62,197 bases of DNA, filler included, from a bacterium (GCA_040757115.1; 7 parts of 7 records of this genome joined end to end with filler, not necessarily neighbours in it); one strand, 5' to 3'; shown: positions 1 to 62,197, counted from the first letter of the whole stretch. The notes: a model not told the origin generated them from the letters alone. Translations and numbers: made by a program.

Positions 1-2
1 AT

Positions 3-134
3 TCTGGAGTAAATGGGGTTGTGGAGTGGAATTGTCGGAATTCAGCTGGTGAAAAGGTTGCCAGTGAAATCTACATCTATTTCATCAGAGATGATAAAAG
101 TTCAAAAACAGGTAAATTGGGAGTGATGCGATAA
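3..134 (+). CDS. 3' end of a secreted protein with FlgD-Ig/T9SS-A-like C-terminal tail (partial)
   Basis: Manual translation SGVNGVVEWNCRNSAGEKVASEIYIYFIRDDKSSKTGKLGVMR* matches the tails of the proteins ending at 9294 and 39322. Confidence 0.75.
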   Translation, partial: SGVNGVVEWNCRNSAGEKVASEIYIYFIRDDKSSKTGKLGVMR

Positions 135-142
135 ATTTCGTT

Positions 143-349
143 GTAACTATTCAGCCACAGAGGCACAAAGACACAGAGATGTTTAAGATGAAAGATTTCA
201 ATGAGATAACCAGAGAAAATCCTCGGATGTGCGATAGAAGTATATAAGCAAATTCCTCTTGTTAAAAGATGGCATCAAAAGGTATATCTTATAAAATGCT
301 CTGTGTCTCTGTGTCTCTGTGGCAAATCTTCATACCTCTGAATAGTTAC
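143..349. mobile_element. MITE with IS66-like ends carrying an internally deleted GxxExxY gene
   Basis: TIR GTAACTATTCAG/CTGAATAGTTAC; perfect 8-bp TSD ATTTCGTT (135-142, 350-357); remnant MKDFNEIT..KILGCAIEVYK//LLKDGIKRYIL* at 188-294. Confidence 0.85.
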
Positions 350-382
350 ATTTCGTTTATCGTCTATCGTTTAAAACTATAA

Positions 383-643
383 GTAACTATTCAGCCACTG
401 ATTAACACGGATTAGCACGGATAAATACAAAGGTCAAAAGACAGAAGTCAGAGGCGGGTGTTCCCCGCTGGCGGGGGTTAGGGGTGGAAATTTCCTCCAC
501 TGGCAGAGAATCAAGAAGGATAGAAAATAAAAGTTAGAAGGAGAGAACCCTTCAGCCTTCAGCCTAATTACGGACACGGAAAACGGACACGATTTACGAA
601 TTTTCAGTGTTTCATCCGTATCCATCTGTGGCTGAATAGTTAC
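383..643. mobile_element. MITE with GTAACTATTCAGCCAC ends
   Basis: 16-bp perfect TIR; ACACGGAT-type arms; no TSD visible. Confidence 0.7.
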
Positions 644-799
644 GATTTGGTTTATAATTCTTCGTGTCCTTCGTGGTTTTAAAAGATGTGAGGAAGGTTA
701 ATCTAACCGCACAGGTGGAAAATTTTTATGATTTTGTCCTAATCGAGCAGATTTTCGATACTAATTTTTGGATTTTTTTCAAAAGAGCCGAATTTTTTG

Positions 800-829
800 T
801 TGACACAAGGATAAAATTTGTGGTAAAAT
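800..829 (+). promoter_or_regulatory. sigma70-type promoter
   Basis: TTGACA-N18-TAAAAT with TG extension upstream of gspK. Confidence 0.5.
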
Positions 830-838
830 ATCCTCACA

Positions 839-1924
839 ATGGGCACAAATGGCTATAATACCCAAAACACTCAAAAAGCAATTTCCTATCAGTTAAAAGG
901 TGCAGTACTGATTGTTACTCTCTGGATATTAGCTATCTTAACCCTATTGGCTATCTCTTTTGCACATCGAATGAGGGTAGAGGTAAAATTGACCAGATTT
1001 CAGGTCGATTCATTAAGGGCATTATATTTAGCTAAAGCAGGGATTAATCATGCTATGGCAGAATTGAAAAAGGATGCTAATGAATACGACAGCCTTAATG
1101 AAGAGTGGAATCTAAAAAAAGAGGTGGGATTAGGAAAAGGAAGGTTTATCTGTCAGATAAGTGATGAGGAACGGAAGATTAATCTGAATTGTGGCACCAG
1201 AACTGTTCTGGAGAAATTGCGCGGGTTGAATGTGAATGAGGGAATAGTCTCCTGCTTGATTGACTGGCGTGATGTAGATGATAAGGAAGAATACTGTGGA
1301 GCGGAGGATAAGTATTATCAAAGTATTGGTAAGAGCTACCACTGTAAAAATAACCCTTTTCAATCAATAGAAGAATTACTCTTAGTCAGAGAGGTCACTT
1401 CAGAAATACTTTATGGTGAGGATATGAATAATAATGGCATTTTAGATCCTAATGAGAACGATGGAGATGCCTCTTTTCCTAATGATGATATGGATGGAGA
1501 GTTGGATTTTGGAATCAGTAGATATGTTACCGTCTACTCTACCGGTATGGTTAATTTTAACACCGCTGAGGTAGAAGTATTAGAATGTCTACCATTCCTG
1601 GATAAAGAATTAGCTCAGGGAATTGTGGATTATCGGGATCAAAGGGAGTGGAAATATGATGAGAATGAGTGTCCTTTCCCAAATTTTAAGGCACTAATGA
1701 ATGTCGATGAGGTAAAGAATAAATATGACATCTATAAAGATAAAGATACACCTGAAGGTAAAAAAATGCAGGAAGAATATAAACAGTTGGAGCAAGATTA
1801 TTTTACTCCAAAATCTCGTAATTTTAAAATTACAGCTACTGGTATAGTAGATAAAGTGATAAGAAGGGTTACTGTAATTTTCGATAGGGAAACTGAGAAG
1901 ATGAAGTATTATCGGGAAGATTAA
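839..1924 (+). CDS. gspK: type II secretion minor pseudopilin GspK
   Basis: KG|AVLIVTLWILAIL prepilin-like N-terminus; DEERKINLN, IDWRDxD, PFQSIEELLLV and VNFNTA motifs. Confidence 0.88.
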   Translation: MGTNGYNTQNTQKAISYQLKGAVLIVTLWILAILTLLAISFAHRMRVEVKLTRFQVDSLRALYLAKAGINHAMAELKKDANEYDSLNEEWNLKKEVGLGKGRFICQISDEERKINLNCGTRTVLEKLRGLNVNEGIVSCLIDWRDVDDKEEYCGAEDKYYQSIGKSYHCKNNPFQSIEELLLVREVTSEILYGEDMNNNGILDPNENDGDASFPNDDMDGELDFGISRYVTVYSTGMVNFNTAEVEVLECLPFLDKELAQGIVDYRDQREWKYDENECPFPNFKALMNVDEVKNKYDIYKDKDTPEGKKMQEEYKQLEQDYFTPKSRNFKITATGIVDKVIRRVTVIFDRETEKMKYYRED

Positions 1925-2049
1925 GGACGCTATTTTAGAGAAGGCTTAGATGTACAGAGAAGTTTCTTTTTCCCATTTGACAAATTATTTAGTGTCTATG
2001 CTACACTATAACTACACAAAAATTACTTTTACGAGGAGGTTGAGGTAAG

Positions 2050-2958
2050 ATGAGTAAAAAAGCATTAAGTGGTTTGATGATCGGGTTAATAGTAGGAGCT
2101 TTTACTTGGGTTTATGCTATGGAAGAAGAGCCTAAAGAGATTGTAAGGGAAGAAGTAGATAAAAGCACTCCCGCGCCAGAGCAGAAGGAAGAAGAGAAAA
2201 AAAGTCCTCTATGGGGTATAAGTGCAGAAAAGATAAAGGTGGAAAAAATTGTTCAGTTGACTACAGATGGAGGGGTTGAATCAATTCAATTTTCTCCTGA
2301 TGGTAAGAAGATTGTAATATCAGGTAGAGGTGAAACATGGATAATGGATGCTGATGGGAAGAATAAGGGGACACTCTCTAAGAATGCACTCCCTAATTGG
2401 ATTGGCAAGCAAGTATCCGGAAGTCCACTTTATTCTCTTTCCTCACCAGATGGAACTAAAATTATTGAACTGTCTCATGACAAGTCACATAAGTATTGGG
2501 AGGCTTCACCATATAGATTAGGGAAAATAAAGAATTTGACTACGGGTAAAGAAATTATATTCCCAACTAAAATGTATTCGAGTATGATTCAATGGTCGCC
2601 AGATGGACAAAAAATTTATTATAATGCCCCTGGTGCTTACAGTTATATCATTGATGTTAATGGGACTATTTTAACCCGTTTTTATCATGATGGAGAGTTT
2701 GTTTGGGCACCAGATAGTATTAAAGTTGCATATAGTGATATGGAGATTGAAGGAGACCTAGGAGATTTGGTGGGTTCGGAGATTTATGTGATGAATGCCA
2801 AAGGTACTGGTAAGATTCAATTAACTAAGACCCCTGGTAAGACGGGAATTGAGGTATCTCCTGTCTGGTCTCCTGATGCAAGTAAGATTTTATATAGACG
2901 AGAATATGATGGAAATTATTTTGTCTTAATATTAGGTGTTAAGGAGGTTGAAGAATAA
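2050..2958 (+). CDS. TolB-like/PD40 beta-propeller protein, exported
   Basis: Signal peptide; repeated [FW]SPDG motifs; GAGGAGG SD. Confidence 0.85.
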   Translation: MSKKALSGLMIGLIVGAFTWVYAMEEEPKEIVREEVDKSTPAPEQKEEEKKSPLWGISAEKIKVEKIVQLTTDGGVESIQFSPDGKKIVISGRGETWIMDADGKNKGTLSKNALPNWIGKQVSGSPLYSLSSPDGTKIIELSHDKSHKYWEASPYRLGKIKNLTTGKEIIFPTKMYSSMIQWSPDGQKIYYNAPGAYSYIIDVNGTILTRFYHDGEFVWAPDSIKVAYSDMEIEGDLGDLVGSEIYVMNAKGTGKIQLTKTPGKTGIEVSPVWSPDASKILYRREYDGNYFVLILGVKEVEE

Positions 2959-2960
2959 TA

Positions 2961-3611
2961 ATGACAAATCCAAAACTAAGGGTTATTTTTATAATAGGTT
3001 TTCTGCTTCTATTTAGTCCTCCATCATCTCTATTTGCTGGTCTTCTAACAGGCAAGAGATTTTGTATCGACCCTGGACATGGTGGGACGAAAGCAGATGT
3101 CCCTCAAGGGGTAAACTATAATTTAGGTGCAGGTGGCTATAATGGCTCTGCATGGCCTGATGAAAAGGATCTCGTTCTTGATTGTAGCAAATGCCTATGG
3201 CTCCTCTTGAAGGAAACAGATGCCACTGAAGTAAGATTGACAAGGATAGAAGATGTATATACCTCTTATCATAGAAGAGTTACAGTAGCCAATGGGACTC
3301 CAACTGGTACACCAGCAGTCGATATGTTTATCTCTGTCCATCACAATGGGGTTAGTAACACCGAGAGTAATTATACCCAGACAAATTATGACCCCTCTCC
3401 TGGTACATGTAGCACAAATGGTACTAAAAATCATGAGTTAGCTGTATATACGGTTAATGAGTTGGATTCTCTACTTCGCATAGGTAAGTACAAAAGTAAT
3501 GATGGAACATTAGCCCGAAAATGGGGTAAAAATGGGGTGTATGTTTTACATCATATCACAATGGTAGGTGAATTAACAGAGGCTTCATTCATTAGTTGCC
3601 GTACCGAATAG
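2961..3611 (+). CDS. N-acetylmuramoyl-L-alanine amidase (Amidase_3) domain ending at an in-frame TAG
   Basis: IDPGHGG, EKDLVL, SVHHN, LTEASF; frame stays open past TAG 3609-3611 into the next ORF. Confidence 0.85.
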   Translation: MTNPKLRVIFIIGFLLLFSPPSSLFAGLLTGKRFCIDPGHGGTKADVPQGVNYNLGAGGYNGSAWPDEKDLVLDCSKCLWLLLKETDATEVRLTRIEDVYTSYHRRVTVANGTPTGTPAVDMFISVHHNGVSNTESNYTQTNYDPSPGTCSTNGTKNHELAVYTVNELDSLLRIGKYKSNDGTLARKWGKNGVYVLHHITMVGELTEASFISCRTE

Positions 3612-3683
3612 AACAAATTAGTCACTTCTAACAATGAATTTATTGATTACAATGAGAATGACCATTGTGATCGTGAGGAGTAC

Positions 3684-6600
3684 ATGTCCTATGCTATTCT
3701 ACTTGGTATTTTAGATTATTATGACAAGTCTCATCCAGTAGTTCATACACCTGTAACTACAGCCAATGTAAATCAAGCAATAACTATTACGGCTGAAGTG
3801 ATAGACTTTGCTACAGTTACTTTATGCTATCGAACTTCACCCGGAGGGACCCACACATTTACAAAAGTGCCTATGGTTAAAGGGGCAGAGACTACGTGGT
3901 CAGCAACTATTCCAGCCTCAGCAGTAACCTTATCTGGAGTAGAATATTACATTGCAGTAACTGAGGAATATCTTCAGACTTCAGCTCCATATTTGATAAC
4001 CGTACTCTCTCCACAGGATGGAGCTACACTCAATACACCAAGACCAACCTTTGATTGGAGTGATTCACCCTATACCTCAAAATACACAATACAGGTAGCC
4101 ACATCCACTACCTTTACTAATCCTGTGATTAACGCTACTATTACAACTTCATCATATACTCCCAATCTTGACCTTTCTACTAATACAACCTACTACTGGA
4201 AGGTGTATACTTCTCATTCAGATAGAATTAGTACCTGGACTTTACCATGGAGTTTTATGATAGGTCCCCCTCCAACTTCTCCACCTACAATTGTAAGTAC
4301 AGCTCCAGTTGATGAAGCTCAAAATGTCCCAGTAGACACAAAAATCGTTGTCACCTTCAGTCTTCCTATGAATAAAGCTGATACAGTAGCGGCCTTCTCC
4401 ATTTCCCCTATGGATATCAGATTAATAAATCCAACTTGGAGTGATAATGATACTGTCGTAACTTTTGATTTAAGCGATAAATTAAAGATGAATACAACTT
4501 ATAGAGTAACAATTACTACTATAGCAAAAAGTGCAAATAACGTTTCGTTAGTACAGAATTATAATTGGACATTTACCACTATTCAGAGATGTTGGAGTGA
4601 GGATATAAGATTGACTAATACATCAGGTTACTCCCAATATCCTGCAATTGCTGTAGAGGATAAAAACGTCCATGTTGTCTGGATTGATAAGCGTACTGGA
4701 AGTTGGGAAATTTATTACAAGAAAAGTATGGATGGTGGAAATACGTGGGAAGCTGATGAAGAATTGACTAATTTCCCAGACACCCCTATGCCTGCGATTC
4801 CTCTTAGAGATCCTCGTATTGTTGTAGAGAATAATAATATTCATCTTGTCTGGAGTGAAGATAGAGATGGAAATTGGAAGACTGAAATTTATTATAAGAG
4901 AAGTACCGATGGTGGGAATACATGGGAACCTGAGAAAAAATTAACTAATACTCCAAAAGAATGTGAAGCCCCTACTATTGACATAGATAATGGAAATGTT
5001 CATATAATCTGGGAGGATGATCGAGATGGTGCTTCTCAACTTTATTATAGAAGAAGTACTGATAACGGATTCAGTTGGAACTCTGAGACACGATTGCCTA
5101 ATGTTAGCTATGGACATGATCCCGTGGTTATTGCAAAAGATAATGTTGTTCATGTGCTCTGGAATGATTTTTTCTATCCTAATCACGCAATTTGTTATAT
5201 GAAAAGTATTGACGGAGGACAGAGTTGGGGTTCTAGAGTAATGTTAGCCAGTTACAAAGGAGACATGTGGACACATGATATGGCTATAAATGGTAATAAT
5301 ATTCATGTGGTTTGGATACAAGACTATTTTATAGAATATCACCGGCAGTGGGCAATATATTATACAATGAGTACAGATGGTGGAAATAGTTGGAAAAATA
5401 ATGTAATCCTGAAAGATTCAGGAAATTATGACGACTCTGTCATAACAGATACATCTACAGGTGATATTTATCTAGCTTATAAAAGTTATGAGGATGAAGA
5501 AAGTTATATTTATTATATAAAAAGTATGGATAACGGAGTTACATGGGAAGATGCTATAAAGTTAAGTACTGGCTATTCACCTCAAATAATTTCAGATAAT
5601 AATGATGTACATATAGTTTGGGATGACAATCGTGAGGAAGATTGGGAAATCTATTATAAATCCTATACTTCAGGTTTTGATGTTCCTCCAATTACTCCAA
5701 CAGATTTAAATTTCGAAGCAGGATATGGAATTGTACGCTTAAGTTGGACGCCTAATCCAGAAACTGATATAGCTAAATACAATATCTATAGAGATGATAC
5801 CAAAATAGGAAGTGTTACTATTCCATTTTATCAGGATACCAATGTAGTCAGTGGCAAAACCTACATATACACTATAACTGCTGTAGACAATGCTGGTAAT
5901 GAAAGCAGCCCACAGCTTCCTAATACTCTGAATCCCCCACTTATAGTTCAGGTTCCATCACCTATTCCATTAACTGTTAATCCAGCTATTGATAGTACCC
6001 CCAGTTATTCACCGGATGAGTCTACAATAATCTTTTATACTGACCGTAATGGAACAGGGGATATTTATGGAATGAATTCTGATGGAAGTAATTTAATAGG
6101 TATTATGGAAGACTCATATAATAATTATTCTCCTGATTGTTCTCCTGGTGGAGATATGCTTGCTTTTGTCTCTAATAGAAGTGGGAATGATGACATCTGG
6201 GTATTGAAGAATTTAAATAAAGTTATACAAGGAAATTCACCTGAATTAGTTCCATTAGATGTGGGTGGACAGGGTTGTGATTCTCCAAAATGGTCACCTG
6301 ATGGTAAAATGATAGCTTTTAATCATACTACAGGAGAAAAGAAACATATTTTTGTAGTAACGAATGTCCAGGATATAATTTCAGGTGATGCTACTACTGC
6401 TATAGTAAAACAAGTGACCGATGAAATTGGTGATGATTCAAAACCAATGTGGTCACCTGATGGAGCTATGATTGCTTATACTTCCAAAAGAAATCTTAAT
6501 AATTCGGATGTCTATGTAGTTAAGAATGTGTTAGATGTTATCTACAATGCAGAACCTATTTTAGCTCAATTAACTAATGATTCATCAGAGGATATGGGAT

Positions 6601-8984
6601 GTGGATTTTCACCTGATGGAGAGAGATTTGCGTTAGCTTCAGAAAGAGGTAATAATGGAAAACTTAATACCTGGATAATTAATAATGTTCAAGAGGTAAT
6701 AACTGAAGGCCCACAGGTAGCAAGTATGTCTTATCTTTTTCCATCTCATGCAAATGAAACTGTTACCTGGTTTCCAGATGGGACTAAACTGTTAGTAACC
6801 TCAGACAAAGAAGGGAATTTAGATATCTATGTAGCGGATTATTTATCTGACAATTCAGCCTTTCCAGTAGCTAACATAACTTCACCTATTTCAAATCAAC
6901 AAGTAAGAGGAGAAGTAATAATCAAAGGCACAGCAGAGGATAATGTAAGTGTGGATGGCGGAACCATCCTGTCAAAGTTAGTTTCATATACCCTTGAGTA
7001 TGGAGAATGTCCGGCACCGGATAGTTGGGTAGAAATTATTACTTCTACTACCCCTGTGACCAATGGCACCTTAGCTGTCTGGGATACCAGCGGGCTTTTA
7101 GATGGGATTTATACCATAAGGTTAACGGCTACTGATGGGGAAGATAGTAATGTGGAGAGGGTAACTATTAAAATTGATAATGCACCTCCAATTATAACTA
7201 ACCCACAAGTTACACCAGATACTGTAAGTATAGGTGAACAAGTAAAATTTACTGCCCAAGTAACTGATGAATTTAGTGGAGTAAAATCTGTTACAATTAA
7301 CCTTACTCCTATTGATGGCTCAGCCAATCAACTGATGTTTGACGATGGAACATACGGGGATGAAATAGCCAATGATGGAGTTTATACTTATAAAACTACA
7401 ATACCAGACTCTGTCTCAGTTGGAATAAAGGATTTGGTTATCACTGCTGAGGATAATGTCTCTAATATCAATAAAGCAACTATTTCCCTACAGGTAATAA
7501 ATCCTAAGATAACATCAGTTAATCCTACCTCAGGCACTATTGGAACAGAGGTTACACTGAAAGGTGAAGGCTATCTTGCCACAGAAGAAGTCCGTATTGA
7601 CTTTGGCACTACACGGTCTATTGGGGTTGTGCAAATAAACCAGGCAGGTAGTTTTACGGCTACCTTTACTGTAGATACCCAACCAGGAGGTACCATTACT
7701 GTTACTGCGAGAGGTAAAGATTACACTGACTTCACCTGGTTTAAAATATTTGGTCGGATAACTTTGGTCAGTCCGCAGCAAGGCACAGTTGGGACACGGA
7801 TAGAGGTTATGGGTGATGGATTTGCTGCCAATGAGCGGATAGAGATAGACTTTGGGACTAACCCTACGATAACAGTAACCTCAAGTGATAATGCCGGCAG
7901 GTTCTGGACAGTATTTACTGCCGATACCCAGCCGGGATGTGGCACAATAACCGTCAGTGCCAGAGGTAAAGATTGTGTGGCATACAGCTGGTTCCGAATG
8001 ATTGGTCGGATAACTTTGGTCAGTCCCCAACAAGGCACCGTTGGCCCACGGATAGAGGTTATGGGTGATGGATTTGGTGCAAGTGAGCTGATATACATTG
8101 ACTTTGGGACTAACCCTACCATAGCAGTAACCTGGAGTGATAATGTCGGCAGGTTCTGGGCAGTATTTACAGCGGATACCCAGCCAGGATGTGGCACAAT
8201 CACCATTAGTGCCAAAGGCAAAGATTGTGTGGCATATAGCTGGTTCCGAATGATTGGTCGGATAACTTATGTAAGTCCCCAGCAAGGCACAGTTGGGACA
8301 CGGATAGAGGTTATGGGTGATGGCTTTGCAGCCAATGAGCGGATAGAGATAGATTTTGGGACTAATCCGACGATAGCAGTAGCCTCAAGTGATAATGCCG
8401 GCAGGTTCTGGGCAGTATTTACTGCCGATACCCAGCCAGGATGTGGCACAATAACCGTCAGTGCGAAAGGAAAAGATTGTGTGGCCTACAGCTGGTTCAG
8501 GATGCTGGGCAGGATAACCGCTGTCAGTCCACAGCAAGGCACTATTGGAACAGCAGTAACCGTTAGAGGTGATGGATTTGCGGCAAGTGAGTTAATCTAT
8601 ATCGACTTTGGGACTAACCCGACGATAGCGGTAATCTTAAGTGATGGACTGGGTCGGTTCACTGCTGTATTTACCGCAGACACCCAGCCAGGTTGTGGCA
8701 CAATAACCGTTAGTGCGAAGGGGAAGGATTGCGTGGCATACAGCTGGTTCAGGATGCTGGGTAGGATAACCGCTGTCAGTCCACAGCAGGGCACTATTGG
8801 AACAGCAGTAACCGTTAGAGGTGATGGATTTGCGGCAAGTGAGTTAATCTATATCGGCTTTGGGACCAATCCAACAATAACAACGACCATAAGTGATTAT
8901 CTTGGCAGATTCATCGCCGTATTTACCGCAGATACACAGCCAGGATGCGGGACAATAACCGTGAGTGCGAAAGGGAGAGATTGT
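3684..8984 (+). CDS. large modular surface protein (Ig-like, BNR/Asp-box propeller, FN3, PD40, Ig/IPT-like repeats); cut by contig end; probable continuation of the amidase
   Basis: S[MT]D[GN]GxxW Asp-boxes, AVDNAGNES, WSPDG repeats, MFDDGTYGDEIANDGVY, 84-aa repeats. Confidence 0.85.
7500..8984 (+). repeat. about six tandem 252-bp (84-aa) coding repeats
   Basis: GGTCGGATAACT at 7752, 8004 and 8256; DFGTNPTI..FTADTQPG unit. Confidence 0.9.
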
Positions 8985-9084
8985 NNNNNNNNNNNNNNNN
9001 NNNNNNNNNNNNNNNNNNNNNNNNNNNNTTAATTAATTAANNNNNNNNNNNNNNNNNNNNNNNNNNNNNNNNNNNNNNNNNNNN
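8985..9084. other. artificial contig linker (also 18002-18101, 26988-27087, 35901-36000, 44677-44776, 53443-53542)
   Basis: N44-TTAATTAATTAA-N44; contig sizes fall monotonically from 8984 to 8655. Confidence 0.98.
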
Positions 9085-9291
9085 TGGAGATTAAGGAGAT
9101 AGGGAGATATTATTAAAAAAATTGAAATTAGTAGAAACTAATAGAAATTTATGGAAATTTGTTGTTTCCCACAATCAATTTCTACCTATTTCTATAAATT
9201 TCAATCTATATCTTATCTCCATATCGCCCTTATCTCCTTATCCCCTTTCTTACACTTTGTCTCTGCGGTAAATTACCACCTGAACATTTAC
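9085..9291. mobile_element. partial copy of the ~240-bp MITE (same family as 25074-25312)
   Basis: Near-identical to the 25074 copy; ends CCTGAACATTTAC. Confidence 0.8.
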
Positions 9292-9293
9292 CG

Positions 9294-12200
9294 TTATTTA
9301 ATAATCCCCAGCTTGCCGATTGCCTTCTGTCCCTGCTCGTTCTTAATCAGGTAGATATAGACACCTGAGGCAACCTCGCGTGGATTTGTCCAGACCTCTT
9401 CATCTGTGCCATTGTTATGCTCTATCTCTTTGACTAATTCACCCACGATGTTGAATACCTTAATCGTGCATTGAGCGGTTAATCGCTTGAAATGTAATTG
9501 TTGTCCCCTTGAGGCATAGCAGGGGTTGGGATAGACGAACACCCCGGTTAAGTCGCTGGCAGCGGTTATCTTTGATTTGCCTGCGGGGGCAACAAAGGAC
9601 AGATGAGTGATTGTGCCATAGACGATATTTGCATCTGCATCTCTATTTGAGTCAACTACCAATTTCCAGAGATTACCATCTGATGATAGATACAACATCA
9701 GAGTTCTTTCATCTATATTCCCTAAAACCGTCTCGTCATAGTTAAACATTATCTGCACAGGAGTGGTTAAGGTGCCGGTAATTTCAGTGGCTGATGTGCC
9801 AAAGGCATTTATTTTCATTCCAATGCCAATATTCCCTGTCAGGCTTTGCAATATGGCAGAACTAACCGTTCCAATGGGTAAGAGATATACCTCTCTGGTA
9901 GAGGTGCCAAATCTTGCGGTTGCCGTTCCCCAGGTGGCGGTTAATGTGCCTGTCCAGATTCTTATCTCATCCACACATTCACCTACAACGATAGGTATTT
10001 GGGCAGTAGAAGTGCCATCAAAGGCGGTAATTGTGCCAATGCCTATTTGGGTGGCATAAAAGATGGTGCTTGTGCCAAAATGAGATGACAAAGTGCCTAT
10101 GTTGCCTGATAATGTCCAGGTAGCAAAGAGGGATTCTGTGCCTTTGGCAAAGCAGTAAAGGGAGGTTGTGCCAAAGATGGGGATTGCCCTTTTATCTGCC
10201 TCTATTCTAATCCCTTCAGGGATAAGAAGTATTTCACAATCAGGACTTTCTGGAATAGCCTCAAGATTTCCCACATTATCAGATGCCCTTGAGTAAAACC
10301 TATATCTATGATGATATTCCCCTGTATAGGTATAAGCACCGGTTGAAGTGGCAACATAAATCGTGGCATAAGGACTTTCATTATCTGAACAATAAATGGT
10401 ATAGTTTCTAATCCCAGAGCCATTTAGGTCATCACTACCTTGCCATTCAAGATTAAAGCTTGTAGAGGTAGAAATAGCTGGCAGAGGCTTTACATAGCTT
10501 GTTGGGATACCAGAATCAATGGTGTTAAAGACTTCTGGTGTATCCATTGGGTCATTTGTATCAAAGACAATGCTTGCTTTGTTTTTTATCTGTGTCCCTG
10601 ATGATAGGTTTGATTTAGGCTTAATGGTAAAACTTACCCATCCCTCTCCATTTGGTGGGTCTGAATTTGGAGGAAGAAGGTCTGTAAGCTCATTTGTCCC
10701 TAAAGTCCTTCCCTCAAGCTTTATTTGGATTGTTCCAGTTGCACTTAATGATGCTTGAATATTAAGTTTTACTGTATCTGTCTCTGGTGTTCCACCACTC
10801 CATGTTCCAACAGAAATTATTGTTGATGTTGAGATTTGTTGGCTATCCTCTGGTAGGTTAATTATCCTGTCTCCTATGCAGATGCTATTGAATACAAGGG
10901 TTGAGGTATCAAGATTAGGAGAAAGCTGGTCGGCAATCTTTATCTCTTGAGCATATGCCGTAGCAGTAGGAAGGGCATTTTCAAAGTAGACAAGATACTG
11001 AAATGTTTGTTCGGGAGAAACCCATTTGTTCTCACCAAAGCCTGAAGGACCAGCTTTGTCATTGGGGTCGTAGGAGATAACTACCTTTAATGATCGCTTA
11101 AATATCGCAGCCATTTTATCTGCATCCTCTATGAGGGCTTCTTCCAGAATCCTCCATAAATCAAAATTTCTACTTGGGGGCTGTATCCAAAAAGGCTTCT
11201 CTTCTTCCGGCCACCTCTTCGGAGAACCAGAAAAAAGTGTAAAAAATTCATATACCCATGACGGCGGATTAGTGCTAAATTCCCAAGTTTGTAGTCCGGC
11301 CTTCTTGTACATATCATTCGCAAACTCCACACAATTCTTAAAGGGACCAATTGGAGGACTTAAATATGGAAACCTCTCCCCGACCATGTTCCATGCCTCA
11401 AGAGCTATTTTCTCCCCGATATTAGGCGTCCAGTCAGGGGTATGAGCATGTCCCACATACCCTCCTTCCCCCTTTTTCCACTGCGCAAAAGGTGTAACCT
11501 TCACGAAGTCATCAGTATTGTGGTCGATTACAAATCCGTTGCCATTAGCATCCTCCACATAAATACCAACGTGACCCGTGCCGCCTGGTGGTGGAGACAA
11601 ACGGAAAACCATATCTCCACGCTGGGGCTCACTATTCGCCTGAAGTGACTTAAGAATCTGTAATTCAAGAAATTCCGACTCCAATCTATTTCTCGCTGGC
11701 GACTCTAATATACTCTGTTCCACCATAAAAATAGAGGCACTAATAGGTATATCAACCCTTTGTGTTGTTGTCAGTTTCAGAGGAAACTCATCTATGGAAC
11801 CAGCGGGAACATGTGTAATAATAAACCATAAGGAAATCTTCGAGCCACTGTCCAGAGCATCTTCTGGCTTAATTTGTTCCAACGTTGGCTCAGCCAATGG
11901 AACATTAACTTCGTAATTAACATTTCGAGGTTGACGGAGTAACAAAAGTACGCTATGTGCATCCAGATTCCCAGCATTACCATATCGAATCCAATAGGTT
12001 TGCTCTCTACCAACTTGTATCTGTTCCCTCCCTACAATCTCCACCCACAGCTTTGGCTCTCCTCCTTGCTCAATAGTAAATCCTCCTGGCAATACGAGAG
12101 TCCCCTCAAGGTTTTCTACCACAACATCCCATATCCCTGGCTCTTTATTTGTAAGGTCAAATGTTGTGGTAAGGCGATTAGGGGTATAAACTATAGATAT

Positions 12201-15200
12201 TCCAGTAATCTCATAAACCCCTCTCTTTAATTTAGGGATAGCCCCTTCCTTAAAACCCCTTCCAATTATTTTTACTGTGACTTGCCCTGCATTCCCTCCC
12301 TTGCTTGGAGATATACTTAAGATAGCAGGTGGTAAAATTATTTGAAATTCATAGGCACCTATATCTACGATGCCATTTATAATCCTTGGATTACCGTCTT
12401 TGTCGGTGGTAAGCCAGCTTGGGACTGCAGAATTTGAACCTGCATCAATGCAGGGGGAGGAGGAACCAAGGCGATAATCACTCTCGGCAAATTGGGGGTC
12501 ATCTGAGATGTCATTTGGTCCAGCAGAGCAACCAGAATAATTATTAAAGCCATTATCTCCATTTTCCCAGACATCGTTGTAGTCAATGGTAGGGGTGCCA
12601 GGAGGATCTCCACCATTCCGAATGCCATAGGTCCAATCATTGGATGTGCCATTTTGGACAATGATATTGTTGGTGATATTTAGGGAGGAGTTCCAGCAGA
12701 AAATGCCATCCTTGCTATTTCCCGATATTGTGTTATTGGTGATGGTGGGGGAGGAGGAGTACTCGCAGGAGATGCCATAATCGCTATTCCCCGAGATTGT
12801 GTTGTTGGTAATGGCTGGGGAGGAGGAGAAGGAGCAGGAGATGCCATGGTAGCTATTCCCCGATATGGTGTTGTTGGTGATGGCTGGGGAGGAGTACCAC
12901 CCGCAGTCGATGCCATCATATCTATTCCCCGATATGATGTTATGCGTGATGGCTGGGGAGGAGTGGGTGTCGCAGGAGATGCCACACTTGCTATTCGCCA
13001 AGATGGTGTTATGCGTGATGGTTGGGGAGGAGCCGTAGCAGGAGATGCCATTCCAGCTATTCTCCGCGATGGTGTTATTGGTAATGGTTGGGGAGGAGGA
13101 GCAGCAGGAGATGCCACTCCCTTTATTCCCCGATATTGTGTTATTGGTGATAGCTGGGGAGGAGGAGTTTTGGCAGTAGATGCCATACTTGCTATTCGCC
13201 AAGATGGTGTTGTTGGTGATGGTTGGGGAGGAGTTGCCGCAGTAGATGCCATCATTATTCCCTGAGATGGTGTTATGCGTGATTACTGGTTCTGCACCAT
13301 TGTTGCAGTATATTCCATAACTTGCCCCGGTTATCCAAAAGCCTGAAATAGAGACATTATCTGTAAATGTTCCATCAAAGGTTACCCCATTATTTCCTGA
13401 AGGAGGTTTGATCGTAGGTGTTCCGTTTCCAATTAGGGCAATCCCTTTGTCGATATAGACAGGTTCTGTATAAGTTCCAGCCGTAACCGAGACCGTAGCC
13501 TCAGGAGGACAAATATCCACTCCTCTCTGGATAGTAGAGTATGGATATTGTTGCGAGCCATTCTCGATCCCTGTGGTGCTGCTTTTATCAACATAAATAG
13601 TGGTCGTCTCTGTGGAGAGCATCCTGAGTTCTATTTTGAGAATTGGGCCATCTACCCTGATCCCTCCTCTATAGGAATGATAATAGCTGGCACAGGATGC
13701 CCTGATGGCATATGTTCCGAAAGGTAGATTTTCGATGGTATAGGTGCCATTATCACTGGTGATTGCCTCGCCTCTTGTTAGACTCAATATCTTTGCCAGA
13801 GAGATTACCTTTACCAGGGCTCCGGAAATGGGATCGCCGTTTGTATCCGTGACCGTCCCAAAGATAGAACCGGAAAAAGAAGGAGGGGTATCTTGATACT
13901 CATAGGCACCCATATCAACTATGCCATTTATAATCCTTGGATTGCCGTCTTTATCAGTCGATGTCCCGTAGATTCCGGGGGCGGTGTTTGAGCCTGCATC
14001 AATGCAGAGTGAACCAGAACCCAAATGGTAGTCACCATTGCCGATAAACTGCGGATCAAGGGATATATCGTGCAAGCCAGCAGAGCAGTGGTAGTAATTA
14101 TTATTACCGCCTTGCCCATTCCGAAAGACACAGTTGTAGTCGATGATTGGGTTGCCTGAGTATTTATAAATACCATAATAACTTGTGCTTGTTGTCCCGT
14201 TTTCAGTAATAATGTTATTGGTGATGGCTGGGGAGGAGGAGTCGCAGTAGATGCCATCCTCGCTATTGCCTGAGATTGTGTTATTGGTAATGGTTGGGGA
14301 GGAGGAGTACTCGCAGGAGATACCATCATCACTATTTCCCGATATGGTGTTGTTGGTAATGGCTGGGGAGGAGGAGAGGCAGTAGATGCCACAGCCATTC
14401 ACTGAGATTGTGTTGTTGGTGATGGTTGGGAAGGAGGAGTTGGAGTAGATGCCATATCTGCTATGCCCCGCTATGGTGTTGTTGCTGATGGTTGGGGAGG
14501 AGGCGTGGCAGTAGATGCCATCCCATTTATTCCCCGCTATGGTGTTGTTGCTGATGGTTCCCGAGGAGGAGAAGCACCAGATGCCACAGTCATTCCCTGA
14601 GATTGTGTTGTTGGTGATGTTTGAGAAGGAGAAGCACCAGATGCCACAGTCATTCCCTGAGATTGTGTTGTTGGTGATGTTTGGGGAGGAAGAGTTGTCG
14701 CAGTAGATGCCATAGCTATTGCCCGATATGGTGTTGTTGGTGATGTTTGGGGAGGAGCAGGAGATGCCCCGATCGCTATTCCCCGAGATTGTGTTGTTGA
14801 TGATGGTTGGGGAGGAGGAGTAGCAGCAGATGCCATGGTAGCTATTCCCCGAGATTGTGTTGTTGGTGATATTTGGGGAGGAGGAGTAGCAGTTGATGCC
14901 ATAGCTATTCCCCGATATGGTATTATGGATAATGGTTGGATTTGCACCATTATGGCAACATATTCCACTGTTACTTGCTCCAGTTATGGTAAAGCCTGTA
15001 ATTGTGCCGTTTGCATTATTGCTATCAAAGGTTATGATACCGTAATTGCCTAAACCAGATGAAGTGATTGTGCAAATATCTGCACCCGCTCCAATTAAGG
15101 TTAAGGTTTTGTTAAGATAAACTGTGCCGGTGTAACCTCCAGGGGAAACAGAGACTATGCCACCAATAGGGCAGGCATTTATTCCTTGCTGGATTGCGGT

Positions 15201-16337
15201 ATAAGTTCCAATGATTTGGCCTAAAGAATCATAGACTGTAACTGAGCCAGTTACGGTTGGGGTTCCTTGGAATTCATAGGCACCCATATCAACAATGCCA
15301 TTTACAATCCTTGGATTACCATCTTTGTCAGTGGTAATGGTACCTATGGCTGTGTTTGAGCCAAAATCTATGCAGGGGGAATTTGATTGGAAATGAAAGT
15401 CAGTTAAGCTTATAAATTGTGGGTCAAGTGAGATGTCGTTTGGTCCAGGAGAGCAATTGCCATAATTACCTGAAGAATTATTCCAAATATCGTTGTAGTT
15501 CATCGTGGGATTGCCAGAAGCTCGGTAGATGCCATACCATCTATTATTTACAATGATATTGTTGGTGATTTGTGGCGAGGAGGAGAAGAAGTAGATGCCA
15601 TACCAGCCATTCCCCGATATTGTATTGTTAGTGATGGTGGGGGAGGAGTAGTCGCAGTCGATGCCATCACAGGTATTCTCCAATATTGTGTTGTTGGTGA
15701 TTTGTGGCGAGGGGTAGTAGTGGCAGGAGATGCCATATCTGGTATTCCCCGATATGGTATTGTTGGTGATGGTTGAGAAGGAGGAGTTGCAGAAGATGCC
15801 ATAGCTATTCCATGAGATGGTGTTATTGGTGATGGCTGGGGAGGAGGAGTCGCAGTAGATGCCATAGCGATTCCCCGAGATGGTATTATGGATAATGGTT
15901 GGGTTTGCACTATTTGTACCAAATATTCCACTGCCATATGGCCAAACTGTGCTTGTTGCCCCAGTTATGGTAAATCCTGTGATTGTTCCCTTTGCATTTG
16001 TGCCATCAAAGGTTACCGTGTTTGTATCGCCTAAGCCAGAGGCTGTAATTGTGCAAACACCTTGAGCCGCACCAATCAAAGTAATATTTTTGTTGATATA
16101 AACCGCCTCATTGTAGGTTCCCGTTGAAACAATAACCCGATCCCCAGGATTTGCCGCATCTATTGCCAACTGGATTGTCGTATAACTTCCTGGCACATAC
16201 AAATCCACTGCCATTGCCCCCTGGGTTAAAAAACCCATCCCAAATACCACTAAAGCCAATAGCTTCTTCATCCCGTTAGACCTCTTTTTATATCCCATTA
16301 AACCCTTCATATCACAGCAAGGTCTTGTGGGATTCAT
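9294..16337 (-). CDS. giant secreted protein: three right-handed beta-helix blocks, carboxypeptidase-regulatory-like, IPT-like, permuted NlpC/P60-like, YDPNDK domain, FlgD-Ig/T9SS-A-like tail
   Basis: GIxCxxSSPxITNNTISGN repeats; SPCIDAG..VDMGAYE; AGGAGG SD before ATG 16337 (alternative start 16271). Confidence 0.88.
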   Translation of the reverse strand: MNPTRPCCDMKGLMGYKKRSNGMKKLLALVVFGMGFLTQGAMAVDLYVPGSYTTIQLAIDAANPGDRVIVSTGTYNEAVYINKNITLIGAAQGVCTITASGLGDTNTVTFDGTNAKGTITGFTITGATSTVWPYGSGIFGTNSANPTIIHNTISGNRYGIYCDSSSPAITNNTISWNSYGIFCNSSFSTITNNTISGNTRYGISCHYYPSPQITNNTILENTCDGIDCDYSSPTITNNTISGNGWYGIYFFSSSPQITNNIIVNNRWYGIYRASGNPTMNYNDIWNNSSGNYGNCSPGPNDISLDPQFISLTDFHFQSNSPCIDFGSNTAIGTITTDKDGNPRIVNGIVDMGAYEFQGTPTVTGSVTVYDSLGQIIGTYTAIQQGINACPIGGIVSVSPGGYTGTVYLNKTLTLIGAGADICTITSSGLGNYGIITFDSNNANGTITGFTITGASNSGICCHNGANPTIIHNTISGNSYGINCYSSSPNITNNTISGNSYHGICCYSSSPTIINNTISGNSDRGISCSSPNITNNTISGNSYGIYCDNSSSPNITNNTISGNDCGIWCFSFSNITNNTISGNDCGIWCFSSSGTISNNTIAGNKWDGIYCHASSPTISNNTIAGHSRYGIYSNSSFPTITNNTISVNGCGIYCLSSSPAITNNTISGNSDDGISCEYSSSPTITNNTISGNSEDGIYCDSSSPAITNNIITENGTTSTSYYGIYKYSGNPIIDYNCVFRNGQGGNNNYYHCSAGLHDISLDPQFIGNGDYHLGSGSLCIDAGSNTAPGIYGTSTDKDGNPRIINGIVDMGAYEYQDTPPSFSGSIFGTVTDTNGDPISGALVKVISLAKILSLTRGEAITSDNGTYTIENLPFGTYAIRASCASYYHSYRGGIRVDGPILKIELRMLSTETTTIYVDKSSTTGIENGSQQYPYSTIQRGVDICPPEATVSVTAGTYTEPVYIDKGIALIGNGTPTIKPPSGNNGVTFDGTFTDNVSISGFWITGASYGIYCNNGAEPVITHNTISGNNDGIYCGNSSPTITNNTILANSKYGIYCQNSSSPAITNNTISGNKGSGISCCSSSPTITNNTIAENSWNGISCYGSSPTITHNTILANSKCGISCDTHSSPAITHNIISGNRYDGIDCGWYSSPAITNNTISGNSYHGISCSFSSSPAITNNTISGNSDYGISCEYSSSPTITNNTISGNSKDGIFCWNSSLNITNNIIVQNGTSNDWTYGIRNGGDPPGTPTIDYNDVWENGDNGFNNYSGCSAGPNDISDDPQFAESDYRLGSSSPCIDAGSNSAVPSWLTTDKDGNPRIINGIVDIGAYEFQIILPPAILSISPSKGGNAGQVTVKIIGRGFKEGAIPKLKRGVYEITGISIVYTPNRLTTTFDLTNKEPGIWDVVVENLEGTLVLPGGFTIEQGGEPKLWVEIVGREQIQVGREQTYWIRYGNAGNLDAHSVLLLLRQPRNVNYEVNVPLAEPTLEQIKPEDALDSGSKISLWFIITHVPAGSIDEFPLKLTTTQRVDIPISASIFMVEQSILESPARNRLESEFLELQILKSLQANSEPQRGDMVFRLSPPPGGTGHVGIYVEDANGNGFVIDHNTDDFVKVTPFAQWKKGEGGYVGHAHTPDWTPNIGEKIALEAWNMVGERFPYLSPPIGPFKNCVEFANDMYKKAGLQTWEFSTNPPSWVYEFFTLFSGSPKRWPEEEKPFWIQPPSRNFDLWRILEEALIEDADKMAAIFKRSLKVVISYDPNDKAGPSGFGENKWVSPEQTFQYLVYFENALPTATAYAQEIKIADQLSPNLDTSTLVFNSICIGDRIINLPEDSQQISTSTIISVGTWSGGTPETDTVKLNIQASLSATGTIQIKLEGRTLGTNELTDLLPPNSDPPNGEGWVSFTIKPKSNLSSGTQIKNKASIVFDTNDPMDTPEVFNTIDSGIPTSYVKPLPAISTSTSFNLEWQGSDDLNGSGIRNYTIYCSDNESPYATIYVATSTGAYTYTGEYHHRYRFYSRASDNVGNLEAIPESPDCEILLIPEGIRIEADKRAIPIFGTTSLYCFAKGTESLFATWTLSGNIGTLSSHFGTSTIFYATQIGIGTITAFDGTSTAQIPIVVGECVDEIRIWTGTLTATWGTATARFGTSTREVYLLPIGTVSSAILQSLTGNIGIGMKINAFGTSATEITGTLTTPVQIMFNYDETVLGNIDERTLMLYLSSDGNLWKLVVDSNRDADANIVYGTITHLSFVAPAGKSKITAASDLTGVFVYPNPCYASRGQQLHFKRLTAQCTIKVFNIVGELVKEIEHNNGTDEEVWTNPREVASGVYIYLIKNEQGQKAIGKLGIIK

Positions 16338-16948
16338 CTTTTTATACCTCCTGAAAAATAGTTTTGAGCCACAGACACAGAAAAACACAGAAAAAGTAAT
16401 GCCTCAGTTATCGGGTGTAAAGGGAGTAAAATTGAGTGAAATTGGAAATTAGAAATTGGGGAGAGAAGTGAAAAACTCAATTTCCAATTTCCAATTTCAG
16501 CGTTTAAGTGAATAAATAGTTATCTTCCCACCTCATAACTGAGGGATTACCAGAATTTCTCTCTTTTACCTCCACCTTAATTTCCCACCGATAACTGACC
16601 CATTACCAGAAAAAAATAATTTGCGTGAAACTTCCTTTCCTCCTAAAAATACCTCACACAGAGCCACAGAGTTCACAGAGTATATTTAATTTCTTTCTCT
16701 TTTTTCTCTCTGTATCTCCGTGTCTTTGCGTGATAAATATCAGCGTCAAAAAACAAAAAAAGCGTTTCATTCGCTTTTAATTCACGACTGAAACGCTTTT
16801 TGTGATTGGTCAATATTGTTGTAATATGTTGAAAGTAAAGGAGTTAAGCGGAAGCCCCCCCCCTTCTAAAAATTCTATGGTATATCTTTGGTTATTGGTT
16901 AGATTAGAAACTTTTGGAATGAGAGTCATAATTTCTTACCTCACATCT

Positions 16949-17326
16949 TTATCCAATCTTTTCTATAAAATCTTTTGCTAATTTTAAATAATGTTTAACT
17001 CCCTGGGTATCATAAATAAGTCCTCTATAATAACCTGCTATGTGCAAGGTGTCATAAAGCATTTCAAATTCCCTCATCAACTTTCCATTATGAACAGCCA
17101 GGTATTTTTTTAATGCTTCTCTATATCCATCTACTGACTTTAGAATTTCTTTCTTCGCAACTTGCTTCTTTTCAATCAGATATTCATTTATTGCCTCTAA
17201 AATAGCCAGATAGGCTGTTCCAAATGCCTCTTGGATAGGCTTAACATCTGTATAGGTATTATCCTCTACTGGAATAGACCTCAATATCTCCCTGGCATTA
17301 TTTAAATATCTTAATGATTCTTTCAT
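16949..17326 (-). CDS. DUF5618-family (HEPN-like) protein
   Basis: ESLRYLNNAREIL..Y.DVK..A.GTAYLAILEA..YDTLHIAGYY pattern. Confidence 0.7.
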   Translation of the reverse strand: MKESLRYLNNAREILRSIPVEDNTYTDVKPIQEAFGTAYLAILEAINEYLIEKKQVAKKEILKSVDGYREALKKYLAVHNGKLMREFEMLYDTLHIAGYYRGLIYDTQGVKHYLKLAKDFIEKIG

Positions 17327-17479
17327 TTTTAAATCTCCCCGTTGTTTTCTTATCTTAACATATTTTCTTTTATTCTGTCAACAATTATTTTGTAAAAGGG
17401 TGCGTGTAAAGTTTGTTGGTAAATTTCAACCTATGAAATAGAAGAACAAAATATCCCCCAATTAGAGTGAGAAAAAGAA

Positions 17480-17646
17480 TAAACAGCTCGCTCCTATGGA
17501 GCTAATTTGTTATGAGGGAGATAATCTTTCTACAAACATATCGCTCCTCTGGAGCTAATATGAATAAAGCTCCGTAGGAGCAATCTGTTTGTAGTATTTC
17601 GCAAAAGCAATATGTTTGTAGCTCCGTAGGAGCAACCTGTTTGTAG
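17480..17646. repeat. REP-like palindrome cluster GCTCC(T/G)xxGGAGC with TTTGTAG/CTACAAAC tails (second cluster ~21470-21600)
   Basis: Four hairpins in head-to-head arrangement. Confidence 0.7.
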
Positions 17647-18101
17647 TAGAGATTGAATATCTGTTTCTTGCATTTTATTTAAGCCTATTTCACAGGTCGA
17701 TTATTTTTAGTAATGGGATTAAGCGGATTATTTTTTTATCCGTTTAATCCGTTCAATCCGCTTACTATAACTTAATCCTGTCAGAAAAGACAAAAAAGCA
17801 CAGTAAAATTAATCACTGTGCTTATATTCTCCTAACTCTATGTCCTGCAACAGGTTAGAATGACTCTCCCTCTCTGTATGTTCTGTTAGCGTTATCCATC
17901 TCTTCTCCTTTAACAGATTCTACATCTTAATCTCTTTTTACCTTGATTCGGTTCATCATTATTTAAGTGGCTGACCCCTTACCCTAATTATATCTCAATA
18001 TNNNNNNNNNNNNNNNNNNNNNNNNNNNNNNNNNNNNNNNNNNNNTTAATTAATTAANNNNNNNNNNNNNNNNNNNNNNNNNNNNNNNNNNNNNNNNNNN
18101 N

Positions 18102-18275
18102 TACCGCTTCATAGTTCGTCTGTAATAACGCTTTCTCACATCTGTCTATACTTATCGCATCCCCTTCACTAATCTTCATCTCAAACATCCCATCCCCCTT
18201 CCTTTCTAATTCACTCCCTGCTGGCTCAGAACATTCCTCTATATCTACCTTTACTACAATCTTATAATTTCCCAT
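18102..18275 (-). CDS. partial ORF, probably the first ORF of an IS element (ISKra4/ISLre2-like)
   Basis: AGGAGG SD; preceded by the recurring end motif TCGACCTGTGCGG; cut by contig end. Confidence 0.4.
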
Positions 18276-18639
18276 TTGGTAGCCCTCCTTTTTTTATTGT
18301 TGCTACCATTTATATCGGCAAAATTAACACTTTTCTTTAACTTCTTATCCCATCATTATTGATAATTCCCAACCGCACAGGTCGAATTTTTTCCCTTATC
18401 CGCAATGAGCAGATAACGGGGTAGGGATGAGCGAAGTGCCCCTTTAGGGGCATAGGTTCGACAGGCTCACTACAAGTTTTGGCTTCAGCCCCGACCCACT
18501 TCGTGGGTGCCCCGCCGCTGATAGCCGAAGTGACGCAGAGCAACTTCCCTTTTTCAAAAAATCCCCTTTGAGTTACATAAAGCTTTCGCCTTTCGCTCAT
18601 TCGCATCCCGATAACCAAAATGGAGCGAAGCGACATTTT

Positions 18640-18730
18640 GGTTATCGGCTGAGCGTATCTGAAGTTCCGAGCGAAGCGAGAAATTTGGGCTGAGTGCCGA
18701 AGGCACGAAGCTAGATACGCTCTGTTAGGC
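18640..18730 (-). other. attC-like recombination site (R' degenerate)
   Basis: GCCTAAC 10 nt after the cassette stop; GAGCGTATCT...AGATACGCTC stem; CGCTTCGCTCG loop; ends GATAACC instead of GTTRRRY. Confidence 0.65.
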
Positions 18731-18740
18731 GAAGGCGCTA

Positions 18741-19229
18741 TCATTTTTTCACCGTTTCATATAGACGTTGTTTACCACTATCACATTTTATTTCTATCAG
18801 CTCATTGCTTAAGCACGTATGAAAAGAAATAACAACCATTTCTCGTCCTTTCGGGTAAAATTCATGAGCTACATTGTTATCTATCACATACCAGCAATCT
18901 TCATTTTGCTGATTGAATAATCGCATCTCCTCGCAACGGCCGGCAATTTTGACCTCTCCTTTCCCTTCGACTATTACCGTGTGTTGAGTACTATTTGGAT
19001 GATAATGAACAATAGAAAGAACATTCTTTTTGTTAACGAATACCCAGGCAGATTTGATGTTCTGTGGGAGTCTCTCACGAAAAGACTCTATTCTTATGGC
19101 ACTCCCTATGAATGGTTCATTAGACTTTCGAAGCTGTAACTTGAGATTTTTAATAGTTTCTTTGATTGATGCGTCTTCTAATAATATTTTAACCACAGCA
19201 CTTAGATCCTTCAAATATTCCTTTTCCAT
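18741..19229 (-). CDS. gene-cassette ORF, cupin-like protein
   Basis: AGGAG SD; HYHPNSTQH..VEGKG..HEF; bounded by GTTAGGC and GCCTAAC. Confidence 0.75.
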   Translation of the reverse strand: MEKEYLKDLSAVVKILLEDASIKETIKNLKLQLRKSNEPFIGSAIRIESFRERLPQNIKSAWVFVNKKNVLSIVHYHPNSTQHTVIVEGKGEVKIAGRCEEMRLFNQQNEDCWYVIDNNVAHEFYPKGREMVVISFHTCLSNELIEIKCDSGKQRLYETVKK

Positions 19230-19264
19230 AAAGTTTCTCCTAATATTATCTAACTGGCGATTTC

Positions 19265-19340
19265 GCCTAACTTGTTTATATCCGAACAGGTTCGGATATA
19301 CCCCCAATTTTGGGGTGATATCCGAAGTACTTCGGATATC
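19265..19340 (-). other. attI-like site
   Basis: Two 24-bp palindromes (ATATCCGAA x4) followed by the GTTAGGC core, downstream of the integrase. Confidence 0.6.
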
Positions 19341-19396
19341 CCAACTCTAGCTGAAAAGCCCGGACACCCCTTCTATTAACAATCTTTTGCCACCCA

Positions 19397-20074
19397 TTAC
19401 TTCCCTTTCTTCAGGTTCAAGGTATCCAGTGGACTCTTTATTTTCCCAATGTTTTTAGTACTCACATGGGTATAAATCTCTGTTGTCTTACTATCTTTGT
19501 GTCCTAATAGCTCTTGAATGTATCTTAAGTCAGTCCCGCCTTCCAATAAATGCGTAGCAAAATTGTGTCTTAAGGTATGTACTGAAACATCTTTTTTTGT
19601 ACCAGCCTTTTTACACGCATCCTCTAATATCTTTTCAACTGTCCTTGTGGATAAATGTCTGCCTACTCTTGCTCCTTCAAATAACCACTTTTCGGGTTTA
19701 TATTTCCTCCAATATCCTCTTAAAATTTCTAATGCTACTTCCGACAACATTACATAACGATCTTTTCTCCCCTTTGACCCTTTGATATGAATTAGCATCC
19801 TCTTGCTATCAACATCTTCTGTCTTTAATCTTACTACCTCTCCAACTCTTAATCCAGCAGAATATACAAGCATCAACATCACTTTATGTTTTAGGTTATT
19901 CACTGATAAAGGCGTTTAGAATCTCCTCAAAAGTTCCATTACTATCTGGAAAGCTCCAATATTTCTTATCAGAATGCCACCAGTGTTCCTTAATAGTCTT
20001 CATCTTTGCCACATAGTCAGGGTTATAGGGGGAAGTAACTATTATTCTACCATCTTAATTTCTACACCTTTCAT
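19397..20074 (-). pseudogene. integron-type tyrosine recombinase with internal deletion; catalytic domain 19397-19903 still open
   Basis: YSAGLRVGE, KGRKDR, HTLRHNFATHLLE, IQELLGH, TEIYTHV, KIKSPLD; frameshifted N-terminal PYNPDYVAKMKTIK..W..KKYWSFP joined directly, SAM-like domain missing. Confidence 0.8.
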
Positions 20075-20161
20075 AATTTCATTATAACAAAGTCCTTAAA
20101 TATTGTCAACTTTTTTTCTATTGCTGCCTGTGATTCAGACACTGGACATCAGACTTATGTG

Positions 20162-20298
20162 CAGCAATTCTCGGTGAATTTTTAGAGACTGAATTCACCT
20201 CTGTTTAGGAGAGATAGAAAAAAATATTTTTCGTAAAGATTTTGAGAGAAAAATAAGGAATAATGAGCCTCTATCTAATTTTTCACCGAGAATTGCTG
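20162..20298. mobile_element. 137-bp MITE
   Basis: 17-bp perfect TIR CAGCAATTCTCGGTGAA; 9-bp TSD ACTTATGTG. Confidence 0.88.
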
Positions 20299-20315
20299 AC
20301 TTATGTGAATTGTGC

Positions 20316-20344
20316 TTGACAAAAAGCTTTCCATGAATTATAAT
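20316..20344 (+). promoter_or_regulatory. consensus sigma70 promoter
   Basis: TTGACA-N17-TATAAT. Confidence 0.75.
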
Positions 20345-20380
20345 ATGTATGATATAACTATTGAAGGAAGGAGTATTTGG

Positions 20381-21217
20381 ATGCGTTTTTTAGATGTTAA
20401 AACAGATTATGCCTTCAAAAAGGTTTTTGGCTCTCAAGGAAGTAAGGATATACTTATTAGCTTTCTTAACTCGGTGATTGATTTTAAAGAGACTGAAAAA
20501 ATCGTTGATTTAGTAATCGTTGACCCCTACCAAATACCATTAATCAAGGGGATGAAGGATACCTATGTCGATGTTAAAGCCAAACTCTCAAACCAGAAGA
20601 ATGTCATTATCGAGATGCAGGTTTTGAATGTAGAAGGGTTTGAGAAAAGGATTTTATATAATGCGGCTAAGACATATTCAGCTCAGCTAAAAGAGACAGA
20701 ATCATTTACCAGCCTTGAACCTATTATTGCTCTAACCATTACGGACTTTATCATGTTCGAGGATGTAGATAAGGTTATCACCTATTTCAATCTCATTGAA
20801 AAGGAGACTTTAATCAAATACCATGATGAAATCGAACTTGTTTTTATCGAATTGCCCAAATTCAAGAAGAATGAGGATGAGCTGGATTCAATCAAAGACA
20901 AATGGATATATTTTATAAAGAATGCAGGCAGACTTGAATATACTCCAGAGAGCTTAGTTAAAGAGATAGAAATAAAGGAGGCATTTGAAATAGCCAATAC
21001 TGCGGGGATGAGTGAAAAGGAGTTAGAAATTCAATATAAGCGGCACGATTTTATCCGAATGCAAAGAGGTGCGATAGAGTTTGCCTTAAAACAAGGGTTA
21101 AAACAAGGAATACAACAAGGCAAAATAGAAGTAGCGAAAAGTCTTTTGAAATTAGGGGAGAAAGTTGAAAAAATATCCCAGGTAACGGGATTAACAATAG
21201 AGGAAATTAAGGGGTAA
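20381..21217 (+). CDS. Rpn family PD-(D/E)XK nuclease / putative transposase
   Basis: DVKTDYAFKKVFG, DVKA..IIEMQV, FIELPKF, GLKQGIQQG tail; AGGAG SD. Confidence 0.9.
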   Translation: MRFLDVKTDYAFKKVFGSQGSKDILISFLNSVIDFKETEKIVDLVIVDPYQIPLIKGMKDTYVDVKAKLSNQKNVIIEMQVLNVEGFEKRILYNAAKTYSAQLKETESFTSLEPIIALTITDFIMFEDVDKVITYFNLIEKETLIKYHDEIELVFIELPKFKKNEDELDSIKDKWIYFIKNAGRLEYTPESLVKEIEIKEAFEIANTAGMSEKELEIQYKRHDFIRMQRGAIEFALKQGLKQGIQQGKIEVAKSLLKLGEKVEKISQVTGLTIEEIKG

Positions 21218-21451
21218 CTATTCACCACGAAGAACACGAAGAAAATTAGATGGTCTCTGAAATTAATCACAAACTACACAAAGAATACACAAAGAAATAA
21301 AGGGAAAAAATTTATTCTCTCAAAAATCTTTGACTCTTTTGTGAAACTCTTTGTGGTTAAAAAATTGTAGTTATTGTCAGACACTACCGAAAATTACAAG
21401 ACATTAAATTCCATTTCGTGTCCTTCGTGCTCTTGCGTGGTAAATAGTTAC
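21214..21451. mobile_element. GTAACTATTCACCACG MITE with a nested element at 21249-21388
   Basis: Outer TIR with 1 mismatch; nested element has 8-bp TSD GAAAATTA; outer left end supplies the Rpn TAA. Confidence 0.75.
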
Positions 21452-21905
21452 CGAATGGATTAAATAATCAGGGCACTCCTACGGAGTTAGAAAACATTTT
21501 TTGTGATTCAGTTCTACAAACAGTTAGAGCTCCTACGGAGCTAAAAGAGATGTCCTATAAAAAGACAAAATTCAGCATGGTAGAGGTAATCTGTTTGTAG
21601 AGAGAGATTTCACGAAGTTCAGAGGTTTAAAAAATTGCCCTCCACCCCTCTTTAAAATGGACAAAAATTGAGAAAAAGGAACCAATTGAGATTTGTAAGT
21701 TTTTTAAAATTAAGGACTTGTGTAACAGGAGGGCAATAAGAAAAGAGGTGTGTTTGTAAGTTTATTTAAATCAAGGTGTTATGAATTTCGTGAAAGGCAT
21801 GTTGGAGATAGAAGATAGGAGGTAAGGAAATAGGCGTGAGGAGTGATGTTTTCCTTACTATCTACCTTCTACTCTCTACTTCCTATTTTCAGGGGAACAT
21901 CAAAA

Positions 21906-22979
21906 ATGTCCCAAAAGCAAATTTCTATCAGTTATATAAATAAAATACTTACCTTTGCTGTAATATCTCTTCTTATACTCATAACTATTAGTCTCTTACC
22001 TTCAGGAGTTAGGCATATTCAGACATTATCGCTCATTCATCAAGGTGATAGATATATGGGAGGAGGTATGTATGAAAAAGCTATTAATGCCTACCAAAAA
22101 GCAGAAAAGATAAATCCTGACTCTTCCCTCATCCACTACAAAATAGCCTCTGCTTATGCTAAAGCAAGGATGTATATAGAATCTATAAAGGAATTTAATC
22201 AAGGTATAAATCTTAATCCGAAGGACAAAAGGATAAAAAATGGATTAAATGTAGTTCTAAAAGAGAAAGATATGTTAACTGATAGATATTACAGTCAGGC
22301 ACGTAACTCTTTTAATTTGAATAAATTGACAGAGGCAAAAAGAATCTTAGAAGATGGTTTAAAGGTAGTAGGAGAAGATAATAAATTATGTGAATTATTA
22401 AAATCAATTGAAAAAAAATTACTTCAAGAATCTGTAGTAGTGCAATATCCAGCACCATTATTAGCAAAAGCAGAATCAACAATTTCCAAAGATGAAACCT
22501 TACCTGTTGAAAAAAGAATAGAGGATAGAGTTGTAAAACAACCGACTAAACCTCAAGTTACAAAAGAAGAAAAGGCAGAAAAGAAATTCACAGCAGGAGA
22601 TGGAGTAACAGTAATTAGTAATCCAGTGACTGCCAACATACCTTCAGATGTAATAGTAGCAATATATGATAAGCACGGAAGCATATATACAGGTGCATAT
22701 TGGGTAGAATATGACCAGATAAATAGAACCAAAAAATTAGAATTAAAATATACCCCAATTACTATCCATTTTAAATCAACGGACCCTTTAGCCACTTTAC
22801 CTGCTGATTATACATTTAACCCACCTGAATCCTGTATTCATACATTTGAGAATTTAATTCTTAGAACCCCGGGTAAGCATCTGGTAACAGCAATAGCCAC
22901 TCAAGAGGGAAAGAGTTGGGCAGTTGGTTTTGATGAAGTTCTGGTATATCCAGCAGGTAAGATAGAAGGAGTAAAATGA
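21906..22979 (+). CDS. membrane-anchored TPR protein
   Basis: N-terminal TM segment; YEKAINAYQKAEKINPD TPR repeats; upstream GTG start lies in a repeat. Confidence 0.8.
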   Translation: MSQKQISISYINKILTFAVISLLILITISLLPSGVRHIQTLSLIHQGDRYMGGGMYEKAINAYQKAEKINPDSSLIHYKIASAYAKARMYIESIKEFNQGINLNPKDKRIKNGLNVVLKEKDMLTDRYYSQARNSFNLNKLTEAKRILEDGLKVVGEDNKLCELLKSIEKKLLQESVVVQYPAPLLAKAESTISKDETLPVEKRIEDRVVKQPTKPQVTKEEKAEKKFTAGDGVTVISNPVTANIPSDVIVAIYDKHGSIYTGAYWVEYDQINRTKKLELKYTPITIHFKSTDPLATLPADYTFNPPESCIHTFENLILRTPGKHLVTAIATQEGKSWAVGFDEVLVYPAGKIEGVK

Positions 22980-23911
22980 AGGATATATTTATAAAATTAG
23001 GGATAATTTCTTTAATAATACTTATTGGTTGTGGAAAGAATCCTGCGGTAGTAAATTTAAGAATAATAAATGCACAAAAGATAACTGAAAAAGGAGGAAT
23101 ATCTCCTATCTGGTCACCTGATAGTAAAAAAATAGCATTTATCTCTCCTGCTGGAAATATTTGGATTACATCCCTTGAAAGTGGAGAAATGCAACAAATA
23201 ACAGATGAAGTAGTAGGTGCTGGATATGAATATATATCCTGGTCGCCTGATGGGAAAAAATTTGCTTTTAACAATGAAAACGATATGGGAATAATGAATA
23301 TTGATGGGACAGATAGAGTAATTGTAGTCGGGCACTCGGCTGCTTCTCAACCACAATGGTTGCCAAAAGCAAAGAGGATTGTTTTTATGTTAGCCAGTAC
23401 TTATGCGATGATAAATATTGATGGAACAGAATGTAAATATATAGGTGGAACTTTAGGATTAGCTTATCTTGGATACTGTTCTGGATTCCCACCTAAATGG
23501 GCATTTTCTTTATTATCTAATGGAACTCAAATGCTTATAAATACCACAGAGTTAAGTCGGGGAAAGGACCAAAAAGTGAAATTTTTCCCCGCCGGTATTG
23601 GAATAGTGGAAGTTAAATGTGAATCCGCCGACAATCTTAATGTTCGAATGTTACAGAAATTAAAGGGAGTGGTATCAGGTGCTTCCTGTTCGCCTGATGG
23701 TAAGTTTATTGCCTTTTCACATTTAGGGTATATCTGGATAATGAACGCTGATGGAACAGGTTTGACTCAATTAACTTCGTCTGAATTAGGTAATGTTAAA
23801 GCAGGACCTGTTTTTTCACCCGATGGTAAAAAGTTAGCTATAGTCTTAAGTAAAATTGGAGATTCTTACGATAATATCTGGATATTAACTTTGGGTAGGG
23901 AGAAAGATTAG
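22976..23911 (+). CDS. TolB-like/PD40 lipoprotein
   Basis: LIGC lipobox; WSPDG repeats. Confidence 0.85.
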   Translation: MKDIFIKLGIISLIILIGCGKNPAVVNLRIINAQKITEKGGISPIWSPDSKKIAFISPAGNIWITSLESGEMQQITDEVVGAGYEYISWSPDGKKFAFNNENDMGIMNIDGTDRVIVVGHSAASQPQWLPKAKRIVFMLASTYAMINIDGTECKYIGGTLGLAYLGYCSGFPPKWAFSLLSNGTQMLINTTELSRGKDQKVKFFPAGIGIVEVKCESADNLNVRMLQKLKGVVSGASCSPDGKFIAFSHLGYIWIMNADGTGLTQLTSSELGNVKAGPVFSPDGKKLAIVLSKIGDSYDNIWILTLGREKD

Positions 23912-23913
23912 AG

Positions 23914-24921
23914 ATGTTTTGGAACAGAATTCTTATTATTTATTTACTATTTATAATTGGCTGTTCAAATACTAATTTACAGGTTAAAGATATAATCTGG
24001 ATTGGGCATTCTGATGAGTCAAATTATAGTTGGTCTAATGATGGACAATGGGTAGCTTTTGGATGTCAAGGAAACCTCTGGATTGCAAATATTGAAGGGA
24101 GAAAGTTTCGCTTAACATTTAATAATGGAAAGGATCCATCCTGGTCTCCTGATAACAATAAAATACTTTATATTTTTGCTGGAAATCTTTGGGTGAACGA
24201 TATAAATTCCTTTAAGGATATTCAATTGACTACTGATGGAAAATCTTCTGAGGTCAGGTGGTCACCAGATGGTAGAGCGATTGTATTTGTAAAAGAGGGA
24301 AATATTTGGGTGATGAATAGTGATGGTTCAGGGCAGAGACAATTGACCACAGGTAACGACTGTAATCACCCTCTATTTTCTCCTATGGGAGACAAAATTG
24401 CTTTCTCTTCTTCAAGAAGTGGTGGCATGGAAGCAGATATTTGGTTAATACACCCAGACGGAACACCACTGCGTAAACTATCAAAGGGTGGTAAAAATAT
24501 GGTTTGGTCTCCTGATGGCTCAAAAATTATATGTAGTGGTCCCTGGACAGATGGTAGATATTATGGCCATGCATTTTATATCATCGATGTTACTACTCAG
24601 AAAGTTAAATCTATAAAGATTTTGGAAACTACTCCTCCATTATTTTATATACCATTACTCTTTTCCTCTATCATCATTGGTGATATTAATTATACCAATT
24701 ATTCTCTCTCATGGTCTCCGAATGGTTCAAGGATTGTCTTTGATAATGAGATTAGAAGAAAAACTAATATCTATGCAATAAGTAGTAGTGGAAGAGATTT
24801 ATGTCAGTTAACCTCAACAGGAGATGCAACCAGGCCAGTTTGGTCTCCGGACGGTAATAAGATTATGTTTAAATCAGGAGATAACATTGGGATATTAGTT
24901 CTTAGCGAGCAGGATAAGTAG
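23914..24921 (+). CDS. TolB-like/PD40 lipoprotein
   Basis: IIGC lipobox; about seven [WF]SPxG repeats. Confidence 0.85.
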   Translation: MFWNRILIIYLLFIIGCSNTNLQVKDIIWIGHSDESNYSWSNDGQWVAFGCQGNLWIANIEGRKFRLTFNNGKDPSWSPDNNKILYIFAGNLWVNDINSFKDIQLTTDGKSSEVRWSPDGRAIVFVKEGNIWVMNSDGSGQRQLTTGNDCNHPLFSPMGDKIAFSSSRSGGMEADIWLIHPDGTPLRKLSKGGKNMVWSPDGSKIICSGPWTDGRYYGHAFYIIDVTTQKVKSIKILETTPPLFYIPLLFSSIIIGDINYTNYSLSWSPNGSRIVFDNEIRRKTNIYAISSSGRDLCQLTSTGDATRPVWSPDGNKIMFKSGDNIGILVLSEQDK

Positions 24922-25073
24922 GAGCAAACTGCCTATTCATCTTAACCCAAATTTTAAGTTATTCTACTTGTTAGGGAAAAAATCAGAGTCAAACCTGAAT
25001 GGCACTGTTTTATTTAATTTTTTCTTAAGTCAGTGCCATTCAGGTCTGACCCCAATCTCCCATTCAGATTTTC

Positions 25074-25312
25074 GTAAGCGTTCAGGTGGTGTAACAAAAG
25101 GAGATGTGGAGATTAAGGAGATAGGGAGATATTATTATAAAAAAATTGAAATTAATAGAAACTAATAGAAATTTATGGAAATTTGTTGTTTTCCACAATC
25201 AATTTCTACCTATTTCTATAAATTTCAATCTATTTCTATTATCTTATCTCCATATCACTCTTATCTCCTTATCCCCTTTCTTACACTTTTGATATATAGC
25301 CTGAACGGTTAC
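25074..25312. mobile_element. complete ~240-bp MITE (partial copies 9085-9291, 26846-26987, 53317-53442, 53543-53665)
   Basis: TIR GTAAGCGTTCAGG/CCTGAACGGTTAC; long imperfect internal hairpin; copies sit at contig breaks. Confidence 0.85.
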
Positions 25313-25551
25313 GATTTTTTAGCTTTTTTTTCAAAAATTCACGAAACTCCAGTTTACTGGAGAACTTGCATCTTGCGTATTTAAAAGTAAGTTCTCCAAT
25401 TGGAACATGAGACTCTCAGAGTGTGAGTAAAAGAGAAACTTCTCTAAAAAAATACAATTAGTGATGGGTGTGTTTTGCTCGATATTGGTCAATGGCAAAC
25501 CAGACTCCGATGATTAATACGATTAATAGTACCGCAAATACTCCTGTCATT

Positions 25552-25815
25552 TTATTCTTTCCTTTCATCTTTGGGACAAACTAAAATTCCCAGAATAACT
25601 GTTAGCCCAATTCCACATAATAGTAATATTCTCAACCAAATAGCAAATTTAAAAAAGAATTCACTGGCAAAAGCCGCTGCAATAACAATCTTATTAATAT
25701 CCATTAATGTTCTGGCTAATAGTTCTCTTCTTTTATCAGTAAAGACACTTATTCCTCTCGCCGTAGTAATTTTAATTTTATCATACTTTTTTATTTTGTC
25801 AACAAACTTTTGCAC
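25552..25815 (-). CDS. small membrane protein
   Basis: Two hydrophobic segments; start uncertain. Confidence 0.5.
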   Translation of the reverse strand: MQKFVDKIKKYDKIKITTARGISVFTDKRRELLARTLMDINKIVIAAAFASEFFFKFAIWLRILLLCGIGLTVILGILVCPKDERKE

Positions 25816-26171
25816 GAAAATATTTATACTCGATATTCAAGTTTTTTTAAGATTAAGTGGTTTATCCTTTTTTAACCGCAAAGAACGCAAAGAAATTAAC
25901 CGCAAAGAACGCAAAGATTATAGTGCTCTGTTAAGATTGAATTTGCATGTTAGTTAGGTGATCGGTAATCAGTAATCGGAGATAACAGGCCATTGTTTTC
26001 TCTTCACCGATAACCTGATAACCGATAACTTTCTAAACATAGCAAAGCAAACTTAACAAAGCAATAGGTTGTTCACCACCTTATTTTCCTTCCTTTGCGT
26101 CCTTTGCGAAATCTTCCTTTGCGCTCTTTGCGGTTAAATCTTTATACCTTTAAAAAACTTGAACATCAAGT

Positions 26172-26522
26172 GATAGGATTATTAATGCCTGTATTAATGT
26201 CCATAAAAAGTTAGGACATGGTTTTCTGGAGAGCATCTATCACAATACCTTGAAGGTTGAGTTTGCAAGACAGAACATCATCTTTGAATCAGAAAAAGAA
26301 GTCAAGATATTCTATCAAGGTGTTGAGGCTGGGATTTATAGACTTGATCTTTTTGTTGAAGATGAGATTGTGGTAGAGATTAAAACTGTTGAGGAGATAA
26401 GTGGGAAGTATTATAATCAGGTTAGATCATACCTTAGAGCAGTAGATAAAGAAATAGGGTTACTGGTAAATTTTGCAGACTCCAGGATTGATGTCCGAAG
26501 AGTGGAGCAAGAAAAAGTTTGA
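26172..26522 (+). pseudogene. GxxExxY protein (PD-(D/E)XK-like), 5'-truncated
   Basis: DRIINACINVHKKLGHGFLESIY..RLDLFVED..VEIK..Q..SYL..GLLVNF; start lost next to the element at ~25828-26171; followed by CCTGAACGGTTAC at 26598-26610. Confidence 0.85.
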
Positions 26523-27403
26523 GCCATTTCTCCAATTCTCCCTTTTCCCCATTTCTCCTTGTTTACACTTCTAATATATAGCCCTGTAATGTATAGCCCT
26601 GAACGGTTACGCAAATTTGCCAAAGTTCAGTAAAATTATCTCTTTCCTTTCAGCGTTAAAATACTTGAAGTCCTTTTTGAAATTTGATTTGTAATTTTGC
26701 ATTTTGATATTTGATATTTGATTTAATTTCAGGTCTAACTCTCAGAATATTTTTTACCCATAAATTTTACACGCCCCCTTTCAGAATTAATCCTTGACAA
26801 AAGCTTGATTTTATGGTATCCTAACATTAAGGGATATAATAATTTGTAAGCGTTCAGGTAGTGTAACAAAAGGAGATGTGGAGATTAAGGAGATAGGGAG
26901 ATATTATTAAAAAAATTGAAATTAATAGAAACTAATAGAAATTTATGGAAATTTGTTGTTTTCCACAATCAATTTCTACCTATTTCTNNNNNNNNNNNNN
27001 NNNNNNNNNNNNNNNNNNNNNNNNNNNNNNNTTAATTAATTAANNNNNNNNNNNNNNNNNNNNNNNNNNNNNNNNNNNNNNNNNNNNATTTTGATATTTA
27101 TATTTGATATTTAATATTTGATATTTGATATTTATTTGTTGTCTCCCTCAAATCCTATTTTGCAGAACCCTATACACTATTTTAACCTTTATGCTAGATT
27201 AAGACACCACCAAAGTCTGATGATTTTTTTTGCAACTTATCCTTTGAAGTTGAGTTGATAAAAAATGCTTTACCTATTTTCTTCCCTTTGTGTCCTTTGC
27301 GATTTATCCTTTTTTAATCGCAAAGAACGCAAAAGAAATCCACCGCAAAGAACGCAAAGATTAAAGACAAAAGGAATCATAAAAAATTCACGAAACACCA
27401 GGT

Positions 27404-27510
27404 CGTCTTATTTTTGTTACCTCTAGGAGAAATATTACTCCTTGAGCAACTCCTCTTGACATAACATGATAAACTGCATCTTCTTATTGTACTCTCCATT
27501 ATCTGACCAT
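27404..27510 (-). pseudogene. REP-associated tyrosine transposase (RAYT) 5' remnant
   Basis: MVR*WRVQ*EDAVYHVMSRGVAQGVIF. Confidence 0.65.
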
Positions 27511-27550
27511 AACATATAATCAAAGTTTGACCCCAATCCCCTCTGAAATA

Positions 27551-28273
27551 TTAGAGTTGTGAGAAGTCAATTTCTGCTTTATATTCAGGAATGGTATGGA
27601 CACCAATTATCATCAGCCAATTTTCACCCTGATATAACCGCGTTAAACCTAAACTAAAGAATATATTGGCATATCCTTTCTTTAAAAAATCCTCAAGACT
27701 AAGAGAATGTGAGGACTTTTTAAGATATTGTAAAACATATCTACCAAAGGCACGCAGTTTAATATCCGGGCACGGCTTTTCTTTCCACCTCTCTTTCCCT
27801 AATGTAAAATTTATCCGAACAGCAATATCATCACCTTTTTTATTTGGTTTAAAATGAATTAAAAAGTCATCTGGCTTGATCAATCCTAAGGAACATTCTT
27901 TAGCCTGAAGTCTATTTAAATCCTCTTGATGAGAATGGGTATTAAGGAAATCAATCTTTTCTTTATCGTTAAGTTGTCTAACTAATCTGGGTTTAAATCG
28001 CCTATCAATAATCCAATCCTCAATATGAGGCGGGGAAGGGTTTGGTTCTTTAAGAAAAACTTCAGATACAGCCAATAATTTTATCCGTGGCTCTCCTTGA
28101 ATAATAAAATCTGTCAATTGGACACAATGTTCCATCGGGTCACTAATGTCTAATCGAACAGGCCGAATCCATTTGCCGGTGTTAGACTCTATTCCTGCAG
28201 TACAAATTCCATTAGCCATTTTGGTCATAGCTAAGATAACTAATTCTTTAGATATAGTTTCTTTTGACATCAT
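27551..28273 (-). CDS. dual-OB-fold domain protein
   Basis: LAMTKMANGICTAGI..WIRPV, PPHIEDW, SLGLIKP, SLGLTR..WLMIIGV. Confidence 0.7.
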   Translation of the reverse strand: MMSKETISKELVILAMTKMANGICTAGIESNTGKWIRPVRLDISDPMEHCVQLTDFIIQGEPRIKLLAVSEVFLKEPNPSPPHIEDWIIDRRFKPRLVRQLNDKEKIDFLNTHSHQEDLNRLQAKECSLGLIKPDDFLIHFKPNKKGDDIAVRINFTLGKERWKEKPCPDIKLRAFGRYVLQYLKKSSHSLSLEDFLKKGYANIFFSLGLTRLYQGENWLMIIGVHTIPEYKAEIDFSQL

Positions 28274-28322
28274 ATTTTATAGTAGTTAGTAGTCAGTAGT
28301 TAGCAATATTCTCTCTACTTTC

Positions 28323-28766
28323 TTACAGGTGATAAACTTCAATATCTGGTAAATTTTTAGCCCAAAATTCTGCTATTAATCGACGATGACATTTATCCAC
28401 AGTCGGCTCGGTGCAAAGCAGGCAAATAGTCTGGTTTTTCATCAGTTCTTTCCCTAATTTTAGAATACTAACTTTATTTTTCTCAAGTGATTTCAGGAAA
28501 TCATTCTCATATCTATTCCAATTATTGTCCTTTTTATATTGGTTAAGTATATCTTCAATGGGAGCAAGTTGTAGTTCATGGCGATAGTTAATACCAAAGC
28601 CGGCATTAAGTAAAAACTCCAAATCCTTCCCTTTGGAATAACCTGCTAATTGGGAAGTATTATTTAATCGAATATCCACTACTAAGGTTATTCTTGCCTT
28701 CTGCAGCAATTTTATAAATGTCTCTAAACTCTTCCTGGTAAATCCAATGGTGTATATTTTATGCAT
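28323..28766 (-). CDS. DUF488 family protein
   Basis: IYTIGFTRKS, VDIRLNNTSQLAG, LLCTE..CHRRL. Confidence 0.9.
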   Translation of the reverse strand: MHKIYTIGFTRKSLETFIKLLQKARITLVVDIRLNNTSQLAGYSKGKDLEFLLNAGFGINYRHELQLAPIEDILNQYKKDNNWNRYENDFLKSLEKNKVSILKLGKELMKNQTICLLCTEPTVDKCHRRLIAEFWAKNLPDIEVYHL

Positions 28767-28781
28767 TTTCATCTCCAAACT

Positions 28782-29047
28782 GTAACCGTTCAGGTGATAA
28801 TTCACCGCAGAGACGCAAGAGTTCGCAGAGAAGACATAGAAATAAATTAGATAACATAAAAGATTATTGATGCAGACATGGAAATACTTATGACCTGCTT
28901 GCCCAATGTTCAGCAGGCAAACCAGATTTGTTAATCAATTTTAATGTTATTGTACTCAAGAGCTTGCCCTGATGAAAATCAGGGATGTTAAGCGTCTCGT
29001 CAATAGATTTTAATTTTTTTCTCTGTGTCTCTGCGGTGAACAGTTAC
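28782..29047. mobile_element. IS66-like-end MITE with GxxExxY remnant
   Basis: GTAACCGTTCA/TGAACAGTTAC; perfect 8-bp TSD TCCAAACT; remnants EIN*IT*KII and LLINFNVIVLK..KRLVNRF*. Confidence 0.88.
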
Positions 29048-29061
29048 TCCAAACTAAACAC

Positions 29062-29574
29062 TTACTCAAAAAGCGATAATTGTTGCACTTCATTTTTAAA
29101 CTCTTCTAATTTTGGGTAGTCCAGGGTCCCATCCGCCAGGATATGAATTACATCTATCTCTTTTTCTAATAAAGATTTTGTAATCAGGAGATGGCGATGG
29201 CATTGTCTTGGGTCTGCTTCAGCACACATAATAGCGGCTCTTTTACCCACCGTTTCCTCAACTAAAAATTGTAAGGTGTTAAGATATTCTTCACTTTGAG
29301 CATATTTTTTATAATCTGTTTTCCCAGTGGCAGTGATATATTCTGAATTAGAAGGATACCCCCCCAATCCTTTCCCTAAGTATAGGTATTCCATATTATT
29401 TTTCTCAATGATTGGTGCTAATTCATTTTTATTAAACCAGGTGGCATATTTACAATAAGGGGAGGTTCGGACATCAACCAATATTTGAATTTGATGGAGT
29501 TGTAATAATTTAATAAAGTTTTCTAATGAATGATTACTATGTCCGATTGAAAAAATCATTAAATGAAACCTCAT
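29062..29574 (-). CDS. DUF488 family protein
   Basis: FSIGHSNHS, LVDVRTSP, LGG, MCAEADPRQCHRHLL. Confidence 0.9.
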   Translation of the reverse strand: MRFHLMIFSIGHSNHSLENFIKLLQLHQIQILVDVRTSPYCKYATWFNKNELAPIIEKNNMEYLYLGKGLGGYPSNSEYITATGKTDYKKYAQSEEYLNTLQFLVEETVGKRAAIMCAEADPRQCHRHLLITKSLLEKEIDVIHILADGTLDYPKLEEFKNEVQQLSLFE

Positions 29575-29580
29575 TTAAAT

Positions 29581-29835
29581 CTGGTGTTTCGTGAATTTTT
29601 TATGATTCCTTTTGCCTTTAATCTTTGTGTTCTTTGCGATTAAAAAAGGATAAATCGCAAAGGACACAAAGGGAAGAAAATAGGTAAAGCATTTTTTATC
29701 AACTCAACTTCAAAGGATAAGTTGCAAAAAAATCATCAGACTTTTGAGCCTAATTTTGCCATCTTTGAGCAAAATAAACAGATTGATAAGGATAAAGAGA
29801 AGTTTAGAAATAGCATAAAATTTACGAAAATCCAG
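29581..29835. mobile_element. MITE with CTGG..TTCG(T)AA ends; inverted partial copy at 27212-27401
   Basis: CTGGTGTTTCGTGAA / TTTACGAAAATCCAG; about 165 bp shared in inverted orientation. Confidence 0.7.
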
Positions 29836-30274
29836 TTAATATAAAGATATCATAAAAAAATTTATATGTCAAGAAAAAAAACTTTAGGTATCTGTAATTC
29901 AGACACTGGACATCAGACATAAGACTATAGACTCTATTTATGGAGGAAATTAGTGACATTTGGGAAACCATCCTCAAAACTTCACTCCCTGAATTTTTCC
30001 TAAGCCTTACCTATGTCAGTGACAGTGTCAGTGTCAGTGAAGAAACTTCTTCAACTCATCCAACACTTTCAACTCTTTCTACTCTTTCAACTCTTCCAGC
30101 AGAAGAAGTATAGGCAGGTCTCCTAATCCTTCATTCTTCTGCAATTTCTGCCTGCTTTAGTCTGAGGTCTGATGTCTATAGTCTATTGTCTGAATCACAG
30201 GATTGATAGGGGTGCAGGTAATAAATATGGGTAACTTTTTTTACCACAAAGGCATAAAGACACAAAGTTTTTCG

Positions 30275-30528
30275 GTAGCCGTTCACCGCAGGGATACAGA
30301 GACGCAGAGAAAAAATTAAAAACTATTTACCAGACGCAGAATTCCATCACGGATTTTCATCAGTGCAAGCTTTTGAGGACCGACATATCATGATTGATTA
30401 ACAAATTTGGTTTTGATGTCCTATGTATTACAAAGATTACCTCAATAATCTTTTCTGTTATCTGATTTATTTCCATGTTTTCTCTGTTCCTCTGCGTCTC
30501 TGCGGTAAATTACCACCTGAACGGTTAC
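30275..30528. mobile_element. inverted relative of the 28782 MITE
   Basis: GTAGCCGTTCA/CCTGAACGGTTAC; TSD GTTTTTCG/GTTTTTTG. Confidence 0.75.
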
Positions 30529-30903
30529 GTTTTTTGGTAATTGTTCAAAGACGAAGATTAGAACTTAACTCCTTTGCGATTTGTGTTCCTTTGCATCCTG
30601 ACGAGAGGTCTTTTTATGAGGACTATAACGAAGTATAACTTCAATAAAGGCAATTCTGATTTTATCTAAGAGTGTTGTAGATAAGGGAGAGGAACAACAA
30701 GAAGGATGTAATTCTTTTTATAAAAAGTAAAGTAAAATATTAAAAGGTAAAACAAATATAAAAATATACAACACGCAAATTTTCGACCTGTGCAGGTAGA
30801 AAATTAAGGAAGATGTTCTGGGGCTTGTACTTGTTTAGCGTGTTCTGAATGACGCTAATTTAAGGCGTAACTCTTTGGTAAATAATAGCATACCGATGTA
30901 AAA

Positions 30904-31423
30904 TATAGCACTTATTAATTGGAATTTGACGTAACCGTTCAGGTCTTGAGTTACTAATATTGATTGAGATTTCGGAACACTTACAAAATATTGAATGTAG
31001 AATGTAGAATATCGAATGTAGAATGTTCAAAGTATAAAAACGGCCAAACAGAAAAATCCAGAAACTTCATCATTCTACATTCAGTATTCTACATTCGATA
31101 TTCAATATTATTTCTGTTACCTGAACAATTACAGAAAAAGAATTATATGCCATCAAAACATGAAGGTTGAAACCTTGTTTTTAATTTGATTTTCTTAGTG
31201 TCTTTGTGGCTGAACGGTTACAATTTGACATAGATATGACTATGAAATTCCAAATCACAAATTCCAAATTCCAAATAAATTCAAATAACCAAAATTCAAA
31301 ACATTACTCCCATAGTTTGTATTTAGGACTTGAAATTTGGTGTTTATTTGAAATTTGGTGCTTGGGATTTGGGATTTTTTTACTTATCCACTCTGAGTAA
31401 AGTTTTGACTAATAACTGCTATA
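30904..31423. mobile_element. TATAGCA-ended MITE containing a nested IS66-like-end MITE (30931-31221)
   Basis: Outer TIR TATAGCA(C/G)TTATTA; inner GTAACCGTTCAG/CTGAACGGTTAC with perfect TSD AATTTGAC. Confidence 0.8.
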
Positions 31424-32073
31424 TTCCATGAAGAGCTTAATGCAAATATCAAAATGTCCAAAGCAAAATGACAAAGTAAAATGCAAAAGTACTTGTAAGT
31501 CAATAAATTACACACGAAGTCGATATTTTTGATATTTGATATGTCATTTTGCATTTTAATATTTAATTTTTGATTTTGTATTACAAAACTTATTGGATTT
31601 CAAATAGTTTTGTAATAACTCAATACTTTTTCTTCATATTCTCTGACCACGCTAAACAGGTACGGGGCAGCGTCCCCAAAATATTATCTCTTTATTTCTC
31701 ATTGCACAGGTGGAAAAAAAATTTTTATGATTTAATGTTTATAAGTTATTGATAATAATAATGTTATTAGTTTTAAATTCTAACCTATTTTTGATCTCTT
31801 CAAAAATTTCTCTTGACAAAATTGCAATAATGTGGTATATATTAATCAAATGAAGTAAAAAAAGGCTAAAATTGGTTAATTTTACTCAAGAAAAATAAGT
31901 CTCCCTTTAAATAAAAGATATTATTTATCCAGAGTGAAGTAAGACAGCAGAACCTACCAACATTCCCAGTTGTTTTACTTCGGAGAGATAGGTAGTTACA
32001 ATAAAACTAATGAAGAAAGATTTTTTAGATAACAAAAAAGTGGAGGTATTGATAATTTAAAGGAGAAGCGGTC

Positions 32074-32289
32074 ATGACGAGTAGACCTACTATTATGACA
32101 TTAAAAGAGGTAGCTGATTATCTGCGTCTTCATGAATCAAGTATTTATCGACTATCAAAGGCGGGTAAAATACCTGCTTATAAAGTAGGGAGAGGCTGGA
32201 GATTTAAAAAAGATAAAATTGATGAATGGTTACATCAATCAGTTATAATCAATAAAAATAAACCCTTTGGTGAGGGAAAAAAAAGATAA
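32074..32289 (+). CDS. excisionase-like helix-turn-helix protein (HTH_17)
   Basis: MTLKEVADYL..IYRL..GKIPAYKVGRGWRF. Confidence 0.9.
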   Translation: MTSRPTIMTLKEVADYLRLHESSIYRLSKAGKIPAYKVGRGWRFKKDKIDEWLHQSVIINKNKPFGEGKKR

Positions 32290-32310
32290 CGCTCACTAAA
32301 GGGTTTTTTG
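32260..32310 (+). terminator. intrinsic terminator-like hairpin
   Basis: AAACCCTTTGGTGAG...CTCACTAAAGGGTTT followed by a T-run. Confidence 0.5.
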
Positions 32311-32557
32311 TTTATAAAACAGGAAGGAAAGGGAGAAAACCTTAAAGGTTAAGAAATTGTGACTTTTTTTTAAAGTTTTTGGTAACTCCCTTTAGTTTAT
32401 AACTTATTTATATAGAGGACGGAAATCAGAAACCAGAAGTCTGCCCTGGCTTCTGACCTCTGCCTGATTAATCATAATTTATGAGGCAAGGAAGTATAGT
32501 TACTATATAATGTGTATCTTCGTATCTGGGTGGTAAGTATTTTCAAAGGGGAAAAAG

Positions 32558-33901
32558 ATGAAATATCCTGATAATGAAAAAGGGGAAGTAATTTTATTAT
32601 TGGTTGTTTTCATTAGTGTAGTTCTTTTTATGTTAGTTTTCTCTTTTTATTTATTATCTAAAGTAGGGTATAGTAATGCGGTTTTAGAGGAAGGTTATTG
32701 CGTGGCACTGCCATTAGCCGAGGCTGGGGCAGAAAGGGCTATGTGGCACTTAACTCAAACTCCATCCTGGCGAGCAGGCTATGGCAATCCTCATGGAGCA
32801 GGTGAGCCTTTTTATTACCCAAATTCTACTTATGAAATAGGGCAGTATTGGGTGACTCTTTCTACTGTTTTACAGACAGTAGATTATAGCATTGTGCGGA
32901 TTACCAGCCGGGCACAGGTTAAAGGTCCTAAATTATTTGGTGTAGGGGTAGGTTTTGGGGCAACTAAAATGATAGAGGAAGTAGTAAAAGTAGTTTTTAC
33001 TGTTAAGCCTGTCGGGGCGCGATATGCAATTATGACAGGTGGGAAACTAAATCTTAATGCCAACTCTATTATCTATGGAAGTATTCGGGCAAATGATACA
33101 ATCCAGATTGATGCAAAAACAGATATTTATCCTGACCCTTTCTATCGTGAAGGCCGTGTTTTGACCAGTAAAAATATTGGAGTTAAGGCAAACCTGTTTC
33201 TTCATGATACATCTAATGATTTGCAGGATGTAAGAGCAAAGGGAACTATTACTGATAAGTCTAAAATAAGTGGAACCGCTGATGGTATTTTTGAGTATGA
33301 TACAACTTCAGATACAGATGGGTTGATTAATGATGGTAGTATTAAGCCGGGTGAATCAGGAACTTACATTCCTAATCCGAATATGAATGAGATTATGGCG
33401 GCAGTTACGCAGGTTCATACTGAAACCAAACTTCAAAATTTTGACCTCGCCGGTGGGGTGCATCTTTTCCTTAATGGGATTGAGTTTACACCAGGAAAAA
33501 TTTCTGGTAAAGGAACAATTATTGTTATTAATAACAAAGATGTAGTCTTTTCTACGCCAGTGGGAAAGGAAGGTGAGCCAGTTGAAATGAATATCATTGT
33601 TATCAGTGGAACAGATGGGGTAATTGGCACAGGTGATATTTATTTTAATCAAAGTTCACATCTGAAAGGGTTGATTTATTGTCATGATAGTATCTATGCT
33701 CAGGCTAATTTTTCAGTTACGGGCTCGGTGATAAGTTATGATGGAGAATTGATATTACCTAAGGCACAGTCGGAATATACGCTAAATCCATTTATGCCAG
33801 TTACTCCACCTGGATTTAGTAATTGGTGGGATCCAACGGGCAATGTCGTCGGTAGTGGTGGTAGTCCGGTTACAGTTCTCTCATGGAGGGAATTATTATA
33901 A
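32558..33901 (+). CDS. PilX-like minor pilin
   Basis: NEKG|EVILLL; ALPLAEAGAERA. Confidence 0.75.
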   Translation: MKYPDNEKGEVILLLVVFISVVLFMLVFSFYLLSKVGYSNAVLEEGYCVALPLAEAGAERAMWHLTQTPSWRAGYGNPHGAGEPFYYPNSTYEIGQYWVTLSTVLQTVDYSIVRITSRAQVKGPKLFGVGVGFGATKMIEEVVKVVFTVKPVGARYAIMTGGKLNLNANSIIYGSIRANDTIQIDAKTDIYPDPFYREGRVLTSKNIGVKANLFLHDTSNDLQDVRAKGTITDKSKISGTADGIFEYDTTSDTDGLINDGSIKPGESGTYIPNPNMNEIMAAVTQVHTETKLQNFDLAGGVHLFLNGIEFTPGKISGKGTIIVINNKDVVFSTPVGKEGEPVEMNIIVISGTDGVIGTGDIYFNQSSHLKGLIYCHDSIYAQANFSVTGSVISYDGELILPKAQSEYTLNPFMPVTPPGFSNWWDPTGNVVGSGGSPVTVLSWRELL

Positions 33902-34509
33902 TGTGTTTAAGCAATGGTTATGTCCTCGGGGAGTGGACGCAAAGGGGAATGAAAATGTATTTAAGGAGTGATACTGGTGGGAATGCTGAAGTCGAGGCAG
34001 CGCAGGCTCGGGGCACCCATGCAGAGCATGGGTCGTGTGGCTACCAGCCTTCCCGAGTCCCGAACCCCGAGTCCCGAGTCCCTATTTTCAGGGAAAATGA
34101 AAAAGGAATAGGTTTGATAGAAATTCTCTTGATGGTAGTTGTTTTAGTTTTTATTGTCATGGTGGTGATGATGGTGCTTTATACGGGCTCAAAGAAGGTA
34201 GTCAGCACAGGGAATTCGACTATCGCGGTTAAATTATGTCAAGAAACCATTGAGATAATCAGAAAGATGGAGACCAAAGGTATTCCTGAAGGAACTTTTC
34301 CTCCAGATACTTCTTTATTGTTTCCTCAAGGAACCTATGGCCCAGTAACCGTAGGTAAAGAAAATGGAACAAGAACAATCTCGGTGAGGAAAATTATCGA
34401 CCCGGAATCTACCGGAACAAATACAGGTTATCTCGAAATAATCACAAGTGTTACCTGGCAGGAAGATGAAAGGATAAGAAGTCGATTGTTAGCTACCTAT
34501 AAGAAGTAG
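33901..34509 (+). CDS. PilV-like prepilin with an in-frame insertion in the leader
   Basis: NEKG|IGLIEILL; GGAGG SD and TAATG overlap at 33901. Confidence 0.75.
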   Translation: MCLSNGYVLGEWTQRGMKMYLRSDTGGNAEVEAAQARGTHAEHGSCGYQPSRVPNPESRVPIFRENEKGIGLIEILLMVVVLVFIVMVVMMVLYTGSKKVVSTGNSTIAVKLCQETIEIIRKMETKGIPEGTFPPDTSLLFPQGTYGPVTVGKENGTRTISVRKIIDPESTGTNTGYLEIITSVTWQEDERIRSRLLATYKK

Positions 34510-34547
34510 ATAGCGAGAGACAGTAGTCAGGAGGAGGTGAAAAAAGA

Positions 34548-35426
34548 CTGAAAAAAGGTTATACTTTGATAGAAACATTGGTTAGTCTTATAATCACAGG
34601 AATTGTTATCCTGGTAATTGTATTTTTCTTTAGTGGTGGAATAAAAGATTATATGCAGACAGTTAGAAAACCTCAGGTGAAAGCACAGGAGATTGTGAGG
34701 GAGACGATGAGTGGCAGGGTAGGAGATAAAAGAGGTGGAATGTTAAAAGAGATGCGGAATCTTATGGGACTATCTTTTGCCGATAGGCGAAATATTACTT
34801 TTGTCCTAAATTTTGGTGAAAGATATGCCGATATAAATAGTAATGGTAAATTTGAGAGTAATGAAGCAATTATTTTTGATGAGGATGGAAATTTTAGTTA
34901 TGAGCAAGGCACAGATACAGTTAAAACAGGGAGTTCTCCACCGGAAGGAACACCACTTTTAAACTTCTATAATTTAGAAAAGCATTCAGATGAGGGTGAA
35001 AATAACTATAAATTTGATAGTGGTGAGACAGTTATCCGTGATTTAAACGATAATAATCAATATGATACAGGAGAGGAAGTTTTAGTAGGTGGTGTTCTGG
35101 CTAATGCAACTAAACTTGTACCATTTGGTAATACCATTACTTATGAGTTAGATATAGCCAATAAAGAGATAAATAGGCTTGAGAACGGAACACATACGGA
35201 GATAGTAGCTGATAATATATTAGTTGATGCCGTGAATAATTCCTTTGGCTTAGAATTTCGATATTTTGATACTAATGGGGCTGAACTTGCATATTTGCCG
35301 CTAAGTCTTAGTGATAAACAGGTAGTTTGCTTCATAGGAATAAGGATAGCTACAGATGTTGATGATGACCAAAAGAGTGATTTTGAATTAAAGACCAGGG
35401 TTTTTCTGAGAAAGCTTATGAAGTAA
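34548..35426 (+). CDS. PilW-like prepilin; inferred CTG start
   Basis: KKG|YTLIETLVSL; AGGAGGTGA SD 7 nt before CTG. Confidence 0.75.
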   Translation: MKKGYTLIETLVSLIITGIVILVIVFFFSGGIKDYMQTVRKPQVKAQEIVRETMSGRVGDKRGGMLKEMRNLMGLSFADRRNITFVLNFGERYADINSNGKFESNEAIIFDEDGNFSYEQGTDTVKTGSSPPEGTPLLNFYNLEKHSDEGENNYKFDSGETVIRDLNDNNQYDTGEEVLVGGVLANATKLVPFGNTITYELDIANKEINRLENGTHTEIVADNILVDAVNNSFGLEFRYFDTNGAELAYLPLSLSDKQVVCFIGIRIATDVDDDQKSDFELKTRVFLRKLMK

Positions 35427-36159
35427 AAGAGATTTTAAAGAAAAACCACTAAGGCACTATGAACAGAAAGAAACACGAAGGAATAACATAGAAATCCTTG
35501 TAAATCTTCGTGTTCTTCGTATCTTCGTGGTAAAAAAGGTATTTTCAGAAAAGAAAGGAAGTTTCACGCAAAGACGCAAAGGACACAAAGAAAAATAAAG
35601 GAGAGAATTACCTTTGGGCCTTTGCGAGAGAAAATTATTTTTTTCTGTGTTCATCTGTGATTGATGCAAAAAGATGGAACCACGAATGGACACGGATGAA
35701 GACAAAATTTATAATTCGTGTTAATTCGTAGTTAAAACCTATTTTTAGGAGAAACGGTCATGTCCACAGGGAGTGGGCACAAAGTCTTATGGTGAAATGT
35801 CAAGTAAAAAATTAAGTTTTTTTAAAAATATTTTTCTTGACTTATATCCCTAAAAAGGCACAAAAATAGTATGTTCGGATACAAGTGAATTTTTTAAATA
35901 NNNNNNNNNNNNNNNNNNNNNNNNNNNNNNNNNNNNNNNNNNNNTTAATTAATTAANNNNNNNNNNNNNNNNNNNNNNNNNNNNNNNNNNNNNNNNNNNN
36001 GGAAAGTAGGAAAGGGGGAGACATTGCCCCCAGAAGAGGAATACCGTGCACATCCTTTATCCCTTTCCTACTTCCCTACTACCTACTTGCCTACTATTTT
36101 CATTCCCCCAAATAACTGATGTATTACATCTTTCCTTTTTCTCCTTCTCAACCTTCTTT

Positions 36160-36957
36160 TTACGCCTCATTCATACTTCCGGTTCGATAACCTTCCAGGT
36201 CAATGCTAATGTAAGTATAGCCAAGTTTTTTGAGATTAGCCACTATTTCCTTTTGCCTCTTCAGGAGGAGGGGTATTTCTTCTTCAAGCACTTCAATTCG
36301 GCAATAGTTTCCATAGTGCCTTATGCGGACAACAGATATGCCAAATCCTTTAATGAATTCTTCTGCAGATTCCACTATTTTTAGAGCATGAGGAGTAATC
36401 CGCATACCATAAGGGAATCTGGAGGCAAGACAGGCCATTGAGGGTTTATCGAAGGTAGGTAATCCCATCATTTTTGATATCTCTCGGATTTCATTTTTAG
36501 TCAATCTGACTTCTTCCAGTAAAGACCGAACGCCAGACTCTTTAATAGCCTCTCTACCCGGTCGGAAATCAGAAATATCATCCACATTTGAGCCATCGAG
36601 TATGTATGGCAGACCGTATTGTTTGGCAATCTGGCATAGTTGGTTGAATAATTTCTTTTTGCACAGGTAACATCTGTTTCTGGGATTATCCGCGAAGTCA
36701 GGGATTTCTAACTCATCCGAATCAATAATTAGATGTTTGACACCCAGTTTTTTTGCCATTGCCTTTGCAGATTCAATCTCTGATGTCGGGTAAAGTGGTG
36801 ACCTGGCGGTGACGGCAAGGACTCTATCCAACAGCACATCACAGGCTATTTTTACCAGTAAGGTAGAATCCACGCCGCCGGAGTAAGCAATTAGCACACC
36901 ACCCATTTCTGAAAGGATATTTTTTAATTTATCTATCTTTGAATAGTCAGTCGTCAT
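36160..36957 (-). CDS. larE: ATP-dependent sulfur transferase LarE
   Basis: AYSGGVDS PP-loop, RCYLCK, DFRPG, ACLASRFPYG, GYRTGSMN. Confidence 0.92.
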   Translation of the reverse strand: MTTDYSKIDKLKNILSEMGGVLIAYSGGVDSTLLVKIACDVLLDRVLAVTARSPLYPTSEIESAKAMAKKLGVKHLIIDSDELEIPDFADNPRNRCYLCKKKLFNQLCQIAKQYGLPYILDGSNVDDISDFRPGREAIKESGVRSLLEEVRLTKNEIREISKMMGLPTFDKPSMACLASRFPYGMRITPHALKIVESAEEFIKGFGISVVRIRHYGNYCRIEVLEEEIPLLLKRQKEIVANLKKLGYTYISIDLEGYRTGSMNEA

Positions 36958-36961
36958 AAAA

Positions 36962-37163
36962 CTTATCCTTACCCACAAGTTTTAGTGGACACCGTGAAGC
37001 GTGAGAAGAAAGGGGTTTTAATAATTGACAATTGACAATTCACCATTCACCATTATTAAGGAAATTTAGGGAAAAAATTGTGAATGGTGAATTGTGAATG
37101 GTGAATTGTGAATGAATGCATAGTTAATAACATTGTCCAGTAAAAGATGTGGGTAAGGATAAG
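36962..37163. mobile_element. 202-bp MITE
   Basis: 16-bp TIR CTTATCCTTACCCACA; 9-bp TSD GTCATAAAA; heptamer arms CACCATT/GTGAATG. Confidence 0.88.
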
Positions 37164-37190
37164 GTCATAAAAAGGTCTGACTCCTAATCC

Positions 37191-38426
37191 CTACATCATC
37201 TTTTCCGAAGTTAGTTCTATTGTTCGTCGGACTTCTTGTTTAAGATGTTCAGGGAGTCCTGGCACCTCCGGGTCTAAAAAGCCGCGCACGATTAATGCGG
37301 TTGCTTCATCTTCATTTAAGCCGCGACTCATCAAATAACACAATTGAGCCTCCTCGATTTTACCTACAGCGGCTTCATGGCTCAAATCACATCCTTCTGC
37401 CTTTGCCTCAAGTTCGGGGATAGAATGAATTTTTGCCTTATCACTTAAGAGTAGTCCACGGCAGTCAAGATGTGCTTTAGTTTCAGCCTTTTCTCCAACC
37501 AGATGTCCTCTGGCGATTATCTGAGTAGAGTCTCTGGCAATTGCTCTGGCAGTCATTTCCGCCCGTGTCCCTTCAGCCTTAAGCACTGCCCTTGAACCAA
37601 CATCAAGTAGAGAGTTATCGCAACCATAAAGCAGAGTATGGTATCTGACACGGCTATTTTTGCCCATTAAATACGAGGTTGGATACATCTGAATGCTTTT
37701 AACGGGTTTAAAACAGATATAATTGGAGATGAATGTGCCACCTTCTTCGATAATTGCACCAGTTCTTGGTCTGACTTCAACATCTTCTGCCCAACCGTGA
37801 ATCATGGTAAAGGTAATCGTTGCTCCCCTCTTCACATAAAATTCCGAGATGCCAATATGCATCCCACTCAAAACCAATGGATGGGTAGTACAGCCAGTGA
37901 TGATATGGAGTTCTGATTTTTCTTCGGCAATAATGATATTATGCACAGCCTGTAATAATCCCGCAGTGCCAATGAACAAGCAGGCTTGCACTGGCATGCT
38001 CAATTTAACACCCTCATTAGCGCGGATAAAATAACCACCTGTCAGGTTGGTTTCTGTTCTGGCGGTGTATTTATCCATATCTACGGCCACTGCTTTCCAA
38101 TAGTAATCTTTTAGCCAATCATACTGCTCAATTGCCTCAGGCGTACTTAATACCTCAACTCCTTTTATCCCTTTCTTCTGACAGGCAAGAATAGGCGTGT
38201 GGTCATACTGAAAGAATGTTCCCGAGCGTTTATTTTCATCTGAATTTATTCCTACTTGATGAGCTTTTTCAGCCACCTGGCCGGTTAATTTATCCGGGGA
38301 AGAAATCATCTCTACATAGGCTGGTTTTGAACTAAATTTATCAATGTCTATATCTGGACCGAGCAGAGCGGGTTTCTCTCTTACTTTTTCTGCAGATGCT
38401 TTTAATTCTTCTCTAAAATCAGTCAT
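37191..38426 (-). CDS. sufB: SufB/SufD-family Fe-S scaffold (SmsB-like)
   Basis: PVQACL, ITGCT, HIGISEFY, DCRGLLL, LSHEAAVGKI, YLMSRGL. Confidence 0.88.
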   Translation of the reverse strand: MTDFREELKASAEKVREKPALLGPDIDIDKFSSKPAYVEMISSPDKLTGQVAEKAHQVGINSDENKRSGTFFQYDHTPILACQKKGIKGVEVLSTPEAIEQYDWLKDYYWKAVAVDMDKYTARTETNLTGGYFIRANEGVKLSMPVQACLFIGTAGLLQAVHNIIIAEEKSELHIITGCTTHPLVLSGMHIGISEFYVKRGATITFTMIHGWAEDVEVRPRTGAIIEEGGTFISNYICFKPVKSIQMYPTSYLMGKNSRVRYHTLLYGCDNSLLDVGSRAVLKAEGTRAEMTARAIARDSTQIIARGHLVGEKAETKAHLDCRGLLLSDKAKIHSIPELEAKAEGCDLSHEAAVGKIEEAQLCYLMSRGLNEDEATALIVRGFLDPEVPGLPEHLKQEVRRTIELTSEKMM

Positions 38427-39210
38427 TTTTCATCTCCTTTTCAATAATGGCTTTCAATCCTGGTGGACAGAGTTCTAAATATTCACAAAATCCCTTTTGT
38501 TCAATGCGGGTAAATATTTCTACCGGGTCGCCCGTTTTAACAATCCTGCCCCCGCACATTACATGGGCTAAATCGGGTCTTAAATAAGGTAGAATATGGC
38601 GGTAATGGGTAACAACCAGACAGGCACAATGATTTTCTTCAATATACTCACCTAAATCTTTACCAATCATTTTTAGCGAGTCAATATCAACGCCAGAATC
38701 AGGTTCATCAAGAATCATTAATTTTGGTTTTGAGGCAAATATTTGAGCTACTTCTGAGCGTTTTCGCTCACCACCTGAGAAACCAACATTAACCTCTCTA
38801 TCCCGAAAAACCTCTGGTAAAAGTCCTACTTTAGTCAAAAGAGGTGTGGCGAATGATTCTTGTGGTTCTTTAAACGAGTCCCAGAGAGTCTTACCACCGG
38901 CTATTCTGATTAAATCGCGCAATTTTACACCCCTTATCTCTGGTGGAGATTGAAAAGCAACTGACAATCCTAATTTTACCCGTTGATGAATTGGTTTAGA
39001 ATTTAATTCAGTGCCAGCAAAGGTTATTTTTCCGCTTACCACCTGATAATGAGGGTAACCTAATAAGGTCATAATTAAAGTGCTTTTGCCCGAGCCATTT
39101 GGTCCCATCAAGATATGCACCTCTCCTTTTTCAATATTTAGATGGACGCCATTTAACACCTGCTTATTATTAACCTTTACCACTAAATCCTTTATTTCTA
39201 ACAAACTCAT
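38419..39210 (-). CDS. sufC: SufC-family ATPase (SmsC-like)
   Basis: GPNGSGKS, GFSGGERKRSE, LDEPDSGVDID. Confidence 0.9.
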   Translation of the reverse strand: MSLLEIKDLVVKVNNKQVLNGVHLNIEKGEVHILMGPNGSGKSTLIMTLLGYPHYQVVSGKITFAGTELNSKPIHQRVKLGLSVAFQSPPEIRGVKLRDLIRIAGGKTLWDSFKEPQESFATPLLTKVGLLPEVFRDREVNVGFSGGERKRSEVAQIFASKPKLMILDEPDSGVDIDSLKMIGKDLGEYIEENHCACLVVTHYRHILPYLRPDLAHVMCGGRIVKTGDPVEIFTRIEQKGFCEYLELCPPGLKAIIEKEMKND

Positions 39211-39321
39211 TCTGAGAGCCTCCTTTATTTAATCCAGCCGCTAACCTCGTTGTCTTTGTGGGATTATTATTCTAACGCCAGAAATAATCCACCCTGCCCC
39301 CCCACCTCGGTTTAACTTCTC

Positions 39322-42300
39322 TTATCTTATTATTCCCACTTTCCCCTTCTTTTTGTCCTTTCCATCATCAACTACGAAGATATAGACACCTGATGGCAGG
39401 TCTTTTCCATCTTTGTTTTTCATCTCATACTCAAACTCTCCAGAGGAATTGGTCCTCTTTTCCCCTTCATATAAAAGCTCGCCGGCAATGTTAAAAACCT
39501 TTAAAGTTATATTTGTATCTTTTGATATATTCTTAAATGTTACTTTATTTACCTTCCTGGCTGGGTTTGGAAAACAATAGACTGAATTAAAGATTACAGG
39601 GACATCTATCTTCGCTGGTTGAGAATTTATCTCTAAAAGGCTATCCTGATTTCCTATCCTTTCTATAAACATTGTCTCTCTATTCTCTTCCATATCAAAG
39701 TTAAAATTTAATTGGGAAGAACCACTATCTTTGACCATAAATCTGACCTTTCCTAAAACGCCTGAATCCATTTCTTGTGGGTTCACTAAACCATAGGCAT
39801 AGTCTATCCTTCCATTTTCTACCCTGTTTATAATCCGATAGGCATTTTCTGGCAGCCAATCTCCTTCTACTATTTTGCCTATTGGTTTAAGGATATTCTC
39901 ATCATAGCTTAGATGAATCTCTCCACACAAAGAATCCCTGGCACCAGAAATAAGGATATTAAACTCTATAATCTCACCTATCTTTACATTATTAATAGAT
40001 TCTGGCTCAAACTTTAAGGTAATCTTTCCACCTTCTCTTTTTGCCTTTAATGGTTTTATTCCTTCTAAAGTTTGTTGTTCACCAAAGTTTGCCCTGAATA
40101 TCATAAAATCATCAATGTTTATTATGGCATCAGCGTTAAAATCGCAATTAGAATTATAATAAGTTTTTGAACCTAAAGTATCGGCAAGTGCTGGCCAATC
40201 TGATATATTTATCTGGCCATCGCCATTTGCGTCTCCTAAGATGAGGATAATTGTTCCCTGCTCAGTTGTCTCATTAAATTGTGTCTTTGTTATGATAACA
40301 TCTGTCTTTGTGGCTGGTGTTGCCCCGGGATAGGTAAAGGCTAAGCTATAAGTTCCAACCTGGATATGGTCAAAGATAAACCTTGAGTCAGGAGTTGTTG
40401 TGGTTGTTGCACCCGTTTCAATTAATCTAACACTAATACTTCCAACCCTCTGTCCTGCGGTCCCAAAGTCAATAAAACAAAGCCCTGATATGTTGCCAAA
40501 CCTTCTTAAAGAATAAGCGTTAAATACAACCAAAGAATCAGAAAGTCTTGCCTCTACGGTATAAGTTCCTGGCGGCTCTTTCCCTAAGATAAGATATGCG
40601 CCTGTTGTTCCATTGATGTTAGTTAATGTTTGGGTTTGGGATAGATTAAATCCAGATGCACCATCTGGACTATCTGTAATTTCCCAGTTTATCAAAACAT
40701 CTGGATAAGGGTTATGATAAATATCTTCTACCTTTATCACAAAGGGATTAGGTAACGTCTCCTCGCAGTTGGCTCGCTGGTTATTTCCGCAGACATAAAG
40801 AATGGTTGTTGGTGTGCCTGTCACATAGATTATGCCATCTTCTTTATTGAATGGAATGGCGTTTGAAGATGCATCCCGAAGAGTGGTAGAAGTTCCAAAA
40901 CACAAGGAAGATGTTCCTTCATCCTCTCCTCTAAATCTGATAGAGCATAAAACACCAGAACCTGTTGCTGAACCGATTAATCCAACAAAGTAATAAATAC
41001 TTCCAGTGCTATTATCATATCGCTGAACAACCATACCTCCTTGCGGAAATTCACCAGAGGTGATGGTTGAAACCTCAAGGATATCCGGATTAAAGGAAAG
41101 AAAGAGCTCTGCTCCGGCCATATTCGTTACATCTTCTATCAGAACATCAACAGTAGATTCTGTGCCTCTGTGAATAACCTTTGATGATGGGACAATCCTT
41201 AATTTTGTTATTGTCGGTAATGTGTGGACAATTATAGCCTCAACTACGGAAAAGGTTCCATAATTGAGTGCTTTATCTGTCAGGGTTCCGTAGAGGGTAT
41301 ATGTTCCATCTGAAAGCCCACAATAAGATAAAGAAATGGTGCCATTATTTAAACCAAAGATTGTGGTTGTATTTGAGGCAAATATATGACCATCTCTTGC
41401 TAACACGATGGTGAATGTAGCGGGATTTTTCTCTGTCCAGATAAAGGCGACAATAATGGTTGCGGTTGCTGGTGTGGTATAAGGTATTGTTCCATCATTG
41501 ATATTTGTTATTTCAACCATAGGTTTGGTGGTATCAACAATGGTTGAGGTAGTAGTTCCTGTAAATAATTCTTCATTACCTGCCATATCCTTTGCTTTGG
41601 TATAGAAGAACCATTTGCCATCTGTATTTGTGCCTAAATTACAGGTGAATGTTCCCGTAGTAAGTATTCCAGAAATGGGTTGATAGGTATGATAGTCCCA
41701 TGTCCCTCCCTCTTTCATCTTATAAAGGTTAATTTGCTTAAGTCCTGATTTATCAAAGGCAAGGTAAGGAATCTTAAGGCTTGAGGTATTTGAGTATTCG
41801 GACAGAGAAAGGGGATAAGATGCAGGTAAGATACCATCTAAAGTAACTGGGACATCACATATCTTTGTGTATGTGTTTGTGCCAATGGTAAGATAACCTG
41901 TAAGTGTGCCATTGATAATATTGTCTCCATTCTTGACCGTGTAGGTTCCTGTATAGGTGCCTGGCTGTATTTCTGTCATAGTTGTTGTCGCCATACCAGA
42001 AATAACAAAGGTAGCAAAACCGTATGGCGTTCCATTCATAACTACCTCAAGAACCTTTCCAATTCCCAGGGATGTCGTGCCGGAATGGGTAAGGAAGGTA
42101 ATGGCGTTTTCATTAGTTATTGGCAGAATATATCCCATAGAAAGGCTATAAAAGCTATTCTTGCATTCACCAATACATCCCTGACCACTGGAATCGACTA
42201 ATTTATCCCCACCTGAAACCCTTATCCCACCACCCTGGTCTACCACTTGCCAGAAAACATTATCTGCATAAGAAGTGGTAGGGAAGACAGATAAAATAAT

Positions 42301-42342
42301 TAGAGTTAATAAAACTCCTTTTTTATCTTGTAATCTAATCAT
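39322..42342 (-). CDS. secreted protein with two cohesin-like domains, a dockerin and FlgD-Ig/T9SS-A-like tail
   Basis: LSFNPDILEV..GSGVLCSIRF; GDANGDGQINISD..DFNADAIINIDD; FPNP..SGVYIF..KGKVGIIR. Confidence 0.8.
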   Translation of the reverse strand: MIRLQDKKGVLLTLIILSVFPTTSYADNVFWQVVDQGGGIRVSGGDKLVDSSGQGCIGECKNSFYSLSMGYILPITNENAITFLTHSGTTSLGIGKVLEVVMNGTPYGFATFVISGMATTTMTEIQPGTYTGTYTVKNGDNIINGTLTGYLTIGTNTYTKICDVPVTLDGILPASYPLSLSEYSNTSSLKIPYLAFDKSGLKQINLYKMKEGGTWDYHTYQPISGILTTGTFTCNLGTNTDGKWFFYTKAKDMAGNEELFTGTTTSTIVDTTKPMVEITNINDGTIPYTTPATATIIVAFIWTEKNPATFTIVLARDGHIFASNTTTIFGLNNGTISLSYCGLSDGTYTLYGTLTDKALNYGTFSVVEAIIVHTLPTITKLRIVPSSKVIHRGTESTVDVLIEDVTNMAGAELFLSFNPDILEVSTITSGEFPQGGMVVQRYDNSTGSIYYFVGLIGSATGSGVLCSIRFRGEDEGTSSLCFGTSTTLRDASSNAIPFNKEDGIIYVTGTPTTILYVCGNNQRANCEETLPNPFVIKVEDIYHNPYPDVLINWEITDSPDGASGFNLSQTQTLTNINGTTGAYLILGKEPPGTYTVEARLSDSLVVFNAYSLRRFGNISGLCFIDFGTAGQRVGSISVRLIETGATTTTTPDSRFIFDHIQVGTYSLAFTYPGATPATKTDVIITKTQFNETTEQGTIILILGDANGDGQINISDWPALADTLGSKTYYNSNCDFNADAIINIDDFMIFRANFGEQQTLEGIKPLKAKREGGKITLKFEPESINNVKIGEIIEFNILISGARDSLCGEIHLSYDENILKPIGKIVEGDWLPENAYRIINRVENGRIDYAYGLVNPQEMDSGVLGKVRFMVKDSGSSQLNFNFDMEENRETMFIERIGNQDSLLEINSQPAKIDVPVIFNSVYCFPNPARKVNKVTFKNISKDTNITLKVFNIAGELLYEGEKRTNSSGEFEYEMKNKDGKDLPSGVYIFVVDDGKDKKKGKVGIIR

Positions 42343-42427
42343 AGTCGTTTTCCTTCTTTTTATCGTTTTGCGAGAAATTTAATCTTTATTCCTTTCTTCC
42401 AGCAATAACTAACGTATTACTTTTTAT

Positions 42428-42585
42428 GTAACCGTTCAGGTAGTCTGGTATCTGGGTGTCTAAGTGTCTGGGTTACATAGATTACCAGACACATAGACAC
42501 CCTTTACGCAAAATTGTAGGATTTGTTACTATCCTGATTTCCTGGCTGTTAACTGATTGCTGATACCTGATGGCTGAACGCTTAC
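42428..42585. mobile_element. IS66-like-end MITE
   Basis: GTAACCGTTCAG/CTGAACGCTTAC; TSD CTTTTTAT/CTCTTTAT. Confidence 0.8.
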
Positions 42586-42605
42586 CTCTTTATCTACATT
42601 TTTTC

Positions 42606-42772
42606 GTAACTATTCACCACGAAGAGCACGAAGGACACGAAGATGTTACAGAACAAGTCTCTTTATGCCTTCTTTCAATCTTTCCACATTGAAATTTATC
42701 AACAGACTAACCTTAATATTTGCTAACTTCATTAGATATTTCATCAAATTTCACTTCGTGCCCTTCGTGGTT
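42606..42772. mobile_element. MITE with GxxExxY C-terminal remnant; right TIR missing
   Basis: GTAACTATTCACCACG; minus-strand MKLANIKVSLLINFNVERLKEGIKRLVL*. Confidence 0.75.
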
Positions 42773-42784
42773 TAATCTCTTTTA

Positions 42785-42841
42785 GTCTAACACTGAAATA
42801 AGCGGTGAGCGAAGCGAATCCACTTCATTGATTGGTTAGGC
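42785..42841 (-). other. 57-bp attC site
   Basis: GCCTAAC-CAATC-AATGAAG-TGGATTCGCTTCGCTCACCG-CTTATTT-CAGT-GTTAGAC downstream of the PIN gene. Confidence 0.82.
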
Positions 42842-42891
42842 AATCTCTCTCTATCTTCTCCTTAAATTCGATGTCTGACTCCGATTCCTTC

Positions 42892-43308
42892 TTATTTCAG
42901 CAAACGAATAAAACCTGCTTGTTCAAAGTGATGGTCGGTTGTCAAAGCTTCTCCAATACCACGCTGTCTCATCACTACAAAACTCGCACAATCCGCAAGG
43001 CTCCACTCCTTATCCTGATGGCTTCTGAATAGCTGCCAAGCCTGTTCATCAAGTCTCAAGTCCACATGCACAACTTCAACATAAGGTGAGTTTTTTAAAC
43101 CTGCAATAAACGCAATCACTCTTGTCCGAGGAATGCGTAGAGGACTGGTCATTAACATTGCTAATTCAGCAATAACATAGTTAGTTGTAATGACTTTCCG
43201 TCCCTGTTGACGGGATGTCCGATAAATGGTTGCTGCCAACGCATGGTAAGGCTGCGTTGAATCAACCAAATTGCCCCATCCCGATGTGTCAGCAAATAGT
43301 TCAGACAT
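42892..43308 (-). CDS. vapC: PIN-domain VapC toxin
   Basis: FADTSG, TNYVIAE, SLADCASF, LTTDHHFEQAGF. Confidence 0.9.
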   Translation of the reverse strand: MSELFADTSGWGNLVDSTQPYHALAATIYRTSRQQGRKVITTNYVIAELAMLMTSPLRIPRTRVIAFIAGLKNSPYVEVVHVDLRLDEQAWQLFRSHQDKEWSLADCASFVVMRQRGIGEALTTDHHFEQAGFIRLLK

Positions 43309-43309
43309 A

Positions 43310-43570
43310 TCAGTTATCCTTGTCTCCTTTATACTCTATTTGTTTCATCAAGTCCGCCCCAATGTATTTGTTATGTTGATCTGCCCAATCTGGAATGTTA
43401 CTCTTGAACACCCCGATAAAATTTTCTACCGGATCTTCAACAGTAGTGCGAATGGCAGTCTTCAACCACTCGAGAGCCAATTTTTCAGGCGTCCGTCCTG
43501 TCTGTTTTGCCGTTCTTATTAGGGGTTCGTATATCTTTTCTGGCACTTCTAAAGTCAATGTATGTCCCAT
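43310..43570 (-). CDS. putative antitoxin
   Basis: Small ORF 1 nt upstream of vapC; RHH-like start; DWADQHNKY. Confidence 0.8.
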   Translation of the reverse strand: MGHTLTLEVPEKIYEPLIRTAKQTGRTPEKLALEWLKTAIRTTVEDPVENFIGVFKSNIPDWADQHNKYIGADLMKQIEYKGDKDN

Positions 43571-43666
43571 AGAACCATCTCCTTTTTATTTCTAATTTCC
43601 AATTTTAACTTCATTTTCTAACCGCAAGCTTTCAAACAAAAGTGAACCGTCCCCGAAATTCATAAC

Positions 43667-44596
43667 TTATTGTCCTTCTTTTCTAAACAAATCTAAAAAT
43701 CTATCCTCGTATAAATTATATAAATTCCAGCGATCTAATTCCTCTTTTAACTTATGAGCCTTTTGTTTATCCTGTTTTGACTCTTCAAATAGTTTTTCTA
43801 TCTTTTCCATAATATTATCAGGGACTTTATGTTCTTTTTCTTCAGTCTTTTTCTCTTCCTGTCCAGGAAGAACACCTTTTATTTTATCCTCAATCATATC
43901 CATTTTCATTCCAATCTCTTGAATAGCAAGGTTTATTTCTGTCATCTCCACTCTAAAATTCAATAATTTTCCCAAAGTCTCGATTATGACTTTTGATGCC
44001 TTTGGATTTGGGAAATTAATCATATACTGTGGAATGCTGGCTAAAATGCAAGCGGCTTCTATCCCTAGTAGCCCGGCATAGGATAATAATAAACCATTTA
44101 GTCCTGAAATTTGTCCTCCTTTCATTATCTCTATCCCATGTTGATAGACATAATCTCTAATTGATTTATTATTTCCTACACAAAAGGGAAGCGAGTCATC
44201 TTTATGAGTAATAACTACCGGGAATGCCGCGGCGGTATAAATTCTTTGAACCTCAAGTTGTTTGGCAAAATCTAAAACCTTCAGCATTAAATGCAAACCC
44301 TGTAAATCTTTTAATTGAGCCTCACTTTCAAATATGAGTAAATTCAAATCCTTGTGGTAATAAAATACATTTTTAGGCACTGGCGGGAATTTGGCTATAC
44401 CCTGTTCGATTATAACTAACTCTGGAGCTACTAATTGCTCTATCTCAATTTCGGCAAATGGAGTTGCCTTAAGCTTCCATTGTAAGTAATCTATTGCCCC
44501 TAAGGCAACATTACCTATTCCTGGCCAGGCCGCTATCATCACCGGCTCCTTTATCTTTAATCTTTTATAAATTTTTATTTCTGGTTGCATTGTCAT
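43667..44596 (-). CDS. PAC2 (proteasome assembly chaperone)-family protein
   Basis: AAWPGIGNV, ISGLNGLL, PNPKAS. Confidence 0.85.
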   Translation of the reverse strand: MTMQPEIKIYKRLKIKEPVMIAAWPGIGNVALGAIDYLQWKLKATPFAEIEIEQLVAPELVIIEQGIAKFPPVPKNVFYYHKDLNLLIFESEAQLKDLQGLHLMLKVLDFAKQLEVQRIYTAAAFPVVITHKDDSLPFCVGNNKSIRDYVYQHGIEIMKGGQISGLNGLLLSYAGLLGIEAACILASIPQYMINFPNPKASKVIIETLGKLLNFRVEMTEINLAIQEIGMKMDMIEDKIKGVLPGQEEKKTEEKEHKVPDNIMEKIEKLFEESKQDKQKAHKLKEELDRWNLYNLYEDRFLDLFRKEGQ

Positions 44597-44978
44597 CTAT
44601 TAATATTACCAGATATGTTAAAAAAATGCAAGTAAAAAATGATTGACATTTTTTATTTCATAAGGTATAATTTTTTNNNNNNNNNNNNNNNNNNNNNNNN
44701 NNNNNNNNNNNNNNNNNNNNTTAATTAATTAANNNNNNNNNNNNNNNNNNNNNNNNNNNNNNNNNNNNNNNNNNNNTGTATTTTGGAATTTGTGATTTGG
44801 AATTTTGCCACTCACTCCGCTCTCCTGCAATCTCTAATCTCCCATTCATAGTTTATCCTTGCTTACCTCATCTTGTTACCCAACTTGTGGGTAAGGATTA
44901 GATCCCCGCCAGCGGGGGACAACGGCCAATCAATCACTTGAATGGCGACAGAGCACTAGATTAAGACACCACCAAGAT

Positions 44979-45542
44979 TCAGGGTTCAATGACCCAGCCA
45001 AAAACTTCTATCTCAGCAACAGGAATATTAATTGCAGAATAAATCTTTAATTTTGAGGTAGTTAAAGGGTTGAATGTTAATGTTATTATATTTTTGCCCT
45101 CATTATTAAGACTTCTTAAATTCTCCCATTGTTGATTTACCGGGTCATAATAATGAAAAGAAAATTTGGTATCAATCATCTTTTCCGCCGGTGTTAAATA
45201 AACAACCACTTTATCAATTACCCGTGAGTAATGAAAATCCAATTCATACCACAAAGGAACTAAATTACTACCTTGTTTATCCCCATCAATCAAAGAATTA
45301 TCTGCTATCAAGGCAGTAGTTCTATATTTACTCTGGGCAATATTCTGGTAGGAAACCTTTTTAGCCTCGGTTAATTGTTGTTTAAGATTTGCATTTTCCT
45401 CTTTTAAGACTTTGTTTTCTTCCTTAATTTTCTCAACATCTTTTAGTAATTTAAAATCATCTAATACCCCGGCAAAGCCATAGCTTGCAAAAAATAAACT
45501 TACTACCACCATATTTGTTCCTGCTAAAAATTTTTTTATCAT
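44979..45542 (-). CDS. secreted coiled-coil plus discoidin-like domain protein
   Basis: Signal peptide; LIDGD..WYELDF..AEIEVFG. Confidence 0.65.
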   Translation of the reverse strand: MIKKFLAGTNMVVVSLFFASYGFAGVLDDFKLLKDVEKIKEENKVLKEENANLKQQLTEAKKVSYQNIAQSKYRTTALIADNSLIDGDKQGSNLVPLWYELDFHYSRVIDKVVVYLTPAEKMIDTKFSFHYYDPVNQQWENLRSLNNEGKNIITLTFNPLTTSKLKIYSAINIPVAEIEVFGWVIEP

Positions 45543-45674
45543 TTTCTTTACCTCCTGAAGTTCTTTTTCTTAAATTACTTTAATTATATCATAAATATTC
45601 TACGGTGTCAATATTTTTAAATTAATGGGTTAGGTAAAAGATAAGAGTTAACATCCTTCAATTCAAATAAAGTA

Positions 45675-45703
45675 TTGACATCCGCTCAAAAATATGTTAT
45701 TAT
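45675..45703 (+). promoter_or_regulatory. sigma70 promoter
   Basis: TTGACA-N17-TATTAT. Confidence 0.6.
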
Positions 45704-45735
45704 TTACTCTAAAGTAAGTTACTAAGGAATAATCT

Positions 45736-47154
45736 ATGTTTGTAAATAGAGAAAAAGAACTTGCGGTATTAGAAAAAAGATTTACTTCCAACGAACCAGA
45801 GTTTTTAGTCATCTATGGAAGAAGGAGAGTAGGGAAAACAGAGCTTATCAGGCACTTTATTAAAAACAAGCCGCATATTTACTTCTTAGCCGATAAGCGG
45901 TCTGAAAAAGAACAATTGGAGCTTTTCTCAACACTTTGTCAGGAATATTTTACCGACCCTTTCCTGAATCTTCAGCCTTTTACCTCCTGGGATTCTGCCT
46001 TTGCCTATCTTTCCGGGAAGATTACGGATAGATTTATTTTAGTCTTTGATGAATTTCCTTATTTGGTTGAGACGAATCCATCGCTTCCTTCAATCTTACA
46101 ACGACATTGGGATACAAACATTAGTCAGGGGAAGATATTTCTTATTCTCTGCGGTTCATCGATGAGTTTTATGGAAAAAGAGGTACTCTCTTACAAAAGC
46201 CCTCTCTATGGCAGAAGAACAGGGCAATTCTTAATAAAACCGTTTAACTTCGTTCAAATAAGGAACTTCTTCCCTGAAAAGAGCTTAACAGAATTAGTTG
46301 AAATCTCTGCAGTATTTGGCAATATTCCTCAATACCTCAAGTGTGTCTATCCACAACTAAATACATTTGATAATATCAGGGAGAATATACTTAAAGAGGA
46401 TAAACTACTCTTCAGAGAGGTTCAATTTATCTTAATGGAAGAACTCCGCACTCCACAAAACTACTTTGCCATCCTTAAGGCAATATCTTTTAGTAAGACA
46501 AAGGTAAATGAAATAGTCCAATTTACAGGTCTGGAGAGGGGAATGGTTGGAAAATATCTTGATGTTTTGATTGGTTTAGGATTAATAGAAAGAAAGGTTC
46601 CGATAACAGAAAAAATTCCCCTTAAATCCAGAAAAGGGATTTATGTTATAAGGGATAATTTCTTTAGATTCTGGTTTAGATTTGTCTATCCCAATCTCTC
46701 TTATCTTGAAGAGGCAAGAGAGGATTATGTAATGGATATAATCAGGCGTGATTTTACTACATATCTGGGAGAGACATTTGAAGAGATTGCCAGAGAATAC
46801 ATCTTTTCTCTTTCATTGGATGATAAATTGCCGGCTAAATTTGATAAAATTGGCAGTTTTTGGGACAGCGAAGAAGAGATAGATATTGTTGGCATCAATG
46901 AGAAGGAAAAGGCTATTCTCTTTGGCGAATGCAAATGGACAAACAAACCCGTAGATTTGGATGTATATTCTGCTTTACTCAAGAAGAAAGATAGAGTCCT
47001 CTGGTATAAGGATGGAAGGAAGGAATATTTTGTGTTGTGTAGTAAGAGTGGATTTACCGATGCGGTGAAAAAACTATCAGAAAAAGAAAGCATCTTATTG
47101 ATTGATATTGGAGAGACTAAGCCTGACTTTCGCATTTTGAAGAAACAGAGGTAA
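45736..47154 (+). CDS. archaeal-type AAA ATPase with DUF234 / PD-(D/E)XK C-terminus
   Basis: FVNREKEL, GRRRVGKT, FDEFPY, SPLYGRRT, EIDIV..GECKW. Confidence 0.9.
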   Translation: MFVNREKELAVLEKRFTSNEPEFLVIYGRRRVGKTELIRHFIKNKPHIYFLADKRSEKEQLELFSTLCQEYFTDPFLNLQPFTSWDSAFAYLSGKITDRFILVFDEFPYLVETNPSLPSILQRHWDTNISQGKIFLILCGSSMSFMEKEVLSYKSPLYGRRTGQFLIKPFNFVQIRNFFPEKSLTELVEISAVFGNIPQYLKCVYPQLNTFDNIRENILKEDKLLFREVQFILMEELRTPQNYFAILKAISFSKTKVNEIVQFTGLERGMVGKYLDVLIGLGLIERKVPITEKIPLKSRKGIYVIRDNFFRFWFRFVYPNLSYLEEAREDYVMDIIRRDFTTYLGETFEEIAREYIFSLSLDDKLPAKFDKIGSFWDSEEEIDIVGINEKEKAILFGECKWTNKPVDLDVYSALLKKKDRVLWYKDGRKEYFVLCSKSGFTDAVKKLSEKESILLIDIGETKPDFRILKKQR

Positions 47155-47180
47155 GAATATCAAGGGGCACCATCTCCTAT

Positions 47181-48080
47181 TTACGCTCTTGGATGATACT
47201 TTGCATGAAGTGTCTTCAATCTTGCCTGATGAATATGCGTATAAATTTGTGTTGTCGTAATATTCACATGCCCTAACATCTCCTGAACACTTCGCAAGTC
47301 AGCATCATTAGATAATAAATGTGTTGCAAATGAATGACGCAAGGTATGAGGAGAAATTTCCTTCTTTATTCCACACAATCGAGCATATCTTTTGATAATC
47401 TTCCACAGTGCCTGTCTTGTTATTCCCTTTCCTCGCCAATTTACAAACAGATTTTCGATGATATTATCATTTTTAACTAAATATGGTCTGGCTTTTTCCA
47501 GATATTCTCTCAGGTAAGTTAATGCTGTTTGACCGATAGGCACTATCCTTTCTTTTGAGCCCTTGCCTAAAATATTTGCAAACCCTATTTCTAAATTGAC
47601 CTGCCCCACATTTAAAAGTATAACCTCTGAAACCCGAGCACCTGTGGCATACATAAATTCTAACATCGCTTTATCTCTTAGACCTAATGGTTGGTTAATA
47701 TCGGGTTGATTTAATAATGATTCTATCTCTTTATAGGTTAAAAACTTAGGTAATTTACTCACCGCCCATGATTTTGTATATGGAGATTCTAAATAAAGGG
47801 TTGGATTATAACTAATTTGTCCCTCGTTCTCCAGAAATCGATAAAATGCCTTAATACTTGCTACCTTTCTACTGATACTTGATGATTTTAAATGATTATT
47901 TCTTAGATAGGTAAGATAATTTAAGACATTTATCTCTTTTGAATCAACTGATTGTATGTTATTTTTTTCAAGGAACAAGATATATTGTCCAATATCACTC
48001 TCATACGCAAAGCAGGTATTAGGCGATAATCCTCGTTCTATACCCAGATAATTTATAAAATTTTCAACCTTATCTTTCAT
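47181..48080 (-). CDS. xerD: tyrosine recombinase XerD
   Basis: ERGLSPNT, LRDKAMLE..ATGARVSE, SPHTLRHSFATH, HAKYHPRA. Confidence 0.9.
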   Translation of the reverse strand: MKDKVENFINYLGIERGLSPNTCFAYESDIGQYILFLEKNNIQSVDSKEINVLNYLTYLRNNHLKSSSISRKVASIKAFYRFLENEGQISYNPTLYLESPYTKSWAVSKLPKFLTYKEIESLLNQPDINQPLGLRDKAMLEFMYATGARVSEVILLNVGQVNLEIGFANILGKGSKERIVPIGQTALTYLREYLEKARPYLVKNDNIIENLFVNWRGKGITRQALWKIIKRYARLCGIKKEISPHTLRHSFATHLLSNDADLRSVQEMLGHVNITTTQIYTHIHQARLKTLHAKYHPRA

Positions 48081-48691
48081 TGTAAAAATGGGTTAGTTTT
48101 TCTTTCCTCTCCAATTGTTGAAATATTCCCATGTCCTGGGTAAATAATCGTTTCATCTTCTAAGATTAAAAGGTGTTGATTAATAGAATCAATTAAGGTT
48201 TTATAATCTCCACCAGGAAAATCTGTTCTCCCAATTCCACCAGCAAATAATGTATCGCCAGTAAATATAAATTTATCTCCAGATAAACAAATACCCCCTT
48301 GTGTATGACCGGGGGTATGGATGACTTTTAATTTTAAATGACCTGTTTCAATATACTCACCATCTTCTAACAATCTATCTGCCGAAGTAATTATCGGTTC
48401 ATAAAAAAATGCGGATAGGTTTGAGGAAGAATCAGTCAGCATCACGGCATCTTTTTTATGGATAAGTATTTTTGCGCCCGTAGCATTTTTCAGCTCATTA
48501 TTACCTGCAATATGGTCACTATGACCATGTGTATTAATAATATAAATGAGTTTAGTTTTTAATTCATTTAATTTATCAAGGATTAGGTAAGCATCCCCAC
48601 CAGGGTCAATAACAATTGCCTCATTTCCATCTTCTAAAATATAGCAATTACTTTCCATAAAGCCAACAACTAATTTATGTATATTATTCAT
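48077..48691 (-). CDS. MBL-fold metallo-hydrolase
   Basis: THGHSDH, HTPGHT, GDTLF, YPGHG. Confidence 0.92.
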   Translation of the reverse strand: MNNIHKLVVGFMESNCYILEDGNEAIVIDPGGDAYLILDKLNELKTKLIYIINTHGHSDHIAGNNELKNATGAKILIHKKDAVMLTDSSSNLSAFFYEPIITSADRLLEDGEYIETGHLKLKVIHTPGHTQGGICLSGDKFIFTGDTLFAGGIGRTDFPGGDYKTLIDSINQHLLILEDETIIYPGHGNISTIGEERKTNPFLQ

Positions 48692-48752
48692 CCTCTCTAC
48701 TCTCTCTTCTTTCCTCTTTCCTCTCTCTTCTCTCTTTTCTTCTCTCTACTCT

Positions 48753-49196
48753 CTACTCCCTACTCCCTACTACCAATGTTACTGGTCCATCATTATGAAT
48801 ATCCACTAACATCATTGCCCCAAATTCACCCTCGGCAACTTTAATATTTGTTTTTTTCATCGTTTCTATAAATTTAATGTATAATTCTCTGGCTAATTCC
48901 GGCGGAGCGGCTTGAGTAAAATCAGGTCTTCTGCCTTTACGACAATCACCATATAATGTAAATTGCGAAATAATCAATGCCTGTCCTTTAATATCTAATA
49001 ACGAGAGATTAAATTTATTCGATTCATCTGCGAATATTCGTAAATTAACAATTTTATTGACTAAATACTCAACATCCTTAATCGTATCCTGATGTGTTAT
49101 TCCTAATAATATCACTAAGCCGTTATCTATCTTACCAATTATTTTATTATCAACTGATACCGAGGCTTCTTTTACCCGTTGTAGACAAGCACGCAT
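48753..49196 (-). CDS. dtd: D-aminoacyl-tRNA deacylase
   Basis: QRV, SQFTL, GRRP, NDGPVT. Confidence 0.95.
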
Positions 49197-49198
49197 AT

Positions 49199-49522
49199 TT
49201 ACTTTCCCTTTTTTACTGATTCATTTAGCCATCTTAAATAATCTTCATTCCCGCCAATAATAGGTAAGGCAATTATTTCAGGAACGGTATATGAATGAAC
49301 CTTTTTGACCATAGTTATTAATTTCTTTAATAGAGATTTTCTTGTCTTAATTATCAACAAACTTTCCGCAGATTTATCTATTTTATTTTCCCACCAGAAG
49401 ATAGAATGGATATGCGGAATGATATTTACGCAAGCGGCGATTTTATCCTCCACTAATTTATTAGCAATTTTTGTTGCCTCTTCAGTCTGAGGTGTTGTAA
49501 TTAAAACTACAATATATTTCAT
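49199..49522 (-). CDS. cutA: divalent-cation tolerance protein CutA
   Basis: [19 protein letters not shown]. Confidence 0.93.
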
Positions 49523-49546
49523 TTCTTTCACCGATTACTTTCTTTT

Positions 49547-49621
49547 TGGTGGAGGTGAGGGGAATTGAACCCCTGACCTCTTCCATGCCAAGGAAGCGCG
49601 CTCCCGCTGCGCCACACCCCC
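49547..49621 (-). tRNA. tRNA-Ala(GGC)
   Basis: Cloverleaf; anticodon arm CTTCC-TTGGCAT-GGAAG; G3:U70; GGTTCAA; encoded CCA. Confidence 0.96.
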
Positions 49622-49866
49622 ACATAAGTAAACGTTGAACGGAGCCTGACGAAAGAAAGAATTTTCTCTGCTCCATAGTCTTAGTGTCGTGTTGAACAAA
49701 TAACGCACGGAATTTAATTCTGGTAACTGGTGATTGGTAATTGGTAATTAAATACCGTCCGATTGAGCTTATGACGAAGCCATTTAACCAATTACCAGTT
49801 ACCAGTTATCCGTTTGCAGGTTATGAAATCTGATGATACGCCGTGCAAAACTTACTCAACACCACA

Positions 49867-50226
49867 TTAGCTCCTTGCATTATGCTCTATCACCTTCGCA
49901 TCTGCCCATAGTCCTTCCAAATCATAGAATTTCCGTGTCTCTTCATAAAATATATGGATAATCACATCACATAAATCTATCAATATCCAATTTCCCCATT
50001 CATATCCTTCGATATGGTGAATTTTAAACTTTTCTTTAGTTGCTAATTCATCTATTGCATCCGCAATCGCTCTAATTTGAACATCTGATGTGCCACTGCA
50101 AATAACAAAATAATCCGTCATATCCGTTAATTTTTTCATTTCTAAAATAACCACATCATTTGCTTTTTTATTAAGTGCCGCCTCGGCACAATGTAGGGCT
50201 ATTTTTTTAGCCGATTTTATTGGCAA
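49867..50226 (-). CDS. rsfS: ribosome silencing factor
   Basis: DYFVICSG, WILID, FYDLEGLWAD. Confidence 0.95.
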   Translation of the reverse strand: MPIKSAKKIALHCAEAALNKKANDVVILEMKKLTDMTDYFVICSGTSDVQIRAIADAIDELATKEKFKIHHIEGYEWGNWILIDLCDVIIHIFYEETRKFYDLEGLWADAKVIEHNARS

Positions 50227-50436
50227 ATTATCATCTCCTTTAAATAAGAGGAACGCTCTCGGATGAAATTAAGCGGTAATTTTATTAGCCTTCGCACACC
50301 GCAAATTTTTCCTTCACCCCCACTTTTTAAGTAGAGAGTAGAGAGTAGAAAGTAGGAATTTTGTTTTATTTACTTCCTATTTCCCATTTCTTACTTCCTA
50401 TTTTTATCCGAGAGGCTTCTAAGAGAAGGTTAAGGT

Positions 50437-51039
50437 CTATATATCATAATACTTTATCTTATCCTGTAAGGTATTTATCAATTCATTCCTTGCCTCAATG
50501 GAACGAGGATGAATACTACCATTGGACTTTAAAATATCAAGAATCTTGAAATTTATTATCCAAAAAGTAACTATTCCCAGCTCTGTTATCGCAATATTTT
50601 TTAATCTTTGATATGATTTTTCTTCACCGTTACTTTTCATATACTCCATATAGTCAGCAACATAAACTATTTTCTCCAGAGTAGATGAATTTTTATCTAA
50701 TGTTGGATGAATTCTGATTGCTCGTAGGATTTCCTTATCTGTAATTCCAAATTTTTCTTGAGCTAACACCATTCCTACGGGAGCGTGCCATAATTGTTTC
50801 TCCTTACTCTCCAGTTCATCTAAAATAATTCCATATTTTTTTAAGTAATCTTTTAATAATTCATCCGATAAATCCTTGGCGCAATCATGTAATAAAGCGG
50901 CTATCCTTACCTTATGTGGCTCAACAACATAATGTCGGGCTAAAAAAGAGGCTAAATTTTGAGTATTAAGACAATGATTGTATCTTTTTTGAGAAAGAAT
51001 GTCCTTTAATTTTAACTCAATTTTATCTAACTCTACCAA
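50437..51039 (-). CDS. yqeK: YqeK HD-domain Ap4A hydrolase
   Basis: RYNHC, ALLHDCAK, LWHA, IVYVADYME; next to rsfS. Confidence 0.85.
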   Translation of the reverse strand: MVELDKIELKLKDILSQKRYNHCLNTQNLASFLARHYVVEPHKVRIAALLHDCAKDLSDELLKDYLKKYGIILDELESKEKQLWHAPVGMVLAQEKFGITDKEILRAIRIHPTLDKNSSTLEKIVYVADYMEYMKSNGEEKSYQRLKNIAITELGIVTFWIINFKILDILKSNGSIHPRSIEARNELINTLQDKIKYYDI

Positions 51040-51157
51040 TTTTCTACCTCTTGAAAAATCAGGGATTTTTTTACTTATATGTAATAATAACAGAAAACAG
51101 AGAAAAAGTCAACGAAAATTTTATTGTAAGCGGATTGAACGGATTGAGCGGATTTTT

Positions 51158-51369
51158 GTAACTATTCACCACGAAGAGCACGAAGGGCAGGGAGATGTTA
51201 CAGAACAAATCTCTTTATGCCTTCTTTCAATCTTTCCACATTGAAATTTATCAATAGACCAACCTTGATATTTGCCAATTTCATATATGTCAATATTTGA
51301 GCTTCATGAATTCGATAATTCATCAAATTTCACTTCGTGCTCTCCGTGTCCTTCGTGGTGAATAGTTAC
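51158..51369. mobile_element. MITE with deleted GxxExxY gene, nested in a GTAAGCGGATT hairpin element (51126-51415)
   Basis: TIR GTAACTATTCACCACGAAG; 7-bp GATTTTT duplication; KFDELSN//HEAQILTYMKLANIKVGLLINFNVERLKEGIKRFVL*. Confidence 0.85.
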
Positions 51370-51540
51370 GATTTTTTTTATTTCTTTTTCCGCTAAATCC
51401 GTTAAATCCGCTTACTAAATCCACCCGTTTACTATTAAAAATCTACTTTCTTAATTTTCTACCTGCACAGGTCGAATTTTTTAGTTGCTTTTTTAAGAAA
51501 TTAAATGTATAATATGGTTTGTGCCCCACGAAATTAAAAA

Positions 51541-51643
51541 TTGGTAACTGGTAACTAATTATTGGTAATTGGTAACCAATTACCAGTTACCAAATTAACT
51601 GGTAACTAATTACCAGTTACCAATTACCAGTTACCAATTACCA
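51541..51643. repeat. inverted heptamer array (TGGTAAC/T vs TTACCAG/A)
   Basis: Seen directly; similar array at 49721-49810. Confidence 0.8.
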
Positions 51644-51664
51644 AATGAAAGGAGGTAATGAAAT

Positions 51665-52657
51665 ATGAGTGAATCTAAAGCCAAAGTAGTTAAATATAAA
51701 CTAAGAACACATCCCAATGCTGATACCCTATCTATCGCGGATATAGAAGGGGCAACATGGCAAGTAGTTGTTCGCACCTCAGATTTTGCACCAGAAGGGA
51801 CAGCAATCTATATTCCTGTAGATACAGTTGTGCCAGAAACTCCAGAATTTGAGTTTTTAAGAGATAAAAATTTCCGGGTTAAAGCTATAAGACTTCGAGG
51901 AGAATATTCCTATGGTCTCCTGATTCCAAATAAAGATAATTTACCTGTTGGAGAGGATGTAACCGATAAAATTGGGATTAAAAAATATGAACCACCAGTC
52001 CCAATCGATATGCAAGGTGAAGTTGTGCCTTATGCTGAGGTAGATTGGATTTGCAAATATACGGATGTAGAACGATATGAGAATTTCCCGTATGTATTTA
52101 AAGACGGAGAAGAAATTATTGTTACAGAAAAAATTCATGGCTCAAATTTAAGGGTTTCTAAAAACGGTAATAATCTCTTCGTCGGTGGTCATAACTGGAT
52201 GTGGAAAGAAGATGAGAGAAATTTATACTGGAAGGCAATTAAACAAAATGGCTATGATAAAATTTTATTAGAAAAATTAGCCGATAAAACGGTTCTCTTT
52301 GGCGAGGCCTATGGTAAAAAAGTCCAAAACTTGCAATATGGGCTAAATACACAAAAAATAGTCTTTTATGATGCTTTTTTTGCGGAAAGATATCTTAATT
52401 GGGATGAGTTTATCGAATTAATGAAACAGCTGGGGTTAAGTGAACATATTGTTCCTGTCCTTTATCGCGGGGGATATGATTTGAATAAAATTAGAGAATT
52501 CGCTCAAGGAAATACATTACTCAGTGGTGACCATTTAAAAGAAGGGGTAATAGTTAAACCTGTTATAGAAAGAATGGACGGTGAATTAGGAAGAGTAATA
52601 TTAAAGTTTATTAATCCTATGTATGAAACAAGTAAAGATAGAACAGAATTCCATTGA
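51665..52657 (+). CDS. RNA ligase (ATP), Rnl2 / DRB0094-like
   Basis: HPNAD, RLRGEYSYGL, TEKIHGSN (motif I), FGE, FYD, EGVIVKP, LKFIN. Confidence 0.9.
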   Translation: MSESKAKVVKYKLRTHPNADTLSIADIEGATWQVVVRTSDFAPEGTAIYIPVDTVVPETPEFEFLRDKNFRVKAIRLRGEYSYGLLIPNKDNLPVGEDVTDKIGIKKYEPPVPIDMQGEVVPYAEVDWICKYTDVERYENFPYVFKDGEEIIVTEKIHGSNLRVSKNGNNLFVGGHNWMWKEDERNLYWKAIKQNGYDKILLEKLADKTVLFGEAYGKKVQNLQYGLNTQKIVFYDAFFAERYLNWDEFIELMKQLGLSEHIVPVLYRGGYDLNKIREFAQGNTLLSGDHLKEGVIVKPVIERMDGELGRVILKFINPMYETSKDRTEFH

Positions 52658-52664
52658 AAAAAGA

Positions 52665-52693
52665 TTGACAATTATTATTTTTGGGCGTATAAT
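52665..52693 (+). promoter_or_regulatory. consensus sigma70 promoter
   Basis: TTGACA-N17-TATAAT. Confidence 0.75.
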
Positions 52694-52715
52694 TTGGTAA
52701 TGGAGGTGATAATAG

Positions 52716-53291
52716 ATGAAGAAAATAATTTTGGGATTTTTGATTCTAACTATCGCTGGTTGTGGTCAGGTAAATCCCTATCGAGTAACTAATTTCTTTG
52801 TAGATAAAGAGGCAGTATTTGAATTACGCGCTCAACGAATAGCTGTTTTACCTTTTGAAAATACAAGCGGTGATTATTCTGCCGGACCAAAGGTTACTGA
52901 TGAATTTAATCTACAACTGGGGAAATTGGGGGATTTTGATTTAGTTGAAAGAATAAGAATTGAGGCACTTTATAAAGAACAGGATTTTGACCCAAACCGA
53001 ATTGACCAGGAAACTGCCGTCAAAATTGGTAAAATGTTAGGTGCTCATGGTGTTATTCTTGGCCAGGTGATTGAATATAGCAAAGGTAAAGTCGGAATTA
53101 GTATCAGATTGGTAAATGTAGAAACCGGTAAACAAATCTGGCAGGCAAGAGATACACTTTATGGTGGAGATAGACGGGTGAAGGTATTAGTTGATGGCTT
53201 TTGGCAAAAAATGAGATTGAAAAGGGATAAGGAATTTTTAACCCAAATCCTATGCCAATTATTAGCCGAAACCTTTAAAGAAGGCAGATGA
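52716..53291 (+). CDS. CsgG/HfaB/LpoB-like lipoprotein
   Basis: IAGC lipobox; IAVLPFEN, LVER, KIGKMLGA, RLVNVETG. Confidence 0.8.
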   Translation: MKKIILGFLILTIAGCGQVNPYRVTNFFVDKEAVFELRAQRIAVLPFENTSGDYSAGPKVTDEFNLQLGKLGDFDLVERIRIEALYKEQDFDPNRIDQETAVKIGKMLGAHGVILGQVIEYSKGKVGISIRLVNVETGKQIWQARDTLYGGDRRVKVLVDGFWQKMRLKRDKEFLTQILCQLLAETFKEGR

Positions 53292-53955
53292 ATTAAGAAA
53301 TATGCCTGTAAAATCGGTAACCGTTCAGGCTATATATCAAAAGTGTAAGAAAGGGGATAAGGAGATAAGAGTGATATGGAGATAAGATAATAGAATATAG
53401 ATTGAAATTTATAGAAATAGGTAGAAATTGATTGTGGAAAACNNNNNNNNNNNNNNNNNNNNNNNNNNNNNNNNNNNNNNNNNNNNTTAATTAATTAANN
53501 NNNNNNNNNNNNNNNNNNNNNNNNNNNNNNNNNNNNNNNNNNTTTCCACAATCAATTTCTACCTATTTCTATAAATTTCAATCTATTTCTATTATCTTAT
53601 CTCCATATCACTCTTATCTCCTTATCCCCTTTCTTACACTTTTGATATATAGCCTGAACGGTTACAAATGAATTTGGTTTTGGACCACGTGGATATCTTT
53701 TTTGCATAATTCTTTCCTCCTTAAAATTTCTATGCCCACGTGGAATTATCGTCATTTTATCAGCAAAACTTTAGAAAAAACTGTGAAAAAATTTACTTAA
53801 CACAGTACTAGGATATATCACCAATTTTATACTCTATCCTCGCCCCGTTTAGAAATGAATTTCTAACGGGGCTCGTATTGAGGAGGTATAACTGAAGAGC
53901 CGAATGGGAAGAATCCACAAGTTCGGTTCTGTGAGGGGCATTAAGCACTGAGGAG

Positions 53956-56299
53956 GTGTTGAAGATGTCTACTCGACTGAAAACAAAGTTTGGAGCGGCG
54001 ACATTGGTGCTTGCGCTATCGCTTTTTGCCGGGGCTGTCGGTTCTTTCGGGGCTGACCCAGCTAAGGGACCGCTGCCTATCGTCTTCTGGACCTCCGATC
54101 CTGTTTGGCCCGGGGATCTGGTGCTCGGATATGGCGCGGGGCTGTCCGGTGCGGAGAACATCCGTGTTGTGCGACTAGCTGATGGTCCCCGCGGAGGGCC
54201 CGGCCGAGAGGGCTTCGTGCCGCGTGGCAGTGTGCGCTCCGTGGGCCCGCTCCAGTCCAGCGATCATTCGGTCAAGTTTGTTCTTCCAGAGAATCTGAAG
54301 CCGGGCGTCTTTGGCGTTCAACTAGAGACGCCAAAAGGTCGCACTGCGGTGGTGTGGTTAAACCGTCCAGATGTGTGGTGGTGTCAGGGGGACAGAGGTC
54401 AAGCGGCCAGTCCTGGAGGGTGGGTGCGAGTTTTTGGAAGGTGTCTGGGATGGAGCGGTCGTGCGATCACAACAGTGTTCCTCAGAGGGGCGAGGGGCGT
54501 GGCTATTTCTGCAAAGGCCGATTGTTACTCAGCCAGAGCAGAACTCCCGAAGCACTTACCTGCGGGAGACTACGAGGTCTTTGTCCATAACGGCTTTGGT
54601 GGCAAATGGGGCTGGAGTCGGCCTTTGAAGATTTCGGTTGTGAGGCCTGAGGCTTGGTCTAACACGATCTTCAACGTGCGCAAGCTCGGCGCGAAGGGTG
54701 ACGGCGAGTCCGATGATACCGCAGTAGTCGGCGAAGCACTCAGAAAGGCAAAGGAGGAGGGTGGGGGGAGTCGTCTACTTTCCCCGTGGCGACTACAAGT
54801 TTCGTGCCGCACTCGAAGTGCCGCCTAAGACCGTACTCCGGGGGGAGCGACAAGATCTGGTGCACCTCTTCTGGACCGGTGCCCTGGACAATCGCTTGGA
54901 GGCAGTCATTCTTGGAACGAACCAATTTGGCATGGAGGACCTCACGCTCACGTTCGTTGCGGCGAACAACGGCATTCTGGCAGACATCCCCCGCCAGGGC
55001 GCAGTAGCCATACCCCAAGTGAAGCAGACAGGTGAGCATGCCGGCAACATATTTTTGCGGCGCGTCAGGATGCGGTGGCTCCTCTACGGGGGGCACCTGA
55101 GCATCGCTCAAGCAAATCAACTTTTCACTGAAACAGCGAGGGATGGCGGCTACGGGGCTGTGGGCTTCCTCTTTGCGTTCGGGGGCAGGAACATACAAGT
55201 CAGTGATTGCGATTTCTACAGTTCGGGTAATGTCTTTAATCTCGTCGAAGCCAAGGGTGCACAGATTACTCGAAACCGCTTCTCCATTGGGCGGTGCGGA
55301 TGGGCGAACTTTGATGGCTGCGATGGTGTCATCTGTGAGGACAACTCGTTCATCGGCGCTGACAATATGGTTCGCTCCGGTGTAACCTTTTGGTCCTACC
55401 AACTGCCGATGCGCAATGCCTATTTTGCTCGAAACTTCCTCAATAACGTTTACTATCATGACCGAGAGGGCATGACGACTGATGGGGCGAGCGGCAAATA
55501 CTTTGGGCCGGTTGTGGCCTCGGGCATTAGTTCAGTAACTCTTCCGGAAGGTGTGAGCTTCAAGCCGAATGAGATAGTGGGTCATACATGCTTTGTCCTC
55601 GACGGTGCAGGGAAAGGTCAATGGCGAGGTGTGATAGCCAACGACGAGCGAACGCTCACGCTTGACCGACAGTGGGACGTGATTCCGGCAAGCGACTCTA
55701 TCATTGGCGTAAACCACACCGTAGCACATCTGCTAATCCTCGGTAACACCATGGAGGATGTCGGAATCGCTTTCCAGTTTTACGGCACGGCTATGGATTC
55801 TATCGTTGCACAGAACCGGTGCGTACGGGCGGGCGGGTTCTTCAGTCATGCTGCACGCTATCCGGGTGGCTCCAAAGATGAGAAAGACACCCAGCCTCAA
55901 TTCTTCGTTCAGTACCTCGACAATGAGGTGGTTGAAGGCTACACCCCATTCGAGATTCGAGGCTACGACTACGGGCAAGGTCACTCGGTGATCGGCGTTC
56001 AAGGTTTCTCCTGGGGAGGCGGAAAACTGGAATGGAAATGGCCATTGGCCCTGGGGTTTGTGATTCGGGGGAATAAGCTCGACTCCAATGCTAAGATCCG
56101 TGTCCATGGGGTAGCCGACGGCGATGGTCCTCCCTTGGTCGAGGACGTAGTGGTGGAGAGGAACACATTGTCTTGTTCCCGCGTCGGCATCGACGTCGGC
56201 CCACGCTGCGTTGGTATCGTCATTCGGAGGAACAGCTTTCACGAAGTAGACCTGCCGTTTGCCGGCGCCGGCCTGCCAGGGGCCCTGGTTGAGAAGTGA
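53956..56299 (+). pseudogene. GC-rich pectate_lyase_3/GH55-like beta-helix protein, frameshifted at G6 (54763-54768)
   Basis: FNVRKLGAKGDGESDDT in ORF1 continues as GGVVYFPRGDY in ORF2. Confidence 0.8.
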
Positions 56300-56357
56300 G
56301 TACGGCGCGTTAGTCGTTGCGGACGACGAGAGAGCCATGCTCTGCGACGGCGCGATC

Positions 56358-56755
56358 ATCAGAAGAGCAGATAAGATACGCACAAATATTAGATATTGGA
56401 ATGTACCTGGGACTTACCCTTATTGTGGTGACCTTTATAGTGTATATGTCAGGGATGCTATCGTCATTTATTCCTCCTCAGGAAATACCGAAATACTGGG
56501 GGTATGGCATCAAAAGATTTTATACATAACTTTCAGGCTCCTATAGGATGGGAATGGTTAGCAATGGTAGGTAAAGGAGATTATCTGACTTTTGTAGGTA
56601 TAGCCCTCCTTGCCGGGCTTACAGTCTTATGTTATCTGGTGATATTACCTATTCTCATGAGAAAAAAGGATACTCCCTATGTGGTAATAGCAATTCTTGA
56701 GGTTGCTGTTTTAGTCTTAGCCGCAAGTGGAATCTTAAAATCAGGAGGGCACTAA
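56358..56755 (+). pseudogene. DUF1634-like membrane protein, 5'-truncated and frameshifted at G5 (56498-56502)
   Basis: SEEQIRYAQIL..PKYWG | GWEWL..GDYLTFVGIALL..LAASGILKSGGH. Confidence 0.75.
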
Positions 56756-56778
56756 TAGGCAAATTTCGGGGACACAAT

Positions 56779-58768
56779 CAATACTGTTCGGCATGATTTT
56801 TGCTTAAACTATTTTATTAAAGTGTCGTAACTCATTGATATTAAAGGAGAAAAAATTCTAGACATTTTTATCCTTTTATGTTATAATTGAATCATGGTTA
56901 ATGATTCAGTTATGAAGGACAAAAAACTTAAAAAGAAGCATGCGATCAGGGAGGAAGACCTTCAGGGATTCAAGCCCCTTTATAAGTTTATCCCTTTTCT
57001 CGAACGCTTTCATTTGGTTAAAGACCATCATAATCGAGAGCTTCATTTAGACCAATATCTCAGCCTTATTTTATTATACTTCTTTAACCCTATTATAGAT
57101 AGTCTTCGTGGAATTCAACAGGTTTCTCACCTTGATAAGGTTAAGAAGTTGCTTGGTGTTGAAAAAGGTGTAAGTCTTGGCTCTCTTTCTGAAGCAAGTT
57201 CTGTTTTTGATGCTGAGCTGATTGCCCCTTTAATTAAAGAATTAACAAGCAAAGCTATCCCCTTAGAGAAAGACCCTCAACTTAGAGCGTTGCAACAGAC
57301 TCTTGTAGCTGTAGATGGGACACTCCTGGCTGCTTTGCCTAAGATGCTCTGGGCATTATGGCTTGACGACAATCATCGGGCAGGTAAACTTCACCTTGAA
57401 TTTAATATCGTTAAAAATATCCCTCTTAATGCCAAAATTACTCATGCCAATGCTAATGAAAAAACTGTCCTGCGAGAGTTCCTTTCTCCGGATAAAATCT
57501 ATACTCTGGATGTTGGATATAGCGAATATAAACTCTTTCAGGAGATTATAGATGCCCAGAGTTCTTTTGTTGCCAGGTTGAAAGATAACGCTGTTTATGA
57601 TATTGCTGAACAAAGACTTTTAACTGATGCTGACAAAGAAGCAGGGGTTAAAAAAGATATAGTCGTTCGATTAGGCTGCAAAAGCAAACAAGATACCATT
57701 ACCTCTCCTGTTCGAGTTATTGAGGTCTTTCATGAGGGTAATAGTTCAAGACCAAGAACATCAAGGGTCTCAAGCAAAAAGACCTTCAGAACGACTGAGT
57801 CTGACTATACCTTTGTTATTGTCACTAACCGCATGGACTTATCTGCTGAAATAATAGCTCTTATCTATCGCTATAGATGGCAGATAGAGCTTTTCTTCCG
57901 CTGGTTTAAGTGTATCCTCGGCTGCACCCATCTCATCTCCCTTTCCCAGAATGGTGTCTCTATTCAGGTCTACTGTGCTCTTATCGCCAGTATGTTAATT
58001 ACCCTCTGGACTGGCTGCAAGCCTAATAAACGCACCTTCGAAATGTTATGCTTCTATTTTTTGGGCTGGGCTAATGAGGAAGAACTAAGCCAGCATATCA
58101 AAAAACTTAAAGAACCTAAAAAGAAGAAACCTAAACTAACCGCCTTTACTGGTTCATGGTCGGTTTTTAACCCTCTACTGGCAAACCAGGACTAATACGC
58201 TGTCAATAATTCGCACAACCCGCTTCGTGGATACCACAAGCTTGCGGCTGATACATCACTCAAGTAAGACAGGTTTGCGAAGGATAGAAAGTCTGTTGGA
58301 TGCTCTAACCCTATGCTAACCCAACAAAATGGTGCATAAAATGTACCCCACTTCTTGCTATCCTGTTATAGCTATCCACAACCTTTAACTTGCATTTTCT
58401 TCCTCTTTGCTTAAGTCAATACTGGTCTGTGACATTTGTTTTTGCCAGATTGGTAGGCGAACGACCCATGCTTGGCATAGGTGCACCGAGCCTGCAACCA
58501 TTTCGCAACCTAAAGGTTGCGGCTACCACCAAAAACAGTTGCAGGAAACAAGATAGCAAAAACTTATGTCATAGACCAATACGCAGTTGTCAAATATTGT
58601 CTTCCTTCCCTTCATCATACCCTCTCTTTGGTTAAAAGGACCACCATCATCCGTTTCCTTGACTATCTCTTGATAGGTCGTTGTAGCAAATTTAAACCAT
58701 TCTTCTATCCCTACCCTCAGATACCCCTTCCTTTATCCCTATAGCAAAAATCATGCCGAACAGTATTG
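56779..58768 (+). mobile_element. IS4-family insertion sequence
   Basis: 26-bp perfect TIR CAATACTGTTCGGCATGATTTTTGCT; no TSD. Confidence 0.9.
56894..58195 (+). CDS. IS4-family DDE transposase
   Basis: AVDGT, KLH, DVGY, YRYRWQIELFFRWFK (YREK). Confidence 0.93.
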   Translation: MVNDSVMKDKKLKKKHAIREEDLQGFKPLYKFIPFLERFHLVKDHHNRELHLDQYLSLILLYFFNPIIDSLRGIQQVSHLDKVKKLLGVEKGVSLGSLSEASSVFDAELIAPLIKELTSKAIPLEKDPQLRALQQTLVAVDGTLLAALPKMLWALWLDDNHRAGKLHLEFNIVKNIPLNAKITHANANEKTVLREFLSPDKIYTLDVGYSEYKLFQEIIDAQSSFVARLKDNAVYDIAEQRLLTDADKEAGVKKDIVVRLGCKSKQDTITSPVRVIEVFHEGNSSRPRTSRVSSKKTFRTTESDYTFVIVTNRMDLSAEIIALIYRYRWQIELFFRWFKCILGCTHLISLSQNGVSIQVYCALIASMLITLWTGCKPNKRTFEMLCFYFLGWANEEELSQHIKKLKEPKKKKPKLTAFTGSWSVFNPLLANQD

Positions 58769-58790
58769 CCAACGTCCCCTATTTTCCCTT

Positions 58791-60008
58791 TTATTCATAC
58801 CTCAATGCCTCAATTGGTTTCAAGCCTGCGGCTCCTTTTGCCGGGTATAACCCAAAAAAGACCCCAATAGAAACAGAAAAGATAAATGCCAGAAGTATGG
58901 AACCGAATGTGATAATTGTTGTCCAGCCAGCTATCATCGAGATTATTTTCGCAACCATAATACCCAATATTATTCCCACCAACCCGCCAGTCAAGCTTAA
59001 AATCATCGCCTCAATTAAGAATTGAATTAGAATATCAGTTGGAGTCGCTCCCAGTGCCTTTCTTATCCCTATTTCTCTTGTCCGCTCTATGACAGAGACT
59101 AACATAATGTTCATAATGCCTATTCCACCAACTAACAGCGATACAGCCGCAATACTGGTTAAAAGCATCGTAAATGTCCCCAAAACACTTTGCATGGTTT
59201 GGAGCATATCTTTCTGACTTCTAACCGTGAAATCATCATCATCTTTTTCTTTTAAATTATGCCGCTGCCTTAAGATATAGGTGATATTATCGCAAACATC
59301 GTCCATATTTCTTTCATCTTTAACCTCAATATAGATTACCGAGATATTATCCTGTCCCAAAATCCGTCTTTGCATAGTTGATAGAGGAATATAGATGACA
59401 TCATCCGGGTTTCCCATTACCTGGGAACCCTTTTCTTTCAATACCCCAATTACTTCAAAACTATGTTGTTTTATCTTTATCTTCTTACTTAGAGGCTCAT
59501 ATTCACCAAAAAGATTATTTACTACCTCTTTCCCCAATATACATACTTTTTTCTTCCCTTTTAATTCCGTTTGGGTAAAATTTCTCCCCTGGCTTATTTG
59601 GTAATTTCTAACTTTTAAAAATGATGGTAGCGCACCGGTTAATTGGGTTTCCGTAGTCATATTTTCAAAACTAACCTTTACTCTACTTCTCAACTCGGGT
59701 GAAACCTCTTTTATTAAGCTAATTTTTTCTTTAAAGATATTTGCATCCGCTAAGGTCAAGTTTTTAACCGTAGTGCCTCCAGCAGGAAAAGAATGTCCTC
59801 TTCCAAACTGACCAGGGTTAACCATCAATAGATTTGTCCCAAGGCTTCTAATACTTTCCCTTATCTGGCTTTTTGCCCCTTTCCCTACGGCAATCATTGT
59901 GATTACCGCACAGACACCAATTATTACTCCGAGGATTGTAAGTGTAGAACGGAGTTTATGTGCTCTAAGAGAAGTTTCTGCAATTGCTATTCCTTCAAAT
60001 ATATCCAT
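58791..60008 (-). CDS. MacB-like ABC permease
   Basis: RSTLTILGVIIG, GGIGIMNIMLVSV.ERTREIGIRKALGA, PIEALRYE. Confidence 0.93.
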   Translation of the reverse strand: MDIFEGIAIAETSLRAHKLRSTLTILGVIIGVCAVITMIAVGKGAKSQIRESIRSLGTNLLMVNPGQFGRGHSFPAGGTTVKNLTLADANIFKEKISLIKEVSPELRSRVKVSFENMTTETQLTGALPSFLKVRNYQISQGRNFTQTELKGKKKVCILGKEVVNNLFGEYEPLSKKIKIKQHSFEVIGVLKEKGSQVMGNPDDVIYIPLSTMQRRILGQDNISVIYIEVKDERNMDDVCDNITYILRQRHNLKEKDDDDFTVRSQKDMLQTMQSVLGTFTMLLTSIAAVSLLVGGIGIMNIMLVSVIERTREIGIRKALGATPTDILIQFLIEAMILSLTGGLVGIILGIMVAKIISMIAGWTTIITFGSILLAFIFSVSIGVFFGLYPAKGAAGLKPIEALRYE

Positions 60009-60669
60009 CTCTTATAATCTCTCCATCCTTCAATTCAATAATTCTTTTGCCAAACCTGGCTACATTGACATCGTGTGTGACCATAATGATGGTATTACCT
60101 TGACTATTTAACCTGGTTAAAAGTTCCATTATTTCCCTGCCTGATTTTGAATCAAGGTTTCCCGTGGGCTCATCGGCTAATAAAATCTTTGGACGATTAA
60201 CTAATGCCCTGGCAATGGCAATTCTCTGTTGTTGACCGCCGGATAATTGAGATGGTTTATGGTTCATCCTATCAATGAGACCAACGGATTTAAGTGCCTC
60301 TTTTGCCCTTTCCAATCTTTCTTTCTTTTTTATCCCGGCATAAATCATAGGCACTTCTACATTCTTTAAAGCTGTAGTTCTCGCCAACAGGTTATAACTC
60401 TGAAATATAAAGCCAAAGGATTTATTCCTCATCTTCGCCAGCTCTGTTTCATTTAAGTTACCCACCTCTTGTCCTAAAAATTTATAAGAACCATTAGTTG
60501 GGACATCCAGACAACTGATGATATTAAGTAAAGTAGATTTACCACTTCCGGATGCTCCCATAATGCTGGTGAATTCGGCTGGTTCAAGATTAAGGGAGAT
60601 ATTATTAAGGGCAGTAATTTCTACCCCATCAAGTTTGTAAATCTTAAAGATATTTTTCAGGATAATCAT
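59995..60669 (-). CDS. MacB/LolD-type ABC ATPase
   Basis: GASGSGKS, LSGGQQQR, LADEPTGNLD. Confidence 0.95.
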   Translation of the reverse strand: MIILKNIFKIYKLDGVEITALNNISLNLEPAEFTSIMGASGSGKSTLLNIISCLDVPTNGSYKFLGQEVGNLNETELAKMRNKSFGFIFQSYNLLARTTALKNVEVPMIYAGIKKKERLERAKEALKSVGLIDRMNHKPSQLSGGQQQRIAIARALVNRPKILLADEPTGNLDSKSGREIMELLTRLNSQGNTIIMVTHDVNVARFGKRIIELKDGEIIRDGYI

Positions 60670-60923
60670 CTTCCCATCCTTCTCATTTGTCTATCTCTAT
60701 TGCCTCGTGGCGGCATAAAAAGCCCTTTTGGCACCTCTTTTGCCTGTTTAATCAGGGAAAAATTACCAATGATTATTTGTCCTTCTTTTAATCCTTGAGT
60801 TATTTCATATCTATCCTCTGTTTTTAATCCAACTTCAACCCTTTGAGGACGGGTTTGATGTTTAAGAAGGACAATGTAATCTCCTTTTTTATCCCTTTTT
60901 ACCGCGGTTGAAGAGATAGAGAG
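60666..60923 (-). pseudogene. C-terminal remnant of a MacA-like periplasmic adaptor
   Basis: LSISSTAVKR..VEVGLKT..EITQGLKEGQ..MGR*; TGA overlaps the ATPase ATG. Confidence 0.75.
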
Positions 60924-60940
60924 GCAAGATGAAACTTCTT

Positions 60941-61309
60941 TTAAGTCAGGGATAATGAAAGGTCAGATTGGTAAGAAGGGCTTGACTCCTTTTGCCTTTG
61001 GGACTTAAGTTCTATATTATAATTTGTTCCCCAATAGAGTTTTTGTGATATTCCAATGGATAAATCCTCTGTGGTAGGAGAGTCAGCACCCGCAAGGTTT
61101 GATTTCAAAACCAGATTTTTATCAAAGGATGCCCTTTCAATATTGATTGTTTTCTGGGCGATTTTGGGATTAAATCCTTGCACCTTTATATCCAGATTGT
61201 TTTTCAGGGCAAGGTTTATACAATCATTTAAAGTTAATGTAGTTTGCCCATAGACACTTGAAAAAACAAGTAAAAGAATAGCGATTATTGCCACTCTTGT
61301 ATATCTCAA
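60941..61309 (-). pseudogene. TolC-family protein, N-terminal fragment
   Basis: Signal peptide; LTLNDCINLALKNNLDI; stops after about 120 aa. Confidence 0.75.
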
Positions 61310-61394
61310 AATCTTTTTCCTCCAGATAAATAAGGTAATCGGGTAATCGGTGACCAGTATTACCAATCACCGATTACCGATTACCGCTAACTGA

Positions 61395-61874
61395 TTACCG
61401 ACTCATTGGGCAGTGTGATTCAAAGGGCGGCATCATGGAAAGTTTCTCCAGCTGTTCTTTGGTCAAGATTTTCTTGATTTCCAGAATAAGCTGGATGCGA
61501 CTCTTCTCTATTTTACTTCTTAAATCAGCAAGTTTGTCAAGATTATCTTGCAATTTTTTCTCGTCACTCTCAGTTGCCATTAATAGCTCATGAATCTCGA
61601 TTTTTGTCACTTCCACAGAAGATTTAAGAGGAATTATCTCCTTTTTGTTGGCAACGGTTAATTCTCGGATTTTACTTCGTTGCTCCTGATTGAGGTCAAG
61701 ATGTGTCTTTAGTAGCCTGACCATATCTTGTGGATGGTCAACATTGCTCTCTCTACACTTCTGATGGTGATATTTTGACTCCTCCGGATGTTCCTTAATA
61801 GACTCAGTATTTCCGAGAGAAGACATACTCACCACCAATATCAACGCTAAGCCAATAGATATTACTTTGTTCAT
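61395..61874 (-). CDS. Spy/CpxP-family periplasmic protein
   Basis: LDLNQEQ, ILTKEQ motifs; GAGGAGG SD. Confidence 0.8.
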   Translation of the reverse strand: MNKVISIGLALILVVSMSSLGNTESIKEHPEESKYHHQKCRESNVDHPQDMVRLLKTHLDLNQEQRSKIRELTVANKKEIIPLKSSVEVTKIEIHELLMATESDEKKLQDNLDKLADLRSKIEKSRIQLILEIKKILTKEQLEKLSMMPPFESHCPMSR

Positions 61875-62030
61875 TTATTTTTACCTCCTCTAAGTTGATG
61901 CAGGCAGGGTTCTGCAAAAATAGGAAACTGTAGTTTTTAAGCGGGTATTTAAAACCTCTATTTTTATCAATTTCCTCCAAAGAGCAAAATGCAAAAAGCA
62001 AATATAAAAATTACATATCAAAATGTAAAA

Positions 62031-62144
62031 TTATCTCTTTCCTTTCAGCGTTAAAATACTTGAAGCAAAAATATTACCAAATTCCTCCAACTCTTTGAGA
62101 AACCCTGCTACTTCCTCTTTGAAATTTGATTTGTAAATTTGCAT
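62031..62144 (-). pseudogene. internally deleted four-helix-bundle gene inside an AGGGTTCTGCAAAA-ended element
   Basis: MQIYKSNFKE//..NIFASSILTLKGKR*; shorter relative at ~26634-26703; a matching right end TTTTGCAGAACCCT occurs on another contig at ~27157-27170. Confidence 0.6.
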
Positions 62145-62197
62145 TTTGATATTTATATTTGATATTTGATATTTGATATTTAATATTTATTTGTTGT

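Follow-up and report, generated by a model that had tools for sequence, protein, structure and literature searches.

A 62,197-nucleotide stretch of bacterial DNA (the window), consisting of seven MAG contigs with N/TTAATTAATTAA spacers between them, was found to carry short elements in which many interior families share one set of ends and whose insertion duplicates 8 bp of the target. The transposase encoded by insertion sequences (ISs) that share these ends is an IS66-family DDE enzyme, and the short copies come from gene-bearing copies by internal deletion. We conclude that the elements are very probably non-autonomous transposons of a single-ORF branch of IS66, that is, MITEs or, where the gene survives, mobile insertion cassettes (MICs).

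The element termini are an 11-13-bp inverted repeat, GTAAC(C/T)(G/A)TTCA(G/C). A first-pass annotation of this DNA had proposed that many elements share GTAA(C/G)(T/C)(A/G)TTCA termini. Indeed, the window contained 22 exact matches to GTAASYRTTCA, while the mean in shuffled windows was 0.27 and none of 100 shuffles reached 22; 21 of the matches are element ends (Table 1). The one other match, at 32223-32233, was rejected as an element end, being a coding coincidence inside an HTH_17 gene (32074-32289, E 1.6e-17). A 5'-GTAA start is a trait of IS66 family termini (ISfinder). Elements range from ca. 90 to ca. 560 bp (158-291 bp in the window), all window insertions lie between ORFs, and four contig ends fall within elements. 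Two of these, 53317-53442 and 53543-53665, were considered as one element and rejected, since the window consists of contigs joined by spacers; they are two contig ends within the same repeat. The copy number of the elements is high in the window and in the nearest genome, G001, where 1,592 ends (800+792) were counted versus 20 (13+7) for a control pattern. Of 24 genomes from the same phylum, most had the motif in excess of the control pattern (901 ends in G012, 350 in G003, 200 in G019, 60 in G007); in 16 genomes of other phyla it was at control level, with no enrichment.

Table 1. Elements and an empty site in the window (copies are those in G001; z, hairpin folding score).
Feature	Coordinates	Strand	Details
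Complete 207-bp element	143-349		Ends GTAACTATTCAG; arms CACAGAG/CTCTGTG; 8-bp duplication ATTTCGTT; z -8.4; copies 87-98% identical
Complete two-ended 261-bp element	383-643		CACGGAT-type arms; no duplication; z -6.2; copies 84-90%
Type B element, right part	9085-9291		GGAGAT arms; at contig start; end GTAAATGTTCAG
Two-ended 246-bp element	21214-21459		Nested arms (CACGAAG outer, CACAAAG inner); one mismatch in right end; no duplication
Complete 239-bp type B element	25074-25312		Flanks GATTTTC / GATTTTT; z -15.3; at least 16 copies at 95-99% among the matches listed (40 of 943 candidates scored)
Nearly whole GxxExxY gene, GGAGAA-type arm and right terminus	26163-26610	+	Gene 26163-26519; terminus 26600-26610; another repeat (25824-26171) replaces gene 5' end, left arm and left terminus
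Type B element, left part	26846-26987		Broken by contig end
Complete 266-bp element	28782-29047	+	8-bp duplication TCCAAACT; derived from a GxxExxY element by internal deletion; also at orthologous G001 site C206
Complete 254-bp element	30275-30528	-	7/8 duplication; derived by internal deletion from the GxxExxY element that also gave 28782-29047; at least 22 copies at 88-97% among the matches listed (40 of 922 candidates scored)
Composite 291-bp insertion	30931-31221		8-bp duplication AATTTGAC
Complete 158-bp element	42428-42585		7/8 duplication; copies 99% and 97%
One-ended element	42606-42780	-	Left terminus, CACGAAG arms, C-terminal GxxExxY relic; no right terminus; orthologous copy lacks the terminus
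Empty site	49522-49538		Orthologous G001 locus C100 has a 270-bp insertion (filled/empty pair at 49529/49530)
Complete 212-bp element	51158-51369	-	7-bp repeat GATTTTT; C-terminal GxxExxY relic 51201-51329
Type B element end	53317-53442		At contig end; separate from 53543-53665
Type B element end	53543-53665		At contig start

All the flank duplications claimed for the window, exact and partial, were recovered (Table 1). A wider tally was made over 331 kb (the window contigs plus 20 stretches of G001), where 31 adjacent forward-reverse pairs of ends showed 8/8 flank identity in 10 cases and 7/8 in three, while no pair reached 7/8 in an offset control using flanks 10 bp further out. The other 18 pairs lacked a duplication at this level, and no exact flank repeat longer than 8 bp was observed among the 31. 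Duplication-supported pairs in the 331 kb numbered 19, and exact duplications 15. In G012, five of 16 pairs matched at 8/8 and two at 7/8, with none at 7/8 or better in the control. The sequence of the duplication differs from site to site. The length of 8 bp, seen both in the 331 kb and in G012, is that expected of an IS66-derived element: the trap-captured IS66 members ISPpa5a and ISPpa7 are listed with 8-bp duplications in Table 2 of PMC3281130.

Empty sites were sought, as the annotation had suggested, and one paralogous and one orthologous case were found. The insertion at 30931-31221 had been taken for an element; its exact 8-bp duplication was borne out, but it is a composite of a complete 202-bp element (30931-31132) and the right end of another (31133-31221), inserted in a hairpin-cassette relic (31222-31427 plus ca. 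30900-30930). An uninterrupted paralogue of this relic in G001 (C2; L017, ca. 14060-14100) represents the empty site, and contigs of run X1 likewise read through it. At the orthologous site the window is empty and G001 is filled. In the insert at C100, GTAGGAAG arms and a relic of the four-helix-bundle kind (PF05635, E 6.2e-8) accompany a left terminus, GTAACTATTCAG, and the 7-bp repeat ACTGATT stands at its flanks. A right terminus is not recognisable, which leaves this sole orthologous filled/empty pair with one.

The nearly whole GxxExxY gene reported upstream of one such end was identified with confidence (PF13366, E 1.8e-34, 119 bits against a cut-off of 22; TIGR04256, E 1.6e-36, 125.2 bits against 35), and 26163-26610 is 97% identical to L047, an intact two-ended copy in G001. 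The five GxxExxY remnants that had been proposed fared unevenly. Two were detected with PF13366 (51201-51329, minus strand, E 1.8e-10, or 4.7e-12 with our own HMM; 42649-42750, minus strand, E 1.6e-4). Two others, 28782-29047 and 30275-30528, gave no Pfam match and were recovered by DNA alignment to L032 (L032:1440-1903), a 464-bp element with an intact GxxExxY gene; the alignment spans the terminus, the linker, the arm and, from the ORF, the first ca. 60 and last ca. 70 nt, what lies between these being absent. The fifth, in 143-349, is a possible N-terminal relic with a weak match (E 0.092, among 179 peptides). Relics were recognisable in about one-quarter to one-third of elements (3/19 by HMM). 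Full-length GxxExxY genes lie between two termini in four of 17 cases in G001, and one such 563-bp copy, L039, combines an intact gene with a perfect 8-bp duplication, TCCCATTT. Intact genes are under purifying selection (dN/dS 0.03-0.16 in 10 pairs, including paralogues inside one genome, versus 0.47 for the truncated window copy compared with L047). No variation was seen among 23 sequences at G24, E27, Y30, D67, E77 and K79, which make up the G-x-x-E-x-x-Y motif and the D...E-x-K catalytic residues. The predicted structure (pLDDT 95.7) has a PD-(D/E)XK fold, and its best matches, Cas4 SSO0001 (Z 9.5) and Hjc (Z 7.0), are PD-(D/E)XK nucleases and generic for that superfamily; the protein is a predicted nuclease.

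The search for an IS66 transposase with the same ends succeeded outside the window and G001. L065, a 1,505-bp IS from G007, a genome of the same order, has GTAACCGTTCACA at both ends and encodes a 476-aa transposase (PF03050, E 4.4e-39; NF033517, 270 bits against a cut-off of 180). Both ends are GTAACCGTTCA in nine of the 50 near-full-length relatives from metagenomes (49-90% identical). Where the termini are identical, the transposase of the IS is of the NF033517/PF03050 type and includes zf-IS66. Ends GTAACTACTCAGG were found in L064 (G008), and GTAACTATTCAGC in L066 (G018), which has a decayed transposase gene inside. Single-ORF IS66 members of this kind, without tnpA/tnpB, we take to be group ISBst12. 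PF03050 had matches in 16 of the 24 genomes from the same phylum and in none of 16 others. Within the window no IS66 transposase was detected (Pfam on 46 ORFs; tblastn with four transposases, best E 0.29), nor was any transposase found within elements, either among 82 element peptides or by tblastn. No cognate transposase was found in G001, with its ca. 800 elements; its sole IS66-type transposase is 27% identical to that of L065 and has ends, GTAATTGTTTACC and GTAACTGCTCATC, that are off consensus. PF03050 had no match in G012, G003 or G019, which does not establish absence from these fragmented MAGs. Eight full-length ISs could be read on both sides, and none showed a duplication (agreement at 0-5 of 8 positions); several of them lie on contigs barely exceeding the IS, so that the flanks may be chimeric.

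The interiors had been described as unrelated. They do sort into 14 families (31 pairs, 331 kb), but have an arm architecture in common. The inverted low-complexity arms seen earlier are present, and a long hairpin is the fold of all nine complete elements (z from -4.4 to -15.3 against 20 mononucleotide shuffles of each). The inner unit is a cassette in which a small gene, or its remnant, lies between two inverted arms built of at least three tandem 6-10-mers; it is broader than the GxxExxY module first recognised, the gene being either GxxExxY or a four-helix bundle of the 23S-rRNA-IVS type (41 PF05635 matches in G001; 14 intact genes examined), and intact genes of both kinds mostly lack these termini. 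An alternative, which we regard as unlikely, is that this cassette is itself mobile, with the GxxExxY nuclease promoting its spread or retention (for example, by cleaving hairpins or cruciforms in DNA and thereby letting the cassette into the tips of stem-loops) and the IS66 termini being one shell among several. It draws on the presence of inverted arms around every intact gene examined (17/17 GxxExxY, 14/14 four-helix-bundle), on arms that match their own partners (best 18-nt complementarity of at least 15 in 30/31 own versus 50/930 mismatched pairs), on arms nested inside arms, and on arms around GxxExxY genes in other phyla (G028, G026, G030). Moreover, 13/17 intact GxxExxY and 14/14 four-helix-bundle cassettes are not between two GTAA-type termini, and cassettes also occur within other terminal-repeat classes (CTTATCCTTACCCAC, TAGTGTCGTGTTGA, GCTCTCGGAT); these ends therefore do not explain all cassette spread, and the direction implied by "capture" of modules by IS66-type ends is one we infer, while the non-autonomous spread of hairpin-armed GxxExxY modules between such ends, as originally proposed, is supported. 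The purifying selection, the invariant D67, E77 and K79 and the modelled fold also speak for this alternative. Against cassette mobility, however, a cassette-only insertion with defined junctions was not found, four-helix-bundle cassettes share the arms but lack the nuclease, G019 and G007 have the ends but no GxxExxY match (E<=1e-10), 16/16 G012 elements lack a GxxExxY relic, the structural matches are generic, and 8-bp duplications with IS66-shared ends are what a DDE transposase is expected to produce.

It is considerably less probable that a DDE transposase of another 8-bp-duplicating family, such as ISL3 or IS256, moves the elements and that the likeness to IS66 ends is coincidental. The failure to find a matching IS66 transposase in the window or G001 and the lack of duplications at full-length IS66 copies would fit this, but 12-13 nt of terminus are identical to those of ISs whose sole ORF is an IS66-family transposase, the identity persists where the transposases themselves are as little as 49% identical, and the left end of L065 resembles the type B left end past the terminus (judged by eye). 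The window's only other transposase, a DDE_Tnp_1 protein (56894-58195), has unrelated 37-nt terminal repeats. Least credible, and already disfavoured, is spread of structured intergenic repeats (REP- or terminator-like) by recombination or duplication rather than transposition. Every copy is an intergenic hairpin and the arm repeat number differs between the window and G001, as such repeats might, yet the duplications are unlike between sites and absent from the offset control, empty sites exist, and the same ends occur on a transposase-bearing relative.

If the elements are non-autonomous IS66 transposons, an IS66-type transposase supplied in trans would bind the termini, cut the target with an 8-bp stagger and move the element, the interior being a module separate from the termini. 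The arms may pair in DNA, drawing both termini together, and in RNA may enclose the ORF in a long stem, like rRNA intervening sequences. IS66-ended carriers may thus account for the spread of hairpin-flanked nuclease-gene cassettes.

Compared with IS66 ISs, the window elements are alike in the GTAA start and the 8-bp duplication, but lack a transposase, are far shorter and have only 11-13 nt in common with them; the full-length ISs examined lack duplications. Bacterial MITEs are similar in being short, intergenic, hairpin-forming and of high copy number, with terminal inverted repeats, target-site duplications and an origin by internal deletion. They differ in that the parent that underwent deletion here bears, in place of a transposase, a passenger gene of a nuclease family, and in that at least 14 interior families lie behind one terminus. 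MICs were first named in Bacillus cereus. They are defined by IS-type ends around a non-transposase gene and by mobilisation in trans (PMC3281130). L039 and L032 in G001 fit as to ends and gene, and would presumably be mobilised in trans; the difference is that the passenger is a self-contained hairpin cassette also found outside the shell, and in the window only the truncated gene copy is left. The term IS66 does not occur in a 2024 review of prokaryotic MITEs (PMC10969869). In 23S rRNA IVSs with the S23p / four-helix-bundle ORF, terminal inverted repeats that pair into a long stem bound a small ORF of the PF05635 family (PMC4990558), an arrangement matched by the 14 intact four-helix-bundle genes. 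The cassettes were nonetheless rejected as 23S rRNA IVSs, which lie in a 23S rRNA helix and are excised from the precursor rRNA, on location: no rRNA gene occurs in the window, and the cassettes lie between genes or adjoin protein or tRNA genes. Their arms, too, differ in being tandem short repeats. The likeness is architectural only. We know of no described IVS counterpart of GxxExxY cassettes. A full-text literature search found no description of IS66-ended GxxExxY hairpin cassettes, in line with the annotation, which knew of none. As a minor observation, the GTAA of 21214-21459 provides the stop codon of an Rpn/PDDEXK_2 ORF (20312-21217).

The 62,197 bases are not a single locus: six spacers join seven contigs of ca. 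8.7-9.0 kb each (Table). These are separate contigs of a fragmented MAG, and therefore nothing may be read across the spacer joints. The nearest genome, G001 (4.7 Mb, 770 contigs), has 20% of sampled 31-mers in common with the window, and orthologous stretches of the two are 96-99% identical. Public runs containing contig 4 (27088-35900; three runs listed, from one study) are labelled groundwater metagenome, and Por_Secre_tail domains are found among the window gene content.

The short repeats of the window share their termini, as the first-pass annotation had claimed: the pattern GTAASYRTTCA occurs 22 times versus 0.27 expected, and 21 of the matches are element ends. The remaining match, at 32223-32233, falls within an HTH_17 gene and was rejected as coincidental. 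Once up to three mismatches were accepted, further ends were found at 9291, 30275 and 31132. In total, nine elements of the window (158-291 bp) have both ends and six are partial, four of the latter being cut by contig ends; because four window contig ends lie within elements, the elements visibly cause fragmentation of the MAG. The stretch 53317-53665 is not one element but two separate contig ends carrying the same repeat. The proposed duplications were recovered at every named site: exact 8-bp duplications surround 143-349, 28782-29047 and 30931-31221, flanks match at 7/8 positions at 30275-30528 and 42428-42585, and a 7-bp repeat is present at 51158-51369.

The duplications were compared with chance in 331 kb of sequence, consisting of the window contigs and 20 stretches of G001. 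The 57 + 52 ends found there form 31 adjacent pairs, with flanks matching 8/8 in ten and 7/8 in three, while an offset control taken 10 bp further out from the same pairs gave zero cases at seven or more matching positions. No exact flanking repeat longer than 8 bp was seen among these 31 pairs. With one mismatch permitted in one end, 19 pairs in the 331 kb were supported by duplications, 15 of them exact. In G012, a genome of the same phylum but a different family, exact duplications flank 5 of 16 pairs and 7/8 matches flank two; the offset control again gave none at seven or more.

A survey of the motif covered 24 genomes of the same phylum and 16 of other phyla. G001 contains 800 + 792 exact ends, versus 13 + 7 for the reversed control pattern. 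Most of the 24 are well above control (473 + 428 in G012, 245 + 245 in G008, 169 + 181 in G003), while three (G013, G015 and G016) and all 16 genomes of other phyla are at about the control level. Every window element has copies in G001: at least 22 for the 30275 family (88-97% identity, with 40 of 922 candidates scored) and at least 16 for type B, the family with GGAGAT arms (95-99%). Fourteen interior families were distinguished among the 31 pairs. If the ca. 800 elements of G001 average ca. 240 bp, they are estimated to make up ca. 4% of its 4.7 Mb.

The interiors were searched for GxxExxY genes, five remnants of which had been suggested. At 26163-26519 the matches are strong (PF13366, E 1.8e-34; TIGR04256, E 1.6e-36), and C-terminal relics were detected with the same profiles in elements 51158-51369 and 42606-42780. 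Neither Pfam nor purpose-built lineage HMMs revealed a relic at E<=0.01 in 143-349, 28782-29047 or 30275-30528. The last two align at the DNA level to a 464-bp G001 element (L032:1440-1903) that encloses an intact GxxExxY gene of 125 aa; all three have in common the terminus, a linker, a CCGCAGAG arm, the first ca. 60 nt and last ca. 70 nt of the ORF, an arm, and a terminus, and the catalytic middle of the ORF is absent from both window elements, just as the first-pass annotation had it. Four of the five remnants are thus supported by profile or alignment; the match in 143-349 is weak. No four-helix-bundle relic was detected in window elements. Out of 89 PF13366 matches in G001, 17 are full-length and open, the remainder being fragments, and two termini (at most one mismatch) surround four of the 17, including one in a 563-bp element (L039) with a perfect duplication, TCCCATTT. 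An HMM-detectable relic is present in 3 of the 19 duplication-supported elements, and none was found in the 16 elements of G012.

The inverted arms are a separate module. Of the intact genes examined in G001, they flank 17/17 for GxxExxY and 14/14 for PF05635 (23S_rRNA_IVP), and consist of tandem 6-10-mers, such as CACGAAG, CGCAGAG, GTCGTAA and GGTAACTG. The best 18-nt complementarity reached 15 or more for 30/31 genes with their own flanks versus 50/930 mismatched pairs. A long hairpin fold was obtained for each of the nine complete window elements (z -4.4 to -15.3). Arm-type tandem repeat number differs between the window, which has 56 bp extra at 48704-48759, and G001, which has 26 bp extra at 51126, and this suggests that arms evolve by slippage of short repeats. 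GxxExxY genes in other phyla are also arm-flanked, and at one such locus (L139 in G028) the cassette is again bounded by GTAACTATTCAG on one side and by a degenerate right end on the other. Arms may be nested in arms, and were also found within at least three other terminal-repeat classes (Table). One of these, with CTTATCCTTACCCAC termini, also surrounds an intact GxxExxY cassette in G001 (L035). The 175-bp insertion of another class contains GTAGAGA arms and has an imperfect, ca. 10-bp flanking repeat. Elsewhere in G001 (L027:5601-6111), an IS66-type miniature element is itself interrupted by a 273-bp element, whose termini are CGACCTGTGCGGTTAGG and whose A/T duplication is 7-8 bp long.

Empty sites, which the first-pass annotation had proposed to look for, were found in two forms. 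Element 30931-31221 sits within, and breaks, a hairpin-cassette relic; an uninterrupted G001 paralogue (L017) is continuous through the AATTTRAC target, as are contigs of sequencing run X1. At 49529/49530 the window is empty and the G001 orthologue is occupied by an insertion of 270 bp, which has GTAGGAAG arms, a four-helix-bundle relic, a 7-bp flanking repeat and a left terminus, but no recognisable right terminus. At the 42606 element the cassette is orthologous to one on G001 contig C313, where another repeat replaces the terminus. Run data were used as Logan contigs, in which alleles and paralogues are not separable. Summed depth was far higher in repeat bins than in unique bins (about 300), and among the 15 joints listed of 43 none passed cleanly over an entire element.

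Table. Contigs, spacers and neighbouring features of the window
Feature	Position	Description
Contigs	1-8984, 9085-18001, 18102-26987, 27088-35900, 36001-44676, 44777-53442, 53543-62197	
Spacers	8985-9084, 18002-18101, 26988-27087, 35901-36000, 44677-44776, 53443-53542	N runs around TTAATTAATTAA
Rpn-family/PDDEXK_2 'putative transposase' gene	20312-21217	TIGR01784, E 2.3e-53
Two DUF488 paralogues	28323-28805, 29062-29574	Either side of element 28782-29047
CTTATCCTTACCCAC inverted-repeat elements	36959-37163, 44887-44901	Around CAATTCAC-type arms
189-bp repeat	49682-49870	Different termini (TAGTGTCGTGTTGA...), inner arms of GGTAACTGG type; in G001, more than 35 copies among those listed, 86-97%
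175-bp insertion	50255-50429	Another terminal-repeat class; GCTCTCGGAT.../...ATCCGAGAGGC termini; not at the orthologous G001 site
Group II intron domain match	53895-53977	41.2 bits versus gathering threshold 40, barely above
IS4/IS5-type IS	56768-58779	DDE_Tnp_1 ORF 56894-58195; 37-nt inverted repeats, 86% complementary

GTAA termini are typical of the IS66 family. The family's transposase domain, PF03050, was matched in 16 genomes out of the 24 from the same phylum and in none of the 16 others. An IS of 1,505 bp from a genome of the same order (L065 in G007) has GTAACCGTTCACA at both ends and a single ORF of 476 aa (DDE_Tnp_IS66, E 4.4e-39; zf-IS66; NF033517, 270 bits at a cut-off of 180). 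A second IS (L064, G008) has GTAACTACTCAGG ends and a 541-aa transposase, and a third (L066, G018) is a decayed gene between GTAACTATTCAGC ends. Out of 79 metagenome relatives found, 50 near-full-length ones were inspected, and 9 carry GTAACCGTTCA at both ends, although the identity of their transposases to that of L065 is only 49-90%. Transposases with the element ends, which the first-pass annotation had proposed to look for, thus exist, but none was found in the window or in G001. No IS66 transposase was found in the window, and the only one in G001, split over contigs C698 (L001) and C113 (L003), is 27% identical to that of L065 and has ends GTAATTGTTTACC and GTAACTGCTCATC. Such GTAAT-type ends gave 15 pattern matches in the 331 kb, of which ca. 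5 were judged by eye to be element ends, versus 109 of the GTAA[CG] type. A DUF2080 ORF precedes this transposase ORF (L001/L003; L062, L063), and the nearest relatives of the transposase (73% identity) are in MAG records titled Nanoarchaeota, a likeness that could be due to contamination, mis-binning or transfer.

We conclude that the elements are MITEs and mobile insertion cassettes of IS66 type, with hairpin cassettes as their interiors. Because termini are shared with the ISs and the duplication is 8 bp, an IS66-family transposase would mobilise them in trans; trap-captured IS66 members make 8-bp duplications (Table 2 of PMC3281130). Beside the missing transposase of the window and the divergent one of G001, two observations sit less easily with such mobilisation. 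PF03050 gave no match in G012, G003 or G019, despite hundreds of ends in each, and duplications were seen at 0/8 full-length IS copies with readable flanks. For several of these ISs the contig scarcely extends beyond the IS itself, and the flanks may therefore be chimeric; two of the eight, with flanks above 1 kb, likewise had no duplication. The IS4/IS5-type IS of the window was rejected as a mobiliser, its termini being unrelated to the element ends. Cassettes without IS66-type ends may be old insertions that retained gene and arms but lost their termini by decay, or the cassette may have a spreading route of its own.

The GxxExxY gene itself is kept under purifying selection: dN/dS among intact copies was 0.03-0.16 (10 pairs, five with dS <1; four further pairs were saturated), compared with 0.47 for the 5'-truncated window copy. 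G24, E27, Y30, D67, E77 and K79 do not vary among 23 sequences. A sequence search against solved structures gave no match at E<=1. The predicted model (pLDDT 95.7) has a minimal PD-(D/E)XK fold, with Cas4 SSO0001 (Z 9.5), the CinB/CidB nuclease domains, BglII/BamHI and Hjc (Z 7.0) as neighbours; these matches are generic for the superfamily, and therefore no specific function is drawn from them.

GxxExxY (TIGR04256) and the 23S-rRNA-IVS four-helix-bundle proteins each form a large family that occurs in many phyla, and we know of no role assigned to either. In this lineage both occur as hairpin-armed cassettes, some of which lie within transposon ends flanked by clean 8-bp duplications; in gutted form they have reached hundreds of copies per genome. 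Mobilisation by an IS66-type transposase in trans would provide a concrete, testable route of spread, and the lineage is a natural system for the roles of arms and nuclease. The cassettes share their architecture with 23S rRNA intervening sequences, the origin of which is described in PMC4990558 as unclear since 1990; in PMC3424549, PF13366 has the entry 'Unknown'. As the first-pass annotation had supposed, the article texts searched gave no description of transposon ends that enclose GxxExxY or four-helix-bundle cassettes: the passage retrieved for GxxExxY by name concerns neither mobility nor arms, and in those on IS66 with MITEs, IS66 stands in tables only. A broader reading, which we hold to be unlikely, is that both genes are not ordinary host genes but cargo of ancient, cross-phylum selfish hairpin cassettes, of which the 23S rRNA intervening sequences are a special case, riding several unrelated terminal-repeat transposon shells, with the nuclease acting on its own hairpin or cruciform for insertion or retention at stem-loop tips. 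The IS66-type shell may then be the clearest example.

Several neighbouring features adjoin the elements or differ in composition. A 57% G+C stretch (54000-56300; the window is ca. 35% G+C) lies beside the group II intron match; no reverse transcriptase match was seen, and ORF 54761-56299 gave only a weak Beta_helix match. The Rpn-family gene, which has several near-identical partial copies in G001, ends at a TAA stop codon within the GTAA of element 21214, and the first DUF488 ORF has its predicted start codon, GTG, within element 28782-29047.
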